A DNA stretch of 63,131 nucleotides, the filler included. It is 4 parts of 4 records of this genome, joined end to end, with 100 filler letters (N's around TTAATTAATTAA, not from the genome) between each part and the next. Parts side by side here need not be neighbours in the genome. Positions count along the whole stretch, not along the records: positions 1 to 21,436 come from SRR31156797_920; 3 more parts are not named here. One strand, written 5' to 3'. Within the stretch, counting starts at the first letter, position 1. Every line of letters begins with the position of its first letter. Shown in pieces: positions 1 through 63,131 of this stretch. Both the position numbers and the translations under genes were made by a program. The notes under the pieces were generated by a model that saw nothing but the letters and a program-made list of their open reading frames with translations, was not told the origin of the DNA and did not search any database.

Positions 1-1038
1 CTGCTCGCTGGCCCCTTCCGCAAGGGACTGGCTTGAAGCGGATACCTGGTCGGCACCGGAAGCGACTTGTTCCGAACCTTGTTGAAGTCCGGTCACGATC
101 CGGTTGATGGGTTTTACAATGGACTGCACCAGCAACAAAATGACGATCCCGGCAAACAACAATACACCCAGGGCAACCCCCAGATTCCAATAGCTGAGGT
201 TCCTCACCGGCGCCAGGAGTTCAGAGGTGCCGGCTGAAATACCCAGGGTCCATCCCTCCTGCGGAATCGTCCTGAAAGCGACCAATTTATCGACACCTTT
301 GTATTCGTATTCGATAAATCCGTTACCCTGGGCCAACATTCTTTTTCCGAAATCAAATTCATTCATGTTGAGCTTTAAGATGTTATTTTTGTCCGGATGG
401 GCAATCAAAAGCCCTCTCTTATCGTAAATATAGGCATACCCCGTTTCGCCCAATTTAATGGGATCCACAAACTTCTGAGTAAAAACATTGAGATCCACAA
501 TGGCAAAAAGAACCCCCGTAACCTGCTTCTTCGCCTTAATGGGAGCGGAAACCACGAACACCGGATTCCCGCTACCTCTGCTTTTCAGAACTTCCGAAAC
601 ACAAACCTTCCCCTCCATGGAGCCCTTGAAATAGGCGCGATCTTTCACGTCCATTTTAAGGACTGTTTCGCTGGAAGCGGCAACAAGCACACCCGCTGGG
701 GTGGCGACACAGATATCCTCATAAAATTGATAATCCTTTTTCAACTTTGCCAGTTCGGCGCTGGCCGATTTCCGTGCGGCCTTTCCGATAAAGGAGTCTT
801 TGACCGCCGTCATATACATTTTCTGGCGGCTCCAGTTGGACACATTGAGCTTCTGATCTTTGATCCACGCATCAATCACCATTAGGGTGGACTCCGTCAT
901 CTGCTCAATGGCTGAGACGATCTCTTCTTCAAGGGCATTCTTTGACTTGATGTAGGACACCACCGTGGATGTCCCCATCCCCAGAATAATCAGTAAAAGC
1001 ATGGGAAATAGGAATCTGTTTCGCAAATTCATTTTCAT
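1..1038 (-). CDS. Methyl-accepting chemotaxis protein with dCache sensor domain (runs off the left edge of the window)
   Basis: Not in the ORF track. Manual translation of the minus strand from ATG 1038: MKMNLRNRFLFPMLLLIILGMG (TM1)...DRAYFK...GNPVFVVSAPI...GETGYAYIYDKRGLLIAHPD (dCache motifs)...TM2...IVKPINRIVTGLQQGSEQVASGADQVSASSQSLAEGASEQ (start of MCP signalling domain). An AGGAG RBS lies upstream. Confidence 0.92.
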   Translation of the reverse strand, partial: MKMNLRNRFLFPMLLLIILGMGTSTVVSYIKSKNALEEEIVSAIEQMTESTLMVIDAWIKDQKLNVSNWSRQKMYMTAVKDSFIGKAARKSASAELAKLKKDYQFYEDICVATPAGVLVAASSETVLKMDVKDRAYFKGSMEGKVCVSEVLKSRGSGNPVFVVSAPIKAKKQVTGVLFAIVDLNVFTQKFVDPIKLGETGYAYIYDKRGLLIAHPDKNNILKLNMNEFDFGKRMLAQGNGFIEYEYKGVDKLVAFRTIPQEGWTLGISAGTSELLAPVRNLSYWNLGVALGVLLFAGIVILLLVQSIVKPINRIVTGLQQGSEQVASGADQVSASSQSLAEGASEQ

Positions 1039-1095
1039 TGAATTGTTTCACTCCTTTCTTGGGCACAATAGAATTTCCAGATGACACGCCATCAG

Positions 1096-1111
1096 TGCAA
1101 GACACATGCCG
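1096..1111 (-). promoter_or_regulatory. Sigma54 (-24/-12) promoter for the MCP gene
   Basis: The minus strand reads CGGCAT-GTGTC-TTGCA, matching YGGCAY-N5-TTGCW, about 60 nt upstream of the MCP start. Confidence 0.7.
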
Positions 1112-1486
1112 TTACATATGACATATTCGGTCAAATCCACTGAACACAAAAAAACCGACTTCAATACCGCTGAAATCCCTTTAGATTAACGTTCGAAACT
1201 TCAGATAAAAAACTTAAAGCAGAAACATGTTGGAAGAAGCGTTAGGAGATAAGAACCGATTCCGAAGAAAATTTAGGTTGAAAAAGGCCCATACATCCCA
1301 ATTCCTTGACAGGGCCATGTCATTTTATTGACCTTTATGATAAATAAGGACACGAAAGAACTACCGCCCCCATTTATCAAACATAAAATCATCATGTCCG
1401 TCAAAAGATTGGCTACTCGTCCAATCCCGCGCATAAGCAAACCTATAACCGTTTGGAATTGCTATCAAAACAATTATGATTAGATC

Positions 1487-1502
1487 TGGCACAATCTTTG
1501 CT
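1487..1502 (+). promoter_or_regulatory. Sigma54 (-24/-12) promoter for the glycan operon
   Basis: TGGCAC-AATCT-TTGCT is an exact match to TGGCAC-N5-TTGCW, about 220 nt upstream of the first gene. Confidence 0.8.
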
Positions 1503-1650
1503 TTACTCAAGGCGGAGATGTGGTCTCGACAAAAAACGTATTGGCTCTTGCGGTAATCTCTTGATAGACCGCCGGAAACAAAACAGTCCATTAAGTGTGG
1601 ATGTCCAACAGACTATGACAAGTTGAGAACGTAACTCAAGGGGCGGAGCT

Positions 1651-1680
1651 GTCTTTCCATGATTATGAGGAAAGACTTTT
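1651..1680 (+). terminator. Terminator/attenuator-like hairpin in the operon leader
   Basis: GTCTTTCC (1651-1658) pairs with GGAAAGAC (1669-1676), followed by TTTT. It lies between the promoter and the first gene. Confidence 0.4.
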
Positions 1681-1722
1681 GAAACAATTCAATTTTGACG
1701 AATATTCCTCAAATTAGGCGGC

Positions 1723-2520
1723 ATGACAACAGCGATGGAAAAACCCGATTCAAAAAAAGCAACGGCCATTCTCCAAGGTAGGATCGGCTCTACCCGTCTG
1801 CCAGGGAAAGTCTTTCTTCCTTTGCTTGGAAAACCGGTCATGCAGCACGTTTATGAAAGAATTCTCCACTGTCAAAACATCGACCGAATAATCGTTGCCA
1901 CGACCACCCTGGAAAGAGACGACCGTATTGTCGAGCTGTTCGACGGACTTGGCGTGCCGGTCTTTCGCGGGAGCGAAGCAGATCCTCTGGACCGTTACTA
2001 TCACGCTGCAACCCACCATGGTGCATCCCATGTGGTCCGAATTATGGCCGATTGTCCACTGGTGGATCCTGAGGTTGTGGATGAGGTCATTGAGATGTAC
2101 TTTGATGGCGGGTACGATTTCGGTTACCTTGGAGGCGAGTTTCCAACCGGACTGGACACGACGGTCTTTTCCTACAGGGCTCTGGAAAAATGCTTTAAGG
2201 AAGCCCAAAAAATATTGGAGCGAGAGCACATCACTTTTTACATGACAAACAATCCCGATCTATTCAAAATAGGTGTTTACGAAAAATTCAAGGGGCTTTT
2301 GCATCACCGTTGGGTGATGGATCACAAAGCCGACTACAACCTGGTCGTAGAGATCTACAAGGCGCTCTACGAGCCGGGCAAGGTTTTTGGAGCCAAGGAT
2401 GTGATGCGGTTGCTGGATGAGCAGCCCCAACTGTTCCGGATTAACGCTGAAATCCCCAGAAATGGAAGAATACCTGAAAACGGTTGCAGCCAAAAACGCA
2501 GTATCGACGGTCAGCCATGA
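1723..2520 (+). CDS. SpsF-like cytidylyltransferase (CMP-sugar-acid synthetase family)
   Basis: AILQGRIGSTRLPGKV, FRGSEADPLDRY, RIMADCPLVDP and REHIT motifs of the SpsF/CTP_transf_3 family. Confidence 0.85.
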   Translation: MTTAMEKPDSKKATAILQGRIGSTRLPGKVFLPLLGKPVMQHVYERILHCQNIDRIIVATTTLERDDRIVELFDGLGVPVFRGSEADPLDRYYHAATHHGASHVVRIMADCPLVDPEVVDEVIEMYFDGGYDFGYLGGEFPTGLDTTVFSYRALEKCFKEAQKILEREHITFYMTNNPDLFKIGVYEKFKGLLHHRWVMDHKADYNLVVEIYKALYEPGKVFGAKDVMRLLDEQPQLFRINAEIPRNGRIPENGCSQKRSIDGQP

Positions 2521-3860
2521 CAACCCGCAAGAACGATGAAAATGAAGTGACGGAACAAGATCTGAGAGAAGAGATTTTGCATCTTGTGGCCCGTTTTCAC
2601 AAAACCGGAAATATAAAAAGCCCATTCGTGCCCGGACAAACGCCTGTGAAGTATGCGGGAAGAGTCTTTGACGAAAAAGAAATTCAGGCTGCGGTAGAAT
2701 CCTCTCTCGATTTCTGGCTCACGGAGGGCCGTTTTGCGAAAAAATTCCAAACCGAACTTGCCCGGAAAATAGGCGTCAAACATGCTTTTCTGGTCAATTC
2801 AGGTTCTTCGGCGAATTTACTGGCCTTAACAGCCCTTACTTCCCCCCTGCTGGGGGAAAAGAGACTGAAACCGGGAGATGAAGTCATCACGGTTGCCGCC
2901 GGTTTTCCCACCACGCTGAACCCGATTATCCAGAATCGCCTGGTTCCCGTTTTTGTGGACGTGGATATCCCCTCATATAATGCAAAGGTTGAAGAGGTAG
3001 CGGCCGCAGTCAGCTCCAAAACACGTGCGATTTTCATTGCCCATACATTGGGAAACCCCTTCGACCTTGAGCGGATCATGAAAATCGTCGAGAAATACGG
3101 GCTCTACCTCATTGAGGATAACTGCGACAGCCTGGGCTCCACCTATAACGGCCAAAACACGGGCGCCTTCGGGCATCTCTCCACATGTTCCTTTTATCCC
3201 GCTCACCATATCACCACCGGTGAAGGGGGCGCCGTGCTGACCTCCGACCCTGAAATCGCCCGAATCATCCGGTCCCTGAAAGATTGGGGAAGGGATTGTT
3301 ATTGCGGGCCGGGTGAAAACAACAAATGCGGAGTCAGATTTTCGGGGCAACACGGCACATTGCCACAAGGGTTTGATCACAAATATGTCTATTCTCACAT
3401 GGGCTACAATTTAAAGATGACCGATATTCAGGCTGCCATCGGTTTGGAACAACTGAAGAAACTGGATACATTCTGTCAGGCGCGGCGTGAAAACTTTGAA
3501 GCCTGGATGAAGGGATTCAGGGAGTACGAGGAACATTTCATCCTGCCGGAAGCGACGGAAGGCTCAAATCCCGCTTGGTTTGCATTTCCCATTACCGTCA
3601 GGGCGAACGCCGGCTTTACGAGAACTCAATTAACGCATTACCTGGATGAACATCTCATCGAAACCAGGAACCTGTTCGGGGGCAACCTGCTGCGCCAGCC
3701 TGCTTACCGAGGCATCCCACATCGTAAAATAGGCGATTTAAGAAATACGGATATAATCATGAACAGCACCTTTTTCCTTGGAACTTTCCCAGGGATTGGC
3801 GATGAACAGATAGAATATACGATGAATGTCATCGAAAAATTTCTGATCTCACGAGCATGA
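2517..3860 (+). CDS. rfbH: CDP-4-keto-6-deoxyglucose 3-dehydrase (E1, PMP/Fe-S dependent)
   Basis: NSGSSANLLA; SFYPAHHITTGEGG (His in place of the aminotransferase Lys); DWGRDCYC...C cluster; FDHKYVYSH. The ATG at 2517 overlaps the previous TGA. Confidence 0.93.
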   Translation: MTTRKNDENEVTEQDLREEILHLVARFHKTGNIKSPFVPGQTPVKYAGRVFDEKEIQAAVESSLDFWLTEGRFAKKFQTELARKIGVKHAFLVNSGSSANLLALTALTSPLLGEKRLKPGDEVITVAAGFPTTLNPIIQNRLVPVFVDVDIPSYNAKVEEVAAAVSSKTRAIFIAHTLGNPFDLERIMKIVEKYGLYLIEDNCDSLGSTYNGQNTGAFGHLSTCSFYPAHHITTGEGGAVLTSDPEIARIIRSLKDWGRDCYCGPGENNKCGVRFSGQHGTLPQGFDHKYVYSHMGYNLKMTDIQAAIGLEQLKKLDTFCQARRENFEAWMKGFREYEEHFILPEATEGSNPAWFAFPITVRANAGFTRTQLTHYLDEHLIETRNLFGGNLLRQPAYRGIPHRKIGDLRNTDIIMNSTFFLGTFPGIGDEQIEYTMNVIEKFLISRA

Positions 3861-3863
3861 CCC

Positions 3864-4949
3864 ATGTTTACCAATGTATTTAAGGATAAGACGGTTCTGG
3901 TGACCGGACACACCGGATTCAAGGGTTCCTGGCTTTGCATATGGCTGAGAGAATTGGGCGCCAAGGTTGTCGGGTATGCCCTGGAACCTTACACGGAAAG
4001 AGACAATTATGTCGTCGCCGGGCTAAAGAACAGAATGGACAACATAATCGGGGACATAAATGATTTCAATAGACTGAAAAACCTTTTTGATGAATATCAA
4101 CCTGAGTTTGTTTTCCATCTTGCCGCCCAAGCAATTGTTCGTGAATCTTACGACTATCCAAAAGAGACTTTTGACATTAATATCGGAGGAACGGTGAATG
4201 TTCTTGAATGCTGTCGTTTATCCGATTCCGTCAGGGTCATTATTAATGTAACAAGCGACAAGTGCTATGAAAACCGAGAATGGGTTTGGGGATATCGAGA
4301 AGATGATCCCATGGGCGGTTATGACCCCTACAGCTCAAGCAAAGGATGTTCGGAATTTGTAACCCGAGCCTATCGAAAGTCTTTTTTCAATCCGGATAAT
4401 TTCCAAGTTCACCAAAAGAGTCTTTCGTCGGTAAGGGCGGGAAACGTAATTGGCGGCGGCGACTGGCAACGATTCAGAATTATTCCGGATTGCATGAGGG
4501 CGTTGGAGTCCAACAAGCCCATTGAGGTCCGCAATCCCATGGCAATTCGCCCTTGGCAGCATGTTTTGGGTCCGCTCAGCGGATATCTGCGTTTGGCAGA
4601 AATGATGTACGTAAGCCCGAAAAGATTCTGCTGCGCCTGGAATTTTGGGCCTAATCATGACTCAATCATACCGGTTGGCGAAGTGGTGGACAAAGTAGTG
4701 GGGTGTTGGGGAAACGGAAGCTGGATAAATTTATCCCCAATACAGGCGCCGCATGAAGCGGAATTGCTCAACCTTGATATCGCCAAAGCCAAATCTTATT
4801 TAAAATGGTTTCCCGTTTGGAATATAGATAAAACAATAGAAAAAACAATTGCCTGGTATAAAGAGTATAGGGATAAAGATCCTTACGGCATATGCGTGGA
4901 TCAAATCGAGGAATTTCAAGATTTGACAAGAGGGCATCACAATGATTGA
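3864..4949 (+). CDS. rfbG: CDP-glucose 4,6-dehydratase
   Basis: VTGHTGFKGSWL, TSDKCYEN, DPYSSSK, RAGNVIGGGDW, RPWQHVL. Confidence 0.95.
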   Translation: MFTNVFKDKTVLVTGHTGFKGSWLCIWLRELGAKVVGYALEPYTERDNYVVAGLKNRMDNIIGDINDFNRLKNLFDEYQPEFVFHLAAQAIVRESYDYPKETFDINIGGTVNVLECCRLSDSVRVIINVTSDKCYENREWVWGYREDDPMGGYDPYSSSKGCSEFVTRAYRKSFFNPDNFQVHQKSLSSVRAGNVIGGGDWQRFRIIPDCMRALESNKPIEVRNPMAIRPWQHVLGPLSGYLRLAEMMYVSPKRFCCAWNFGPNHDSIIPVGEVVDKVVGCWGNGSWINLSPIQAPHEAELLNLDIAKAKSYLKWFPVWNIDKTIEKTIAWYKEYRDKDPYGICVDQIEEFQDLTRGHHND

Positions 4950-5733
4950 AAACATTCCAGTCGTAATACTGTGCGGTGGTCTCGGAACAAGATTACGAGA
5001 AGAAACCGAATTCATACCAAAGCCAATGGTGGTCATCGGCAAAAAGCCGATCCTGTGGCACATCATGAAAATTTATGCCCACTATGGATTTCGTAAATTC
5101 ATCTTCTGTTTGGGATACAAAGGTGAAATGATCAAGGAATATTTCATTCATTATGAAATGATGAACAACGATGTTACCATCGGGTTGGGACCCAACAAAG
5201 GGGTCGAGATACACAATGACAACAATGAAGAAAACTGGGAGATAACCCTGTGCGATACCGGGGCAAACGCACTGAAAGGCGCCAGAATTAAGAGAATCGA
5301 AAAATATATCGATTCGGACCATTTCATGGTGACATATGGAGACGGCGTTGCGGATGTGAACCTGGAAGCGCTGCTTCAATTCCATAAATCCCATGGTAAA
5401 ATCGCCACCGTCACGGGCGTCCGCCCCAAGTTTCTGAAATTCGGGGAACTGAATATCCAGGAGGGGAAGGTAACGCGGTTTACGGAGAAACCCAAATACG
5501 GAGGCAATTACGTAAACGGCGGGTTTTTCGTTTTTAACCGCGGGCTGTTTGATTACCTTGAAGACAGGGATGATTGTGAACTGGAAACGGATCCTTTGGA
5601 TCGAATATCCCAGCAAGGCGAACTGATGGTCTATAAACACAATGGGTTTTGGGCCTGCATGGATACCATCAGAGATGCCGAGTATTTGAACAATTTGTGG
5701 AACAATGACCGGCCGGCATGGAAAATCTGGTGA
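4942..5733 (+). CDS. rfbF: Glucose-1-phosphate cytidylyltransferase
   Basis: ILCGGLGTRLREETEFIPKPMV, LGYKGEMIKEYF, TYGDGVAD, HNGFWACMDT. Confidence 0.95.
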   Translation: MIENIPVVILCGGLGTRLREETEFIPKPMVVIGKKPILWHIMKIYAHYGFRKFIFCLGYKGEMIKEYFIHYEMMNNDVTIGLGPNKGVEIHNDNNEENWEITLCDTGANALKGARIKRIEKYIDSDHFMVTYGDGVADVNLEALLQFHKSHGKIATVTGVRPKFLKFGELNIQEGKVTRFTEKPKYGGNYVNGGFFVFNRGLFDYLEDRDDCELETDPLDRISQQGELMVYKHNGFWACMDTIRDAEYLNNLWNNDRPAWKIW

Positions 5734-5783
5734 ATGAGAACCATCGCCGGAATCAACAATCCATATAAAACAAGGATAATCAT

Positions 5784-6632
5784 ATGAGTATTTTTATTAC
5801 GGCGGAAATAGGCATTAACCATAACGGCGATTTGGATATCACCAAACAATTGATCGATGTGGCCAAATTGGCAGGGGCCGACGCGGTGAAATTCCAGAAA
5901 AGATCCATTGAAAAGGTTTATTCGAAAAAAGAATTGGATAAACCGAGAGAAAGCCCATGGGGAACCACCACGAGGGAACAGAAATTAGGTCTGGAATTCG
6001 GTAAAAATGAGTTTGATGAAATCGATCGATATTGTAAGGAAAAGGGGATCGAGTGGTTTGCGTCTGCTTGGGATCTGGAAAGCCAGGAATTCTTGCGCCA
6101 ATATGATCTGAGGCATAATAAGATCGCCTCCGCCTTGACCACCTATCAAGACTTGCTGCAGGAGGTGGCTTCTGAAAAAAAGCACACTTTTATTTCCACC
6201 GGCATGTGCAGTCTGGAAATGATCGACCGTGCCGTGGAAATATTTCGGAACGCGGATTGCCCGTTTGAACTGATGCATTGCGTATCCACCTATCCCACCA
6301 TCGATGAGGACGCCAATTTAAATTGCATTCCGGTATTGCGAAACCGCTACCGATGCGACGTGGGTTACAGCGGACATGAGGTGGGACAAGCGGTCTCCTA
6401 CGCGGCGGCCGCATTGGGCATCACATCGTTGGAGCGACATATCACCCTTAATCGCGCCTTATACGGTTCCGATCAGGCAGCCTCCATTGAACCGGCACTC
6501 TTCATTCAGTTGGTGGGCGGCATCAGAAAAATTGAAAAGGCCATGGGAGACGGGGTGATCAAAATCAGTGACAACGAAGTACCCATTGCCAAAAAGTTAA
6601 GATCTCACATTCCATGGGAATCTCACAAATAA
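5784..6632 (+). CDS. NeuB/SpsE-family PEP-dependent ulosonic acid synthase (short form, no C-terminal SAF domain)
   Basis: AEIGINHNGD, ADAVKFQKR, KIASA, ISTGM, MHCVSTYP, GYSGHE, ERHITL, GSDQAAS; only 282 aa. Confidence 0.9.
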   Translation: MSIFITAEIGINHNGDLDITKQLIDVAKLAGADAVKFQKRSIEKVYSKKELDKPRESPWGTTTREQKLGLEFGKNEFDEIDRYCKEKGIEWFASAWDLESQEFLRQYDLRHNKIASALTTYQDLLQEVASEKKHTFISTGMCSLEMIDRAVEIFRNADCPFELMHCVSTYPTIDEDANLNCIPVLRNRYRCDVGYSGHEVGQAVSYAAAALGITSLERHITLNRALYGSDQAASIEPALFIQLVGGIRKIEKAMGDGVIKISDNEVPIAKKLRSHIPWESHK

Positions 6633-8404
6633 TGGTCAAGCTCTCCGATTACGTCATGAATTTTCTGGTCTCAAAGGGCGTCTCAAAGGTTTTCATGTTG
6701 CCCGGAGGCGGCGCCATGCACCTTGATGATTCATTGGGACGCTACGAAGCGTTGCAATACACCTGTTTTATGCACGAACAGGCATTGGCCATTGCCGCTG
6801 AAGCCTATGGGCAGCATGTGAATTTTCCGGGAGTCGGTTTGGTCACATCCGGTCCCGGCAGCACAAACACCCTAACGGCGGTAGCCGCGGCTTTCATTGA
6901 TTCAACCCCCTGCTTCTTCATTTCCGGACAGGCTAAACGCGCCGACCTGAAGGGCGATACCGGGGTACGGCAAATGGGTTCACAGGAGGTAGATATTGTC
7001 TCCATGGTCAAAAGCGTGACCAAATATGCGGCGACCATCCTGAACCCCGAAGATGTCCGATTTCACCTGGAAAAGGCCTGGACTGAAGCCACCTCCGGCC
7101 GCATGGGGCCCGTCTGGCTGGATATCCCCCTGGACGTGCAGGGCGCTCACATCGACGAAACCGGTCTTCGCGGTTATGCACCCCCCGAATCGTGCCGGTC
7201 AAAGCTTCCACTGGACCGGATAGCCAGAGCTTTCGAGGGCTCCCAACGTCCGCTGATCCTGGTGGGAAACGGGGTGAAGCTTTCGGGTGCCTCTGACCTT
7301 GTCAGAAAATTTGCCGAAAAGTATCAAATCCCCATGGTGCTGACATGGAAAACAGCCGATTTTCTTGATTACGATCATCCCCTCAATTTCGGGTTCCCCG
7401 GCATTATGGGGAGCCGTTATGCAAATTTCATCATTCAGAACAGTGATGTGCTCCTGATTCTCGGCAGTCGGCTCGATCCCAGCCTGACCGCTTTCAACAG
7501 TGCCGATTTCGGTCGCAACGCCTTTAAAATCATGGTCGATATCGATCCGGCGGAGATCAGGAAGATCCAAAATATCGATTTGAGGATCACGGCGGATATC
7601 AGCGAAGCAATGGGGGCTATGGCACAAATACCCATGACGCTGCCGGAGCATTCAAAGTGGCTGGAATATTGCGTCAAACTCAAAAATCGATATCCGGTGT
7701 TTCCAGGCAACGCATCGGCAAACAAAGACGTCGATTTGTATGGGTTCACGGACAGACTTTTTGATCAGTTGCTTAAAACGGACATCATCGTTCCGGAGAG
7801 TTCGGGTGCCGCGGGGGAAGTGACCTATCAGGCCATGCGGGCAAAGTACGGTCAAAGCATCAAGAATGCGGCGGGCCTCGGTTCCATGGGATTCGGGCTC
7901 CCTTACGCCATCGGTTCATGCCTTGCACTGGATCGACGACGAACCATCCTGATCAATGGCGACGGTGCGTTTCAACTCAACATCCAGGAACTGGAAACCG
8001 TCCACCGGCTGCAACTCCCCATCAAGATGTTTATTTTTGATAACGGCGGTTACCAGAGCATCATTAATACCCAGCGCAATATGTTCGGCGGTTTCCTGGT
8101 GGGGGCGGATGCCTCAAGCGGCTTTACCCTGCCGGATATTTGTGCAATCACAAAGGCTTACAAAATCAGAACATCCGTGATTTCAACCAATGACGAACTG
8201 TCGCCGGGCATTGCCGAAGTATTGAAAGGCGATGACCCGGTGCTTTGCCGGGTGAAGGTAAGGCGCGACCAATTGACCATTCCGAAAGTGCAGGCCATGA
8301 AGCTGCCGGACGGAGGGATGGTCTCCAAACCCCTGGAGGATATGTGGCCCTATCTGCCGCCGGAGGAGTTGGCGGAAAACATGAGGATCAGCGCCGATGA
8401 TTAA
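6632..8404 (+). CDS. Thiamine diphosphate-dependent enzyme, YerE/acetolactate-synthase-like (putative sugar acyl-branching enzyme)
   Basis: GGGAMHLDDS, HEQALAIAAEAY, VTSGPGSTN, GPVWLDIPLDVQ, GDGAFQLNIQE...NGGY ThDP motif and C-terminal SKPLEDMWP. It lies among CDP-3,6-dideoxyhexose genes. The likely start is 6632, overlapping the previous TAA. Confidence 0.85.
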   Translation: MVKLSDYVMNFLVSKGVSKVFMLPGGGAMHLDDSLGRYEALQYTCFMHEQALAIAAEAYGQHVNFPGVGLVTSGPGSTNTLTAVAAAFIDSTPCFFISGQAKRADLKGDTGVRQMGSQEVDIVSMVKSVTKYAATILNPEDVRFHLEKAWTEATSGRMGPVWLDIPLDVQGAHIDETGLRGYAPPESCRSKLPLDRIARAFEGSQRPLILVGNGVKLSGASDLVRKFAEKYQIPMVLTWKTADFLDYDHPLNFGFPGIMGSRYANFIIQNSDVLLILGSRLDPSLTAFNSADFGRNAFKIMVDIDPAEIRKIQNIDLRITADISEAMGAMAQIPMTLPEHSKWLEYCVKLKNRYPVFPGNASANKDVDLYGFTDRLFDQLLKTDIIVPESSGAAGEVTYQAMRAKYGQSIKNAAGLGSMGFGLPYAIGSCLALDRRRTILINGDGAFQLNIQELETVHRLQLPIKMFIFDNGGYQSIINTQRNMFGGFLVGADASSGFTLPDICAITKAYKIRTSVISTNDELSPGIAEVLKGDDPVLCRVKVRRDQLTIPKVQAMKLPDGGMVSKPLEDMWPYLPPEELAENMRISADD

Positions 8405-8870
8405 GATGGTTCTACTGGACATCGACGGCGTACTGACGGATGGCAAGGTGACGGTCGATTCGGCCGGAAACGAATCCAAAACCATCGATTTCAAGGATAT
8501 CGACGCCATATTTGAAATGAAGCGGCAAGGTCTGAAAGTGGGATTGATCACCGGTGAAGATACGCCCATCACCCTCTTTTTCAGGAACCGTTTCAAACCG
8601 GATTTCTTTTTCAACGGCTGCAAGGATAAACCGGCTGCTTTGAAGGAAATACTCGCTCAAACCGGGGCTGCTCCGGAAGAGGTCTGCTACGTGGGCGACG
8701 GCAAACACGACATCCCCATCATGAAGCTTGTCAAGTTTGCGGCATGTCCTGCGAACGCCATTCCCCAAGTCAGGAAACTCTCGAACATTCTTCTTGCACA
8801 CAATGGCGGGGACGGCTGCGTGTGGGAACTCATGGAATGGATTTTGGCGCGGAAAAATCATGGATCTTGA
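8397..8870 (+). CDS. KdsC-like HAD phosphatase (ulosonate-phosphate phosphatase family)
   Basis: LDIDGVLTDG, ITGE, KDK, YVGDGKHD, PANA, GGDGCVWE. Confidence 0.87.
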   Translation: MIKMVLLDIDGVLTDGKVTVDSAGNESKTIDFKDIDAIFEMKRQGLKVGLITGEDTPITLFFRNRFKPDFFFNGCKDKPAALKEILAQTGAAPEEVCYVGDGKHDIPIMKLVKFAACPANAIPQVRKLSNILLAHNGGDGCVWELMEWILARKNHGS

Positions 8871-9384
8871 TGACGCAATCGCCTTTCTGGAAGCGCAATG
8901 CGAAAATCCCCGTTCGGGACTCCCGGAGAAGGTCTTTCTGCTCCTTACGCGCCTGACGCCCATGGTCAACGTTGATCTTTTGATCAAAGATAACGCTGAG
9001 CGCACGCTTCTGACCTGGCGCGATGATATTTACCATGGCGCCGGCTGGCACATCCCGGGGGGCGTCATCCGCTTCAAGGAGACCGCCGCCCAGCGCATCG
9101 CCGCCGTCGCAAGGCTGGAACTGAATTGTGATCTCACCGCGGAGGACCGCCCCACGGCGCTCAATGAGTGCATTTCGGAAACGCAACGCAACCGGGGGCA
9201 TGCGGTTTCCCTTCTCTACCGCTGCACATTGACTTCGCCGCCGTCGAAAGAATTGAAATATCCCGGCGGAAAACCTCACCCGGGCATGTTCCATTACTTT
9301 GACCGCGCGCCTGAAAATCTACTGGAAGTTCATCATATGTACCGAAAATACATCGGCCCACAATCGAGGTTAAAAAATGGCTGA
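8860..9384 (+). CDS. Nudix hydrolase, GDP-mannose mannosyl hydrolase-like
   Basis: TPMVNVDLLI and WHIPGGVIRFKETAAQRIAAVARLEL (variant Nudix box of NDP-sugar hydrolases). The likely start is ATG 8860. Confidence 0.75.
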   Translation: MDLDDAIAFLEAQCENPRSGLPEKVFLLLTRLTPMVNVDLLIKDNAERTLLTWRDDIYHGAGWHIPGGVIRFKETAAQRIAAVARLELNCDLTAEDRPTALNECISETQRNRGHAVSLLYRCTLTSPPSKELKYPGGKPHPGMFHYFDRAPENLLEVHHMYRKYIGPQSRLKNG

Positions 9385-10444
9385 AGCAGAAGGAAAACAG
9401 AAATTTGAAAACGCCAAACGGAACAAGTTGCAACAGGAAAAACCGCTGGTGTACGAAAAGATCATCAAACTGGCGGACATGGAAAAAAGGGGAGAATGCA
9501 CCTCCCGCATCGACATCGGGTACAACTACGCCTGCAACCTGAAGTGCAAACATTGCATGGCGAACACCTTTCAGAAAAAAGATCGATCCCTTACCCCCGC
9601 GGACATGCGCAGCATCGCCGAACAGGCTGACGCCCTCGGTTGGTGCCAGTTTAACATCTCCGGCGGCGAGCCCTTGATTTTGAAAAACTTTGATGAGGTT
9701 TTGGAGGCCTTGATGCCTGAAAAATTTCATATCGGCATCAGCACCAACGGCTATTACCTGACCGCCGAAAAGGCCAAGCATCTGAAATCGATCGGTTTGG
9801 ACAAGGTCATGATAAGCCTTGACAGCTATGACGAAGCGCTCCACAACGCAAACCGCGCAAATGACGGTGCCTATGAAAAAGCTGTAAACGCCATCTGGAA
9901 CGCGCGGAACGCCGGCCTCGACACCATCATACAGCATGTAATCACCCATGAAAACGCCAGAACGGAGAACACTGTTAAACTGGCTAAATTCTCACAAGAA
10001 AACGGGTTTTCCCTGGATCTGGTCATTGCCAAGGCCATCGGCCAGTGGGAGGGACGGCATGACGTCCTCATTGACGCCGGGGACGCTAAATTTCTGCGTG
10101 AACTCAACAAGGAATACCCGGTGGCCCGTAGGGACGTATTTCCTTCCTACGGCATGCGCGGTGGGTGCGGCGTTCTGAAAAAATGCTTCCACATTTCCCA
10201 GTACGGCGACGTGTTCCCGTGCGTCTTCATGCATGTGACCATCGGCAATATCTTTGAGGACTCCTTGAAAACCATTGTGGACCGCGGAATGGGGATCAGA
10301 CACTTCAAGGATTTCTCCCCCATCTGTCTGACGGGAGAAAACCGCGACTTCATAAAAAAATACATGTCCAGGTTTTACGGCAAACCGCTGCCGGTGGATT
10401 ACCGCGAAGTATTCATTGACGAAGACGACTTTGTCAGGGAATGA
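9377..10444 (+). CDS. Radical SAM protein with SPASM/twitch-like C-terminus
   Basis: CNLKCKHC, SGGEP, ISTNG, ISLDS; C-terminal GCG...HISQYGDVFPC...IGNI. Confidence 0.9.
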   Translation: MAEAEGKQKFENAKRNKLQQEKPLVYEKIIKLADMEKRGECTSRIDIGYNYACNLKCKHCMANTFQKKDRSLTPADMRSIAEQADALGWCQFNISGGEPLILKNFDEVLEALMPEKFHIGISTNGYYLTAEKAKHLKSIGLDKVMISLDSYDEALHNANRANDGAYEKAVNAIWNARNAGLDTIIQHVITHENARTENTVKLAKFSQENGFSLDLVIAKAIGQWEGRHDVLIDAGDAKFLRELNKEYPVARRDVFPSYGMRGGCGVLKKCFHISQYGDVFPCVFMHVTIGNIFEDSLKTIVDRGMGIRHFKDFSPICLTGENRDFIKKYMSRFYGKPLPVDYREVFIDEDDFVRE

Positions 10445-11421
10445 AAATGGCTGCGATTAAACAATATTCCCATCTGAAAGAGAACCGGATCAGTCTGCGT
10501 GATGCCATACCCCTCGCCAAACCCTTTACGATTCTTTTCGAGCCGGCAAGCGTCTGCAATTTCAAATGTCTCTGCTGTTTTCATAACGAACCGGACATCA
10601 GCTCCCATCTCCCAAAGGGGCTCATGGAATTCGAGGATTTCAAAAAGATTGCGGACGATCTGGCGGAATGGGAAGGAGACAAACTCAAAGTCATCCGCAT
10701 CATCGGCTTCGGCGAACCGCTGATCAATCCGGACACTCCGCGGATGGTGAAATATCTAAAAAAGCTGGACGTGGCCGAAAGGATCGAAATCACCACCAAC
10801 GCTTCCCTGATGACGCCGAAACGCTCACTGCAACTGATCGATTCGGGGCTTGATTACATTCGGTGTTCCATATATGCCGTTGATCAAGAAAAGCATGAGG
10901 CTTTGACCCAAAACAGAATCAGCATTGAAAAGATTAAGAAAAACATCGCGACGTTAAAAGAATTGCGCGATACAGCCGGCGCTTCGAAACCATTCATTTA
11001 CATAAAGATGCTTGAAAACCGGAATAAACCGGAAAACAATTTCTTTCTGAAGGAATATGCTGCCGTTGCGGACGAGACGGCCATTGAAAAACCCCATCAA
11101 TGGTTGTCAAATAAAGGTTCCGCACCCGGAAAAATGCGGCGCGTCTGCCCCCAGCCCTTCAAAATGCTCAGCATTCATTTTAACGGCAACGTTATCCTTT
11201 GCGATCCCGACTGGAAGGGGAACACCTGCGTCGGGAACGCGCTTTCGGAAAAAATTTCTTCCATTTGGGGGGGGTGCAAAATGCATGAATTCTGGAGGAT
11301 GCAGCTTGAAAACAGACGGCACGAAAATAAAAGCTGTCGGAACTGCTCCTTCCTCATGGATGAATACGCCATCGACGACCTTGACGGCGTTTCACCCCAT
11401 GTACTGGTTGCCGGGCGATAG
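10441..11421 (+). CDS. Radical SAM/SPASM-type protein (type A, paralog of 13786-14796)
   Basis: CNFKCLCC, GFGEPL, ITTNASL; C-terminal CPQPF...GNVILC...CRNC. Confidence 0.9.
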   Translation: MKMAAIKQYSHLKENRISLRDAIPLAKPFTILFEPASVCNFKCLCCFHNEPDISSHLPKGLMEFEDFKKIADDLAEWEGDKLKVIRIIGFGEPLINPDTPRMVKYLKKLDVAERIEITTNASLMTPKRSLQLIDSGLDYIRCSIYAVDQEKHEALTQNRISIEKIKKNIATLKELRDTAGASKPFIYIKMLENRNKPENNFFLKEYAAVADETAIEKPHQWLSNKGSAPGKMRRVCPQPFKMLSIHFNGNVILCDPDWKGNTCVGNALSEKISSIWGGCKMHEFWRMQLENRRHENKSCRNCSFLMDEYAIDDLDGVSPHVLVAGR

Positions 11422-11423
11422 AA

Positions 11424-12599
11424 ATGAATTTCCTTGAAACAGTCACCACCAGTTCCAAGCCGGTTGTTGTTTTCGGAGCCTCCGTCATGGGAAAGATTCT
11501 TCTTGATGCCCTTGACTTATTGAACGTCCGGCCCGTCTGTTTCTGCGATAACGACCTTCGAAAGCAACAAAAGCCGTTTCACGGGTATAAAGTAATCTCT
11601 TTTAAAAAACTCTGCGCGGATCATTCGGAAGCGCTTATGGTCATTGCCGCGGGGCGTTATTTCAACGAAATCAGAGATCAGCTTTCAAATGCCGGGTTTA
11701 TGAAGGTTTTTAGTGATTCGGATGTCATCGGCAGTATTGATTTCAAAAACACGCCCCATTCAAGGCTAAAAAAAATCATTTGGCACCTGGCCAAGCTGGG
11801 AAAGCTTGGCGAAATAATGGACCTGCCCGTCGACGGCCTTCATGTGCCAAGACTGAACGTGGTTGTTACATCGCGCTGCACTTTGAAGTGCAGACATTGC
11901 TCCAGTTTAATGCCCCACTATGGGACGTCATCGGATTTCGACACATCCATAATCCTGGCTTCACTGGATCGCCTATTCGCATGTACGGACCTGATCTATC
12001 ATGTGGAACTCCTGGGCGGCGAACCTTTCTTAAACAGAAACCTTTTTGTAATCGTAAAGCATCTATTGAATTCGAAACGCATCCTTCATATAGACGTTAT
12101 TACAAACGGAACGGTTCTGCCGCCGGACAGGGTTCTGGATTCCTTGAAACACGACGCCGTAAGCGTGGTTATCGACGATTACGAAAAATTATCGTATAAA
12201 ATAGAAGTGTTATCGGAAAATCTGGAACGTAGAGGCATCGATTTTCACGTCAACAGACACTGGGCATGGGCGGATCTCGGCGGCTTTGAACCCAGGCATC
12301 GCACTGAAAAACAGTTGACGCGACGATTTAACCAATGCAATTTCAACACCTGCACTGAACTGATCGAGGGGAAACTGCACCGCTGTCCACGCTCATCGCA
12401 CGGCACGCGGACGGGGGTCATCCCCGAATACCCCGAAGACTTCCTCAACATCCAGGATGCGTCCGTAAACATTGATGGTCTGAAGGAACAGCTCAAAGCC
12501 TTTCTTCATGATAAGAAATTCATTCGCGCTTGCGATCATTGCGACGGGAACAACAGCGCGTCGCTTATGCTGACGCCCGCGGAGCAACAAAAAAGGTGA
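11424..12599 (+). CDS. Radical SAM protein with N-terminal Rossmann-like module (type B, paralog of 15833-17113)
   Basis: N-terminal VVVFGAS...FCDND..KQ...HGYKV; CTLKCRHC; LLGGEPFL; ITNGT; C-terminal GKLHRC...ACDHC. Confidence 0.88.
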   Translation: MNFLETVTTSSKPVVVFGASVMGKILLDALDLLNVRPVCFCDNDLRKQQKPFHGYKVISFKKLCADHSEALMVIAAGRYFNEIRDQLSNAGFMKVFSDSDVIGSIDFKNTPHSRLKKIIWHLAKLGKLGEIMDLPVDGLHVPRLNVVVTSRCTLKCRHCSSLMPHYGTSSDFDTSIILASLDRLFACTDLIYHVELLGGEPFLNRNLFVIVKHLLNSKRILHIDVITNGTVLPPDRVLDSLKHDAVSVVIDDYEKLSYKIEVLSENLERRGIDFHVNRHWAWADLGGFEPRHRTEKQLTRRFNQCNFNTCTELIEGKLHRCPRSSHGTRTGVIPEYPEDFLNIQDASVNIDGLKEQLKAFLHDKKFIRACDHCDGNNSASLMLTPAEQQKR

Positions 12600-12605
12600 G
12601 AGACC

Positions 12606-13757
12606 ATGACTGACAAAAAAAAATGCCGGGCGTGCGGAAATAAGTTCGGCGAAGAAAGCCTTCTTCGCCTGCCGGATATGCCAGGCGCCGTCCAAAACCT
12701 ACCCGACCATAAAGATGAGGCCATTGCTTCCGGTGTTGTTCTGGATGTAAGAGAATGCTCCCATTGCGGGCTGGTACAGCTTAACAACGATCCCGTCCCC
12801 TATTATAAAGACGTTATCAGGGCGGCAAGTTCTTCGCCCTCCATGAGGGCGCGGCAACATGATGAGTTCAAAGCATTCATTGAACGATTTTCCCTCGAAG
12901 GGAAAAACATTCTGGAAATCGGGTCCGGACGCGGAGAATACCTTTCCATTCTAAAGGAACTCCCCGTCAAGGCCTACGGCATGGAACATAACCGGGAATT
13001 CAGCGAAATCGCAAATGAGAAGGGGTTGAAGACTTTCCGGGCATATCCAACGGATGTGCGGGGACCGGTGGGCGGAATATTGTTCGACGCTTTCATTTCA
13101 ATCAATTTCCTCGAGCATGCGCCTGATCCTGGCGCCTTTCTGCGCGCCTCGGCCAATCTCTTAACGGAAAACGGGGTCGGAATGATCGGTGTTCCCGACT
13201 TTGAATTCGAGTTGAAGGATAATTTCCTTTTCAGTTTCATGAGTGACCACCTCTCTTATTTTTCAACCCATTCCCTGCGCAACACCTTGACATTTAACGG
13301 TTTTGAAGTCATTGACATATTCAGGAACAAAAAGCTGAATGTGGTGACGGCATATTTCAGAAAGCCCTGCCAATGCGACCTTTCAGTCCCCAAGGATAGA
13401 TTTTTTAATTTCAACCAACAGATTAACGACTATATGGATTCGATTCTGAAAAACGGTGGACGGATCGCCCTTTGGGGCGCCAGTCACCTGGCTTTCAGCA
13501 TCATTTCGGCATCAAAAACAGCCAATAAGATTTCATACATCGTTGATTCCGCGCCTTTTAAGCAGGGAAAATTTTCACCGGCATCCGGGTTGGCGATATT
13601 TCCGCCGCAATATTTGTCCGAAGATCCCGTTGATGCCGTTATTGTCATGTGTCCTGAATATTCAGACGAGATCGTGTCAAGCATTAGGGAAAATTTCTCT
13701 CAAGCGGTTAAAAATATTGCAACGTTTATAAATGGTAAGATTCAGATAGTATTATGA
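12606..13757 (+). CDS. NDP-sugar C-methyltransferase-like class I SAM methyltransferase
   Basis: N-terminal CRAC...CSHCGLVQL zinc module; LEIGSGRG SAM motif; FLEHAPDP; DHLSYF; C-terminal WGASH...IVDSAPFKQGK (C-methyltransferase C-terminal domain). Confidence 0.82.
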   Translation: MTDKKKCRACGNKFGEESLLRLPDMPGAVQNLPDHKDEAIASGVVLDVRECSHCGLVQLNNDPVPYYKDVIRAASSSPSMRARQHDEFKAFIERFSLEGKNILEIGSGRGEYLSILKELPVKAYGMEHNREFSEIANEKGLKTFRAYPTDVRGPVGGILFDAFISINFLEHAPDPGAFLRASANLLTENGVGMIGVPDFEFELKDNFLFSFMSDHLSYFSTHSLRNTLTFNGFEVIDIFRNKKLNVVTAYFRKPCQCDLSVPKDRFFNFNQQINDYMDSILKNGGRIALWGASHLAFSIISASKTANKISYIVDSAPFKQGKFSPASGLAIFPPQYLSEDPVDAVIVMCPEYSDEIVSSIRENFSQAVKNIATFINGKIQIVL

Positions 13758-13785
13758 TAATTGATACGCAATAGGAGTTTTTATA

Positions 13786-14796
13786 ATGGCCGAAATAAAA
13801 GATAAAAAAGCCACTGAAAGAACGAGGCTTGAAACTGTAATACCCCTTGAAACGCCTTTCGAATTACAGTTGGCCGTCGCAAGCAACTGCAACTTCAAAT
13901 GTATTTTTTGTCCTTGTTCCGACATAAAATCATTAAGAAAGGCAAATGTTAAAAAGGGAATTATGAATTTTGACCTTTATAAAAAGATAATTGACGATCT
14001 TGATGAATTCCCTGAAAAAATAAAAGTTTTGCGTTTGATGAGAGAAGGCGAACCGTTGTTAAATAAAAGGTTCCCCGACATGGTGCGCTACGCTAAAAAA
14101 AAGCAGCCTTCCGTGAAGGTTGACACAACAACCAATGCAAGTCTCCTGACGCCGGAATTTTCGGATGACATCATAGACTCCGGGCTGGATAAAATAGGGA
14201 TTTCACTCCAAGGCATGAACGCTGAAGCTTATAAAAGGGTTTCCGGCGTCGACATTGATTTTGACAGATTCATGGAAAATGTGATTTATTTTTGTGAAAA
14301 TCGAAAGAACTGTAAAGTCTTTATCAAGGTGCCGGACATCGGCGTTAATGAAGCCGAGGAAAAGGCTTTTTTTCAATTGTTTGATCAGTATGCCGACGAA
14401 ATGTTCGTGGAACGGATTTTTCCCGCATGGCCCAATTTTGAGGTTTCACACGTCAAAAAAAATGACGGCATCGGATACTATGGCCGTCCGGTTCTTGACG
14501 CACCGGTTAAAGTCTGCACGTTGCCGTTCTATGATTTGACGGTTTCCCATGAAGGGATCGTTACCGCATGTTCCATTGATTGGGAACAAAAAACCAATTT
14601 GGGCGATGTCAGCAACCATAGTTTATACAAAATCTGGAACGGAAAACGTTTTAACGATTTCAGACGGATGCAATTAAAGGGAAACAGACGTCAAGATTTG
14701 TTGTGTGGAAAATGCGACTCGCTGGAGTATTGCGAGCCTGATATCATTGATGATTACAGTGATATGTTGCTTGAAAAATACGAAACTTTGCCATAA
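13786..14796 (+). CDS. Radical SAM/SPASM-type protein (type A)
   Basis: CNFKCIFC, REGEPLL, TTTNASLL; C-terminal CTLPF...GIVTAC...CGKC. Confidence 0.9.
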   Translation: MAEIKDKKATERTRLETVIPLETPFELQLAVASNCNFKCIFCPCSDIKSLRKANVKKGIMNFDLYKKIIDDLDEFPEKIKVLRLMREGEPLLNKRFPDMVRYAKKKQPSVKVDTTTNASLLTPEFSDDIIDSGLDKIGISLQGMNAEAYKRVSGVDIDFDRFMENVIYFCENRKNCKVFIKVPDIGVNEAEEKAFFQLFDQYADEMFVERIFPAWPNFEVSHVKKNDGIGYYGRPVLDAPVKVCTLPFYDLTVSHEGIVTACSIDWEQKTNLGDVSNHSLYKIWNGKRFNDFRRMQLKGNRRQDLLCGKCDSLEYCEPDIIDDYSDMLLEKYETLP

Positions 14797-14863
14797 TTCC
14801 TGTGAAGACTTTGCGCCATAAGGTCAAATTTTTTCAGTTGCACACAATAGGAGAAGATTCATA

Positions 14864-15781
14864 ATGCGGAACAAGCGGATATTCATCACCGGTGGAACCG
14901 GATTCTTCGGAAAAAGCATCATACGCCACTGCCGTGAAATAAAGGAAAATAATATCGTCATTCTTTCCCGCAACCCTGAAAAGCGAAAAGAAGAGTTTAA
15001 AGATCTGTTGAAGGATGGGTTGAGCGCCAATATAGATTTTTTGGGTGGAGACGTCAGGAATTTCGACTTTCCGGAAGGCGATTTCGACTATATTATCCAC
15101 GGCGCCGCGACTTCAGGCAAAATAATACCGGACAATGAAATGCTTTCAGTGGTGATTGACGGCACAAAGCGTGTTCTTGAATTCGCGTCGAACAACGCAC
15201 ATCTTTCCAATCTGCTTTATGTCAGTTCCGGCGCCGTTTACGGGAACAAACATAATGTTCCCTTAGGTGAGGATTTATCCTGCGAACCGGTCAACGTCTA
15301 TGGCCGGTCCAAACTGGAAGCTGAAAAACAATGCATTGATTCCGGAATCCCTTGCAGCATCGCCCGCTGCTTCGCTTTCGTCGGCGAATACCTGCCCCTG
15401 GATGAGCACTTTGCCATCGGTAATTTTATTCGTGACTGCCTAGACAATCAGCCCATCATCATCAAAGGGGACGGTTCGCCCATTCGGACCTATCTTTATT
15501 CAGGCGACCTTGCCCATTGGCTATGGATTATATTGCTTAACGGCAAACCCGGACGGATCTATAACGTCGGTTCTGATCAGGAAGTTTCAATCGGCGGACT
15601 GGCCGATATTGTTCGAAAGGCCGCGGGAACAGCCAACGAAATAAAGATCTTATCGCCACCCTCAGACGAAAATCCACACCGCTATTCACCGGATATATCA
15701 CGAATTCGCCGTGAACTCGGGCTCAAGGAAGAAACCTCCCTTGATCAGGCAATCCGTTTAACGCTCGCACATCATGTTTAA
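14864..15781 (+). CDS. NAD-dependent epimerase/dehydratase/reductase (extended SDR)
   Basis: ITGGTGFFG, IHGAA, SSGAVYG, YGRSK (YxxxK), ARCFAFVG. Confidence 0.9.
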   Translation: MRNKRIFITGGTGFFGKSIIRHCREIKENNIVILSRNPEKRKEEFKDLLKDGLSANIDFLGGDVRNFDFPEGDFDYIIHGAATSGKIIPDNEMLSVVIDGTKRVLEFASNNAHLSNLLYVSSGAVYGNKHNVPLGEDLSCEPVNVYGRSKLEAEKQCIDSGIPCSIARCFAFVGEYLPLDEHFAIGNFIRDCLDNQPIIIKGDGSPIRTYLYSGDLAHWLWIILLNGKPGRIYNVGSDQEVSIGGLADIVRKAAGTANEIKILSPPSDENPHRYSPDISRIRRELGLKEETSLDQAIRLTLAHHV

Positions 15782-15832
15782 GCGCTTTTATTTACCCGGG
15801 CGTTTTGCATCAAAACAGAAAAGGTACCGATC

Positions 15833-17113
15833 ATGTCTGCCGATAACACTTTTGCCGGATACAATTTAGAACGCATTCTTTCTTACGATGTTGACGGTCT
15901 TACAAGCGAAATGAGATCGCGATCTTCGTCGGTCGTCCTGTTTGGTGCGGGCCTGATCGCCAGATATGCTTTAACCGCTCTAAAATCGCACGACGTCCGG
16001 GTGGATTACGTTTGCGACAGCGACGAACGAAAACAGGGAAAGATTTTCTGTGGTTATGAAATCACGACGCTATCCAGCTTGGCGGCCACGACGCCTGACG
16101 CATTTGTTCTTATTTGCAGCAGTTCGCTCGGCCCGATGCTCTCAACTCTTGAATCCTTGGGCTTCAGGAATGTCTTTAGCTGTATCTCCATTTTTGAAAG
16201 AACGAATTTTTCAAAGTTATATTTTAGCAAGGATGATCTAAAACATATCGGTACAGCCGGGATTGACCGCGATATCCAAATATATTGCCTCGAGTTGAGA
16301 CAGTTTGCCAATAAAAACAGACCTGACGGGCTTAAATTGCCAATCATCGACATCGTCGTCACGGAAGCCTGCTCCATGAAGTGCAAAGATTGCTCAAACC
16401 TGATGCAATACTACGCCCACCCGAAACACTGCCGATTAAATGTTCTTTTTGAATCGATTGATAAAATAATGAAATCCGTGGATTGGGTTTCCGAATTTCG
16501 TGTCATTGGGGGGGAGCCATTTTTAAATAAAAATATTGGAAAAGTAATCGAAAAACTTCTTGAATACGATAACGCGGACAAAATTGTAATATATACAAAC
16601 GCTACAATCGTGCCAAAAGGAAATAATTTGCAATGTTTGAAAAACAGCAGGGTTCAAATTGACATAACCAATTACGGCCTCCTTTCCAGAAAATATGATG
16701 AATTATCCAAAATATTTGAAATCGAAGGCATATCTTACGCCACCAAAATACCTAAATGGACAGATTCAGGTAGGATATTGCCCTGCCAACAAAAATCAAG
16801 AGAACAAATTGAGGATTTGTTCTTTAAATGTTGTACGAATGATGTTTTCACACTTCTACATGGAAAACTCTATCACTGTGCATTCTCCGCTCATGCAATG
16901 AATCTAAAGGCGATCCCCCTTAATGGAGAAGATGTAATTGACGTTAACGAGGAATCAGAGGGACATGGATTGCGTCATAAAATAGACCAGTTTTATAAGA
17001 AAAAAAATTGCTTAACGGCTTGCTCCTATTGCAGTGGACGCGATTACAGTACGCCATTTATCGAACCTGCCATACAAACAAAAAAACCGCTGCCCTTACC
17101 CACAAATTCCTAA
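15833..17113 (+). CDS. Radical SAM protein with N-terminal Rossmann-like module (type B)
   Basis: VVLFGAG...VCDSD..KQG..FCGYEI; CSMKCKDC; IGGEPFL; YTNAT; GKLYHC...ACSYC. Confidence 0.88.
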   Translation: MSADNTFAGYNLERILSYDVDGLTSEMRSRSSSVVLFGAGLIARYALTALKSHDVRVDYVCDSDERKQGKIFCGYEITTLSSLAATTPDAFVLICSSSLGPMLSTLESLGFRNVFSCISIFERTNFSKLYFSKDDLKHIGTAGIDRDIQIYCLELRQFANKNRPDGLKLPIIDIVVTEACSMKCKDCSNLMQYYAHPKHCRLNVLFESIDKIMKSVDWVSEFRVIGGEPFLNKNIGKVIEKLLEYDNADKIVIYTNATIVPKGNNLQCLKNSRVQIDITNYGLLSRKYDELSKIFEIEGISYATKIPKWTDSGRILPCQQKSREQIEDLFFKCCTNDVFTLLHGKLYHCAFSAHAMNLKAIPLNGEDVIDVNEESEGHGLRHKIDQFYKKKNCLTACSYCSGRDYSTPFIEPAIQTKKPLPLPTNS

Positions 17114-17130
17114 TCATTTTAAATTTATAG

Positions 17131-18450
17131 ATGCCGTTATTCAGCATTATCATTCCGGTCTTTAATGACGAGAACAATTTGACGTCAGCTGTTGAGAGCG
17201 TGTTGCGTCAAGGTTGTGACGATTGTGAATTGATCATTATTAACGATGCATCGACCGATAACAGTGGTTTGGCGGCCGAAAAACATGCTTGCCAATATCC
17301 ATGGGTCAAAGTCATTCATAATGAATCCAACCTGGGCGTTGCTGAAAGCAGAAACAGGGCTTTATCCGTTTCCACAGGCAACTATATCATCTTTTTAGAC
17401 AGCGACGATATGTTAATGGAAGATTGTCTTAGCGGCCTTGCCAAGATAATTGAAGAGCAACCGGATACGGAACTCATTGTTGGGAGATGGGTGAGAGAAC
17501 ATGGCGAGGCGTCAAACGCACGTATTTTTGAAAATCCGACCGTATTGCAATCCAACGACCCGACAATTCTGATAAAGCATTTAAACGACATAAATTATTT
17601 AAACTATGTATGTTGGCACTATGTCATTAAGCGAAAAGTCCTAATCGAAAAACAACTGCGGTTCCTCAATGTGAGGATCGCCGAAGATCAAGAATTTGTC
17701 GCAAGGCTTCTTTGTTCCGTTGCGTCCGTTTCCTATTTTGACCAACCGATGTACTTGTATAGGGGAACGGGGAGAATTTCCAGATCCATGGATTTAAATA
17801 CGAGTATCGGTTTCATGGAAATCATTATTTCGCTAGGGAAGTTCATCAAAAAAAACAGACAATTAAGATCCGAACAGAAAAAGTTTGTCTTTTTGAGAAT
17901 GGGAAGTGTGAACGGAATGCTTTCTGGACGTTTATCGCTCCTCAATGAGGAAGAAATTGAAAACCTGGAAGCATATCGGAAAGACGCTGTGCAGAGATGC
18001 TACGAACTCCATGATATTTTCAGGGACCTGAACCTACGCCACCTGGCTGACGGGAACGGTCGGGAATGTGGCATTCCGGACCTGAGACAGCAAGAGGAGG
18101 ATCGGGTGTTCGGCCTTCTGCATGGGGCAAATCCTACTCACGAACTGTTTATATTCTGCGCCTCAATCGACGCGGTTTCATTGGGCTATGGTCTGCGCGA
18201 AAAAGGTTATCAGGTTTTGGGTTTAATTGATAACAAACCGACATTGAACGGGACGGTCCAAGATGGATTTCCCGTTTTCGGCCCCGATAAATTCTCTTCG
18301 AGAGACAGGGAACAAAACCAAAATTGTATTGTTATTGTCTGCCATCAAAGCAAGGAAACATTTTGCGATATTGCAGAGCAATTGATGCGATACGGTTTAA
18401 ACAAGGAAAACATAAAGCATAGCAAACCGGTATGGTCGATGGTGGGTTGA
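17131..18450 (+). CDS. GT2 glycosyltransferase with C-terminal Rossmann-like module
   Basis: FSIIIPVFN, IIINDASTD, SRN, FLDSDD, AEDQEF; C-terminal LFIFCAS...LIDN...DGFPV. Confidence 0.88.
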   Translation: MPLFSIIIPVFNDENNLTSAVESVLRQGCDDCELIIINDASTDNSGLAAEKHACQYPWVKVIHNESNLGVAESRNRALSVSTGNYIIFLDSDDMLMEDCLSGLAKIIEEQPDTELIVGRWVREHGEASNARIFENPTVLQSNDPTILIKHLNDINYLNYVCWHYVIKRKVLIEKQLRFLNVRIAEDQEFVARLLCSVASVSYFDQPMYLYRGTGRISRSMDLNTSIGFMEIIISLGKFIKKNRQLRSEQKKFVFLRMGSVNGMLSGRLSLLNEEEIENLEAYRKDAVQRCYELHDIFRDLNLRHLADGNGRECGIPDLRQQEEDRVFGLLHGANPTHELFIFCASIDAVSLGYGLREKGYQVLGLIDNKPTLNGTVQDGFPVFGPDKFSSRDREQNQNCIVIVCHQSKETFCDIAEQLMRYGLNKENIKHSKPVWSMVG

Positions 18451-18517
18451 ACAGACGGCCGGGTCTGTCATTCGGTACATTCTTCAATTTTTAAAACTTT
18501 TTCGCTAGGAGTCAATC

Positions 18518-21436
18518 ATGGTTCATTTTTCCATTCTACTGACAACTTACAATAGACCGACATTGTTGCTGCACACACTGAAAAGTTTCAGTTTACAGAC
18601 CTACAAACATTTCACCATATATCTGCTGGATAACGGTTCCGAGCCTCCTGTCGACCTTTCAAATTTGCCGAAGGATCTAGACATCGTATATATCCGAATC
18701 GATGTAAACCATATGAACTCGGAACCCCACAACAATGCATTAAATTATATTTTAAGCAATTGTCAGCAAGAGTTTTCCCAAACGCAACGGAAAGATGTAT
18801 TCATAAATTTCGCGGATGATGATGTGCTTTTACCGGGAGCATTAGCGGTTGTAGCGGATTGTTTTTCAAATCATCCGAAGCTGGACAACCTGAGCATCGG
18901 TTTTTCAAAGTTCGATCACGAAACCGGCATCCCTCTATCCACAAGAGGATATTTCAATCAATTTTCTGGTAAACTTCATGAATTTGACGGCTTTCGAGCG
19001 GGACTTGAACATTGCAGAGGTTGGGGCATTGGAAAATCCGTATCCAATAAATTTCTCGTGCCGCGGTTGGCACATTCATCGGGAGGCTTTTTTTCAACCG
19101 ATTTGATCAGGAGAACATTGGATCGTCAAAAAGAATTGTTTGTACCCCCTATCGGCGATTGCGGTTTTGTCGGAACAAGTTTTAACAGCAAGAACTTATA
19201 CTATCTTGATGCGCCCTATTTAGTCTTGGGAGAGTCCAGAAAAAAGGAAATGGACGGCGCAAAAGCGGGAAATCGCCATCACTGGCGTGAATTATCTCAA
19301 TATTTGGAATTCAGTCCCTTAAAAGGATGTTCATTTACCAACATGGGTCTGGATTCGAGTTTGAAGGTCTTGCACCGAAACGGCATCAATCGATTTGTTG
19401 ATGTATCAATTCGTCCCGACTTCTTTTTGAGGCACATGCAATCCATCTTATCTGATGATCCCTGGACGGAAGAAACGGATCGCGATCTGAAAGAGGCTAT
19501 TCCATTTGCAGTTCAAAGTTTGAGGGAACATAAATCGTATTCAAAGAAAGAGGCCCAATCCAGGGTTGAAAATTGGATAGAGCAGCAATTGAAGGGGAAA
19601 GAAACGCGGCAAAATACCAACAATGAGGACAGCCCCTCTGAAAGTGTTGAAAAACAAGCAGATCTTTTTAAAGACATCAATGAATTTGCAATTTGGCAGG
19701 AAAAAAGTTTTATTACGACTGAAATGAAACCTTTTCAAAACAAATTCCACTATGGAAAAAACGCGGATACGATTAATCAGATTAGCCTATCGAATGATAC
19801 AAAAGAAAGTGAAATTCCAATCTCATTCTCGCTCAACGTCTACAATGAGGAGGATCGCATTTCTCACGTGCTTGAATCCTGTATTCAATGGGCGGATGAA
19901 ATCATTGTATTTAATAAATCATCAACCGATAGAACAAAGGAAATCTGCCTTCAGTTTGGCGAAAAGGTTAAGGTTATTGACATCCCTTTTTCTCCCCCGG
20001 ATAAAAGCGATACGATTGCTCAAGCGAAGATTCCCGTTAATGACTGGATCTTTTACGGGACTGCCTCGGAAATCCCAACCAGGGATCTGATTCGGGTTAT
20101 CAAGCAGATTCTGCGAAATTCCAAAGGCAGCCTTGACCTTATTTACGTACCTCGAAAGTACTATTCATTTGGTATTCATGACAAAAGATCCCCTTGGTCT
20201 ATCAGTTATTTCCCCTTCTTAATAAACCGAAAAAAAACGATCATCAGCAACACCATTCACAAGAATTTCAGGCCCAGCGACCCTAAAAACACAGCAAAAA
20301 TAGAATACTCCGATGAGTGTTGCGTTTATCATCTCACCCATACAAGCGTAAACAGCTATTTGCATAGCATGACGGACTACTTCACCTCCGAAGCGGAGGC
20401 ATGTGAAAATCCGGCCGCCAAAATCGAGGAATGCATGGCCAACATCTCAAAATATGAAAAACAGCTCGGAAACAGTGGCAATGAGCTTTTGGGTCATTAT
20501 TTTGCCTGGCAGATATACTGGCTCGGAACGGCGCTTTCCGTGTGGGAAAAATGGCGCGGTATCGATATAAAGCGCTATTACCAACAATTGAGAAAACAAG
20601 TCGTTGATAGGGAGTGGATTGAAGGGCGCACGGATGACACATTACATATGAAGAATGACGCTCCACCAACCGATCAAACATATGAGCGTCCCCTGGTTTC
20701 GGCAATTGTGTCGACCTGCAATTCGGAACGATTTATACGCGGTTGCCTAGAAGATCTCGAATCACAAACCATCAGAGACAGATTGGAAATAATCGTCGTT
20801 GACAGTGGATCCAAACAGAATGAGGCGGCTATCGTAAAGGCGTTTCAAGAAAAATTTTCAAACATCAAGTACTTAAAAACCGAAGAACGCGAAACGGTCT
20901 ACGCTGCATGGAACAGGGGTATTAAGGCAGCTTCCGGAAAATATATCACCAATGCCAACACCGATGACCGCCATGTGCCCTACGCCTTTGAAAGAATGGT
21001 GCATGTCTTGGAAACAGATCCCGAAATATCATTGGTATATGCAGATGTCTGGATAACGGAGAAAGAAAACGAGACCTTTGAAAATTTCACGCTTTCAAGC
21101 ATATATCGGTGGCAAGACTTCGATCCAAGAACACTTACAAGTGGCTGTTATATCGGTCCCCAGCCAATGTGGCGGAAAAATGTCCATGAAGAGCATGGAT
21201 ATTTTGATGAAACATTTCATTCGGCCGGTGACTGGGAATTCTGGCTTCGCATCAGCAAAACCAAAAAATTTCTTCATCTGACTGAGCCCCTGGGGCTCTA
21301 TCTGAAATCTCCCACCAGTGTAGAACATCGCGATCTTGAACTTTCAAGAGAAGAGGCGCGGCGTATCCATCGGCAATACGGTTCACGGAATGGTGAAAGC
21401 GCAAGCGATGCGGAACGATTGCATCAAAGCGCCCAA
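18518..21436 (+). CDS. Large multidomain glycosyltransferase with at least three GT2-type domains, truncated by contig end
   Basis: Domain 1: FSILLTTYNR...LLDNGS...FADDD. Domain 2: SLNVYNEE...ADEIIVFNKSSTDRT. Domain 3: VSAIVSTCN...VVDSGS...AWNRG...NANTDD...AGDWEFWLR. The frame is still open at the N-run. Confidence 0.85.
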
Positions 21437-21536
21437 NNNNNNNNNNNNNNNNNNNNNNNNNNNNNNNNNNNNNNNNNNNNTTAATTAATTAANNNNNNNN
21501 NNNNNNNNNNNNNNNNNNNNNNNNNNNNNNNNNNNN
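21437..21536. other. Artificial contig spacer
   Basis: N-run + TTAATTAATTAA (stops in all six frames) + N-run, 100 nt. Confidence 0.99.
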
Positions 21537-21818
21537 ATATTGCTAATATGAGATATTTTATATATATGTTTCTATTTTATCCGGCTGCAAAAGCACGTGC
21601 AGAAGACTCTGCAATAAAATGACGCAGAGTGCTTAAGTTTTTAAAGAGACAAGTATATGTAAAATAGTGCATTTACAAAGTAGGTTCAAATACATTGAAG
21701 ACGACTATGGGAGCACAGGGCCACAGGTAGAAAGACATATAATTCCATTAGTCCTTAAAGACCTATAGAATCAAATACGCAATTACCCATATTGCACTTA
21801 TCCGCGGAGACGTATAAA

Positions 21819-23390
21819 ATGAAAGTACTAGTTAGTGATCCATTATCAGAACAGGGATTAACAATACTTCAACAGCATTTCACAGTTGACGTCCTTACAG
21901 GACTTTCCGAAGAGGAACTCGTAGAGAAGATACCTGAATATGAAGCGCTTGTAATCAGAAGCGGAACACAGGTTACAAAAAATGTCATCGAAGCAGCCGA
22001 CAAACTGAAGATTGTGGGCAGAGCAGGAGTTGGTGTCGACAATGTAGATGTGGAAGCAGCAACTGAAAAGGGAATCATTGTTGTCAATGCACCTGAAGGT
22101 AACATGCTATCCGCAGCAGAACATACCATTGCAATGATGATGGCACTTGCAAGGAATGTGCCACAGGCAAACCAGTCACTCAAATCCAAGAAATGGGAAC
22201 GTAAAAACTTCATGGGTGTTGAGGTTAATGGCAAGACACTTGGTGTAATAGGACTTGGACGCATTGGTGCTGAGGTGACAAAGAGAGCACAGGGCCTTGA
22301 GATGGATATTCTGGCATACGATCCGTTTGTATCTGATGAAAGAGCAAAGGAGATGGGTGTAAAGATGATGTCAGTACAGGAAATTGTAAAAGAAGCTGAT
22401 TTCATTACTGTTCACACACCACTTACCAAAGATACAAGAAATATAATTGATAAAGAAGAGTTCTCTTTGATGAAAAGCAATGCAAGGATCATCAATTGTG
22501 CACGTGGTGGAATCATCAATGAGGATGCACTTGCAGAAGCACTTAACAGCAATCAGATTGCAGGTGCTGCAATTGATGTGTTTGTAAATGAACCTCCTCT
22601 GGACAGCCCTCTTCTTGATTGTGAAACACTTATTGCAACACCACACCTTGGTGCATCTACAAAGGAAGCACAGATTAATGTAGCAGTCTCGGTTGCAGAG
22701 GAAGTCGTTTCCGTACTCACAGACGGAACTGCTAAAAATGCAATCAATATTCCTTCTGTAAAGCCTGAACTCATGACCATGCTTGCACCATACATTCAGC
22801 TTGCTGAGACAATGAGTGACGCATGTGCACAGCTTCTTGGAAAGAACTATGAGAAGATAGAGATTTCATATAATGGTGAGATATCTGAAAAGGATACAAG
22901 ACCTGTCACCGTTGCCGCAGTTAAAGGCATGCTTCAGGTTGCCGTTGGTTCTGCTGTAAACTATGTGAATGCTCCAGCTCTTGCCAAGTCAAGGAAAGTC
23001 GGGGTTGTTGAAAGCAAGTCCGACACAACAAAAGAATTTAGTTCCACAATTAAAGTGGAGATCACCATGGGTGAAGAAAAAGCATCCATTACAGGCACTG
23101 TAATTGGAGGAAAAGGTAAGATCATCAACATTAATGGAGAACACGTCGATGTGGTACCAGAAGGCTATCTGATAGTTGCAAACCATATCAACAAGCCAAA
23201 CGTAATAGGACCTTGCTGCCTGATACTTGGAGAGAATGACATTAATATTTCCGGTATGCAGGTTGGAAGAGCTGATATTGGTGGAACTACAATCATGGCA
23301 CTAAATGTTGATTCCGAAGTTCCCGAGCCAATCCTTAAAGAGATGAGGGCAGTTGAAGGTATGATTGATGCTAAGCTCATCAAACTTTAA
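21819..23390 (+). CDS. serA: D-3-phosphoglycerate dehydrogenase (long form with ACT domain)
   Basis: GRAGVGVDNVD, GVIGLGRIG, INCARGG, TPHLGAST, C-terminal ACT domain (INISGMQVGR). The likely start is ATG 21819. Confidence 0.96.
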   Translation: MKVLVSDPLSEQGLTILQQHFTVDVLTGLSEEELVEKIPEYEALVIRSGTQVTKNVIEAADKLKIVGRAGVGVDNVDVEAATEKGIIVVNAPEGNMLSAAEHTIAMMMALARNVPQANQSLKSKKWERKNFMGVEVNGKTLGVIGLGRIGAEVTKRAQGLEMDILAYDPFVSDERAKEMGVKMMSVQEIVKEADFITVHTPLTKDTRNIIDKEEFSLMKSNARIINCARGGIINEDALAEALNSNQIAGAAIDVFVNEPPLDSPLLDCETLIATPHLGASTKEAQINVAVSVAEEVVSVLTDGTAKNAINIPSVKPELMTMLAPYIQLAETMSDACAQLLGKNYEKIEISYNGEISEKDTRPVTVAAVKGMLQVAVGSAVNYVNAPALAKSRKVGVVESKSDTTKEFSSTIKVEITMGEEKASITGTVIGGKGKIININGEHVDVVPEGYLIVANHINKPNVIGPCCLILGENDINISGMQVGRADIGGTTIMALNVDSEVPEPILKEMRAVEGMIDAKLIKL

Positions 23391-23456
23391 ATAGGGTGAG
23401 CGGACAATTATTATAAAATAAAAAGATTAAAAAATAAGGGATGGTAGCACTATAAA

Positions 23457-23939
23457 ATGATGCGAAAGCGAATATATCACCGGTTCCCTCACAGGACGGT
23501 GGAGTTTGAACAGAAATACCGCTACTATTCTGATCTTCCCTTTTTTGTAAAAGTGATGGCAAACATGGATGGGAAATTCGGTATGTTTGTTACCGAGTCC
23601 GTCACACAGAGAGGACATCGTATACAGGCCAAACGTGAAATTGCGGTGGAAATAGTATCCAATGGAGTTGATTTCACTTCTCTTAATTATGATACTGTAG
23701 AGGATGTCCTGGAAACTCTGGAACCGGAAGGAATAATGGATTTCAGGGTTCACCTGAGATATAGTTATCTTGACGGAAAATACAATCGCGTTCCTTTCAG
23801 AGGAGATATTTACCTTCTAAGGGCCATTGTTGAAAGTGATTTACTTGTTCTTCAGATCAATCATATTGACGGACCAAAAAGAACAGAATGTGGCAGGGTT
23901 GCCGACACAATTATTGATGAGCTGCGCAGAGGATCTTAA
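23457..23939 (+). CDS. Hypothetical protein
   Basis: 160-aa ORF co-oriented with its neighbours; no motif recognised. Confidence 0.7.
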   Translation: MMRKRIYHRFPHRTVEFEQKYRYYSDLPFFVKVMANMDGKFGMFVTESVTQRGHRIQAKREIAVEIVSNGVDFTSLNYDTVEDVLETLEPEGIMDFRVHLRYSYLDGKYNRVPFRGDIYLLRAIVESDLLVLQINHIDGPKRTECGRVADTIIDELRRGS

Positions 23940-24404
23940 GTGGATGAATTGATGCTTGTAGCAGCAACACCATTTAAACGAAGTAGTAAAAATTCACTGC
24001 CCATTAAGGATTTTGAATTTGTGCTTTCCTTTGACCTTAAATGGATGGCACCAGATGTTGCTTCTAAGATCAGGGATCAGGCAATTGGATCACAGCTCTT
24101 GAAATTTGAGGGAGCTGAACTGGTTCCGAATTTTGATCTGAGTAATATAGAGATACCCCATGGTTTCAAGCCCTCGGATTCTGTATTCAAGGAGAGGTCT
24201 ACTATTGAGGATATAATTTCCATGATCGTCGCCAATTGTGGAAAAGGAATCAGGGATACCACTGCATTGATCAACAAGAAACAGGAAGATCTGGATGATC
24301 TTGTTGATATTGAAGTTGCAGGATTGCTTGTTGCAAAAGAACTGGGATGTGACATCGAGTCGATATATGACAAAGTATACAATAAAGTTCTGGGTAGGGA
24401 GTAA
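23940..24404 (+). CDS. DUF2240-family archaeal protein
   Basis: AATPFK...FEFVLSFDLKWMAP...IEIPHGFKPS...EVAGLLVAKELG pattern. Confidence 0.75.
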   Translation: MDELMLVAATPFKRSSKNSLPIKDFEFVLSFDLKWMAPDVASKIRDQAIGSQLLKFEGAELVPNFDLSNIEIPHGFKPSDSVFKERSTIEDIISMIVANCGKGIRDTTALINKKQEDLDDLVDIEVAGLLVAKELGCDIESIYDKVYNKVLGRE

Positions 24405-24550
24405 AACCCACATAATCTTTATGTACTATTAATGTTATTCAAACAGCAGTCTGATCCTACAGACTATATATGTTCTTACTTTATTGACACCTAACGGATG
24501 TTCGAACGCATTGATTGCGTGAGTGAGACAGACTCTTGCGGAGGAACATT

Positions 24551-24931
24551 ATGAGCAAGAATACAAACGTAAAAATCCAAAGAAAGACAAACCCTCGCAC
24601 TCCTGTGCTCATTACAGCACTGAAGGAAGAGGCACGTCAGAACGAAGCTGCTATCTGGAGAGATGTAGCTAAGAGGCTGGAGAAGCCTGGCAAGAACTAT
24701 GCACAGGTAAACCTCAGTAAGATCAACAGATATGCAAAGGACGGCGAAACTATTCTTATTGTAGGCAAAGTACTGGGTTCAGGCTTGCTTAACAAAGCAG
24801 TAACCGTTGCGGCATACAACTTCAGTGCGACTGCAATGGAGAAGATCGCAGAGGTTGGCGGCAAGTGTCTGACAATCGAGCAGATCATGGAAGAAAACCC
24901 TAAGGGGTCTGGAATTAAGATCTTGCAGTAG
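24551..24931 (+). CDS. rpl18e: 50S ribosomal protein L18e
   Basis: KTNP, IWRDVAKRL, VNLSKINR, VGKVLGSG, NPKGSGIKI; GGAGG RBS. Confidence 0.96.
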   Translation: MSKNTNVKIQRKTNPRTPVLITALKEEARQNEAAIWRDVAKRLEKPGKNYAQVNLSKINRYAKDGETILIVGKVLGSGLLNKAVTVAAYNFSATAMEKIAEVGGKCLTIEQIMEENPKGSGIKILQ

Positions 24932-24940
24932 GTGAACAAG

Positions 24941-25360
24941 ATGACAATTATCGATGCAGATGGACTTATCATGGGCAGGCTTGCAAGCACTGTGGCAACC
25001 AAGTTACTTGCCGGCGAAGAGATTGATATCATCAACGCTGAAAAGGCAGTCATTTCCGGTTCAAAATTCACTACAATGAGAGAGTATGATGAAACCGTGA
25101 GAAGAGGAAAGCCAGAGTTTGGACCATACTTCCCGAAAAGACCGGACAGAATTCTCAAAAGGACAATCAGAGGAATGGTACCTTACAAACGTGCAAGAGG
25201 AAAGGTAGCAATGGCCAACCTCAAGGTGTACGTTGGAGTACCAATGGAGTTACAGGACAAAGAAAGCATAAAGATCGCAGAGGCAAGCATGGACCGCCTT
25301 AGCTCAAACAAGTACCTCAGGCTTGGCGATCTCAGTAAGAAACTCGGTGCTAAGTTCTAA
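24941..25360 (+). CDS. rpl13: 50S ribosomal protein L13
   Basis: [49 protein letters not shown]. Confidence 0.96.
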
Positions 25361-25377
25361 AAAGGAGGAAGATTATA

Positions 25378-25782
25378 ATGTCTGTTAAAATTATAACCTC
25401 ATCAGGTAAAAAGAAGACAGCTATTGCACGTGCAACAGTGAAGAAGGGAAATGGAAGAGTGCGCATCAACAAGAAGCCACTTGAGATATTTGACCCGGAG
25501 TTTGCAAAACTCAAGATCCTTGAAGCAGTAATGCTTGCAGGAGATGCTGCTGAAAGCGTAGACATAGATGTTGTTGTTAAGGGCGGTGGAATCATCGGCC
25601 AGGCAAATGCTGCCAGAACTGCAATTGCAAGAGGAATTGTAGACTGGGCAAGTGACGCAAATCTCAGAGATACATACATGGCATATGACCGTAATCTCCT
25701 GGTAAATGACTCCAGGCAGAAAGAAACCAAGAAATTTGGTGGACCAGGTGCACGTGCCAGATATCAGAAATCATACAGGTAG
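25378..25782 (+). CDS. rps9: 30S ribosomal protein S9
   Basis: [35 protein letters not shown]. Confidence 0.97.
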
Positions 25783-25790
25783 GCAAAAGG

Positions 25791-25979
25791 ATGTTACCAG
25801 TTCGATGTTTCAGCTGTGGGAAAGTTGTCTCAAGTTGTTGGGAAGAATACAAGCAGCGTGTTGGTGAAGGAGAGGATGCTGCAACAGTATTGGATGACCT
25901 GGGTGTCACCCGCTATTGCTGCAGAAGGATGATCCTGTCACACGTCGAGCTAGTAGATACACTTGCCCCATACCAGTAA
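25791..25979 (+). CDS. rpoN: Archaeal RNA polymerase subunit N (Rpo10)
   Basis: PVRCFSCGK...RYCCRRM. Confidence 0.97.
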   Translation: MLPVRCFSCGKVVSSCWEEYKQRVGEGEDAATVLDDLGVTRYCCRRMILSHVELVDTLAPYQ

Positions 25980-25980
25980 A

Positions 25981-26066
25981 AGGACCGCAGGGTAGTCAGG
26001 ACTATTCTTCGGTGTTGGGGCATACATATTTACTATGCTAAGCACGCCGAAAGCTCAGTAGTCCTA
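25981..26066 (+). pseudogene. Degenerate tRNA-Pro(GGG) with a 23-nt 37/38 intron and a deleted T-loop/3' T-stem
   Basis: Acceptor stem AGGACCG/TAGTCCT (imperfect). D-arm GGGTAGTCAGGACTATTCT. Anticodon stem CGGTG/CGCCG with loop TT-GGG-G, then intron-like 26021-26043, then A38. Variable loop AAAG and 5' T-stem CTCAG follow, but there is no TTCRAAT loop and no 3' T-stem. It sits between rpoN and rpoK, a position where archaea often carry tRNA-Pro. Confidence 0.7.
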
Positions 26067-26244
26067 TACCCTGAAAAATTACTAACCACATTCGGAGGGA
26101 TTCCGAATAAAAATTATTTATCAAGGTTATCATTGACCGCATTAATATGGCTATTCATACAGGAATACTTTTTGGAAGCAATAGGAGTAGCTATCAGCAA
26201 ATGGAATATTGATCTTTTCGATATGACTTAAATCAGGTGATCTA

Positions 26245-26427
26245 TTGACTACAGAACATTACACCAGGTATGAAAAAGCAAGAATCGTAGGTGCAAGAGC
26301 ATTACAGATCTCAATGGGAGCTCCGGTACTAATCGATGATCCAAGCATGAACTCATTATTCCTTGCTAAAAGGGAATTTGAGCTTGGAGAAATTCCAATT
26401 ACAGTTAAACGAGATGTTATTAATTAG
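26245..26427 (+). CDS. rpoK: Archaeal RNA polymerase subunit K (Rpo6)
   Basis: [22 protein letters not shown]...IPITVKR; TTG start after a GGTGA RBS. Confidence 0.95.
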
Positions 26428-26435
26428 GTGATTTT

Positions 26436-27095
26436 ATGGATTCTACAGAGGAAACTACAATTAATGAAACTAATACAGAAGTTGAGACAACAGAAGAGAT
26501 GGGAGAAGAAGTAAAAACCACATCCTTAGTCCCAATAGATGAATACCTTGCAGCAGGTGTTCACATCGGTACACAGCAGAAAACCGAGAATATGATGAAA
26601 TTCGTCTACCGTGTAAGAACAGACGGCCTCTATGTTCTGGATATCCAGGCTACCGATGAGAGAATCAAGCTTGCGGCAAACTTCCTTTCAAATTATGACC
26701 CTCAGAGGATCCTTGTAGTCTCTGCAAGACAGTACGGTCAATTCCCTGCAAAGATGTTCGCAAAGGCAATCGGTGCAAAGTCAATGGTAGGAAGGTTCAT
26801 TCCAGGAATTCTTACAAACCCGAAGATCGAAAGTTTCTACGAGCCTGATGTGATAATTGTTACTGACCCTACCGGTGATGCACAGGTTATCAAGGAAGGA
26901 GTAAACGTTGGCATACCTGTTGTTGCACTCTGTGACACCAACAACATGACATCAAATGTTGACCTTGTAATCCCAACAAACAACAAGGGTAGAAAGGCAT
27001 TGTCCCTTGTCTACTGGTTACTTGCAAGGGAAATCTCAAAAGCAAATGATTCAATGTTCACTTACGAACTTGAAGACTTTGAAGTAGGAGTTTGA
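26436..27095 (+). CDS. rps2: 30S ribosomal protein S2
   Basis: [35 protein letters not shown]. Confidence 0.97.
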
Positions 27096-27165
27096 AACTG
27101 AAATCTTGTGTGAAGCATACTACATATATCAAAAACCCGTATTATTAATTGGGGTGAATAGTAGT

Positions 27166-27963
27166 ATGAGACAGACAACCGTTGCCGGTCAGTTTTATCC
27201 GCTTAATCAAAAAAACCTGAAGAAGGAACTGAGCAAGTGCTTTAAGGATGTGGCAATCACAGAAAAGCCCATCCTTGGAGCTGTAGCCCCTCATGCCGGA
27301 TACATTTATTCGGGAGAGGTTGCAGCTCATGCATATGCCCAATTACCAAAGGCAGATACATACATCCTGTTTGGACCAAACCATACAGGTTATGGATCTC
27401 CTGTTGCATTGTCCCAGGACAACTGGACAACTCCAATGGGAGTTGTTGAAACAGACAAAGAAATTGGGAACTTACTTGCTGGTACCATCATAGGTTATGA
27501 TGAGCTTGCGCACCATTACGAACATTCCATTGAAGTACAGATACCTTTTTTGCAATATCGATTTGGCAGTGATTTTAAGATACTTCCAATATGTATGGGA
27601 CTTCAGGATGAAGAGACCGCTATAGAAGTGGGCACTGAAGTTGCAAAGGCTGCAAAGTCCACTGGTAAGAAAGTGGTTTTTATCGCATCAAGTGATTTTA
27701 CCCACTACCAGCCAGGCAATGTTGCAAGAGAGAATGATCACTACCTGATAGAATCCATAATTGAAATGGACATTCCTGAATTTTACAGACGCAGGGAAGA
27801 GCGAAGTATATCTGCCTGTGGATTTGGACCCATTGCAGCAATGCTGTCAGCCACAATGGAATTTGGTGCTAAAAAAGTTACATTACTCAAATATGCAACA
27901 AGCGGAGATGTTACTGGTGACATGTCAGAAGTTGTTGGATATGCAGCAATAATTGTGGAATAA
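27166..27963 (+). CDS. MEMO1-family protein (AmmeMemoRadiSam protein B-like)
   Basis: VAGQFYP, PHAGYIYSG, GPNHTG, EHSIEVQIPFL, ASSDFTHY, SACGFGP, VVGYAA. The likely start is ATG 27166. Confidence 0.93.
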   Translation: MRQTTVAGQFYPLNQKNLKKELSKCFKDVAITEKPILGAVAPHAGYIYSGEVAAHAYAQLPKADTYILFGPNHTGYGSPVALSQDNWTTPMGVVETDKEIGNLLAGTIIGYDELAHHYEHSIEVQIPFLQYRFGSDFKILPICMGLQDEETAIEVGTEVAKAAKSTGKKVVFIASSDFTHYQPGNVARENDHYLIESIIEMDIPEFYRRREERSISACGFGPIAAMLSATMEFGAKKVTLLKYATSGDVTGDMSEVVGYAAIIVE

Positions 27964-27999
27964 ACACAGCAATCAATAATCAGTGCACGAGGGGATTTA

Positions 28000-28917
28000 G
28001 TGATTACATGTTCTGCACCTGGAAAAATTTACCTTTTTGGTGAACATGCTGTTGTTTACGGAGAAAGTGCGATCTGCTGTGCTGTTGAACTCAGGACAAA
28101 GGCCCATGTGGAAAAAAATGATGACATAGTCATCGAATCGACCCTTGGAACCACAGGTCTTGATTTTGACATACACCCATACGTATCCTATGTCGTTGAA
28201 AAGATGCAACAGTTTGCAGACATAAAAGGCGTAAAGATCAGAATTGAATCCGAACTGCCCGTGGGTTCTGGACTTGGGTCCTCTGCAGCAGTTACCGTTG
28301 CTAGCATCCAGGCATTGAACCACTTATATGATTGTGGCCTTTCCCTTGAGGATGTTGCCGAGATCGGACACGAAATCGAAAAGATGGTACAGGGCAATGC
28401 AAGCCCTACGGACACATATGTCAGTACCATGGGTGGTGTCGTTATGATACCCCAGAGAAAGAAGCTTCCACTAATTAAGTGTCCCATTGTTGTAGGAAAT
28501 ACAAACAAATTCTCATCAACCAGGGAACTTGTGGGAAACGTTGCAAAACTCCGCAGTGAATTCCCATCTGTCATAGAACCAATACTTTCCGATATCGGAC
28601 AAATGTCCCTGCTTGCCGAGAAATATGTTCTTGAGAATGACTACAAAACCATTGGTAAGCTCATGAACGTAAATCAGGGTCTACTTGATGCCATAGGGGT
28701 CGGCGGTGCAGAGCTTTCGTCCCTTGTTTATGCAGCCCGCAACAGCGGTGCCATTTGTGCCAAAATAACCGGTGCAGGCGGTGGCGGATGCATGGTAGCA
28801 CTTGCAGAAGAAGATTCCGCAATGAGTATTGCCACAGCCATTGAAGATGCAGGCGGAGAAGCCATAATTACAAATAATACAGAAGAAGGCGTACGACTGG
28901 AGCCATTGAATGGATAA
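28000..28917 (+). CDS. mvk: Mevalonate kinase
   Basis: SAPGKIYLFGEHAVVYG, PVGSGLGSSAA, KITGAGGGG. Confidence 0.96.
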   Translation: MITCSAPGKIYLFGEHAVVYGESAICCAVELRTKAHVEKNDDIVIESTLGTTGLDFDIHPYVSYVVEKMQQFADIKGVKIRIESELPVGSGLGSSAAVTVASIQALNHLYDCGLSLEDVAEIGHEIEKMVQGNASPTDTYVSTMGGVVMIPQRKKLPLIKCPIVVGNTNKFSSTRELVGNVAKLRSEFPSVIEPILSDIGQMSLLAEKYVLENDYKTIGKLMNVNQGLLDAIGVGGAELSSLVYAARNSGAICAKITGAGGGGCMVALAEEDSAMSIATAIEDAGGEAIITNNTEEGVRLEPLNG

Positions 28918-29680
28918 AAATGAGATAACTATCCTGAAGATAGGAGGTAGTGTCATCACCGACAAAAGTGCTGATGACGGTGCTGCAAGAATAGATGAGA
29001 TTAAGCGTATTGCCGGTGAGATCGCAGGTTTTGAAGGAAAACTTATCATTGTTCACGGAGCCGGCTCATTTGGGCATCCACAGGTTAAACGCTTCGGACT
29101 TACAGGAAAGTTCGACCATGAAGGCTCAATAATAACCCACATGTCAGTAAGAAAGCTCAACACAATGGTTGTTGAAGCCCTGAACTCAGCAGGCGTTAAT
29201 GCACTGCCGGTTCACCCAATGGCATGTACAGTATCTGAAAACAGCAGGGTAAAGAACATGTTCCTTGAACAAATAAAGGAAATGCTTGCAAACGGATTTG
29301 TACCAGTGCTTCACGGCGACATGGTCATGGACAGCGAGCTTGGAACATCAGTCCTTTCAGGTGACCAGATAGTACCTTACCTTGCAATAAAGATGAAGGC
29401 ATCGAGGATTGGAATCGGAAGCGCTGAAGAAGGTGTGCTTGATAATAACGGCAAAGTAATACCCAATATCAGCAAGAATAATTTTGACACCGTTAAAGAA
29501 TACCTCGGAGGTTCTGCCAACACTGATGTGACGGGCGGAATGCTGGGAAAAGTACTTGAGCTTTTAAACCTAAGTGAGCAAACAAACAGTACTTCTTATA
29601 TATTCAACGCAGGAAATACTGGAAACGTATCCACTTTCCTGAATGGCGAAAATATAGGCACTGCGATTTCTGGTGTCTGA
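28910..29680 (+). CDS. ipk: Isopentenyl phosphate kinase
   Basis: LKIGGSVITDK, HGAGSFGH, PVLHGD, SGDQ, DVTGGMLGK. Confidence 0.94.
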   Translation: MDKNEITILKIGGSVITDKSADDGAARIDEIKRIAGEIAGFEGKLIIVHGAGSFGHPQVKRFGLTGKFDHEGSIITHMSVRKLNTMVVEALNSAGVNALPVHPMACTVSENSRVKNMFLEQIKEMLANGFVPVLHGDMVMDSELGTSVLSGDQIVPYLAIKMKASRIGIGSAEEGVLDNNGKVIPNISKNNFDTVKEYLGGSANTDVTGGMLGKVLELLNLSEQTNSTSYIFNAGNTGNVSTFLNGENIGTAISGV

Positions 29681-29704
29681 TAAATGCAATACAAATATTA
29701 GTCA

Positions 29705-29781
29705 GAGTTTAAGTCTGAGCCTAAGTTTAAGTTTGAATGTAAGTCGAAATTCAATTTAAGTTTAAATTAAAATCCAAGTTA
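29705..29781. repeat. Degenerate ~6-bp periodic intergenic repeat (RAGTYT/AAGTTT-like units)
   Basis: GAGTTT AAGTCT GAGCCT AAGTTT AAGTTT GAATGT AAGTCG ... AAGTTT AAATTA AAATCC AAGTTA between ipk and fni. Confidence 0.45.
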
Positions 29782-29795
29782 GCAAAGGAATTATC

Positions 29796-30899
29796 ATGAG
29801 CACTTCCAGGAGAAAGATAGAGCATCTTGAGTTATGCGCTGCAAGCCCGGTAGAGTCTAGAAAAACAGGACCAGGATTCCAGGACGTAATGCTGGTTCAC
29901 AGAGCTCTCCCGGAGATGAACATGGAAGACATTGACCTGTCCACAAGTTTCCTGGGAAAGGACATGAATGCACCTTTCATGATAGCATCCATAACAGGCG
30001 GACACCCGGAAACAATCCCTGTCAATGCAGCACTTGCAGAAGCTGCAGAAGAACTTGGCATCGGAATTGGAGTTGGCAGCCAGCGGGCAGCCATAGAAGA
30101 CCCCACGCAGGAAGAATCATTCAGTATTGTGAGGGAAAAAGCACCCAATGCATTTGTTTACGGAAATATCGGTGCTGCACAGATCAGGGAATACGGAGTT
30201 GATGGTGTTGAAAAGATCATAGAAATGATCGATGCGGATGCCATTGCAATTCACCTTAATTTCCTGCAGGAAGCCATACAGCCAGAAGGCGACAGGGACG
30301 CTTCCGGAGCACTTGAAGTTATCAGGGAAATCTGTTCACTTGATGTACCCGTGGTTATAAAAGAGACAGGAGCAGGAATCTCACATGAAGATGCATTCCT
30401 GTTAAAAGAAGCAGGTGTATCTGCCATAGATGTAGGCGGAGTCGGAGGTACAAGCTGGTCCGGTGTGGAAGTATATCGTGCCAGACAAAGAAAGGACCTG
30501 GAATCCGAATTACTCGGGGAATTGTTCTGGGATTTCGGCATACCAACCGTACCAAGCATCGTTGAATGCAGTGTATCACTACCTGTTATTGCAACCGGTG
30601 GACTGAGAACCGGACTTGACATTGCAAAATCAATTGCTGTGGGAGCTTCAGTCGGAAGCGCCGCACTACCTTTTGTCGAACCTGCCATGAAAGGAAAAGA
30701 CGAAGTTGTGGAGAGCATCAGGCATATGCTTAACGAACTCAGAGTGTCAATGTTCCTCTGCGGTTGCAGGAATATTAATGATCTGCACCTCTCACCTGCT
30801 GTGATAAGCGGGTGGACAAGGGAATATCTTGAACTGCGCGGTTTTAACCTTAAAGATCTTGCCATGCGTTCTACAAATAACGACCTTTTGGCAGTTTAA
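29796..30899 (+). CDS. fni: Type 2 isopentenyl-diphosphate delta-isomerase
   Basis: RRKIEHL, SITGG, GVGSQR, HLNFLQEAIQPEGD, KETGAG, GGTSW. Confidence 0.96.
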   Translation: MSTSRRKIEHLELCAASPVESRKTGPGFQDVMLVHRALPEMNMEDIDLSTSFLGKDMNAPFMIASITGGHPETIPVNAALAEAAEELGIGIGVGSQRAAIEDPTQEESFSIVREKAPNAFVYGNIGAAQIREYGVDGVEKIIEMIDADAIAIHLNFLQEAIQPEGDRDASGALEVIREICSLDVPVVIKETGAGISHEDAFLLKEAGVSAIDVGGVGGTSWSGVEVYRARQRKDLESELLGELFWDFGIPTVPSIVECSVSLPVIATGGLRTGLDIAKSIAVGASVGSAALPFVEPAMKGKDEVVESIRHMLNELRVSMFLCGCRNINDLHLSPAVISGWTREYLELRGFNLKDLAMRSTNNDLLAV

Positions 30900-30959
30900 C
30901 ATTCATCACTCAAAGGGAAAATATAAATAAAATATTTTTAATAAAAAGAGAGTAATATT

Positions 30960-32306
30960 ATGACCGAAATAGGAATTATTGCAGTTGGCGGCTATAACGA
31001 GATGGGCCGGAATATGACTGCTATCAGGATCAATGATGATATTATCATCGTTGATATGGGTCTTCGCCTGGACAGGGTCCAGATACATGAAGACGTAGAG
31101 ACCGACAAAATGCATTCACTTGAGCTTATTGAGATGGGAGCCATTCCAGATGACACCATCATGAAAGAAGTAAATGGGAATGTACGTGCGATAGTTTGTA
31201 CCCATGGTCACCTTGACCACATTGGTGCAATTCCAAAACTTGCACATAGATATGCAGCTCCGATAATAGGGACACCTTATACAACAGCCCTTATTAAACA
31301 CCAGATAGATTCTGAGAGGAAATTCGGAGTAAAGAACAACATCTTGTCAATGAAAGCAGGCGAGAGCAAGAAGATTACAGATGATATAACCATTGAATTT
31401 GTCAATACACAACACAGTATAATCGACACTATATTCCTTGTAATCCACACCCCTGGTGGCGCCCTTGTATATGCATGTGATTTCAAGCTTGACAGGACTC
31501 CTACACTTGGAGAGGCACCGGACTTTGAAAGACTCAAGGAGCTTGGAGAAGAAGGAGTTGTTGCCCTCATAACAGAAAGTACTAACGCAGGACGCAATGG
31601 AAAAGCACCTTCTGAAATGATAGCACATTCCATGCTCAGGGACGTCCTCCTGGAGACTGAGGAATCAGATGTTGGTATGATTGTCACAACCTTTGCTTCA
31701 CACGTATCCCGTGTAAATTCAATCGTTAAATTTGCACAGGAAATGGGCAGAATTCCTGTACTCATGGGTAACTCCATGGAGAGATACATTGGAACTGCAC
31801 AGAAAATGGGTTTCATTGAGCTTCCTAAAAATGTTGAGATATACGGAAAGCGCAGGGAAATTGACAAGGCATTTACAAAGATCATGGAAAAAGGCAAGAA
31901 CAAATACCTTCCGGTTATCACAGGTCACCAGGGAGAACCCGGAGCTGTACTTGGAAGAATTGCAGCCGGCGAGACACCTTTTAAGATCGACAAAGGTGAC
32001 AGGATTATTTTCTCTGCCAACATTATTCCAAACCCTATGACACAGGCAAACCGCTATGCACTTGAGACTAAACTGAAGATGCGCGGAGCCAGAATCTATG
32101 ACAATGTCCACGTATCAGGACATGCTTACCGTGAAGACCACTGGGAACTTCTCAAGATGCTTAAACCGGAGCATATTATCCCTGCACACGGAACCATACA
32201 GATGCACAGCGAGTACATCCAGATGGCAGAAGATGCAGGATACATACTTGGAGACACCCTCCACCTCCTGAGAAACGGAGAAGAACTCTACATTGAAGAA
32301 GAATAA
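30960..32306 (+). CDS. rnj: RNase J family beta-CASP ribonuclease
   Basis: GGYNEMGRNM, THGHLDHIG, HSIID, DFK, GHQGEP, HVSGH, PAHG. Confidence 0.94.
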   Translation: MTEIGIIAVGGYNEMGRNMTAIRINDDIIIVDMGLRLDRVQIHEDVETDKMHSLELIEMGAIPDDTIMKEVNGNVRAIVCTHGHLDHIGAIPKLAHRYAAPIIGTPYTTALIKHQIDSERKFGVKNNILSMKAGESKKITDDITIEFVNTQHSIIDTIFLVIHTPGGALVYACDFKLDRTPTLGEAPDFERLKELGEEGVVALITESTNAGRNGKAPSEMIAHSMLRDVLLETEESDVGMIVTTFASHVSRVNSIVKFAQEMGRIPVLMGNSMERYIGTAQKMGFIELPKNVEIYGKRREIDKAFTKIMEKGKNKYLPVITGHQGEPGAVLGRIAAGETPFKIDKGDRIIFSANIIPNPMTQANRYALETKLKMRGARIYDNVHVSGHAYREDHWELLKMLKPEHIIPAHGTIQMHSEYIQMAEDAGYILGDTLHLLRNGEELYIEEE

Positions 32307-32328
32307 TATATTTGGATAAGGGATCTTA

Positions 32329-33297
32329 ATGGATTTGATCGAAGAGATTAAAAAACGTTCAATGCATGTCGACGAAGGTATTGAGGATTACCTTCCTGTC
32401 GTCAAGCCATATGAACTTTACAAGGCAGCCAGATACCTTCCGGATGCAGGAGGAAAAAGACTTCGTCCTGCAACAGTCATCCTTGCGGCAGAAGCTGTCG
32501 GCTCTGATCTTGAAACCGTTCTTCCGGCTGCAGTAGCTGTGGAACTTGTCCATAATTTCACACTGGTACACGATGACATCATGGACAGAGATGACATCCG
32601 CCGCGGAATGCCTTCTGTGCATATAAAGTGGGGAGAGGCAGGAGCAATTCTTGCCGGAGATACACTTTATTCAAAGGCTTTTGAGATACTTACCCGCGCA
32701 CCGGCAGGAGCACCTGAACGTAACCTGAAATGTATCGATATTCTTTCCAAGGCCTGCAGGGATATCTGTGAAGGCCAGTGGATGGATGTTGAGTTTGAGG
32801 ACCGGGACGATGTCACAAAGGAAGAATACCTTGAGATGATCGAGAAGAAGACTGGTGTACTCTATGCAGCTTCAATGCAGATTGGTGCAATTCTTGGTGG
32901 AGCATCCGAAGAAGTATCAGATGCATTCTACGAATGTGGAAGACTCATCGGTATCGCTTTCCAGATCTATGATGATGTCATCGATATGACCACTCCTGAG
33001 GAAGTCCTCGGTAAGGTCAGGGGCAGTGACCTCATGGAAGGAAAGAAGACCCTTATTGCCATACATGCCCTGAACAAAGGCGTTGAAATCAAGATATTTG
33101 GCAAAGGGGAAGCTACAACAGAAGAGATCAACGAGGCAGTCCGCCAACTTGAGGAAGCAGGCTCCATAGATTACGTAAGAGACCTCGCACTGTCCTATAT
33201 TGCAAAGGGCAAGGAGCTTCTTGACGTTGTTGACGATTCCGAAGCAAAAACAATTCTCAAGGCAATTGCAGATTATATGATCACAAGATCATACTGA
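32329..33297 (+). CDS. idsA: Geranylgeranyl diphosphate synthase
   Basis: GGKRLRP, HNFTLVHDDIMD...RRG, GQWMD, KKTG, FQIYDD, EGKKT. Confidence 0.95.
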   Translation: MDLIEEIKKRSMHVDEGIEDYLPVVKPYELYKAARYLPDAGGKRLRPATVILAAEAVGSDLETVLPAAVAVELVHNFTLVHDDIMDRDDIRRGMPSVHIKWGEAGAILAGDTLYSKAFEILTRAPAGAPERNLKCIDILSKACRDICEGQWMDVEFEDRDDVTKEEYLEMIEKKTGVLYAASMQIGAILGGASEEVSDAFYECGRLIGIAFQIYDDVIDMTTPEEVLGKVRGSDLMEGKKTLIAIHALNKGVEIKIFGKGEATTEEINEAVRQLEEAGSIDYVRDLALSYIAKGKELLDVVDDSEAKTILKAIADYMITRSY

Positions 33298-33309
33298 TCT
33301 GTACATTAT

Positions 33310-33335
33310 CTTTTTTCTTTTTATTTTACTCTTTT
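33310..33335 (+). terminator. Archaeal oligo-T terminator after idsA
   Basis: CTTTTTTCTTTTTATTTTACTCTTTT just after the stop codon. Confidence 0.55.
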
Positions 33336-33361
33336 ACAGAGCCGTGGCTGTGCCTGTAAAA

Positions 33362-33471
33362 TGAATAAAGAGAGGATTTTCTAAGGGTACACTGCATTAC
33401 ATGAAGAAAAATGCAAAGGGGATAAACCGTTTACTATGGCTAAGCATGTGAGGGAGAGATTGGAGATATAT
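33362..33471 (+). pseudogene. 3' fragment of a casposase (casposon Cas1) C-terminal HTH region, with one frameshift
   Basis: Manual translation: *IKRGFSKGTLHYMKKNAK, a 1-nt frameshift near 33420, then GDKPFTMAKHVRERLEIY. This resembles my recollection of the Methanosarcina casposase C-terminus (W-KK-x-GFSKGTLHYMK-x-NAK-x-DKPFT-x3-HV). Not verified by search. Confidence 0.75.
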
Positions 33472-33473
33472 GA

Positions 33474-33698
33474 AAGGAAGCCAACAACATTGATGAAGAG
33501 AAATTAGAGCTTCAGAGAGCACAGACATTCATTGATGAGAAATCTATCAAACAGAAGATACTGGCTTTGACTCCAAAGGAAGCAAAGGCATACGGGGTTA
33601 TGGAAAGGAGTACCCTCAAAAGAATGAAGGACAGAATTTTGAGTGGTGAAAAATTTAATTTCTGGGTAACGGAGGTGAGGAAATTAACTTTAATTTAA
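33474..33698 (+). pseudogene. 3' fragment of a casposon-type family B DNA polymerase
   Basis: Open frame with no start codon, preceded by TGA: KEANNIDEEKLELQRAQTFIDEKSIKQKILALTPKEAKAYGVMERSTLKRMKDRILSGEKFNFWVTEVRKLTLI*. It resembles the recalled (YIG)KEANNIDE...KILALTP..A...G...RSTL tail of casposon PolBs. Not verified by search. Confidence 0.7.
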
Positions 33699-34499
33699 TA
33701 TAAATTCGTAATGATCCTCTTCCTTTTTCTCTTTTAAACAACATTTTTTGTATTTTAACCCTGAACCACACGGGCATAACTCATTTCGACCAACTTTAGA
33801 GTATTTAGAAACAGTTTTTTTGCATATTTCATAATCCCACAATTCCCATGGGGACGAAACAATTTTAGGTAAATACTCTAAAAGCGGAAAGCTGTACTCA
33901 CGGCCTACAATATCTATAACAGAATATTTCTGAACAGGATTGTCTGTGAGTGATATTTCTAAAAGGGTCATATCAGTGACAACTGCTGAACATGGTTCTC
34001 CATCATATATTTCCCCATTTTCATGTTCGCATTGATTTCGAGGTGTAATTAATTCATTGCAAATAGAACACCTTCGTTTTCCTGTAAACCCCGGACTTAT
34101 AAAAGTTTTGTATGGGAATAATGATTGGAATTTTGTTACATATTTCCTAATATGTTCTATACCAAAGTCGTCATGTTTGTCATTAAAGTGTTTGTCTAAA
34201 AATGAGATTTCAATTTCACATCTTTCCAAGGAACACCAGGCATCATAAAAGTTTTTATTCTTGATCTGATTATATGATGCTACAAATTTGTCTTGAATCC
34301 TCCCAATTGTTTCAAAGCACCATGCTACTTTAGCAACTAATTGATTAGAAGAAGCAACAGCTCTTTTTTTAATTTTGGAGAGTTCTTCCCAATACTCATT
34401 AGGTAAAAGGTCATTTTGTCTACTTTTAAATTGCAATGCAATATTTCTTGGATTTGAAAAAATAATACTACGATATATCAAATTTTCAACATCATTCAT
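33690..34499 (-). CDS. SEC-C zinc-binding protein with a central prohead-protease-like Cys-rich core
   Basis: C-terminal KVGRNELCPCGSGLKYKKCC (SEC-C); central ISPGF...CSIC-x9-CEH-x2-G-x2-YDG-x2-C...LLEISLTDNP. Confidence 0.8.
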   Translation of the reverse strand: MNDVENLIYRSIIFSNPRNIALQFKSRQNDLLPNEYWEELSKIKKRAVASSNQLVAKVAWCFETIGRIQDKFVASYNQIKNKNFYDAWCSLERCEIEISFLDKHFNDKHDDFGIEHIRKYVTKFQSLFPYKTFISPGFTGKRRCSICNELITPRNQCEHENGEIYDGEPCSAVVTDMTLLEISLTDNPVQKYSVIDIVGREYSFPLLEYLPKIVSSPWELWDYEICKKTVSKYSKVGRNELCPCGSGLKYKKCCLKEKKEEDHYEFILN

Positions 34500-34523
34500 T
34501 TATGCAACCACACTGTACTTAAA

Positions 34524-35027
34524 TCACTCTACAATTTTAGACAATGTATATTCGTACTGGTCTGCTGGACCTTCATATTCAATTAATCTGTTTTCTTCAT
34601 CGCCAGTGGAAATGATTATTCTACTTTTCACAATAGTATTATCAACTTTTAACTTTTCATATATATAATTTGCAATCAACCCTGTAACTATTGGGAGAAA
34701 TATTCCCGATATAATTATTGTGGGAAGAGTTACTATAGCGGAGTGTTGTGCCAACTCTAAATAGTCTTCATCCTTTGTAGCGATATCAACTGTTACTTCT
34801 TTTTGAGCTTCTTTTTGTAAATATTGAAAGAAATCTACTGTACCAACAGGAAATATGTTTTTATTTTTTAGTTCATCTCGATTTTCGTTAAGAGTGAGAG
34901 GAGCAATGAGAATATTAGCTAACGAAATGGCACTTATAAGTGATTGATCATCTGTACATTTTTCAACGACAGAATTTAAGGTGATATTTGTTGGCTTATC
35001 TATAAATTTAATGTCATTTGTGTTCAT
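34524..35027 (-). CDS. Hypothetical single-pass membrane protein
   Basis: 167-aa ORF with hydrophobic segment IVTLPTIIISGIFLPIVTGLIANYIY, 24 nt upstream of the SEC-C gene and co-oriented with it. Confidence 0.75.
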   Translation of the reverse strand: MNTNDIKFIDKPTNITLNSVVEKCTDDQSLISAISLANILIAPLTLNENRDELKNKNIFPVGTVDFFQYLQKEAQKEVTVDIATKDEDYLELAQHSAIVTLPTIIISGIFLPIVTGLIANYIYEKLKVDNTIVKSRIIISTGDEENRLIEYEGPADQYEYTLSKIVE

Positions 35028-35138
35028 AATATACCCGTGAAAATTAATATGAAAAGTTTATCTTCACCTTATTACTTAATTTTATGGATCTATTCACAAT
35101 TTCATTTCACTAGAAAATAATAATATTAAATTGATAAC

Positions 35139-35168
35139 CGTTGCGTTTTTTGGTTATTACTATTACCC
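35139..35168. repeat. Candidate casposon terminal inverted repeat (single surviving end)
   Basis: CGTTGCGTTTTTTGGTTATTACTATTACCC; the reverse complement begins GGG...AAAAAACGCAACG, resembling my recollection of Methanosarcina casposon ends. The partner copy is not in the window. Confidence 0.5.
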
Positions 35169-35287
35169 GCAGGAATCCTGCCAATTCCAACTCCGAAACC
35201 AGCAATTCTCAATAACTGCACAATTAAATAGTCTTCAGGATAGTGGTGACGGAACGTGCCGCCTGCGGCGGATGGTCGCATTGTTCT

Positions 35288-35387
35288 NNNNNNNNNNNNN
35301 NNNNNNNNNNNNNNNNNNNNNNNNNNNNNNNTTAATTAATTAANNNNNNNNNNNNNNNNNNNNNNNNNNNNNNNNNNNNNNNNNNNN
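35288..35387. other. Artificial contig spacer
   Basis: N-run + TTAATTAATTAA + N-run. Confidence 0.99.
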
Positions 35388-35968
35388 ACTTTACCAACAA
35401 GGTCAGCACCAACGTCAGCCGCTTTAGTATAGATACCACCACCTACTCTTGCGAAAAGAGCGATAGAGGAAGCACCCATTGCGAAACCGTTGATGTATTT
35501 AGCTGTCTCCGGCTTGCCGAAGATGATAAAGAGTATACCAACACCGAGAAGACCAAGGGATGCAACAGCGAGACCCATAACAGCACCACCGTTATAAGAA
35601 ACGGAAAGTGCAGAAGCGAGCCCGCCTGTTCTAGCGGCTTCAGATGTTCTAACATTAGCTCTTGTAGCTGATTTCATACCGAAAAATCCAGCCATGATGG
35701 AGCAGATAGCACCACCAAGGAAAGAGAGTGCTGTGTAAATACCGAGGTCTTGCGGGAAGAGCATAAGTACAAAAACTATTGCGATAAAGATTGCAAGTAC
35801 CTTGTACTCACGGCCGAGGAAGGCCATAGCACCATCGTGAATCTGATCTGAGATATCTCTCATTTTCTCGCTGCCTACAGGCTGCTTAACAACGCTAGTG
35901 TAAATCACGTAAGCGATGATAAGTCCAACCACACCAAGTACCGGCGCGAGGTAAGACAAGTTTGTCAT
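35388..35968 (-). CDS. hppA: Membrane-bound Na+/H+-translocating pyrophosphatase, N-terminal part (truncated by contig end)
   Basis: GAMAFLGREY, ANVRT, GGAVMG, FARVGGGIYTKAADVGADLVGK. Confidence 0.95.
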
Positions 35969-36072
35969 TTCTAATTCCTCCTAATGGAATATTTATATTG
36001 TAAAGCAATTGTGCAATGTCTTGAAACTTGCTCCCCACGTTGCTCGAAAGCTACGCAAAATAAGCAACTGAC

Positions 36073-36672
36073 TCAACCTTCACCCATCTGCTCGTTTTCT
36101 CCCTCATCCTGGGGTTTTGGTTTAGTATTAAAGACGTTCATCGCTGGACGTACCCCTTCCTTAATACAGCAAACTACAGCTTTTACACCAAAATCTATGA
36201 ATTCGTCAAGTTTTTCAGACTCTTCAGGGGAAAATTTTCCTAAAACGTGCCCGACAGTGTCTTTCTGCCCATCTTTTCCGATGCCCATCTTCAGCCGTAT
36301 AAACGATTTGTCCCCGAGCATCTGGATCATTGAGCGAATGCCTTTATGACCGCCGTCGTTACCGCCTTTCTTAATCTTTAACCTGCCGAACTCTATATCC
36401 ATATCATCATGGATACCTATAATGTCTTCGACTTCTATCTTATAATAAGCAGCGAGCGGCTGAACGGACTCTCCTGATAAATTCATATAGGTGTGAGGTT
36501 TAAGGATGTAGTGCTTCTCACCATCCATAAAAAACTCTGCATATTCGCCCTTATATCCACTGGAAAAAGACGCAGAGTTATCAGATGCGAGCTTATCTGC
36601 CACCAGAAAACCTAAATTGTGTCTCGTCCGGTCGTACTTACTCCCCGGATTACCAAGACCGACTATAAGCAC
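36073..36672 (-). CDS. pth: Peptidyl-tRNA hydrolase
   Basis: LIVGLGNPG, TRHNLGF, KPHTYMNLSG, HDDMD, GGHKG. Confidence 0.96.
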   Translation of the reverse strand: MLIVGLGNPGSKYDRTRHNLGFLVADKLASDNSASFSSGYKGEYAEFFMDGEKHYILKPHTYMNLSGESVQPLAAYYKIEVEDIIGIHDDMDIEFGRLKIKKGGNDGGHKGIRSMIQMLGDKSFIRLKMGIGKDGQKDTVGHVLGKFSPEESEKLDEFIDFGVKAVVCCIKEGVRPAMNVFNTKPKPQDEGENEQMGEG

Positions 36673-36676
36673 TTAT

Positions 36677-37624
36677 TTATACCTGCCCCTTAGCAAAAAG
36701 TGAGCTGATTGACTCTTTCTGATAGATTCTTGTGATCGCCTCAGAGAGGAGACCTGCAACAGAAAGAACTTTAATCTTGCTTACCTCTGCATTAAAAGGG
36801 ACTGAGTCAGTGATTATTACTTCCTTAAGCGGTGACTCTATGATGCGCTCTATAGCAGGACCAGAAAGCACACCGTGAGCAGCAGAAGCGTAAACTTCAG
36901 TAGCTCCGTTCTCTATACAAGCTTTAGCCGCCTGGGTAAGAGTCCCTGCTGTGTCAATCATGTCATCAACAAGAATAACTTTTTTATTTTTCACATCACC
37001 GATAACATGCATAGCCTCAGCGACATTAGCTTTCTCTCTACGTTTATCTACGATTGCGAGTGTTGTCTCAAGGATCTTGCTGTAAGCTCTCGCTCTGGCA
37101 ACACCACCAGCGTCAGGAGAAACAACAACATATTCCTCACCTAACATCCCCTGCTCTCTAAAGTAAGACTCAAAAACAGGTGATGAATAGAGGTTATCAA
37201 CAGGAATGTCAAAGAATCCCTGAATCTGTCCTGCGTGCAGGTTCATTGTAACCACCCTGTCGATACCGGATTTTGTGAGGAGGTTAGCAACAAGCTTTGC
37301 AGTGATAGCCACACGAGGCTCACTCGTTCTATCCTGTCTTGCATACCCGAAGTAAGGCATAATAGCTGTTACACTGTTAGCAGAAGCTCTCTTAAGCGCA
37401 TCAACCATAACCATCATTTCGATGAGATGCTCTTCTGCCGGAGCACATGTGGATTGAATAAGGAATACGTCACGACCACGGACACTCTCGTTAATACGGA
37501 CGAAAATCTCTCCGTCACTGAATTTGCGTACATCGGCATCTCCCAGCCTAATACCAAGCTTGGAAACGATGCTCTGAGCGAGTTCTTTGTTAGAGTTTCC
37601 GGCGAAAACAAGATAATCCATCAC
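36677..37624 (-). CDS. prs: Ribose-phosphate pyrophosphokinase
   Basis: FSDGE, PYFGYARQDR, LHAGQIQGFF, VSPDAGG, VDDMIDTAGT. Confidence 0.97.
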   Translation of the reverse strand: MMDYLVFAGNSNKELAQSIVSKLGIRLGDADVRKFSDGEIFVRINESVRGRDVFLIQSTCAPAEEHLIEMMVMVDALKRASANSVTAIMPYFGYARQDRTSEPRVAITAKLVANLLTKSGIDRVVTMNLHAGQIQGFFDIPVDNLYSSPVFESYFREQGMLGEEYVVVSPDAGGVARARAYSKILETTLAIVDKRREKANVAEAMHVIGDVKNKKVILVDDMIDTAGTLTQAAKACIENGATEVYASAAHGVLSGPAIERIIESPLKEVIITDSVPFNAEVSKIKVLSVAGLLSEAITRIYQKESISSLFAKGQV

Positions 37625-37636
37625 TTACTCCTGTAA

Positions 37637-38479
37637 TTATATTAATTCTGTCATATAAACATCCCAGTCAGGATGCTTTCTATTTATTTCATCTGCCGCC
37701 GAAGCAGCATTTTCATTATTTTTGAATATCCCGTAAACTGTTGCTCCGCTTCCGCTCATAAGAGAGAAGTCAGCTCCAGCCTCAAGCAGAGCCTGCTTAG
37801 CACCCTTAACAACCGGATAAAGCCCGAAAACAGCCTCTTCCATTCCGTTGAAAAGGATATCGCCATATTCATTATAGTCTGATATGTGGCGCATTCTATT
37901 CACTTCTTCCTGATCAGTCAACTTTAAATTTCCAGAGGCAAAGACCTTACCAGTAGGCACATGCACCCTTGGATTAACTAACAGTAAACTACAATCAGGC
38001 AGATCACCGTACGGAGCAAGAATTTCGCCTCTACCTGTGCCGATCATAGGCTCGCTATACAGGAAGAATGCTGTATCTGAACCAACCCTCGCCATTATCT
38101 CAGTTCGGGTTTTAATAGGCATGTCAAGGTTAAGCAGCTCACATACACCATTGAGATAAACAGCCGCATTACTGCTTCCGCCGCCTAGCCCCCCGCCGTC
38201 AGGAATGTTTTTAATAAGCTCCGTTGTGAAATTCTGTGTAACCCCGTAATCAGCACAAAGTATGCTATGTACTTGATTTATTATGTTGCTGCTGTCAGTT
38301 GGGATATCTGCTTTATCGCAAATTATTTTCTGATTGTCAGATTTGCTTATATTTAATGTATCAAATAGAGAGATTTTTGAGAATAGAGTGAAAAGTTCGT
38401 GAAATCCGTCCGGTCTTTTCCCTAATATATGTAGGAAAAGATTTATCTTACCGTAGCTCTTCAGAGAGAGAGAATTCAT
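37637..38479 (-). CDS. ispE: 4-diphosphocytidyl-2-C-methyl-D-erythritol kinase
   Basis: KINLFL, DGFHEL, KNIPDGGGLGGGSSNAA, GSD, MSGSG. Confidence 0.95.
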   Translation of the reverse strand: MNSLSLKSYGKINLFLHILGKRPDGFHELFTLFSKISLFDTLNISKSDNQKIICDKADIPTDSSNIINQVHSILCADYGVTQNFTTELIKNIPDGGGLGGGSSNAAVYLNGVCELLNLDMPIKTRTEIMARVGSDTAFFLYSEPMIGTGRGEILAPYGDLPDCSLLLVNPRVHVPTGKVFASGNLKLTDQEEVNRMRHISDYNEYGDILFNGMEEAVFGLYPVVKGAKQALLEAGADFSLMSGSGATVYGIFKNNENAASAADEINRKHPDWDVYMTELI

Positions 38480-39072
38480 CGCAGCTTTATCTCCATCTTC
38501 GTTTCGCCGTCGGTATATATCAGTTCCGAAAGTTTCCCTTCGTTATATTCATAAGAGAAGGACTCGCCCGAGCCAAATCTTATTCTTTTTATGAGATAAT
38601 CTTCCCCAGCCGCTAAAGTGACAGAGCCTTTTGATATAATGAACTCATCACCAACAGCACTGGTTTTATATGTTTTATCAACTTTAACATGCGGATACCT
38701 GATCAGAGATATCATGCTGTCCAGACCTTTCGACTTCATAAAATATGCCATCTCAAGTGAGACATCTTCGCCCTTTTTGTTAGCCATAACTTCGCCATCT
38801 TCATAAGTAATATCGTAAGCCACCGTATTAAACAGCCCGAGTATCTTTAATCTGAAATTATCGGCGCAGTCTTTATTGAGATACCCTCTGAAACGAACAT
38901 TCTCTTCGCCCTTTTCATAGATAACGCTCAAACGCCCTTTATACGAGCAGACAGCTTTGTTCGCCGCCGCAACTTTGCCAACTAAATCTTTAGGAACTTC
39001 GAATATTATTCTTTTAGAACAAGCACTCAGGATGAGTATAATTGACACAAGAAGCAGAACTTTAATTTTCAT
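38476..39072 (-). CDS. Hypothetical lipoprotein (LolB-position candidate)
   Basis: Lipoprotein signal ending in LSAC; alternating beta-strand pattern; lies between a TPR gene and ispE. Confidence 0.65.
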   Translation of the reverse strand: MKIKVLLLVSIILILSACSKRIIFEVPKDLVGKVAAANKAVCSYKGRLSVIYEKGEENVRFRGYLNKDCADNFRLKILGLFNTVAYDITYEDGEVMANKKGEDVSLEMAYFMKSKGLDSMISLIRYPHVKVDKTYKTSAVGDEFIISKGSVTLAAGEDYLIKRIRFGSGESFSYEYNEGKLSELIYTDGETKMEIKLR

Positions 39073-40660
39073 TTAAAATCTCTTCGATGGTCTTATTTGA
39101 ACCAAGTCCTTTAAGTATTTCCTTCATATGACGAACAATCTCATCTTCATCAGGAGCACCTTTTAAAGCCTTCACCTGAAACTCATAAGCCTTTTGATAG
39201 TCACCTTTCTGATAGTAAACCCATGCCATACTGTCGAGGTATGCCGCTTCGTGAGGTTTCTTGTCCAGAGCTGCTTTTACAAGCTCTTCCGCTTTATCAA
39301 GATTTATCCCCTGTTCAGCGTATATGAATCCGAGGAAGTTAAGGAGTGACGGATCTTCTGGGAAATATTTCATCCCCTCTTTGATAATATCCTCAGCGCC
39401 CTTTTTATCCCCTTGACGGTCTATAGCAAGTGCTAGGTCAACATAAAGCCTAACCTCTGCCGGATTCAGCTTCACAGCATTAGAGAGGATACTCTCCGCT
39501 GTTTTATACTCTTTCTTGTCGGTGTAAGCCTGAGCTTTCAGCCTGTAGTAATCAACATCCTGATAAACCTCTTCGACACCACCAAGGGCTTCAAGCGCCC
39601 TGTCCGGATCTTTCTGTATCAGGTGCACCACAGCGAGCCTCTTCTTCGCTTCTACAAAGTCAGGGCGTGCCTCAAGGATCTCTTTATACCAGCTTTTCGC
39701 TGTTTCAAACTCCCTAGCCCTCTCTGCGAGGATAGCGAGCGAATATGCAGTTTTAATGTCGTGGTCAATCTCAAAAGCCTGAGCGAAATACTCTTCAGCC
39801 TTATCGAAATCTTTTTTGTCAAAAGCCATCTTTGCGAGGCTTTTAAGTACATAAATCTTCTCACCTTCATTCAGATGAGGAAGTATCACAATGTAATATC
39901 TTTCAGCCTCTTCATTTTTGCCGATTTTAGTTAGCATCTGAGCCATCTTAAATTTAGCCAGTGTCATGCTTGGGCTGGCTTTGATCACTTTTTTAAGATA
40001 AATGATCGCATTTTCAGCGTCACCCTTATCCATATAGTAATCAGACATTCTGGCAGATGCTACAAAGTTGTCGTCAATCTCTGAAGCTTTTATATAGTCA
40101 TTTAGAGAATCTTTCTCGAGCCCAAGTTTTTCCGAAAACCTTGCCCTCTGAACGTAATAATGCGACCTCTCATCCTCTTCGATGAGTAAATCATAAATGT
40201 GGATAGCCCCGTTAAAATCTTTAAGCGCTGCGTGGGCTATCGCCTCTGCCTCAGCGTATCTCGGATCACCGGAAACCTTATATGCCTTCTGATAAAACTC
40301 ATAAGATTTAGTCGCTGTCTTCTCATCCTCACGATAAGCATCACCGAGAGCACCTAAAAGCTCTGGAGAGTCAGGAAACTTACGCACCCCTCTCTCCAGA
40401 GTATATCTAACCATCTCTTTGTCGAAAAGTTTCCTATATACACCAGACAGTTTCAGGTATATATGTTCATCTTCGTGTGTCTCGAGAATAATCTCAAGCA
40501 ACCTCGAAGCCTCTTCAAAATCCTTATCCTGCTCATACAGTGAAGCTTTAAGGTACCACGCATCTGCCTGATGCCTATCCACAAACAGACTGGTGATGCC
40601 AGCGTCAGCGAATACAGATACACTAAAAACTATTAGTAGAGCGGAAAGGAGTTTTTTCAT
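39062..40660 (-). CDS. Secreted tetratricopeptide-repeat protein
   Basis: Signal peptide; repeated TPR helices; C-terminal [12 protein letters not shown]...[11 protein letters not shown] motif. Confidence 0.9.
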
Positions 40661-41994
40661 CCAAAATACCTCTCGATAAATTCTGTTGTTATATCGCCAT
40701 CAGCAAAAGCGTGGTGATCAAGGATTCGCTCGTGAAGAGGTATCGTAGTCTTAATACCATCCACAACAAATTCATCAAGAGCACGCTTCATACGGGCGAT
40801 AGCCATCTCTCTGTTCTTTCCGAAAACTATCAGCTTAGCGATCATACTGTCGTAGAAAGGGAGAACGTAATAGCCGTCATAGCACGCAGAATCAACTCTT
40901 GTACCAAATCCGCCCGGCGTAACATAACCAGTAAGCATACCAGGGCTAGGCATAAATGTAACAGGGTCTTCAGCGTTCACACGGCACTCAATAGCGTGAC
41001 CGTGTATCTGAATGTCTTCCTGTTTCATACCAAGACCTTCGCCGGAAGCGACTCTTAGCTGGAGCTGAACAAGGTCAGTATTAGTAAGCATCTCAGTAAC
41101 CGGATGTTCAACCTGAATACGTGTATTCATCTCCATGAAATAGAAATTTTCATGTTTATCGACAAGGTACTCAATCGTACCTGCATTTTCATAACCGAGT
41201 GACTCAACAGCTTTAACGGAAATCTCGCCCATCTTCTTACGTGTAGCCTCACTAACGGCTGTACTTGGAGCTTCCTCAAGAAGCTTCTGATGACGGCGCT
41301 GAATAGAGCACTCACGCTCGTAAAAGTGAAGTCCGTTGCCTTCACCATCTCCGAAAACCTGAACCTCAACGTGTCTCGGGTCTTCGATGAATTTTTCGAT
41401 GTATATCTCATCCGAGTTAAAAGCGTTCATCGCCTCTGTACGTGCCATCTCGAAAGCGTTCATGAAGCTAAGCTCGTTATGCGCAACACGCATACCTTTA
41501 CCACCGCCGCCTGCTGATGCTTTGATCATTACAGGATAGCCCATCTCATCTGCTATACGGCGTGCATCCTCAGCATCTTTAACTGCACCCTTAGAGCCGG
41601 GCACAACAGGTACACCAAATTTTTCCATAGCCTCTTTTGCACTAGATTTATTGCCCATCATGTCGATGTGCTTAGCGGATGGTCCGATGAACTTAAACCC
41701 GCAGTCTTCACAAATAGATGCAAACTCTGAATTTTCAGCGAGAAAACCGTAACCCGGGTGGATTGCGTCAACATTCGCTATCTCAGCCGCAGAGATAATA
41801 CTGCGAACATTAAGATAACTCTCTTTCGACTGAGCAGGTCCTATACACACAGCCTCATCAGCCATGGCGACGTGCAGAGACTCTCTGTCCACGTCGGAGT
41901 AAACCGCAACAGTCTTTATCCCGAGCTCTTTACAAGCTCTTATGATACGAAGGGCGATCTCACCCCTGTTAGCTATCAATACTTTTTTAAACAT
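40657..41994 (-). CDS. accC: Acetyl-CoA carboxylase biotin carboxylase subunit
   Basis: [57 protein letters not shown]. Confidence 0.97.
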
Positions 41995-42070
41995 TTGAAC
42001 CTCTTAAGCAGACTCTTTTAGCAAAAGAAGTTATCTCACCCCTGTTTACTATCAGAATATTTTTTAACAT
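41987..42070 (-). CDS. 27-aa mini-ORF derived from a diverged duplication of the accC 5' end
   Basis: [27 protein letters not shown] versus Acc[22 protein letters not shown]. An AAGGA RBS overlaps the accB stop, and the last codons overlap the accC start. Confidence 0.5.
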
Positions 42071-42080
42071 TGAAAAATCC

Positions 42081-42560
42081 TTATGCAGGTTCAACGATAA
42101 ATATTGTCTCACCAAACTCAACTGGTACTGCATTCTGCCCAACGATCTTAACGATCTTACAGTCGTATTCAGCCTCGATTTCGTTCATGATCTTCATAGC
42201 TTCAACTATGCAAAGTGTCTGCCCCTTCTTAACAACGTCACCCTCTTTAACAAAAGCGGAAGCTTCCGGTGAAGGAGCGGAGTAGAATGTTCCAACGATA
42301 GGAGATGGGATCTCATTACCGCTTGCAGATGGAGCTGACGCAGTTGCAGCCTCAGCAGTTGCCGCCGGAGCCTCTGCCGGAGCAAGAGCCTGAGCTGGTG
42401 CCGCCGCTGGCGCTGGTGCATAAGCCGGCTGAGCTACGATCTGCGGAGTGTCATCCATTTTAGATACATATATGCTTTCAGCTTCATTTTCATACTGAAA
42501 TTCTTTGATGTCGGATTTTTCGATATACTTGATAAGTTCTTTAATCTCTTTGATATCCAT
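42081..42560 (-). CDS. accB: Biotin carboxyl carrier protein
   Basis: Ala/Pro-rich linker, SPIVGTFY, EAMKIMNEI. Confidence 0.97.
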   Translation of the reverse strand: MDIKEIKELIKYIEKSDIKEFQYENEAESIYVSKMDDTPQIVAQPAYAPAPAAAPAQALAPAEAPAATAEAATASAPSASGNEIPSPIVGTFYSAPSPEASAFVKEGDVVKKGQTLCIVEAMKIMNEIEAEYDCKIVKIVGQNAVPVEFGETIFIVEPA

Positions 42561-42570
42561 AATAAAACTC

Positions 42571-43140
42571 CTATTTTGCTGAGCTTACTCTTTCCATGTA
42601 AGCTTTCTCTCTTGTATCTATTTTAACAACGTCTCCAATGTTAATAAACAGAGGAACGTTGACGTTACCGCCTGTGCTGATAGTAGCTGGCTTATTTCCG
42701 CCGGTAACTGTGTCGCCTTTAAGCCCGGGCTCTGTATATGTAACCTCAAGCTCAACAAAGTTAGGGAGGTCTACGCCGATAGGCTGACCGTTAAATATCT
42801 GAACCTGAACCATAGTATTATCAGGCATAAAATCAGAATCGTCGCCGATTGAATCAGCAGGCATCTCTATCTGCTCATAACTTTCGGTATCCATGAAAAA
42901 GAATGTTGCACCGTCGTTGTAAAGGTACTGCATCTCTTTATCTTCGAAATCAGGCTGCTTGATCTTTTCATCAGATTTGAATGTACGCTCGATAACGGCA
43001 CCAGTACGAAGACTCTTCATCTTTGTACGCACTGTCGCACCACCACGACCGCATTTAATATGGAGATATTCGACAATGCTGTACGGCTCGCCGTCGATCT
43101 CAATTTTTGCTCCTCTTTTAAATTGGTTAGGAGTAATCAT
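42571..43140 (-). CDS. efp: Elongation factor P
   Basis: HIKCGRGGA, PGLKGDT, KPAT, VPLFINIG. Confidence 0.96.
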   Translation of the reverse strand: MITPNQFKRGAKIEIDGEPYSIVEYLHIKCGRGGATVRTKMKSLRTGAVIERTFKSDEKIKQPDFEDKEMQYLYNDGATFFFMDTESYEQIEMPADSIGDDSDFMPDNTMVQVQIFNGQPIGVDLPNFVELEVTYTEPGLKGDTVTGGNKPATISTGGNVNVPLFINIGDVVKIDTREKAYMERVSSAK

Positions 43141-43149
43141 AAAAACACC

Positions 43150-44202
43150 TCATACTTCATATATATATTTATCAAAAACAGCCGTAAGATTCTCACAACC
43201 GTCATTTTCCACTACAATAGTATCCTCAAGGCGGACACCAAACCTGCCCGGCAGGTAAATGCCCGGCTCTATAGTAAGCACCATATTCTTCTCTAAGCTA
43301 GTCTCGTCTCTGGGGCTGAATACAGGTTTTTCGTGTACATCAATGCCTACACCGTGCCCAAGCCCGTGATTAAAGTAATCACCATACCCCTGCGACTCGA
43401 TATATCCCCTTGCGATGGCGTCTATTGCAGAGCATTCCACCCCTGCTTTAACAGCGTCTTTCGCTTTGGAGAGTGCTGTATATACTATATCAGCAACTTT
43501 ATCAACCTCAGAGTCAGCACCGGTTTTAACCAGCCTTGTGACGTCACTGCAATACTCTCGTTTGCAGCCGAAATCTATAACAACAGCGTCACCAGCATCA
43601 ACAAGCTTCTCTGATGCCACACCGTGAGGTAGAGCTCCACGCTCGCCTGAACCGACTATCGTCTCAAACGAAGGCATCTTGGAACCTGCCATCTTCATAT
43701 TCTTTTCAAGCTCAGCCGCCCAGAAAACTTCCTTCACACCAGGCTTAAAACTGTCAAGAGATGCTTCGAAAGCTCTGTTCGCACATACAAACATCTCACG
43801 AAGCTTAATAAGCTCACCGTCATCTTTTACAGCACGGAGCCTGTCTATCATCCCATCGTTATCTATCTGTACACCTTTCAGGTTATCTGAGAGGTATTCA
43901 TAATCCTGCAAGCCGCAATCATAAGTAACTGTTATCTTATCTAAATTCGTAACATAATCCGCCAAAGCTTTTTTATAATCTTTGACAATCTCAATATCTA
44001 TTCCAGAGGCTATTTCATTCTGCGCCTGAGTTTCGTATCTACCGTCAGAGACAAAACGAGCACCATCTAAATCTACGAAAAGATATGCGGTGCTTCCAGT
44101 AAAACCGGTAAGGTAATATATATCAGACAAGGAAGTGACAAAAAGGTTTTCTACCTGAGCCTTTTTCATCACCTCGGCAAGTTTAGTGAGTCTTTGATTC
44201 AA
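43150..44202 (-). CDS. Xaa-Pro aminopeptidase (M24B family)
   Basis: YLTGFTGS, DGRY, ALPHG, IDFG, SDVTR, HGLGHGVG, HE, TIEPGIY, GVRLED. Confidence 0.93.
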   Translation of the reverse strand: MNQRLTKLAEVMKKAQVENLFVTSLSDIYYLTGFTGSTAYLFVDLDGARFVSDGRYETQAQNEIASGIDIEIVKDYKKALADYVTNLDKITVTYDCGLQDYEYLSDNLKGVQIDNDGMIDRLRAVKDDGELIKLREMFVCANRAFEASLDSFKPGVKEVFWAAELEKNMKMAGSKMPSFETIVGSGERGALPHGVASEKLVDAGDAVVIDFGCKREYCSDVTRLVKTGADSEVDKVADIVYTALSKAKDAVKAGVECSAIDAIARGYIESQGYGDYFNHGLGHGVGIDVHEKPVFSPRDETSLEKNMVLTIEPGIYLPGRFGVRLEDTIVVENDGCENLTAVFDKYIYEV

Positions 44203-44204
44203 AA

Positions 44205-44621
44205 TTATTTCTCCAGAAAGTAATCGAGCGCAAAAGCGTACGACTTTGCACCAAAACCAGAGATAACACCCTTAGCAACATCAGAAAGATAAGATTTATG
44301 TCTAAACTCTTCTCTTGCAAAGACATTTGACAGGTGCACTTCTATAAATTCTTTTGAAACTGCGAGCAGAGCATCACGAATAGCCACACTTGTGTGCGTG
44401 TATGCGCCGGCGTTCAGGATTATCCCGTCTGCATCCGTGCGCTGGATCATGCTAACCATATCCCCTTCTAGGTTCGACTGAAAAAACTCGATAACGCACT
44501 TCCCCTCTGCACGGGCGGAAAGCATCTCATTAATGCTCTCAAGTGTCTCTTCACCGTATATACTTTTCTCACGCTTCCCTAACATATTAAGGTTTGGACC
44601 GTTGATGACCAGTATTTTCAC
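44205..44621 (-). CDS. aroQ: Type II 3-dehydroquinate dehydratase
   Basis: [34 protein letters not shown]. Confidence 0.97.
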
Positions 44622-44707
44622 AGTATTCTCCTTTTCTCGAAGTGCTTGTTGATTATAACGAATAATTCTTATATATCCAGAGATAAGAGTTAGTTTATTA
44701 AACTTTA

Positions 44708-46420
44708 TCAGCTCCCTGCGTTATTTTTTATAGTTTCCAACAGGTTTTCAAGTCTGTTCACCTGTTCACGTGTTTCAGGAGGGAGGTTTTCAAGTTCATT
44801 TTTCTCTGTTTCCTCTTGTTCAGGAGTCTCTAACAGCTCCTCCATGGAAGCTTCGAAAATTTCCTCTTCAGGCTCTTTTTCCGCTTCTTCCACCTCTTCG
44901 GTTTCAGGTTCGGCAATCTCATCTACTGTCTCTTCTATATTTTCTGCGGTCTCTTCCGCTGTAATTTCTTCTTTTTCTGTTTCAGGTTCATCTTCATCCG
45001 ATGCCGCCTGCGCACCATTAAGCATAGACTCGAGATCGTCAAAGTCACTCACTTCTGCTACCTGCTCAGGCTCTTCAACAGCTTCCTCAGCAGCAATCTC
45101 TTCATCTGCCGAATCTTCACCCAGCATAGCCTTGAGGTCATCATCTAGCTCTGGTTCAGCATCAGAATCTTCGAGCATAGCCATTATCTCGTCGTCAAGC
45201 ACAGATTCCGCACTGCCCGTCTCTTCCTCTTCCGCCTCTGGCTCTTCTCCAAGCATAGCTTTAAGGTCATCGTCTAACTCTGGTTCCATAGGTTCGGCTT
45301 TGCTCTCTTTATTCAGAGCAGCCTGAATGTCGTCGTCAAGCTCGCTATCCTCATCAGCTACTGGCGATTCACCCATCATAGCTTTCAATTCATCATCAAG
45401 TTCTTCGTCAGTCTCCTCTTCCTCCACACCTTCGAAGAGAGAAAGACCAGTATCCTTCTCCTCTGCCTGCTCAGAATTCTCTTCGCCGAACACTTCCTCA
45501 AGAGCAGCGTCCACTTCGTCCGCCACAGGAGACTCGACCTCTATATCAAGCCCGAGGTCGGCACCAAGCTCAGCGGCGAGTGCCTGTACATCATCCTCGC
45601 TAGGAGCCTCACCGTCGCCCTGCATTATCTCATCATCAAGCTTAATAGCTCCGCTCTCATCTGCCACAACATCTGTGTCTGTGTCAGCACTCATATCCAT
45701 TGGTACAATTTCATCGTCGAATGAGGCAACAAGTTCCTCTTCAAGCTCATCAGAGAAATCATCATCTGAATCTTCCTGAAAGCTGTCGAGGGACATATCA
45801 GAGCTCTCTTCCTCCACTCCAACTATAGAATCAACAGTATCGCTGACTTCCTCGTCAGACGCCTGAAGGTTTTCAAGTTCGCCTTCGCCGACTTCAGTTT
45901 TAACCTCTTCAGCAAGCTCTTCACCGAGCTGGGTGAGCATATCGTCGTCAGCATCCATAAGGCTTCCGTCTTCCTCAAGCTCATGAGCTGCGATTCCGTG
46001 TGAAGCCATAAGCTCCTCGACAAGATCACGCAGATCTTTATCCTCAGGTGCAACCATCAGTGCTGTACGATAATTAATTAGTGCTTTTTTGATATCTTCT
46101 TCGTTGCGCAGAATGTCACCGAGAAGTTTTGACGCCAGATAATTACACTTATCCACAACCTGAACTTCGGTCAGGATAGCCTTAGCGTCATCCTTTTTCC
46201 CCTGCCCCATATAGGCAGAAGCGAGAAGTGTTTTAGCTGAAAGCATGTCTGGATTCGCATCTATACCTTCGGCTAAAATCCTCGCCGCATCATCGTAATT
46301 TTCAAGTTTCAGGAATGCTTTACCAAGGGGAACAAAGAGCGCAGAGGATGGATCCTGCTCAAGTTTAGCAGAGAAATATTCGATATCTTTAAGGTAGACG
46401 GATTTATCTAGTTCTTCCAT
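44708..46420 (-). CDS. N-terminal TPR protein with a long, extremely acidic repeat region
   Basis: N-terminal [14 protein letters not shown] block; several hundred D/E-rich residues with repeated ELDD(D/E)(L/I)xAM(L/M); C-terminal [12 protein letters not shown] helix. Confidence 0.85.
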
Positions 46421-46450
46421 TAAACCCCGACCCTTTTAAGCCGTTTGAGG

Positions 46451-47500
46451 TTAAAGATTATTGAAGTAATCTAAAACTGACTGCTGGGGAATGTTTTTTA
46501 GAATTTTACCGGAGCCGATAGATGGTGTCAAGGCTAGGGTCAGTCCTTTTTTGCCTGCCTTCTTATCAGCCATCATCGCCTGGAAGAAAAGTTCTTTATC
46601 TTCTATCTCATATGAAAGGTCAAAACCGTAAAGCTGAAGTATGCGTCCCATAGCCTCAAGTGTCTCTTTTGTCGCCTCGCCGCTCTTAACAGCATAGTCA
46701 GTTTCGAGATACATACCTGTTGCTACAGCGTAACCGTGCTTCACTCCGTGGTGGGAATCTGTCTCAATAGCGTGTGCAAAAGTGTGTCCGAAGTTAAGCA
46801 GTGCTCTGTCACCCTGCTCTTTCTCATCCTTACGCACTACGTCTGCCTTCATCTCGCAACATCGCCTTACAACATAAGCGAGTGTCTCTTTATCACGTGC
46901 AATTACTTTATCCTTCTCATCCTCAAGGAATTTAAAGAATTCAGCGTCAAATATCGCACCGTATTTAATAACCTCTGCGACACCGTTGAGGTATTCCTCA
47001 TCTGTTAGTGTGTCGAGAAAATCCATATCGATATAAACATGATCAGGCTGGGCGAATGCACCAACATTGTTTTTAGCACCACGGAAATTTATACCTGTCT
47101 TACCGCCAACACTGGAATCTACCATAGAGAGAAGTGTCGTAGGCATCTGTACAAATTTTATTCCACGCATATATGTAGCTGCAACAAATCCGCCAACATC
47201 ACCGGTGATACCGCCGCCAACAATAGACATCATAGCGTCACGCTTAGCTCCCTCTCTGAAGAGAAAACCGAGAACAGACACTACTGATTCGTGAGTTTTA
47301 TTATGTTCATCCGCACGAAAGCGGAATGTTCCATCAAAGGAGAAGAAATCCTGGTGCAGGTCAAACACATTTTCATCCACCATAAAAAACGCACCTTCAC
47401 TGCGCAGTTCTTCTATAACATCTTTTGCAAAAGATGAGCCGATGGTAATTTCATACGAGGTATCCACCTCTTTTCTTAAGTTGACCTTTACTATTTCCAT
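46451..47500 (-). CDS. aroB: 3-dehydroquinate synthase
   Basis: GGGITGDVGGF, PTTLLSMVDSSVGGKTG, LNFGHTFAHAIE, HGYAV. Confidence 0.96.
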   Translation of the reverse strand: MEIVKVNLRKEVDTSYEITIGSSFAKDVIEELRSEGAFFMVDENVFDLHQDFFSFDGTFRFRADEHNKTHESVVSVLGFLFREGAKRDAMMSIVGGGITGDVGGFVAATYMRGIKFVQMPTTLLSMVDSSVGGKTGINFRGAKNNVGAFAQPDHVYIDMDFLDTLTDEEYLNGVAEVIKYGAIFDAEFFKFLEDEKDKVIARDKETLAYVVRRCCEMKADVVRKDEKEQGDRALLNFGHTFAHAIETDSHHGVKHGYAVATGMYLETDYAVKSGEATKETLEAMGRILQLYGFDLSYEIEDKELFFQAMMADKKAGKKGLTLALTPSIGSGKILKNIPQQSVLDYFNNL

Positions 47501-47520
47501 GATAAATCTTCAGCCGTAGT

Positions 47521-48030
47521 TTACGCCTCTTTGACTAATTCGAGGATCTGATCGGCTGCCCCTCTTGATGTTATATCGGATGTATCTACGATATGATGAG
47601 CGTTAATATAGAAACTTGCCCTATCAAACAATAATCTCTTTATTTCCTCAAAAGGTTCAGCTACTTGAAGAAGCGGTCTGCAACTGTCATCTTTTTCTAT
47701 TCTTTCAAGGATTGTATGCGCATCAGCGATAAGGGTTATAACAACACCTGTCCTCTTCATCATTTCAAGGTTTCCACGGGTTATAACTATGCCGCCGCCG
47801 GTGGAAACAACAAGGTTTTCCCTCTCTGTTATCTCACTCAAAACCTCAACTTCAAGCTCTCTGAAAGCCTCTTCCGAATCCTCTTCGAAAATATCTTCGA
47901 TGGTTCTGCCTGTTTTATCCACAACCATCTGGTCAGTGTCTACGAACTGTGCTCCGAGCTCTTCGGCAAGGATTTTACCTGTTGAGCTCTTCCCCGTCCC
48001 CATAAATCCTATCAAATATATGTTCTTCAT
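47521..48030 (-). CDS. aroK: Shikimate kinase
   Basis: IGFMGTGKS, DTD, FRELE, STGGG, RPLL. Confidence 0.96.
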   Translation of the reverse strand: MKNIYLIGFMGTGKSSTGKILAEELGAQFVDTDQMVVDKTGRTIEDIFEEDSEEAFRELEVEVLSEITERENLVVSTGGGIVITRGNLEMMKRTGVVITLIADAHTILERIEKDDSCRPLLQVAEPFEEIKRLLFDRASFYINAHHIVDTSDITSRGAADQILELVKEA

Positions 48031-48031
48031 C

Positions 48032-49957
48032 TCAGCTACCTCTTTTACTTATTATATTTCCGGCGTGTCTGCTTTTCGTACAGCTCTCAGGAACTTCTTC
48101 AATGAGAAACGCCTCGTTATATGTTCTTTTAGACCGACAACCCTTGCCCGGGATTATGCCGGTTTTGGTATCAACTCGCCTGAATACTACGCCCTCAGGG
48201 ACGTCAAAGTCTACTTTTTTCTTATTTTTTACAACCTGTTTTTGGAATTCAGCTATGACAGGAGCCGCTCTTCCGCCCCCTGTGCCCTTTTCTCCCATAC
48301 TTCGATGATCATCAAAGCCCACCCAGCAAACTACAGCATAAGGCGGAAATAACGCCACTGTCCATGCATCACGGTACTCATCAGTGGTTCCGGTTTTAGC
48401 CGCTGTTCCCCATATCAGACCACTACCACGTGCAGTCCCACTGCGGACAACATCCTTCATCATATACACAACCTGATAGGTCTCACGCTCCGGTGCTACC
48501 CGAACAGGCATCTCTCTTTTCAGATAAATCTTTTCGCCCTGACCGTTCTCAATACTCTTTATAAATCCTATCTCACGCCTTATCCCGTATGTACCGAATG
48601 CGGCATATACCTTTGCCAGATTAAGAGGAGTGATAGGAAATATACCGAGAGGCATAGCCAGATAAGGCTTAATGCGTGCCTTCATACCAAGGTCAACAGC
48701 CATCCGCCCAACCTTTCTCAGCCCTGTATTTTTCGCAAGCCTGATTGTGGCGTTATTCAGCGAATGAACCAGCCCAAAGCGCATAGGGATGCGCCCCATA
48801 TAGTAGTCTTCGAAATTCGCAGGAGAATACACATAATTACCAAGATTATATTTATACCGCTTATCAGTAATAAGATTATTCGGCTTTGTCCCATTCTTTA
48901 CAGCGGTCAGGTAAACTATCGGCTTAAAAGTAGAGCCTATCTGCCTGCGCATCTGCATAGTGCGATATTTCCAGCGGTCATTAGCAGCCAGAGCCTCTAT
49001 CCCGCCTGTCTCATAATTAACAACGGCAAGGGCGATATTAACCCCGTCAGGATACTTTTTTAGTCGACTCTCAATTGCATTATTAGCCGCTTCTAAAGTT
49101 CTCATATTAATATTTGTATGCACCACAAGCTGACGACCGGATTTTATCCCCTTCTCTTTCATCTCGTGCAGGACAAGCTCGACATACTCAGCATGAGTAT
49201 TTATATCCTCATGCATAGCATAAACAGGGTTCGCCTCTGACTCTCTATATTCCTCATGGGTGATATACTTATCCTTATAAAGCCTGTAGGCGAGCATATC
49301 TTTCCGTTTATAAAAAGCTGGCGTATCATCCTCCGGCATATGCCCGAGCGTAAGCACCGAAACGAGCCAAGCCTTTTCAGCTATGTTTAAAAACTTCACC
49401 GAGCTGTTGAAATAGCTTAACGCAGCAGCCTCCAGCCCCCATATGTCGTTCTGCATGTAAGTATGCTCCATATAGGAGCGAAGCACAGCCTCAAGCCTAT
49501 ATCGGGCAACAATCTCTGATGCTGTTTTCCAGAGCATAAGCTTTGTCATCTTCGCACCGACCTTAGCCATAGCCTTCTCTGCGGTCAAAAGTACTATACA
49601 ATTGCTCAGCCCTTGTGTTGGAATGTTGTGAAAATTAAGGAGCCTGAAGTCTTGGTCAGACTCCGGTTTGGTACAGGTAAATAGATTCTCACCTGCAAAA
49701 CGCACCATATACAAAACATCCTCAGGAGTGTCCGAAGGGAGCTTCGCCGTACGCTCATATATCTTCTCATAAATCTTGACACCGTCATCTGAATAAATAG
49801 TGAGTGACTTACCGTCACGGTCACCTTTCAGAAGATCGTCGATGTCCACAGAAACCCTCTGCACAGCGGATTTCTCTCCATACAGCACAACACCAAGCCC
49901 GGCAACAAACACCAGACAAACGCAAGCTGTAATGATTAGAAATCTACCCAAAGTCAT
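48032..49957 (-). CDS. Class A penicillin-binding-protein-like protein with an intact transpeptidase and a degenerate transglycosylase domain
   Basis: N-terminal TM; WGLEAAALSYF...LNIAEKAWL relic of GT51; GSTFKP (SxxK), HSLN (SxN), AAKTGTT, DAW, WVGFDD. Confidence 0.85.
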   Translation of the reverse strand: MTLGRFLIITACVCLVFVAGLGVVLYGEKSAVQRVSVDIDDLLKGDRDGKSLTIYSDDGVKIYEKIYERTAKLPSDTPEDVLYMVRFAGENLFTCTKPESDQDFRLLNFHNIPTQGLSNCIVLLTAEKAMAKVGAKMTKLMLWKTASEIVARYRLEAVLRSYMEHTYMQNDIWGLEAAALSYFNSSVKFLNIAEKAWLVSVLTLGHMPEDDTPAFYKRKDMLAYRLYKDKYITHEEYRESEANPVYAMHEDINTHAEYVELVLHEMKEKGIKSGRQLVVHTNINMRTLEAANNAIESRLKKYPDGVNIALAVVNYETGGIEALAANDRWKYRTMQMRRQIGSTFKPIVYLTAVKNGTKPNNLITDKRYKYNLGNYVYSPANFEDYYMGRIPMRFGLVHSLNNATIRLAKNTGLRKVGRMAVDLGMKARIKPYLAMPLGIFPITPLNLAKVYAAFGTYGIRREIGFIKSIENGQGEKIYLKREMPVRVAPERETYQVVYMMKDVVRSGTARGSGLIWGTAAKTGTTDEYRDAWTVALFPPYAVVCWVGFDDHRSMGEKGTGGGRAAPVIAEFQKQVVKNKKKVDFDVPEGVVFRRVDTKTGIIPGKGCRSKRTYNEAFLIEEVPESCTKSRHAGNIISKRGS

Positions 49958-49960
49958 ATT

Positions 49961-50548
49961 TTATCCCATTTTAGTTTTAAGGTAATCTTTCAGCCCCTGC
50001 AAAGCCATGAACCTGTGTGAGATGCTGTTCTTCTCCGCATCAGTAAGCTCTGCCATGTGACGACCGTCCGGAAGCAGGAACATGGGATCATACCCGAAAC
50101 CCCCGTCACCTTTATACTCTTTCGCTATAGCACCTTCGCAAAGCCCGCTGAATGTGCGCTCAACTATACCGTTGATAGATAAAGCAATCACACAGACATA
50201 GCTCGCACCGCACTCTTCCGCAGGAACAGGGAGCATAGCATCGAATAGTTTCTTATTGTTGTCATCATCTGTAGCATTAGGTCCTGCGAAACGTGCAGAG
50301 TAAACCCCTGGCGCTCCGTCAAGCCTGTCCACAGATATCCCTGAATCGTCAGCGATAACATACCCCTCAACCATCTTTGAGAGGGTTTTAGCCTTCAGAG
50401 AGGCGTTTTCAAGGAATGTATTACCTGTCTCTTCCACATCTATAGAGTCATCCACAACTTCGTAAACCGAACGGACATCCACATCCGACAGAATTTCCTT
50501 TATCTCTTTCAGCTTATGCTGATTTTTAGTCGCAACATAAAGAATCAC
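49961..50548 (-). CDS. rdgB: XTP/dITP diphosphatase
   Basis: ATKNQHK, EETG.TF.ENA, ADDSG, PGVYSARF, GFGYDP, KN.ISHR. Confidence 0.95.
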   Translation of the reverse strand: MILYVATKNQHKLKEIKEILSDVDVRSVYEVVDDSIDVEETGNTFLENASLKAKTLSKMVEGYVIADDSGISVDRLDGAPGVYSARFAGPNATDDDNNKKLFDAMLPVPAEECGASYVCVIALSINGIVERTFSGLCEGAIAKEYKGDGGFGYDPMFLLPDGRHMAELTDAEKNSISHRFMALQGLKDYLKTKMG

Positions 50549-51258
50549 CTGAGCACCGCCTTCTGCATCTCAGTAAGATCATGGACACCTTTAAAGCCGA
50601 GGTCGAGCATCCTGTTAAGCAGATTACGGTTAAAAGCGACCTGCTCGGCACTACCCTGAATCTCTACTATATGAGTGCAGTCTTTCACAACGATATTCAT
50701 ATCAACATCCGCCTGTGAATCCTCAATATACTCAAGGTCGAGCATAGGCTCTCCGTCCACTATACCAACGCTGATAGCAGACACCATCCCCTCAATAGGG
50801 CTCTCGGAGATAATCTCTTTCTCAAGCATCCACTCACATGCGAGCTGTAAAGCGACAAAACCACCGGTGATAGCCGCTGTTCTCGTTCCGCCGTCCGCTT
50901 GTATAACATCACAATCTATCGTTATAGTATTTTCACCAAGCTTTTCGAAATCAACAGCCGCTCTCAGGCTTCTGCCGATCAGTCTGGAAATCTCCTGCGA
51001 TCTGCCGTTCTGCTTGCCGGTTTTCGCCTCACGCTTATTTCTTGTGTGTGTGGCTCTAGGGAGCATAGCATACTCCGCTGTAACCCACCCTTTCCCTGTG
51101 TCACGAAGAAATGAAGGCACACCCTCTGTCACGGTAGCGTTACATATCACTTTTGTATCGCCGAAGCTTATCAGGACAGACCCCTCTGGGTGGCTGATGT
51201 AGCCTTTCTCTATCTTAACTTCTCTGAGTTCATCGTTTTTTCGGTTTTCTCTAATCAT
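50545..51258 (-). CDS. rph: Ribonuclease PH
   Basis: GWVTAEYAMLPRAT, GRSQEISRLIGRSLR, ADGGTRTAAITG. Confidence 0.97.
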   Translation of the reverse strand: MIRENRKNDELREVKIEKGYISHPEGSVLISFGDTKVICNATVTEGVPSFLRDTGKGWVTAEYAMLPRATHTRNKREAKTGKQNGRSQEISRLIGRSLRAAVDFEKLGENTITIDCDVIQADGGTRTAAITGGFVALQLACEWMLEKEIISESPIEGMVSAISVGIVDGEPMLDLEYIEDSQADVDMNIVVKDCTHIVEIQGSAEQVAFNRNLLNRMLDLGFKGVHDLTEMQKAVLR

Positions 51259-51318
51259 TTTCTATCACCATACTCATTAATATTATTTTAGTTATCGTTT
51301 TCGCTTCCCGTTGGTCAG

Positions 51319-52071
51319 CTATTTTTCTGTAATAACCAAAGCTCCCGGGTATTTCCCACGAACCTTGCTCTTATATTTCTCAGCATCTCGTCTGTTGTTA
51401 AATCCAGTGACCTTCACCCTGTAATAAGCCTTTCCGCTGACATAAGCCATAACAATCTTTGATCTGCTTAGTTTATTTGCCAGTTGTTTCGCATATCTCC
51501 TCTCGGAAAATGATGCGAGCTGAACTGAAAAATGTCCGTGAACAGGGTCGGATGTCGCACCGTTCAGAAGCTCTAAGGTAACTTTTGTCAGCCCTTTATT
51601 AACAATGCCGAGCTTTACAGCGCCGGTGTATGACAAGTCAATTATCCTGCCTGGCACGTGCGGTCCCCGGTCGTTTATGGTTACTATTATATCCCTATGA
51701 GTTTCCTGACACCTGACATGAACCTTGCTCCCGAGGGGGAGTTCCTTATGTGCCGCTGTCATCGCATACATGTTATATCTCTCGCCGCTTGCCGTCAGCT
51801 TTCCGTGCTCTTCCCTGCCATACCAGCTCGCAAGCCCCTTCTGCCTGAACTCTTTCACTGATTTCAAACGGTAATAGGTTATCCCCCTGACGGTGTATGG
51901 GCGGTCGTAGACCTCACCTGTCATGGTTGCTCCTTCCGGTATTTTATAGCTGGTTTTGTATGAGTGGGATGTGGTAGAGCAAGCGATAAGGAAGAAACAG
52001 CAGAGACTAATCAGCCTCGCAGTTTTTGTAAATGTCAGCAAGTTTGTCGGCGCCTTCTTTAATGCTATCAT
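51319..52071 (-). CDS. rlpA: Septal ring lytic transglycosylase RlpA family lipoprotein with SPOR domain (start uncertain)
   Basis: Lipobox LIAC; GLASWYG, TASGE, TAAHKELP, INDRGP, RIIDLS; C-terminal SPOR (VQLASF, YRVKV). Confidence 0.9.
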   Translation of the reverse strand: MIALKKAPTNLLTFTKTARLISLCCFFLIACSTTSHSYKTSYKIPEGATMTGEVYDRPYTVRGITYYRLKSVKEFRQKGLASWYGREEHGKLTASGERYNMYAMTAAHKELPLGSKVHVRCQETHRDIIVTINDRGPHVPGRIIDLSYTGAVKLGIVNKGLTKVTLELLNGATSDPVHGHFSVQLASFSERRYAKQLANKLSRSKIVMAYVSGKAYYRVKVTGFNNRRDAEKYKSKVRGKYPGALVITEK

Positions 52072-53056
52072 ATTTTATTACATAGTCCGGTTTTTCTGGA
52101 ATAGAGCGCATATAGAGCGGATCGTAATACTCCACAAGCAGGTCACGTGTGAAAGACTCATAGTCCTGCCTGTCGAGCATAGCGGAAAGCTCATTAATCT
52201 TAGCCGCACCTATAAAACGCTTAAGGCGAAGCAGAGACGCTCTTATCTCTTCTATATATCGGTCGGGTTTGTAGTTTTCTACAGTAAAGGCTATGCGGAA
52301 ATCAAGAGAAGTGTCCGACACAACACTTATGCCAGAGCCCATTCTGTCAAAGATCCGGTTCGGCACACTAACCTTACCTATCTTTTTACTCTCACCTTCT
52401 ACCAAAAAGAGCCTCCCCCCTTTTCTATAGAATGTATGCCATATTTTCGATTCGAAATTCTTCTGGGTCACCTTCTCATAGTCCGGCTCGTCCACCTTGC
52501 CGAAGCTAGAACCCTTGTGACATGCGGCTTTCTCAAGGTCTAACACATTCAAGCCGTCACTGTCCAGCATACGCAATATCTCTGTCTTAGCGCATCCTGT
52601 AGGGCCGTAGAAATTTATAAATTTATAATCAGCTGGAAATTCATCAATGAATTCAGACACATGCCTGCGATAATCCTTCCAGCCGCCCTTGATTACAAAA
52701 ACCTGTACACCAGCCAAACGCACAAGACCAGCAGCAGAATTACTGCGAAGCCCGCCACGCCAGCAATAGGCGATAGTCATTTTATTATTCTGTTTTACAT
52801 CTAAAAATTGTCTTATAAACTGCGGAAGTTTCGGACTAACAAGATCAACACCGAGAACACGCGCCTCTTTCGGTCCAACCTGCTTATAACAGATACCGAC
52901 CTCTCTACGCTCATCATCATCTAAAAGCGGTATATTTATCGCAGTTGGGATGTGGTCTTCGTCGTATTCCGAAGGGGAGCGGACATCGATAAGATTTATC
53001 TCATCCAGCCCCTTGTTCAATATATAACTTAGCTCCAGTTCTTCGTTTAAACTCAC
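52007..53056 (-). CDS. mnmH: tRNA 2-selenouridine synthase
   Basis: Rhodanese IDVRSPSEY, YCWRGGLRS, P-loop-like GPTGCAKT, DLE..A.HKGS.FG, EGESKKIG. Confidence 0.93.
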   Translation of the reverse strand: MSLNEELELSYILNKGLDEINLIDVRSPSEYDEDHIPTAINIPLLDDDERREVGICYKQVGPKEARVLGVDLVSPKLPQFIRQFLDVKQNNKMTIAYCWRGGLRSNSAAGLVRLAGVQVFVIKGGWKDYRRHVSEFIDEFPADYKFINFYGPTGCAKTEILRMLDSDGLNVLDLEKAACHKGSSFGKVDEPDYEKVTQKNFESKIWHTFYRKGGRLFLVEGESKKIGKVSVPNRIFDRMGSGISVVSDTSLDFRIAFTVENYKPDRYIEEIRASLLRLKRFIGAAKINELSAMLDRQDYESFTRDLLVEYYDPLYMRSIPEKPDYVIKYDSIKEGADKLADIYKNCEAD

Positions 53057-53943
53057 TTGAATTTCAGTATAGTTTCGATGAAGTGCTTAAGAAGCTTTTT
53101 GTTTGTGCGGTTTTTGCTGTAAACAACATAAACATCTTTCTCTACAACCAGGTCTGTCACAGGGATAGCCTTTATGCTTGTGTCGTGCTCCTCTTCGGAG
53201 AGAGCCATTTCAGACATGAAAGCTATACCGAGCTCACGCTTAACAGCGTTGCGGATAGAGAATGTCGAGCTGAGAACAGCAACAGCATTAAGGGAATCGA
53301 AATCGTACCCCTTCTGCTTGAAAGCGTGCTCAACAGATGCTCTTGTTCCTGAGCCTACCTCACGTGTAATGAATTCCTCGCCGATAATCTCTTCGATGAA
53401 AACAGAATCACGTGTATAGAATTTATGATTTTTATGAACTATCAGGACTATCTTATCTTTTGTAAGAACTTTATACTCAAGGTCTTTTTTAGGTATCTTA
53501 CGAGCTACGATCGCAAGGTCAAGTATACCGTCCGATAATCTCTGAATTACGTTTTGAGTGTTGCCATTGTCGAGAGTAAAGAAGGTTTTGTAGTAATCCT
53601 CTTTGAATTGCTTAATAACTTCAGGAAGAATAAACTCTGCCGCAACAGTGCTATAACCGATATGAAGGTGCCCGCTCACTTCGTTGAGGAACTCCTTTAC
53701 AGCTTCGTGTGAACGCTCACGCAGATCAAGTATATCAACTGCGTAAGGGTAGAAAACCTGCCCAGCTTCAGTAAGGACAACCTCTTTGGAGAGCCTGTCG
53801 AAAAGTTTTACGCCTAGCTGTTCTTCTAAGGTACTGATATGAGTTGATATTGTCGGCTGAGAGAGAAGTAGCTTCTCCGCAGCTCTTGAGAATGATTTGT
53901 ACTTTGCAACGAATACAAAGGCTTCGATCTGCTTAAAATCCAT
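53053..53943 (-). CDS. LysR-family regulator (selenium-metabolism-associated type by context)
   Basis: SFSRAAEKLLLSQPTIS HTH, LTEAG, REVGSGTR; overlaps the mnmH start. The likely start is ATG 53943. Confidence 0.9.
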   Translation of the reverse strand: MDFKQIEAFVFVAKYKSFSRAAEKLLLSQPTISTHISTLEEQLGVKLFDRLSKEVVLTEAGQVFYPYAVDILDLRERSHEAVKEFLNEVSGHLHIGYSTVAAEFILPEVIKQFKEDYYKTFFTLDNGNTQNVIQRLSDGILDLAIVARKIPKKDLEYKVLTKDKIVLIVHKNHKFYTRDSVFIEEIIGEEFITREVGSGTRASVEHAFKQKGYDFDSLNAVAVLSSTFSIRNAVKRELGIAFMSEMALSEEEHDTSIKAIPVTDLVVEKDVYVVYSKNRTNKKLLKHFIETILKFK

Positions 53944-54041
53944 GCGATACCCCGAGTTATTATAAATCTTGATAATGAAGCAAGACCTATACAATAGCAT
54001 AATCATTGCTAAAATCAATAATGAAAATATGTCAACCTATG

Positions 54042-55592
54042 CTAAAAACTGTCCACTGATACTTTATAAACTGTGAAGCCATTGTTGTTATTAATAAAAG
54101 GAGTGAAATATTTTATTCCTCTCTCTTCGATTATAAAAAGGCGGAAGAACATTGTTTCCCTAAAATCGGTTTCTTTATAGTTATTTACAAGTATTTCATC
54201 ACCACGCATTGATATATCATATCCTGCCGTCTTTGCTATCTGGCTAATCTTCCTTTCTAAGTCCGGAGTCAGGAGCAGATACACCGGTTTGCCTCTCGCA
54301 GCATCTAAAAGCATCTTAGCCGATTCGGCAGGATTACTGCTCATCATAGCCTCAGCAAACACTTTTGCACCCTCTTTAAACTGAGTCGCACCGTCAGCCA
54401 TAGCCGTTTTCCCTGTGAGATATTCCACCATAAACCCATGATCCCAAAGACCAGCTATAACCGCATCATCCTCAACACCTTTAAGAGATTTAACACCGGT
54501 GTAAACATCATCAGGAACAACCTTCGAAGGTATAAAACTTATAAATGGTTTCAGCAGTATAAGCATCATTAATGACACTATGAGCGCCCACCCGAGCAGC
54601 TTTAATCTCTCCCTGAACAGATAGTCAAAAGCTATACCCAGCCCTGCACCACAAACAGGCGCAAGAAACATAGTGAAGCGCACACCTTTAACAAAGGCAA
54701 ATACACCAAGCAGATACAGCGGAAACAAATATATAGCCTTGCGCCCCATCAGAAATGACAGAACTAACCCCAAGAGTGCCATAGATGAAACCGAAGACAC
54801 ATAACCAAAGGTATCTGCAACTCCTAACACCTGAAGCTCGGCAACATCAGCATAAGCAGTAATTCCGCTTCGTTTAACTCCTGCAACAAACTCGTAAACA
54901 TTGCGAAACCCGCTTATAAAAACAAAAGGTGACGCACAGACGATATATGTAACCGAAGATATAATAATTCGCCTAACTTCTTCCTTCCGTATGGCAAAAA
55001 GTAATAACATAAAGGTTATCAGTGTAAACCCGCTATGGAAATACCACCGCCAAAACATATACATAGAAATACCAGCACACGCAGACCATAAAACCGCACG
55101 CCCACGGCTCGCTAAGAACGTAAACAGTATCCCAAGTGATATAAAAAACAGATTTAGCATATCCGTATCAAGCATAAATGCTGATGTACGTGACAGATAT
55201 GCGAAGGACAGGCTCCCCATCAGGCATGCTCCTATACCAGCCGCCGGAAAACCTGCAAAGTAGAAAAACAACCCAAGCGGCAATATAAATAAGCCGGACA
55301 GAAATACAGCTAGAAAACTCCCTGTAATCTCCGGCACTCCGCCGAAAAGCCTAATAAACTCACTAATTAATGGACGATCAGGCATCATGTTCGAATGGAC
55401 AGGCGAACCGGAAAGCTTGTCAAGCCCCGCTTTATAGTCACCTTCGACATATCTCAGCCAGTGGTAACCGTCGTGCGCAGTGAGTATCACCTCGCCGGAG
55501 CAAACGAGATTAAGGTGCTGATGATAGCGTACGCCAACGTTGCAGGCGTATATAAACAGTAAAAATGTTAAAAATATTACCAGACTGCGCAT
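54042..55592 (-). CDS. STT3/PglB-like oligosaccharyltransferase
   Basis: Many TM helices; TAHDGYHW, SRT..FMLDTDML, VAE, RF, GLWDHG (WWDYG variant), MADG. Confidence 0.8.
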   Translation of the reverse strand: MRSLVIFLTFLLFIYACNVGVRYHQHLNLVCSGEVILTAHDGYHWLRYVEGDYKAGLDKLSGSPVHSNMMPDRPLISEFIRLFGGVPEITGSFLAVFLSGLFILPLGLFFYFAGFPAAGIGACLMGSLSFAYLSRTSAFMLDTDMLNLFFISLGILFTFLASRGRAVLWSACAGISMYMFWRWYFHSGFTLITFMLLLFAIRKEEVRRIIISSVTYIVCASPFVFISGFRNVYEFVAGVKRSGITAYADVAELQVLGVADTFGYVSSVSSMALLGLVLSFLMGRKAIYLFPLYLLGVFAFVKGVRFTMFLAPVCGAGLGIAFDYLFRERLKLLGWALIVSLMMLILLKPFISFIPSKVVPDDVYTGVKSLKGVEDDAVIAGLWDHGFMVEYLTGKTAMADGATQFKEGAKVFAEAMMSSNPAESAKMLLDAARGKPVYLLLTPDLERKISQIAKTAGYDISMRGDEILVNNYKETDFRETMFFRLFIIEERGIKYFTPFINNNNGFTVYKVSVDSF

Positions 55593-55594
55593 AT

Positions 55595-55619
55595 AAAAAA
55601 GGCTCCCTTTCAGGAGCCT
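55595..55619 (-). terminator. Rho-independent terminator after pepA
   Basis: The minus strand reads AGGCTCC-TGAAAG-GGAGCC-TTTTTT. Confidence 0.8.
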
Positions 55620-55626
55620 GTATAGT

Positions 55627-57126
55627 TTATTCTGCTGTCGAATAGTTTGTTTTAAGAAACTCTGCTATCAGCCTGACTCCGAAGCCGGATGCATTCTTAC
55701 CAAAAACCGGATGCTCCTCTAAGAGGAAAGCAGGCCCAGCTATATCGAGGTGTATCCAAGGCCAGTTATCAACAAACTCCTGAAGGAAAAGCCCTGCCAT
55801 GGTTGAACCAGCTTCACCTTTCTGCTTTGTAATGTTTCTAAGGTCAGCGACATCACTCTTGATCCTGTCCTGATAAACCTCAAGGAGCGGAAGCTCCCAG
55901 ATGTCCTCACCTATCTCGCCGGAAACATCTAATATGTTCTTCGCAAGGAATTTCCTGTTTGAAAAGAGCCCCGCACAAAATGAGCCGAGCGCAACAACGC
56001 ATGCGCCAGTAAGTGTCGCAACATCGATGATAACCTCAGGATCGGTCTTGGTCGCCTCATAGAGAGCATCAGCAAGGATAAGCCTCCCCTCTGCGTCCGT
56101 ATTGAGTATCTCGACAGTTTTCCCCATCTTGCTCTTAAGGATGTCACCCGGCTTATAAGCGCAGGTTCCGATGATATTCTCCACAAGCGGGATGTATGTT
56201 TTAACATTTATAGGCATGTTTGTATCAACAGCGATCTTTGTCACCGCAAGCACCGTAGCCGCACCTGACATATCGCATTTCATATCTTCGATAGAGCCGG
56301 AAGGCTTAAGGTTTGTACCGCCGGAATCAAAGGTAACACCCTTACCGACAAGCGCAACATGCTGATCAGTAGAAGGAGCACCGTTATACTCAAGCTTGAG
56401 ATACTTAGGCGGATTACTACTCCCTTTTCCAACCTCATAAACCATAGGATATTCCTTTTTAAGAACGTCCATCTCTTCTATCACTGTCACCTTAAGCTTA
56501 TTGGATGCCATCCCTTTTGCAACGTCAGCAAAAGCAGCAGGAGTCATATTAGCCGGAGGAGTGTTTATAAGGTCTTTAGCGAGATAGATAGCCTCAAAGG
56601 TTGAGTTCCAGTCGTCAGCATTGTCATCCATAAAGCGCTTAAGCTTTGTAAAAGCAGTGATAACCTCTGCCTCTTCGAACTGATAGTTCTTCTCAGGCTT
56701 GCTCTTAAAAGACTCAAAGTTGTACTGACCGAAGAAGAAGCCGTCGAGAAACGACTTAGTATACATAGTATCCTTCTTCTCCATATATATGTCCTCAAAA
56801 GCGAGCACAGAAAATGATGTAATACGCTCTTTCTTAAGTAGCTTCGCAAAGGCGCCGCCGAGAGCTGTATAATATCTGTATCCGGCAGGGTCCTTCGGAA
56901 CTGTAACGAGATATACTTTTTTCAGCTTTCCGCCTATCTCCATGAAAAATCCGGTGAATTCCTTCTCCTCATATGAAAAATAGTCAGAAGATATTACATT
57001 ATTTATCTCATCTTCTATCTTTTTACCGGTAAGCGGCTTAAGTGATCTCATATTACGGTATACAGGGATTAGTACGGCATCTTTTTTAGAGTTAAGGGCA
57101 GTCTTTTTTCTACATGAAATCTTCAT
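55627..57126 (-). CDS. pepA: Leucyl aminopeptidase (M17)
   Basis: VGKGVTFDSGG, MKCDMSGAA, NTDAEGRL.LAD, ATLTG, HLDIAG. The likely start is ATG 57126. Confidence 0.95.
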   Translation of the reverse strand: MKISCRKKTALNSKKDAVLIPVYRNMRSLKPLTGKKIEDEINNVISSDYFSYEEKEFTGFFMEIGGKLKKVYLVTVPKDPAGYRYYTALGGAFAKLLKKERITSFSVLAFEDIYMEKKDTMYTKSFLDGFFFGQYNFESFKSKPEKNYQFEEAEVITAFTKLKRFMDDNADDWNSTFEAIYLAKDLINTPPANMTPAAFADVAKGMASNKLKVTVIEEMDVLKKEYPMVYEVGKGSSNPPKYLKLEYNGAPSTDQHVALVGKGVTFDSGGTNLKPSGSIEDMKCDMSGAATVLAVTKIAVDTNMPINVKTYIPLVENIIGTCAYKPGDILKSKMGKTVEILNTDAEGRLILADALYEATKTDPEVIIDVATLTGACVVALGSFCAGLFSNRKFLAKNILDVSGEIGEDIWELPLLEVYQDRIKSDVADLRNITKQKGEAGSTMAGLFLQEFVDNWPWIHLDIAGPAFLLEEHPVFGKNASGFGVRLIAEFLKTNYSTAE

Positions 57127-57232
57127 TTTATATAACCTCAAACGTTAAATTCGGACTTGAGATACTATTAAGCTACTTTTTTTACCGAATTTCAAGAGGA
57201 AAGAAATTTGTAAAATTTTTTTGATTTAATAG

Positions 57233-57261
57233 TTGACATACATATCAAAAGTTGATAATCT
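57233..57261 (+). promoter_or_regulatory. Sigma70 promoter of the tRNA gene
   Basis: TTGACA (57233-57238), a 17-nt spacer, then TAATCT with an upstream TG, 13 nt before the tRNA. Confidence 0.7.
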
Positions 57262-57274
57262 TCCATTCCCTTGA

Positions 57275-57313
57275 CGCGGGGTAGAGCAGCTTGGTAGCTC
57301 GTCGGGCTCATAA
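57275..57313 (+). tRNA. Initiator tRNA-Met(CAT), 5' half (cut by contig end)
   Basis: CGCGGGG-TA-GAGCAGCTTGGTAGCTC-G-TCGGG-CT-CAT-AA; C1 and the GGG anticodon stem mark tRNA-fMet. Confidence 0.93.
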
Positions 57314-57413
57314 NNNNNNNNNNNNNNNNNNNNNNNNNNNNNNNNNNNNNNNNNNNNTTAATTAATTAANNNNNNNNNNNNNNNNNNNNNNNNNNNNNNN
57401 NNNNNNNNNNNNN
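57314..57413. other. Artificial contig spacer
   Basis: N-run + TTAATTAATTAA + N-run. Confidence 0.99.
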
Positions 57414-58061
57414 GGTAAAGGTGGGCATGGTGCTTATCCTCAAAAATGTATCGATCCTATTGTTATTGCTTCACGTATTGTTACTGACCTGCAAACAATT
57501 GTAAGTCGCGAGTTAAGTCCAACAGAACCAGCAGTTGTAACAGTTGGCTCAATTCATGGAGGAACACGTCCGAATATAATTCCGGATGAAGTTAAAATGG
57601 AGCTTACACTTCGTTATTTCTCGGATGAAACCATTAGGAAAGTAATTGCCGCGATAAAACGAATTAGTAAGAATGCAGCCCGTACAGCCGGGATGCCAGA
57701 AGATAAACTACCAGATGTTTTTGTAAGTCCTGTAGAAACACCACCGGTTTTAAATGATACTGATTTGAGCCTTAAATTACATGGTTTTGCATCGGAAATA
57801 ATTGGAAGTGAAAAAATTATTGAAACGAAACCAGAGATGGTAGGTGAAGATTTTGGAAAATATGGTTTAACCGAAGAAGACATTCCTATTTGTTTAATGT
57901 GGCTGGGGAGTACAGGGGCAGAAGAAATGAAACGATTAAAAGCCCAGGGGAAAAAGCCGTTTCCATTACATTCTCCTCATCTGAATCCTGACTATAGAAA
58001 TACCATTGAAACAGGAATTGCTGTTATGACAGGTAACGTAATTGGATTGTTAAAAAAATAA
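57414..58061 (+). CDS. M20 family amidohydrolase, C-terminal part (5' end missing)
   Basis: Frame open from the contig edge: GKGGHGAYP...IDPIV...LQTIVSRE...VVTVGSIHGG...NIIPD...MVGEDF...LHSP. Confidence 0.92.
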   Translation, partial: GKGGHGAYPQKCIDPIVIASRIVTDLQTIVSRELSPTEPAVVTVGSIHGGTRPNIIPDEVKMELTLRYFSDETIRKVIAAIKRISKNAARTAGMPEDKLPDVFVSPVETPPVLNDTDLSLKLHGFASEIIGSEKIIETKPEMVGEDFGKYGLTEEDIPICLMWLGSTGAEEMKRLKAQGKKPFPLHSPHLNPDYRNTIETGIAVMTGNVIGLLKK

Positions 58062-58087
58062 AGCTCTTCCGGGGGAGGAAGAGCTTT
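58060..58087. terminator. Bidirectional terminator between convergent genes
   Basis: AAAGCTCTTCC-GGGGGA-GGAAGAGCTTT, an 11-bp perfect stem. Confidence 0.8.
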
Positions 58088-58099
58088 GGAATACACTGT

Positions 58100-58888
58100 T
58101 TAATTATTGATAGACCCATTTGGAGGAAAATAACTAACATCAAAGTCGATAGTTCCGATATGAGTTTCTGATTTTTCATTGAGTGGTATAACAGCTTCCC
58201 ACAGCTTTTTTCCCTCTTCACCAAAATCTTTCCACTTTTTTTCGTTTAAGGCATAATGTTCTGCTGCATTTGTTCCCATCTCGTCAATGAAATAAACCAC
58301 ATTCATGTTTGGACCAAAGTCGGGGTATAATGTGTAAAATGCATCAGTAATACCGTGTCGTTGCCGAAGTTCAACGTAGTTTTTTATCTGTTCTTCAAAC
58401 TCTTTTTCTTTACCATATTTAATGTAGAATTTTTCGAAGAAACGAAATTTCTTTCCTGTGCGACTTATTTCAGACTCCGGAACCGGAATTGATAACTCTG
58501 GCTGTGCTTCAAGAATAAGTCCACCCACCGCTGTAAATGCCCCTTCAAACAATTCCTGAATTTCTTTCGATTTTTCTGCATGTTCTTTCCACAGTTTTTT
58601 TGATGTTGCCCGAATTTGATCAATATCAGCATAATTCGAAAAAGGAACAGAGTACCACAGGTAACCATCGTTAGAGTATTGGATTAGGTTAGCAAAGGGA
58701 TAATTTTGTTCTTTTAAAAATGCATTTTGTGTTTGTATTGCTTTTAATAATTGCTGGTGTTGAACCGGAGTAACCTGAACTTCCCAAACCATGTACTTGG
58801 TTTTAGGCTGATCTTCCTGGGCTGTTAAATTTACGGAGGAAAACACTAAAATCAGGAATATTAATAATCCCAAAAACAACTTTTTCAT
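58100..58888 (-). CDS. Secreted hypothetical protein with two NIPSNAP-like alpha/beta halves
   Basis: Signal peptide ending LTAQE; two similar halves (WEVQVTP...KKLWKE...AQPELS and FEKFYIK...KKLWEA...IDFDVS). Confidence 0.7.
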   Translation of the reverse strand: MKKLFLGLLIFLILVFSSVNLTAQEDQPKTKYMVWEVQVTPVQHQQLLKAIQTQNAFLKEQNYPFANLIQYSNDGYLWYSVPFSNYADIDQIRATSKKLWKEHAEKSKEIQELFEGAFTAVGGLILEAQPELSIPVPESEISRTGKKFRFFEKFYIKYGKEKEFEEQIKNYVELRQRHGITDAFYTLYPDFGPNMNVVYFIDEMGTNAAEHYALNEKKWKDFGEEGKKLWEAVIPLNEKSETHIGTIDFDVSYFPPNGSINN

Positions 58889-59118
58889 GTTGTGAAATTT
58901 TAGTTAATACGAAAGAAATGGTTAAATACTCTATTCAAGTTAGTAAATTTTGATATAAAATACAAATAGGTATTTTATTATTGGGGTCTAATCTGTTACA
59001 ATCATAGCAATTGTTGTAAATCCGGATAAAAAGTATTTTGGATATAACTGGTTGGCTTAACTTTTTAATTAACCATAAAGTATGATTTTTGCGATTTGCT
59101 TTGCAAATTGATTTGTAT

Positions 59119-60531
59119 TTAAAACTTGAAATAATGCCAACAATCAGAATAGTCTATTTCATTATTAAGATTTTCAAGGTAGGCGATAATGCTTTCTGCT
59201 GCTGTTAGTGGTTGTGCTGCACCATTATCAGGAAAATAAAGAGAATGAACTGCCGGAATGTAATCATTTAGTCCAACGGTTAAGATATAATCATCCGGAA
59301 TTTTCCGTCCATTTGAGTCTCTGATTACAAGGTTTCCTTCTTCTTTGTTTAATTGAATTCCAGAGTAGTAAAATCCAGAGCCCGATTCAGTTAGAAATGT
59401 TTTTATTTCAGCAACACTCATGTTGTAAATCACCGTGCCATTATTAAAAGGAGAAATTTCATAAATATCGCGTTTGGTGATGGGACCATAATTCAACAAT
59501 GCTCGAATTCCTCCTGTATTTTGAAAAGAAACATCGACATTAAGATACCCCTGAATGGCGTTGGTATAAAAACAGCCGGTAGATACGTAGGAATGATTGT
59601 TAGTTGCAAAGCCAATTTTTTCATCCAGTTCTGGCCAGTCGTTATAATCGTCAATTAATGCCTGTAAATCGGCATTTGTATCCGAATAGCTGTCGAGATT
59701 TATTAAGGTAAAGTCGGAAGACTGAATGGATCGGTTATTTATGGTTAACTGAATTTTGCCCAGATAATGAAGGTAAGCTCCGGATTGATAAATTGGAATG
59801 TTGTTATATATTGTATCCACAATGGAATGTGAATGCCCTCCAATTATCAGATCAAAAAATGAACTGGTTTTTGCCAATTGAAAATCAGCATTTACCCCCA
59901 AATGACTCAACGCAATAAGAATATCTGCATTTTCCTGTTCTTTCAGGTTGTAGTAATTGTTCACCACGTCAAATGGATTTTGAAAGGTGTAATCTTGAAC
60001 GCGCCAGGGGTGTGATGAAGGAATGGTGATGTAATTAGATCCCCAGGTTTCAATTAATCCCAGGAAAGTAACTTTTAAATCTTCGATCGTAAGTGTAACA
60101 TACTCAGCAGGCTGTGCCAGATTGTTGTTGTCTGTTCCTGCGTTGGCACATAACCATGGAAAGTTTGATTGGTTAATTCTATTTTTTAATGTAGCCGCTC
60201 CATAATCAAATTCGTGGTTTCCCAATACCGATACATCAAAACCAATCTCGTTCATTAGGTTTATTATTGGATAACCTTTTTCTGCATAATTGTCCACAAC
60301 AGGATTTCCAGAGAACAGGTCACCGGAGCAGGCAACCAGAACATCGTTTTTAGCTCTTTCCTGATCGATAATGTGTTTTACTTTTCCAAAGTTGTCTATT
60401 TTACCATGAACATCGTTTACAAAAAAGATGGTGAGTTTTTGATTGGTTTCCTGTGTGGTTGGATCGGAGTTGTTGCATGACCAAAGAATAACAACAAAGA
60501 ATAGCAAAAATATTGTCCTAATGGTTTTCAT
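59119..60531 (-). CDS. 5'-nucleotidase / UDP-sugar hydrolase family metallophosphoesterase lipoprotein
   Basis: Lipobox LWSC; NDVHG, SGD, GNHEFDYG, LSHLG, IGGHSH, NTGGIR, PFNN. The likely start is ATG 60531. Confidence 0.92.
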   Translation of the reverse strand: MKTIRTIFLLFFVVILWSCNNSDPTTQETNQKLTIFFVNDVHGKIDNFGKVKHIIDQERAKNDVLVACSGDLFSGNPVVDNYAEKGYPIINLMNEIGFDVSVLGNHEFDYGAATLKNRINQSNFPWLCANAGTDNNNLAQPAEYVTLTIEDLKVTFLGLIETWGSNYITIPSSHPWRVQDYTFQNPFDVVNNYYNLKEQENADILIALSHLGVNADFQLAKTSSFFDLIIGGHSHSIVDTIYNNIPIYQSGAYLHYLGKIQLTINNRSIQSSDFTLINLDSYSDTNADLQALIDDYNDWPELDEKIGFATNNHSYVSTGCFYTNAIQGYLNVDVSFQNTGGIRALLNYGPITKRDIYEISPFNNGTVIYNMSVAEIKTFLTESGSGFYYSGIQLNKEEGNLVIRDSNGRKIPDDYILTVGLNDYIPAVHSLYFPDNGAAQPLTAAESIIAYLENLNNEIDYSDCWHYFKF

Positions 60532-60644
60532 ATTCGAGAATAAGACTGAAATAGTTTTTGCGAACACTACGAAAATTATGCCAGATCTGTCGAAAAACAC
60601 TTTCTAATGTAACTATTTATGCGTTGTTGTTCATATATACAAAA

Positions 60645-60682
60645 TAATAAGGCGTTTCTGTGTAAGAAGAAACGCCTTATTA
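60645..60682 (-). terminator. Rho-independent terminator after the HtrA-like gene
   Basis: TAATAAGGCGTTTCT/AGAAACGCCTTATTA 15-bp inverted repeat; on the minus strand the hairpin ends in TTATTATTTT. Confidence 0.8.
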
Positions 60683-60695
60683 CATTTAACTCGAA

Positions 60696-61721
60696 CTATT
60701 GCATACGCCAGTTTAGGTGTTTTATTTCACCTTCGCGTAAAACTTTTACGACATACGAATGACCTTTTTCCCTGTGATTCAGGTATTCATAAAACTTAAT
60801 GAGATTTTCCGTAGAATTTAAAGGGATATCGTCAAACTGAAGGATGATATCACCTCCGGCTAAAAATTCAATACCACCCAACGACATTTTTACATAGCCC
60901 CCTTTTAATCCCATAAAATAAGCAGGTGAATTTTCCGCAACACTTTGAATCAGTAAAGCACCTTCCTGTTTTACATTTAACAATTTGCAGAACTCTGCAG
61001 ACATCGGGAAAATATCGGTTCCAAACCAAATTCTTCCTTTTTGTGTTAGAATTTCTTCAGCAATAGATGAGGTTGCCGCAAAACCCAATCCTTCAAATCC
61101 TCCCGAAAATGAAAGAATAGAACTTACAATACCTACAACTTCTCCATTCATATTAAACATCGGACCACCGCTGTTCCCTTTATTGATTGCTGCATCGGTT
61201 TGAAAAAACTCCTGAATCCTGTTATTGTTAATTTTATTCTTTTCAACGTGTTTTCCGCTGATTATACCTCTCGAAACCGAATGTTCCAAACCAAGAGGAT
61301 TACCAATAATAAAAATATCATCACCAATACGCATTTTCTCCGAATCTCCCATTTTTGCCGGAGGAATATGTGTAACCGCTTTATTTAGTTGAAGCAAAGC
61401 AACATCAGAAGTTTTGTCGATTCTTCGAATAGATGCTCCAACTGTGGTTTTATCTTTAAAAACAACTTGAATTTTGGAGGCATCGGCAACAACATGCGCG
61501 GCTGTTAAAACGTATATATGTTTTTGTCCGACTAAAATGCCAGATCCCATCCCTTCCGCAGATGTCACACCTTCTCGTGTTCCTATTCCAAGGTTCTGTT
61601 TTTGTAGTACTTGTACGGTGACTACACTTTTGTTTACTTCGGCAACAAGGTCTGCAAAATTTTGGGCACCTGAAACCATTGTCATGAAAATCAGTAAAAA
61701 GGCATAAATTAATTTACTCAT
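60696..61721 (-). CDS. HtrA/DegP-like trypsin serine protease with PDZ domain
   Basis: Signal peptide; GSG, LTAAHV, DVALL, IGNPLG, QTDAAINKGNSGGP; C-terminal PDZ (SPA...GL...GDII). Confidence 0.92.
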   Translation of the reverse strand: MSKLIYAFLLIFMTMVSGAQNFADLVAEVNKSVVTVQVLQKQNLGIGTREGVTSAEGMGSGILVGQKHIYVLTAAHVVADASKIQVVFKDKTTVGASIRRIDKTSDVALLQLNKAVTHIPPAKMGDSEKMRIGDDIFIIGNPLGLEHSVSRGIISGKHVEKNKINNNRIQEFFQTDAAINKGNSGGPMFNMNGEVVGIVSSILSFSGGFEGLGFAATSSIAEEILTQKGRIWFGTDIFPMSAEFCKLLNVKQEGALLIQSVAENSPAYFMGLKGGYVKMSLGGIEFLAGGDIILQFDDIPLNSTENLIKFYEYLNHREKGHSYVVKVLREGEIKHLNWRMQ

Positions 61722-62018
61722 TGTAATTTTTTTTGTTTGATGAATTTTTGAACAATATACGGTAAATCAATTTAACAATATAGCTGCTTTTGATCATTTC
61801 TTTTTATAAAACTCCTTTTTTCAATGATAAGGAGAGAAGAACATTATTATGATGGCAGTTGTTAACAGATGTTAAAAAAAAGGGCTTGATTTTACGATGT
61901 GTTTACAGTCACTTAACTATAATTTTAGATATCGTACATTTGTGTAAGCACTGAACTTAAGAAATAATAAGACATAGACTGGAAAAAGCTTTAACAATCA
62001 TATTTCAATAAGAAAATT

Positions 62019-62813
62019 ATGGTTTTTCAATCGGCATACGAAAATATTTATCTTCTATTACCTTTAATTGGCTTTATAATTGGGTTATTGGGGACTATGC
62101 TTGGCGGTGGTGGTGGTTTTTTATTTTTGCCGGTTTTAACACTATTGATAGGTGTGCCTCCTCATACTGCTGTTGCTACTTCACTGGCAGCAACACTTCC
62201 AATTGGTTTGGTGGGATCTTTCGGACATTACCGAAAAGGAAATCTGGATATAAAAACTGGATCTGTTTTTTGTATTGCAGGAGTTATCGGCGCTTTCTTA
62301 GGCGCATATATTACACGTTTAATCGATGGAAATCAACTTAAAACCGCTTTCGGAATTTATTCTATTCTGATAGCATTGAATATGGTTGTAACAGTTTTGC
62401 GAAAAGTAGATGAAAAAAACAGGCAGGGAACTTCAGTGCCGGGAAGTCTGGAAAGGTTTGGAAAAGGATCGTTTTTTGGTTTATCAGCAGGCATTATTGC
62501 AGGCACTTTTGGAACCAGTGGAACGGCACCTGTTATTGCAGGTTTGTTTTCTATGCGCTTGCCCTTAAAAATGGTAATTGGTACATCGTTATTGGTTGTT
62601 TTGGTAATTGGTGCATTCGGAATGACAGCTCATATTTTTGTTGGAAGCATTGATTTAACTCTTATTGCTTTTTTAACCTCGGGATCGGTAATCGGTGCGT
62701 TTTTGGGGCCTCGGTTTTTCTCAAAACTAACTTTTAAACGCTCGGGAAACAAGGTGCAATATGTTTATGCTTTAGTAGTTGCAATAATTGGAATTTTAAT
62801 GATAGTTAAGTAA
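62019..62813 (+). CDS. TauE/SafE family sulfite exporter
   Basis: LGGGGG...P, AVATSL, GTFGTSG, IGTSL; multiple TM helices in two similar halves. Confidence 0.9.
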   Translation: MVFQSAYENIYLLLPLIGFIIGLLGTMLGGGGGFLFLPVLTLLIGVPPHTAVATSLAATLPIGLVGSFGHYRKGNLDIKTGSVFCIAGVIGAFLGAYITRLIDGNQLKTAFGIYSILIALNMVVTVLRKVDEKNRQGTSVPGSLERFGKGSFFGLSAGIIAGTFGTSGTAPVIAGLFSMRLPLKMVIGTSLLVVLVIGAFGMTAHIFVGSIDLTLIAFLTSGSVIGAFLGPRFFSKLTFKRSGNKVQYVYALVVAIIGILMIVK

Positions 62814-62814
62814 A

Positions 62815-63131
62815 ATGATTTTAACCATCTACATATTTATTTTAGCTTATTTTTTACTTGGAGGAATTGGTTTTTATTTCATCAACAGACGTAAAGAAAA
62901 AGAAGTAGCAAGAGAAAGCTGGACAAAATTCATCACCTATTTTATTCTTATTCATATTTTGTTTTTCAGTATAGTTGTTAATCCTTTGGTATTTAGGTGG
63001 TTGGTTGCGTTGGTGGTAGCAGTAGGTACTGTTGAGTTAATAAAACTTTTTGTGGAATCTTCCTATAAAAACAAAGGGTTTGTATTTGGTGCATTGGTTG
63101 TGTTTGCCGTATTCTCGGTTGGTTTATGGCA
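62815..63131 (+). CDS. Integral membrane protein, possibly a phosphatidate cytidylyltransferase N-terminus (runs off the right edge)
   Basis: Open frame MILTIYIFILAYFLLGGIG...WTKFITYFILI...GTVEL; the diagnostic C-terminal SPxKT motif is outside the window. Confidence 0.5.
   Translation, partial: MILTIYIFILAYFLLGGIGFYFINRRKEKEVARESWTKFITYFILIHILFFSIVVNPLVFRWLVALVVAVGTVELIKLFVESSYKNKGFVFGALVVFAVFSVGLW

Follow-up and report, generated by a model that had tools for sequence, protein, structure and literature searches.

The window, by which we mean the whole 63,131-nucleotide stretch of DNA analyzed here, carries on its + strand an operon of 17 translationally coupled genes spanning positions 1723–21484. 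Pfam and NCBIfam profile searches recovered every gene named in the original prediction where it had been placed; the operon end that it had set at 15781 was not borne out, with one more radical SAM gene, the fifth, and a pair of GT2 genes extending the operon to 21484. The first gene (1723–2520) codes for an SpsF/PseF-like cytidylyltransferase of the CTP_transf_3 family (PF02348, 108.2 bits), whose best PDB match is 6oew (“Cytidylyltransferase”, 104.4 bits) and which KdsB models match over the N-terminal half only, far under their cut-offs. It overlaps by 4 nt (ATGA) the gene for RfbH/E1, the CDP-6-deoxy-4-hexulose 3-dehydrase (2517–3860; NF011936, 682.9 bits, cut-off 423), which is followed by those for the CDP-glucose 4,6-dehydratase RfbG (3864–4949; TIGR02622, 471.8 bits, cut-off 278.45) and the glucose-1-phosphate cytidylyltransferase RfbF (4942–5733; TIGR02623, 333.1 bits, cut-off 300.25), the order being H-G-F and not F-G-H as first described. 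RfbH displays “AHH” where aminotransferases have a lysine, and its cysteines are spaced as C203-X57-C261-X-C263-X7-C271, which we take to be the [2Fe-2S] motif of E1. As shown by the family models, these three enzymes are predicted to lead glucose-1-P towards CDP-4-keto-3,6-dideoxyglucose. E1 requires an electron donor, E3, and no E3/AscD-type reductase (Fer2, FAD_binding_6 and NAD_binding_1) was found among the 57 window ORFs scanned; therefore, the textbook route would not be completed by RfbFGH alone. The prediction that these genes make this CDP-sugar thus holds insofar as all three products score above their family cut-offs, but not in respect of E3, which is absent from the cluster.

The next gene (5784–6632) was said to follow the rfb genes directly but begins after a gap of 50 nt from rfbF. 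It encodes a 282-residue NeuB-like, PEP-dependent synthase with PF03102 (226.5 bits) as its sole domain, the Pfam search finding no SAF domain in it. This protein scores under the cut-offs of both the NeuB (238.7 against 399.65) and PseI (175 against 340.25) models, its best PDB match is the likewise short 6ncs (290 residues), and in a NeuB tree it falls in a SAF-less clade (99) separate from the SAF-bearing NeuB proteins. We propose that it makes a phosphorylated 2-keto-3-deoxy acid. The predicted stop/start overlaps are real: the NeuB-like gene shares 1 nt (TAATG) with that of a ThDP enzyme possessing TPP_enzyme_N, M and C domains (6632–8404), which in turn shares 8 nt with a HAD phosphatase gene (8397–8870). 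The ThDP ORF opens at 6614; however, translation probably begins with the ATG at 6632, since relatives show a stop within the upstream extension. The KdsC/KDN-9-P-phosphatase-like HAD protein has a DIDGV motif at residue 8 and comes under the cut-offs of NF058599 (KDN-9-P phosphatase; 107.7 against 180) and TIGR01670 (97.6 against 106.95). Its best PDB match is 3e81 (102.1 bits, versus 55–70 for KdsC entries), which is labeled “Acylneuraminate cytidylyltransferase” but is presumably the KDN-9-P phosphatase of B. thetaiotaomicron. By these matches the protein belongs to the ulosonate-phosphate (YrbI) group and not to the sugar-1-phosphatases.

Between the phosphatase and an SDR gene lie genes for a Nudix-like protein, four radical SAM enzymes and a C-methyltransferase. 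The 174-residue Gmm-like Nudix-fold protein (8860–9384) had no match in the Pfam search, but a profile of 11 homologues matches the GDP-mannose mannosyl hydrolase 2i8t/1rya (E 4e-5, 26 bits). Radical SAM/SPASM enzymes 1 (9377–10444; MoaA-like core; PF04055 98.2, SPASM 28.6 bits; CNLKCKHC at residue 53) and 2 (10441–11421; PF04055 58.1, SPASM 38.6 bits; CxxxCxxC at residue 39) are followed by enzyme 3 (11424–12599; PF04055 38.1 bits over residues 146–250; CxxxCxxC at residue 152), with an N-terminal Rossmann-like domain weakly matching the NeuD N-domain (27.6 bits). Next come an NDP-sugar C-methyltransferase with the TylC3/TcaB9-type domain set (12606–13757; Methyltransf_23 61.2, Methyltransf_14 46.2, Methyltransf_13 23.8 bits) and radical SAM/SPASM enzyme 4, a paralogue of enzyme 2 (13786–14796; PF04055 68.9, SPASM 49.9 bits; CxxxCxxC at residue 35). 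The extended SDR (14864–15781; Epimerase 116.9 bits), found downstream as predicted, is a candidate for reducing the branch carbonyl in a YerF-like role. Radical SAM enzyme 5 (15833–17113; Radical_SAM 28.5, Fer4_12 28.7 bits) has an N-terminal domain (Methyltransf_14 20.5 bits, residues 23–94; 32.9 bits in the homologue from locus L004) resembling the C-terminal (sugar-nucleotide) domain of C-methyltransferases. A sugar-nucleotide-type N-domain is seen in two of the five radical SAM enzymes. The operon closes with a GT2 glycosyltransferase (17131–18450; PF00535 113.4 bits) and a large multi-domain GT2 protein (18518–21484; PF00535 152 bits, three stretches), the closest named relatives of which are deltaproteobacterial.

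The ThDP enzyme displays a GDG-X25-DN motif (residues 443–471) and a glutamate within “MHEQ”. Its nearest solved relatives are JanthE (8rph, 337.6 bits) and then PpYerE (5ahk, 260.7 bits), for which the physiological substrate, where there is a known one, is pyruvate; E. coli AHAS I scores lower (223.8 bits). According to the published account of JanthE, that enzyme takes longer donors and has CDG in place of the GDG seen here (PMC12247030). The window protein scores under the cut-offs of all AHAS models (TIGR00118: 321.2 against 538.35), IlvB is a distant outgroup in the ThDP tree, and a separate IlvB scores above cut-off in three of five cassette-bearing genomes, upholding the earlier view that it is YerE-like. 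A role as the housekeeping acetolactate synthase is ruled out by the AHAS scores, the YerE-like PDB matches and the tree. In that tree, which was repeated with 116 rows and whose rows exclude ErwE, MyGE, MMAR_2332 and the Y. pseudotuberculosis YerE, the window enzyme belongs to a clade (SH-aLRT 99; 88 rows) in which NeuB-like and phosphatase neighbors are both present in 76 rows, while 10 have one and two have neither.

To define this linkage we used 110 unique loci with a ThDP gene at least 53% identical to that of the window, 66 of which have at least 2 kb upstream and at least 1 kb downstream. NeuB-like and phosphatase genes both lie within 5 kb of the ThDP gene in 62 of these 66. An HMM of 23 CTP_transf_3 sequences, run against 130 related loci, found the cytidylyltransferase in just three: the two closest relatives of the window, L064 and L065, which alone retain the window gene (86% identity), and L004, where it groups with a separate NeuB+SAF pathway. 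Thus, in most relatives the ulosonate would be without cluster-encoded activation, and there is no fixed tie between the NeuB-like product and the cytidylyltransferase. Outside the clade, a pyruvate aldolase gene adjoins the ThDP gene in seven of eight YerE-like loci (six HpcH/HpaI, one HMGL-like), whereas neither type was found in the six annotated loci inside it. Therefore, a donor-supply gene beside the ThDP gene is the rule, and the aldolase at this place matches the expectation from the published acyl-branched-sugar scheme. A NeuB-cupin fusion takes the equivalent position in two loci, L187 and L188; in the former, an NT5C-like phosphatase gene separates it from the ThDP gene, which a Nudix-like gene also adjoins. 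Given the persistence of the triad, the rarity of CTP_transf_3 and the aldolase swap, we regard the NeuB-like/phosphatase pair, with moderate confidence, as the most likely supplier of the 2-keto-acid donor, extending the scheme of Steitz 2022.

The wider context was assessed in 38 large related loci flanked by at least 8 kb to either side. In 28 of them one or more rfb genes are present, with all three in 19; 10 have none within 10 kb. RfbH scores above cut-off elsewhere in four of five genomes whose cassette locus had no rfb genes and in none of 14 control genomes. Among sampled genomes, it is present in 14 of the 16 that have a YerE-like gene versus 12 of the 285 others. Homologues of radical SAM enzymes 1 and 2 each occur in 31 of the large loci, of the SDR in 29, of the C-methyltransferase in 25 and of the Nudix-like protein in eight; in a common arrangement the SDR gene immediately precedes those for the NeuB-like protein, the phosphatase and the ThDP enzyme. 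Because dozens of loci, spread over many phyla, share this set of genes, its arrangement is not due to chance; one carrier of the cassette is Victivallis vadensis.

Of the known systems, the KDN pathway of Bacteroides thetaiotaomicron, which Wang et al. reportedly described in 2008 as a KDN-9-P synthase, a KDN-9-P phosphatase and a CMP-KDN synthetase, has in common with the window a NeuB-family synthase, a YrbI-type HAD phosphatase and a CTP_transf_3 enzyme. It differs in that, in 127 of the 130 related loci, a YerE-like ThDP enzyme stands between synthase and phosphatase and the cytidylyltransferase is absent. The yersiniose A pathway of Yersinia pseudotuberculosis (DdhA–D, YerE, YerF) shares the RfbF/G/H homologues, a C4 ThDP branching enzyme and a reductase; unlike the window its cluster encodes E3 (DdhD), and to our knowledge it has no NeuB-like, phosphatase or radical SAM genes. 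Its YerE adds a C2 branch from pyruvate (Steitz 2022, PMC9306805). Closer parallels come from the pathways covered by the unifying scheme, namely erwiniose (ErwE/F/I/J), caryophyllose (MMAR_2331/2332) and gastriose (MyGE/MygI/MygF), in which ErwE, MMAR_2332 and MyGE use functionalized C4–C8 2-keto acids, ErwE refuses pyruvate and the proposed gastriose donor is a polyhydroxylated C8 2-keto acid (Steitz 2022, PMC9306805). The window shares with this scheme the CDP-4-keto-3,6-dideoxyglucose acceptor genes, a YerE-like carboligase, a putative adjoining maker of a functionalized 2-keto acid, a candidate NAD(P)H reductase and glycosyltransferases. The maker in the erwiniose and caryophyllose clusters is described as a pyruvate aldolase (BphI-like or of the aldolase/citrate-lyase family; PMC9306805), whereas in the window it would be the SAF-less, PEP-dependent NeuB-family synthase with the KdsC/KDN-9-P-phosphatase-like HAD protein. 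The window additionally has five radical SAM enzymes, the C-methyltransferase and the Nudix-like protein, and lacks E3.

On balance, we think that the probable product of the operon is a CDP-activated 3,6-dideoxyhexose with a long acyl branch. The SAF-less NeuB-like enzyme would join PEP to a sugar phosphate, yielding a 2-keto-3-deoxy (ulosonic) acid that still bears a phosphate, which the HAD protein would strip off. The YerE-like enzyme would then decarboxylate the acid and transfer the resulting acyl-anion equivalent to the CDP-sugar, at its C4 ketone; the electron donor of E1, absent from the cluster, must be supplied by the cell. Ulosonic acids in solution are mostly ring-closed, which may hinder the ThDP attack. 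Also counting against this reading are the missing E3, the 10 large loci with no rfb gene and a sample of 22 Thermodesulfobacteriota genomes that have a SAF-less NeuB-like gene (at least 43% identity), 17 of which have no YerE-like gene (E<=1e-100). The new side-chain carbonyl could be reduced by the SDR, the CDP-linked product tailored by the C-methyltransferase and the five radical SAM enzymes, and the result passed to a surface acceptor by the two GT2 proteins. A C8 donor would bring the sugar to 13 carbons prior to methylation, and a C9 donor to 14. The original reading of ulosonate donor, ThDP branching enzyme and CDP-sugar acceptor is thus supported at the comparative level, and neither outcome it had named against itself, a ThDP enzyme of the housekeeping acetolactate synthase kind or a NeuB-like product consumed only by the cytidylyltransferase, was seen.

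The competing reading of a CMP-activated ulosonate survives for this window: the cytidylyltransferase is kept in the two closest relatives and its homologues occur in nonulosonate/CMP contexts. Those homologues, at 37–44% identity, adjoin NeuB+SAF, Aminotran_3, DegT, PseB-like and Maf genes; NeuB-family genes adjoin in eight of 23 annotated loci, two of which (L171, L173) also have an adjoining Maf gene. SAF-less NeuB-like genes 58–75% identical to that of the window adjoin CTP_transf_3 with no YerE-like gene nearby (L177–L180, L182, L183), and in the NeuB tree they are interspersed among their ThDP-linked counterparts. These observations, with the closeness of the phosphatase to chain 3e81, the complete and coupled three-gene CMP-ulosonate route in the window, its presence in L064/L065 and the use of pyruvate by YerE (Steitz 2022, PMC9306805), would suit two separate sugars: a CMP-KDN/KDO-like ulosonate and, from RfbFGH, the ThDP enzyme and the SDR, a CDP-sugar of the yersiniose type whose short branch would derive from pyruvate, the interleaving of the genes having no mechanistic meaning. 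We consider this unlikely, as the ThDP gene is flanked by the NeuB-like and phosphatase genes almost throughout while CTP_transf_3 is rare, and an aldolase takes the equivalent place outside the clade. Because the cytidylyltransferase is kept in the lineage of the window and its relatives and those of the NeuB-like protein occur in CMP-ulosonate contexts, we keep in view, at lower confidence, that in this lineage it probably also diverts some free ulosonate to a CMP-activated form.

Two further readings were weighed. A branched nonulosonic-type acid, following pseudaminic/legionaminic logic, would give every window gene a role: the CDP-sugar would first be branched and tailored; after its release by the Nudix-like and HAD proteins, the NeuB-like enzyme would join it to PEP and the cytidylyltransferase would activate the resulting acid with CMP. 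The resemblance of the Nudix-like protein to an NDP-sugar hydrolase and the nonulosonate contexts of the CTP_transf_3 homologues agree with this. It is nonetheless very unlikely, given the general absence of the cytidylyltransferase, the persistence of the triad where the Nudix-like gene is missing and a phosphatase of the YrbI group. That the ThDP enzyme might act on the ulosonate alone, as a decarboxylase yielding a 2-deoxy-aldose or in AHAS-like fashion with the ulosonate as acceptor, and with no link to the CDP-sugar, draws on the loci with no nearby rfb gene and on the decarboxylases and AHAS within its family; but RfbH is mostly found elsewhere in those genomes and accompanies the YerE-like gene, its closest relatives of solved structure are YerE-like enzymes that accept ketones, and the product would be without nucleotide activation, leaving this reading likewise very unlikely.

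Returning to the acyl-branched CDP-sugar, the type of pathway is already known from Yersinia, Pectobacterium and mycobacteria, and donor supply by a NeuB-like/phosphatase pair would be a new variation on it. The hosts of the cassette are mostly uncultured anaerobes.

Scans of the window with Pfam and NCBIfam profiles recovered 17 genes on the + strand at 1723-21484, which are separated by short gaps or have overlapping stop and start codons. The first four code for a CTP_transf_3 cytidylyltransferase (1723-2520), RfbH/E1 (2517-3860; NF011936, 682.9 bits against a cut-off of 423), RfbG (3864-4949; 471.8 bits, cut-off 278.45) and RfbF (4942-5733; 333.1 bits, cut-off 300.25). Then come a NeuB-family protein of 282 aa lacking the C-terminal SAF (antifreeze-like) domain, at 5784-6632, and a ThDP enzyme with three domains (6632-8404), followed by a KdsC/KDN-9-P-phosphatase-like HAD protein (8397-8870) and a 174-aa Nudix-like protein (8860-9384) with no Pfam match and profile matches to GDP-mannose mannosyl hydrolase. 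The rest of the operon comprises two radical SAM/SPASM enzymes (genes 9 and 10), a radical SAM enzyme that begins with a Rossmann-like domain (gene 11), a sugar C-methyltransferase (gene 12), a further radical SAM/SPASM enzyme (gene 13), an extended SDR (gene 14; 14864-15781), the fifth radical SAM enzyme, similar at its N-terminus to the sugar-nucleotide domain of C-methyltransferases (gene 15), and, last, two GT2 proteins (genes 16 and 17). The original prediction had described rfb genes followed directly by a NeuB-like synthase, a YerE-like ThDP enzyme and a KdsC-like phosphatase, with an SDR further on; since the scans recover these genes in order, that observation was right and the gene set is borne out. 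Its layout needs amending, as the rfb genes in fact run H-G-F, a 50-nt gap precedes the NeuB-like gene and the operon continues for 5.7 kb past the end first assigned to it. Scanning for Rfam families and tRNAs gave no matches in the window, a promoter/terminator scan stayed at chance level (29 versus 28.1 expected; 26 versus 24.2), and ten of the window's proteins had no exact copy in the protein collection searched.

The ThDP enzyme carries the PF02776, PF00205 and PF02775 domains, the GDG-X25-DN cofactor motif at residues 443-471 and the catalytic Glu in 'MHEQ'. It falls below every AHAS model in NCBIfam (321.2 bits at best, cut-off 538.35), and its matches to solved structures rank 8rph (337.6 bits) above 5ahk (260.7 bits), which we take to be PpYerE, and E. 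coli AHAS I (6lpi; 223.8 bits). A separate IlvB scores above the cut-off in three of five cassette-bearing genomes (832, 813 and 662 bits), and the other two have IlvB in two pieces or none above the cut-off. A first tree of 104 homologues, which left out 27 loci (L006, L042 and L065 among them), was rooted on the IlvB copies of cassette genomes; ErwE, MyGE, MMAR_2332 and YpYerE were included in none of the ThDP trees. In this tree the IlvB group splits off as the outgroup by a branch with support 100. Model scores, structure ranking, the separate IlvB and the tree together rule out a housekeeping acetolactate synthase, so the phylogenetic check against IlvB that had been proposed for this enzyme showed no grouping with AHAS. 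Its sequence places the enzyme closer to characterized YerE-like enzymes than to AHAS and predicts a YerE-like carboligase. The best-matching structure, 8rph, is identified as JanthE in PMC12188165. Mapping the JanthE hotspot residues onto the window's enzyme was dropped because these concern the acceptor and the product, not the donor.

Homologues of the ThDP enzyme number in the thousands, and identities of at least 65% are found across phyla. To place the operon among its relatives, we searched 130 loci (63 from species genomes and 67 from metagenomes) with the window's proteins. Removal of six duplicates left 124 unique loci, of which 110 have a ThDP gene sharing at least 53% identity with that of the window, and 66 of these retain at least 2 kb upstream and at least 1 kb downstream. 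The NeuB-like gene is present in 64 of the 66, the phosphatase in 63, and both lie within 5 kb in 62; the exceptions are L042 and L086 (phosphatase not found), L070 (NeuB-like gene farther off) and L123 (neither). In the 38 large loci, with at least 8 kb on either side, radical SAM genes 1 and 2 each recur in 31, the C-methyltransferase in 25, the Nudix-like gene in eight and the window-type cytidylyltransferase in none. The extended SDR, with homologues in 29 of the 38, is a conserved candidate for the NAD(P)H reductase of the branch carbonyl.

In the 104-row tree the linkage to NeuB-like and phosphatase genes defines one ThDP clade of 88 rows (SH-aLRT 99), 76 of them with both neighbors, ten with one (mostly at contig ends) and two with none; the remaining 13 non-IlvB rows, outside the clade, have neither. 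A 116-row tree with added and new loci gave the same picture, along with at least two further divergent ThDP lineages (represented by loci L181 and L186) that likewise adjoin NeuB-like and phosphatase genes. The cassette is spread widely among uncultured anaerobes living in gut, rumen and sediment, labeled in their records as Lentisphaerota, Elusimicrobiota, Omnitrophota, Verrucomicrobiota, Planctomycetota, Selenomonadaceae and others. In one close relative, from a Deferribacteres bin (L006, 76-4701), it lies directly 3' of flgI, flgJ, flgN, flgK, flgL and fliW, a placement that hints at flagellar glycosylation in that organism; no flagellar genes were detected in the window ORFs scanned. One contig of an Elusimicrobiales genome (G003, contig C11; loci L135, L137 and L142) bears two YerE-like genes: about 78 kb separates the one in the cassette from a paralogue of 40% identity, and RfbH lies another 35 kb past the paralogue.

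We also annotated eight YerE-like loci outside the clade and six inside it. An HpcH/HpaI aldolase adjoins the ThDP gene in six of the outside loci (L053, L054, L058, L059, L061 and L062) and in none of the six inside; of the other two outside loci, L045 has an HMGL-like aldolase beside the ThDP gene and L060 has no aldolase. The aldolase is itself neighbored by a HAD phosphatase gene in L053 and L054 and by a PfkB kinase gene in L062. Thus, with a NeuB-like gene inside the clade and an aldolase outside it, a 2-keto-acid maker beside the ThDP gene is the rule and only its family varies. Two further loci encode NeuB-cupin fusions of about 500 aa (L187:8065-9591 and L188:6686-8188) upstream of a YerE-like gene of about 50% identity, and these fusions look like a third form of the donor module. 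Both loci have rfb genes and a C-methyltransferase; L187 additionally has an NT5C-like phosphatase gene between the fusion and the ThDP gene, and a homologue of the Nudix-like gene directly 3' of the latter.

The rule agrees with a published scheme. According to Steitz et al. 2022 (PMC9306805), ErwE, MMAR_2332 and MyGE, from the erwiniose, caryophyllose and gastriose pathways, take functionalized C4-C8 2-keto acids from neighboring aldolases as donors and join them to CDP-4-keto-3,6-dideoxyglucose, after which a reductase acts; the same paper states that ErwE does not accept pyruvate and proposes a polyhydroxylated C8 acid as the gastriose donor. Where those clusters make the keto acid with an aldolase, the window has a NeuB-like synthase plus phosphatase, another enzyme family. 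A full acceptor pathway would also include an E3-type reductase (Fer2/FAD_binding_6/NAD_binding_1), which was found neither among the window's 57 ORFs nor in six annotated relatives. The kind of pathway is already known and its general scheme is in print. What appears to set the present variant apart is the supply of the donor by a NeuB-type synthase and a YrbI-type phosphatase (MygI of the gastriose pathway being compared by its 'aldolase' label only), together with a heavy radical SAM complement, the lack of E3 and, here, an added cytidylyltransferase. The review PMC12247030 cites a study (Krug 2024) that surveyed more than 200 YerE-like clusters in silico and may already include NeuB-type ones; our literature search on YerE-like and acyl-branched sugar clusters found nothing beyond the work of the Müller group.

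With respect to the donor, the NeuB-like protein matches PF03102 (226.5 bits) and stays below the cut-offs of the NeuB (238.7 < 399.65) and PseI (175 < 340.25) models, and its 'HCVSTYP' and 'GYSGHE' motifs match those at the aligned positions of 6ncs and 8h2c; the His residues of these motifs are presumably metal ligands. The phosphatase has the HAD motif I DIDGV at residue 8 and scores below both TIGR01670 (97.6 bits, cut-off 106.95) and NF058599 (107.7 bits, cut-off 180). Its best PDB match is 3e81 (102.1 bits), which we assume to be a KDN-9-P phosphatase, and as KdsC structures reach 55-70 bits, the donor acid would lean towards C9 rather than C8.

On the acceptor side, family models support CDP-glucose formation, 4,6-dehydration and an E1-type 3-deoxygenation as predicted steps, the last with an electron donor from outside the cluster. 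The window's RfbH has a C-X57-C-X-C-X7-C pattern, presumably the [2Fe-2S] motif of E1, found in 49 of 51 full-length homologues, and an 'AHH' with His in place of the PLP Lys of aminotransferases. The rfb genes adjoin the ThDP and NeuB-like genes in the window by NCBIfam; at least one is present in 28 of the 38 large loci and all three in 19. Among five genomes whose locus had no rfb genes, four encode an RfbH above the cut-off elsewhere, and the fifth is a bin of 1.6 Mb; the 14 control genomes had no such RfbH. A sample of 301 genomes of one phylum (that of genome G005) contained a YerE-like gene (E<=1e-100) in 16 and RfbH in 26, with RfbH in 14 of the 16 versus 12 of the 285 others; in those 14 it mostly lies on the same contig, about 10 kb or nearer to the YerE-like gene. 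The RfbH homologue of a Saganbacteria bin (L005:6373-9144) is 923 aa long, its DegT domain being interrupted by an intein that contains a LAGLIDADG endonuclease.

These features probably reflect a pathway in which an acid made by the NeuB-like synthase and the phosphatase is grafted by the ThDP enzyme onto the CDP-sugar and then tailored. The NeuB-like enzyme would condense PEP and a sugar phosphate to a phosphorylated 2-keto-3-deoxy acid, the phosphatase would remove its phosphate, and the ThDP enzyme would add the acid decarboxylatively to C4 of the CDP-sugar. The SDR would then reduce the new branch carbonyl, C-methylation and radical SAM tailoring would proceed on the nucleotide sugar, and the GT2 proteins would transfer the product.

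The cytidylyltransferase offers a competing fate, already raised by the original prediction, in which the ulosonate is activated with CMP and transferred as a separate sugar. An HMM of the CTP_transf_3 family, built from 23 diverse sequences and run on the 130 loci, found the gene in only three (L064, L065 and L004) and not in the other 127. In L064 and L065, which hold the closest kin of the window's cluster, it is 86% identical to the window's and again the first gene of the operon; in L004 it is part of a distinct pathway that has a SAF-bearing NeuB, a 2-epimerase, an aminotransferase and a PseB-like dehydratase of its own. Synthase, phosphatase and CTP_transf_3 thus occur together in the window, L064 and L065 and do not form a conserved unit across the relatives. 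With CTP_transf_3 missing in nearly all of them, the sole encoded nucleotide activation there is therefore that to CDP by RfbF, and the ulosonate could reach a glycosyltransferase in such relatives only if built onto the CDP-sugar. This speaks against CMP activation as a general feature; for this window it stays plausible, given L064/L065, the settings of the cytidylyltransferase homologues and NeuB/CTP_transf_3 pairs elsewhere. Those homologues (37-44% identity), found at E<=1e-15 in 75 of the 301 genomes, adjoin SAF-bearing NeuB, class III aminotransferases (often fused), aldo-keto reductases, DegT, PseB-like and Maf genes, settings of nonulosonate type. SAF-less NeuB-like genes 58-75% identical to the window's adjoin other CTP_transf_3 genes with no YerE-like gene nearby (L177-L180, L182 and L183). 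Likewise, a SAF-less NeuB-like gene of at least 43% identity was present in 22 sampled genomes, and 17 of them lack a YerE-like gene (E<=1e-100). The SAF-less proteins fall into a single clade (99) of the NeuB tree, with ThDP-linked and cytidylyltransferase-linked members intermixed, both kinds occurring in the well-supported set of 14 that includes the window's protein. We read the NeuB-like protein and the phosphatase as a putative module for a free ulosonic acid, with two fates in nature that would both be encoded in the window.

These pairings also speak for a cluster that makes two unconnected sugars; set against the NeuB-like/phosphatase linkage across the ThDP clade, we regard that explanation as unlikely, though deserving of some weight. 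A branched nonulosonate route, very improbable in our view, could draw on the nonulosonate-type settings of the cytidylyltransferase homologues; it has against it the rarity of CTP_transf_3 in the cassette loci. Slightly more improbable still is a ThDP reaction unconnected to the CDP-sugar, to which the loci without rfb genes would point and against which stands the co-occurrence of RfbH with YerE-like genes. In five Thermodesulfobacteriota loci (L147, L152, L155, L156 and L169; e.g., L152:1477-3567) the cytidylyltransferase homologue is fused to a class III aminotransferase in proteins of about 683-749 aa. In two further loci (L164:1495-3710 and L168:1501-3735) a cytidylyltransferase homologue is followed by a transketolase split into N-terminal and pyrimidine-binding parts, with a SAF-less NeuB-like gene about 5 kb downstream in the genome of L164 (G062; L185) and, by coordinates, likewise in that of L168 (G099); this arrangement may be another ThDP-based branching system.

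Returning to the graft of the acid onto the CDP-sugar, we advance its full form only tentatively, at somewhat less than even chances: a C8/C9 ulosonate, minus CO2, added to CDP-4-keto-3,6-dideoxyglucose would give a 13-14-carbon branched monosaccharide, C-methylated and, while nucleotide-bound, remodeled by as many as five radical SAM enzymes (two with a sugar-nucleotide-binding domain), and the same ulosonate would also be CMP-activated in this lineage, so that one donor module serves two glycosyl donors. If this is true, the product would be among the largest monosaccharides known, YerE-like carboligases would be fed by PEP-dependent NeuB-type synthases besides pyruvate aldolases, and a set of radical SAM enzymes would act on CDP-sugars. 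Since the cassette is widespread in uncultured anaerobes, their surface glycans may hold sugars missed by standard composition analysis. The ThDP enzymes are of further interest for making tertiary alcohols biocatalytically with polyhydroxylated donors, the topic treated in PMC12247030.

The window itself is of mosaic character, with a tetranucleotide correlation of 0.94 between the halves of the sugar cluster versus 0.45-0.71 between cluster and flanks, which could reflect either an assembly chimera or transferred islands. The stretch at 21792-33297 has archaeal-type genes (DUF2240, a short S2, Memo, a GHMP kinase, an IPK-like member of the amino-acid-kinase family, an IDI2-like FMN_dh, an RNase J-like protein and a polyprenyl synthase), and that at 35336-63131 has bacterial-type ones (Pth, Prs, an IspE-like kinase, AccB/AccC, EF-P, a class A PBP, RlpA-SPOR and LysR). 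A search with the GT2 proteins points to deltaproteobacteria, and the right flank of the window looks archaeal. Upstream of the closest relative's cluster, L065:3-314 (- strand) belongs to the HVO_A0114 family, whose name comes from a protein of Haloferax, and is accompanied by a response regulator; a neighbor of L065 looks archaeal too. An H+-pyrophosphatase gene at 35336-35968 (- strand) ends after about 183 of 645 profile positions, and beside it lies a 2-kb stretch of 32.6% G+C (33300-35330) with a SEC-C-motif ORF and an uncharacterized ORF; a junction or insertion site may lie here.

Follow-up and report, generated by a model that had tools for sequence, protein, structure and literature searches.

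A probable composite casposon remnant with two same-strand gene tails in a Methanolobus-like genome

Introduction

The segment at positions 33360-35168 of the DNA analysed here, which comes from the Methanolobus-like genome of a methanogen, is probably a non-autonomous composite remnant of two family 2 casposons. What remains of them is two dead HTH-coding tails, one of a casposase gene (cas1) and one of a family B polymerase gene (polB), together with two cargo genes and a single terminal inverted repeat (TIR). The block cannot transpose, and the tails do nothing. All positions refer to the window, i.e., the whole stretch of DNA that was analysed, 63,131 nt in length including filler.

Casposons, which are self-copying transposons, are thought to be ancestral to the CRISPR adaptation machinery. 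To our knowledge, their decay is little documented beyond solo-TIRs. The available parts of PMC4779613 and PMC6977970 describe the casposons of M. mazei as having a 14-bp TSD with an invariant 5'-CGCA. In the same portion of PMC4779613, tandem casposons of Methanosarcina share a TSD and occur in both orientations, and solo-TIR remnants are reported.

Results

Composition of the locus

The window is composed of four contigs, which are joined by linkers of the form N44-TTAATTAATTAA-N44 at 21437-21536, 35288-35387 and 57314-57413. Genes that face each other across a linker are not adjacent; for example, the minus-strand ORF at 35336-35968, which is truncated and resembles a membrane pyrophosphatase, starts a different contig. 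The relic is located within the contig 21537-35287, approximately 1.6 kb short of the contig end. The features of the locus are as follows.

32329..33297, plus strand: host gene of 322 aa, named idsA in the preliminary description; an ORF that borders the relic on the left
33298..33359, plus strand: host spacer with a T-rich tract and a short hairpin; also conserved in relatives, irrespective of whether they carry the relic (G092, G055, G116, G034)
33360..33477, plus strand: cas1 3' tail; DNA and protein alignments to intact casposases, same junction in G092
33474..33477, plus strand: junction AAGG, compatible with the end of cas1 (GAAAG-) as well as with polB codon 812 (AAGGAAGCC); no filler bases
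33474..33698, plus strand: polB 3' tail, codons 812-885 of a casposon family B polymerase of about 886 aa, plus stop; protein search, tblastn and DNA alignment
33690..34499, minus strand: cargo gene 1, 269 aa; SEC-C metal-binding motif at the C-terminus (Pfam SEC-C, E 4.8e-10)
34524..35027, minus strand: cargo gene 2, 167 aa, no family; ORF list and family scans
35139..35168, plus strand: casposon terminal inverted repeat (right end), 30 nt, CGTTGCGTTTTTTGGTTATTACTATTACCC; copies bound intact elements
35168..35181, plus strand: target-like 14-mer CGCAGGAATCCTGC with CGCA motif; adjoins the TIR, left partner copy deleted
35169..35287, plus strand: host spacer right of the element, up to the contig end; homologous to the G092 spacer before the convergent gene

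The preliminary description had placed the relic just after the gene called idsA and had noted start-less frames missing from the ORF track. Both observations hold, and the frames read as described. Frame 1, KRGFSKGTLHYMKKNAK at 33368-33418, has no start codon and reads ...VK*IKRGFSKGTLHYMKKNAKG. It is continued in the next frame by frame 2, GDKPFTMAKHVRERLEIYERKP at 33418-33483, which is also start-less. Frame 3, KEANNIDEE...VRKLTLI, comprises 74 codons at 33474-33695, again without a start, and its stop lies at 33696-33698. All three are missing from the list of ORFs of at least 30 aa, apart from a 43-aa piece at 33567-33698 that starts with TTG. The one frameshift that had been noted corresponds to a 1-nt deletion near 33418/33419.

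Identification of the two gene tails

Judged by its alignments, the segment 33360-33477 corresponds to the HTH tail at the C-terminus of a family-2 casposase. In a tblastn search of the whole window with P0035, a casposase of 401 aa, 33374-33471 matched with 16/16 and 14/23 identical residues (E 4e-10); there are no further cas1 matches in the window, the next hits of P0035 having E > 4. At the DNA level, 33362-33476 shows 80-85% identity to the cas1 3' ends of intact elements. P0035 itself is intact and encoded by the L024 element; it ends with ...SYSEWKELGFSKGTLHYMKKNAKGDKPFTLNAHVRERLEMWSGC, matches Pfam Cas_Cas1 (E 4.7e-67) and TIGR00287 (E 1.4e-64), and aligns over residues 1-399 with PDB 6opm, which is labelled CRISPR-associated Cas1 (E 2e-181). 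The same GFSKGTLHYMK..DKPFT motif is present at the C-terminus of PDB 6opm, which we take to be the M. mazei casposase (attribution after Hickman 2020). The C-terminal HTH of a Methanosarcina casposase, which the preliminary description had proposed for this place, was hence correctly named. A 109-aa ORF from a Methanolobus MAG locus (L002) also matches Pfam Cas_Cas1 (E 1.4e-8) and ends with ...KFSNVILYYMKKNAMSDKPFSLNEHVRERLEM.

Only the last approximately 38 codons of cas1 survive, interrupted by one stop and one frameshift, and the catalytic domain is absent. The stop, a TGA in frame at 33362-33364, takes the place of a Trp codon of intact casposases; at the other end, the last 2-3 codons and the native stop are missing. 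We also considered GDKPFT...ERLE as frameshifted upstream polB. This was rejected, since DNA homology to polB does not extend upstream of 33474 and it is the 3' ends of cas1 to which the stretch aligns.

The 74-aa frame retrieved 32 proteins at E <= 1 among 54 candidates from a database of 5.8 billion sequences. The best two are PolBs named Methanolobus, of 886 and 885 aa, with 82% and 81% identity (E 2.8e-29 and 3.0e-29), both at 100% query coverage (74/74 residues). The matched region is the last 74 residues of PolB, ...YIGKEANNIDEE...RKLVSVF, or residues 812-885 according to tblastn, and 33474-33685 is 82-87% identical in DNA to the polB 3' ends of intact elements. Pfam DNA_pol_B is present in 13 of the 32 matched proteins and was not found in the 74-aa piece itself. 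The relic derives from a family B polymerase gene and does not encode such a polymerase. Neither Pfam nor PHROG assigned a family to the 74-aa and 22-aa pieces, the lone hit being to a PHROG of unknown function (E 0.017). The matches of both tails are far beyond chance. Casposon Cas1 and a family B polymerase, which had been expected from a homology search, were both recovered, and the PolB tail proposed earlier proved right.

The polB tail is an open frame with neither indels nor stops in its 74 codons. Compared with intact polB tails, it yields omega values of 0.06-0.17; intact tails compared with each other give 0.05-0.34. An unbroken frame and an omega within the intact range fit a later arrival than that of the cas1 tail. 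A TGA is located immediately upstream, where intact polB has a Gly codon, and polB DNA homology stops at 33474. The homology to cas1 extends to about 33477 (GAAAGG), such that the two overlap by 3-4 nt. No hits across the cas1/polB junction were obtained in 36 genus genomes, and its polB side is known from one assembly.

Among other polB-tail relics, that of G085 (L027 9097-9305, G085:C13) starts within about 3 nt of the window breakpoint, with unrelated upstream sequence and different cargo, and those of G047, G101 and G144 begin 10-21 codons earlier. A breakpoint hotspot shared by the window and G085 was rejected: the coincidence is not beyond chance among approximately 50 relics, and the upstream sequence differs.

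A likeness between the two tails was already known. As stated in the available sections of PMC6977970 and PMC4046053, family-2 casposases carry an extra C-terminal HTH domain of 60-70 residues that is essential for integration, and the latter source describes a similar HTH at the C-terminus of family-2 PolBs. In our case, pairwise BLAST, with its tiny search space, gave 12/41 identities between the casposase tail and the PolB tail (E 0.004).

Gene orientation in casposons of the genus

In all 25 of 25 full-length neighbouring cas1/polB pairs, which were paired by hand among the matches listed, the two genes diverge, their 3' ends pointing outward toward the TIRs and their starts being about 2.1-2.2 kb apart. 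The intact elements L023-L025 have the same layout. The two tails of a single element are thus found on opposite strands, about 6 kb apart, while both tails of the window are on the plus strand. Given divergent genes in 25/25 pairs, two same-strand tails cannot stem from one internal deletion. G136 illustrates the product of such a deletion: its cas1 tail, on the minus strand, is directly adjacent to polB 258-884 on the plus strand. An arrangement closer to the window is found in G004, where one strand carries a cas1 tail (residues 259-401), cargo and a TIR, then a 15-nt spacer, and then a second element composed of an inverted TIR of another subfamily, an ORF, a polB tail (residues 739-886), cargo and a TIR.

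Ends of different TIR subfamilies with 14-15-nt spacers between them are found at L051 4270-7900 (G004:C1) and L002 3178-3235, one such array reading ...ACCC + 14 nt + GGGATATA... These arrays show that the same target is used repeatedly by different casposon lineages.

The cas1 survey (E <= 1e-5) gave matches in 34 of 36 genus genomes and the polB survey (E <= 1e-30) in 56 of 151 family genomes. A total of 269 cas1 matches were obtained in the 36 genus genomes, with 19-29 per genome in some of them. Counted by hand among the 150 cas1 matches listed, 27 are full length, about 80 are C-terminal fragments (query end at least 390) and 5 are N-terminal only. Solitary polB fragments, also counted by hand, keep the C-terminus in about 50 cases and are N-terminal only in 2, and polB breakpoints are denser toward the 3' end. 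The usual casposon leftovers in the genus are TIR-proximal gene tails beside cargo, and the relic of the window is one of many.

A separate group of five polB hits starts at residue 771 or 772 (query 771-884) in G011, G104, G026, G109 and G018, with 53-60% identity and open frames of 94-124 aa. These may not be random truncations but instead represent a separate gene that is related to the C-terminal domain of PolB.

The host site in related genomes

The gene at 32329..33297 has DNA matches in 139 of 151 family genomes, the best at 87%. In relatives, its homologue converges on a minus-strand gene ending with ...AAAQAVIEKQDNS, which, read by eye, is a putative pyruvate phosphate dikinase. In G055, G116 and G034, a short spacer free of casposon DNA separates the idsA homologue from the convergent gene. 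The window hence carries casposon-derived sequence at a site that is empty in these three genomes. The comparison of the regions downstream of idsA also shows an older state, in which the cas1 tail stands alone.

That state is found in G092, the only relative among the 36 genus genomes with the cas1 relic at this site; the order of events depends on this one comparison. G092 shares with the window the host/cas1 junction and the cas1 tail (86% identity, query positions 3-256), as well as derived changes, among them the TGA and the 1-nt deletion. The spacer 33298..33359 aligns to that of G092 with 58 matches and 3 mismatches. The shared junction and derived changes indicate that the cas1 relic predates the split from G092. 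Unlike the window, G092 retains the native end of cas1 (...MWRGC-stop) together with the first part of the adjoining casposon gene; a spacer homologous to the right flank of the window and the convergent gene come next. The G092 locus contains neither polB tail nor TIR. With a native cas1 end and no polB tail in G092, the cas1/polB junction of the window is derived. No intermediate with a complete second element at the site was found in the genomes compared.

One observation counts against a composite origin. In the comparison of 33298-33467 with L035 2467-2634, the cas1 relic differs from G092 at 15/102 aligned sites and the 64-nt spacer at 3/61, while four-fold sites differ at 61/141 (43%) in idsA and at 73/181 (40%) in the upstream neighbouring gene. 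Tested against the four-fold sites, relic and spacer give Fisher p values of 1.5e-6 and 7e-9, respectively. Neutral DNA of this age would be expected to have diverged further. Constraint could account for the difference, as could a recombination tract or gene conversion from live casposase genes. Folding of 33298-33480 as RNA yielded a z-score of only -2.1.

Cargo genes and the right end

Cargo gene 1 converges on the polB tail with a 9-nt overlap. PADLOC and NCBIfam searches of the cargo proteins gave only motif-level SEC-C hits. Among the loci compared, the cargo pair occurs elsewhere only in G144, in the same order, with a polB tail (residues 792-885) on one side and a TIR on the other. The G144 copies show 73.5% DNA identity and protein identities of 69% (cargo 1, full-length) and 53% (cargo 2). 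The respective omega values of 0.13 and 0.28 indicate purifying selection, and from these sequence comparisons both cargo genes look selected and still functional. They alone are likely the active part of the relic.

The 30-nt TIR has identical or near-identical copies that bound intact elements as inverted pairs. In L024 the pair spans 7843..15964 with a perfect 14-bp duplication, in L023 it spans 7170..17598, and in L025, beside tRNA-Leu(TAA), it spans 6616..15620 with a 14-bp duplication. Within the window there is no second copy at up to 8 mismatches. The claim that the element had lost its left end is in good agreement with this single TIR and the absence of one on the left. It had further been stated that only two terminal segments and the cargo survive; the cargo does, and the right TIR with its CGCA motif had been overlooked, as had the end of the contig. 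HNH and HTH(-HEAT) core genes were not found by tblastn of the window, where six L024 ORFs other than cas1 and polB gave only hits of E > 0.4 elsewhere. A tRNA scan detected no tRNA genes in the window.

As to cargo elsewhere, two minus-strand genes of the L025 element in G034 encode a collagen-repeat protein (14642-15382) and a SecY-family protein of 569 aa (6792-8501), the latter with Pfam matches to SecY (E 2.7e-43) and to the plug domain. The cargo at L024 7997-8638 is a DUF4304 protein.

The contig stops 119 nt past the TIR, and the context further to the right is inferred from G092. The right spacer ends in a multi-copy GC hairpin, as short unitigs at 35251-35287 have a depth of 125-200 compared with 36-44 for longer contigs. 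Between idsA and the convergent gene, G092 has a spacer segment of about 190 nt that contains GC hairpins (GTGCCGCC..GGCGGATGG). This segment corresponds to L035 2746-2932 and L034 1221-1410, and in G071 it has the opposite orientation relative to idsA. An Rfam search of 33200-35287 and of the loci of G092 and G071 yielded no hits below E 0.5 and a single snoRNA hit at E 0.8.

Discussion

Origin of the relic

We suggest that the relic arose in three steps. As the comparison with relatives shows, an old casposon in the spacer after idsA decayed to a casposase 3' tail of about 120-150 nt before the lineage of the window and G092 separated. A second casposon would then have integrated into a CGCA-type site of the spacer, approximately 150-200 nt beyond this tail, presumably in inverted orientation with its cas1 side toward the old relic. 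Finally, the old cas1 tail end was joined to codon 812 of the new polB. The junction is read directly from the assembled DNA, and we infer that it was formed by a deletion via AAGG microhomology (3-4 nt). This deletion would have removed the left TIR of the new element, its cas1-side cargo, cas1, the core genes and polB codons 1-811. The head-to-head pair in G004 provides a precedent for the layout of such a composite precursor. The homology of the right flank to the G092 spacer counts for a composite origin, and a stop and a frameshift within about 38 cas1 codons, compared with none in 74 polB codons, count for two elements.

The preliminary description had favoured one casposon after idsA that is missing its left end as well as the stretch between the cas1 and polB ends. 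Alignment to intact casposons did place the breakpoint, at polB codon 812. The orientation survey and G092 weigh against a single deletion. Both tails do belong to the same casposon family, with only 3-4 nt separating or overlapping them, and one TIR and the cargo are retained, as would be expected of one element. With the two genes divergent in every pair inspected, such an origin demands an atypical layout, a single deletion leaving tails on opposite strands as in G136. Moreover, the same cas1 relic exists in G092 with its native 3' end and without any polB tail. We consider a single element unlikely. An artefact of assembly, in which repeated casposon sequence joined the cas1 tail to the polB tail, is very improbable. 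The contig does end in a multi-copy repeat, and casposons are reported to break assemblies (PMC4779613, in the part available). However, the 3-4 nt shared at the join are too short for assembler bridging, a possible source run contains 58 of 58 sampled words of 33250-33800, and the idsA/cas1 side is independently confirmed in G092.

A one-ended, abortive insertion, through which the block of polB tail, cargo and TIR entered as a 5'-truncated copy, seems improbable as well. For this, only one end would have integrated at the CGCA site, self-synthesis running inward from the TIR would have stayed incomplete, and the copy would have been joined by microhomology to DNA on the other side, with about 200 nt of target lost. 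The single TIR and the microhomology at the truncated end are in agreement with such a course, and single-end integration by casposase is known in vitro according to the available text of PMC6977970. The relics of the genus, which are mostly TIR-proximal 3' tails (about 80 versus 5 for cas1 among the matches listed, about 50 versus 2 for polB), also point in this direction. The same bias would, however, result from ordinary internal deletions that spare both ends, and examples with two TIRs exist (G004 element B). We found no case of a truncated side abutting DNA contiguous with the TIR-side flank, and no such mechanism in those parts of the casposon literature that were covered. A composite of two casposons remains the origin that we propose.

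Significance

The locus is a clean, datable case of casposon decay, with an old casposase tail found in two lineages and a later insertion that would have used a CGCA site. A microhomology deletion presumably welded two unrelated gene tails and spared cargo that appears to be under purifying selection. For annotation, an 'intergenic' stretch is explained, and the fused tails are not a gene. The excess of 3' tails makes the mode of casposon loss, or abortive insertion, directly countable. If abortive insertion were the true course, it would be a DNA-transposon analogue of LINE 5' truncation, and the excess would record frequent abortive transposition rather than slow deletion.

Comparison with known systems

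In Ac/Ds-type non-autonomous copies, the transposition genes are lost by deletions with junction microhomology and the termini are kept. In contrast to these internal deletions, which keep both TIRs, the window has one TIR, and its tails lie on the same strand where a casposon deletion gives opposite strands.

The family 2 casposons of M. mazei (MetMaz-C1, MetMaz1FA1A3-C2) are, in the available portions of PMC4046053, PMC4779613 and PMC6977970, characterised by HTH tails on casposase and PolB, a TIR of about 30 nt, a 14-bp CGCA TSD, and tRNA-Leu or intergenic targets. All of these features are found in L023-L025. Unlike them, the relic of the window consists of two cargo genes, one TIR and the last approximately 38 and 74 codons of cas1 and polB, respectively, lacks an HNH or HTH-HEAT gene and a second TIR, and has a Methanolobus-like host.

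The fused cas1-tail/polB-tail junction is not described in the portions of the casposon literature covered, supplements excepted, and in the available text of PMC10359463 'Methanolobus' occurs in the reference list only. The relic resembles the IR1 solo-TIRs of M. mazei and the fragmented casposons of Methanococcoides burtonii, which are degraded, immobile and located at a former integration site (PMC4779613, partial text). The same partial text reports that some known remnants are common to related strains and that tandem insertions occur at one target in either orientation. Unlike those remnants, the window keeps gene tails, apparently live cargo and a TIR, and probably fuses pieces of two insertions. 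Casposons, their HTH tails, the TIR and TSD rules, tandem arrays and remnants have all been published before, and the locus adds a well-documented case to a kind of remnant that is already known.
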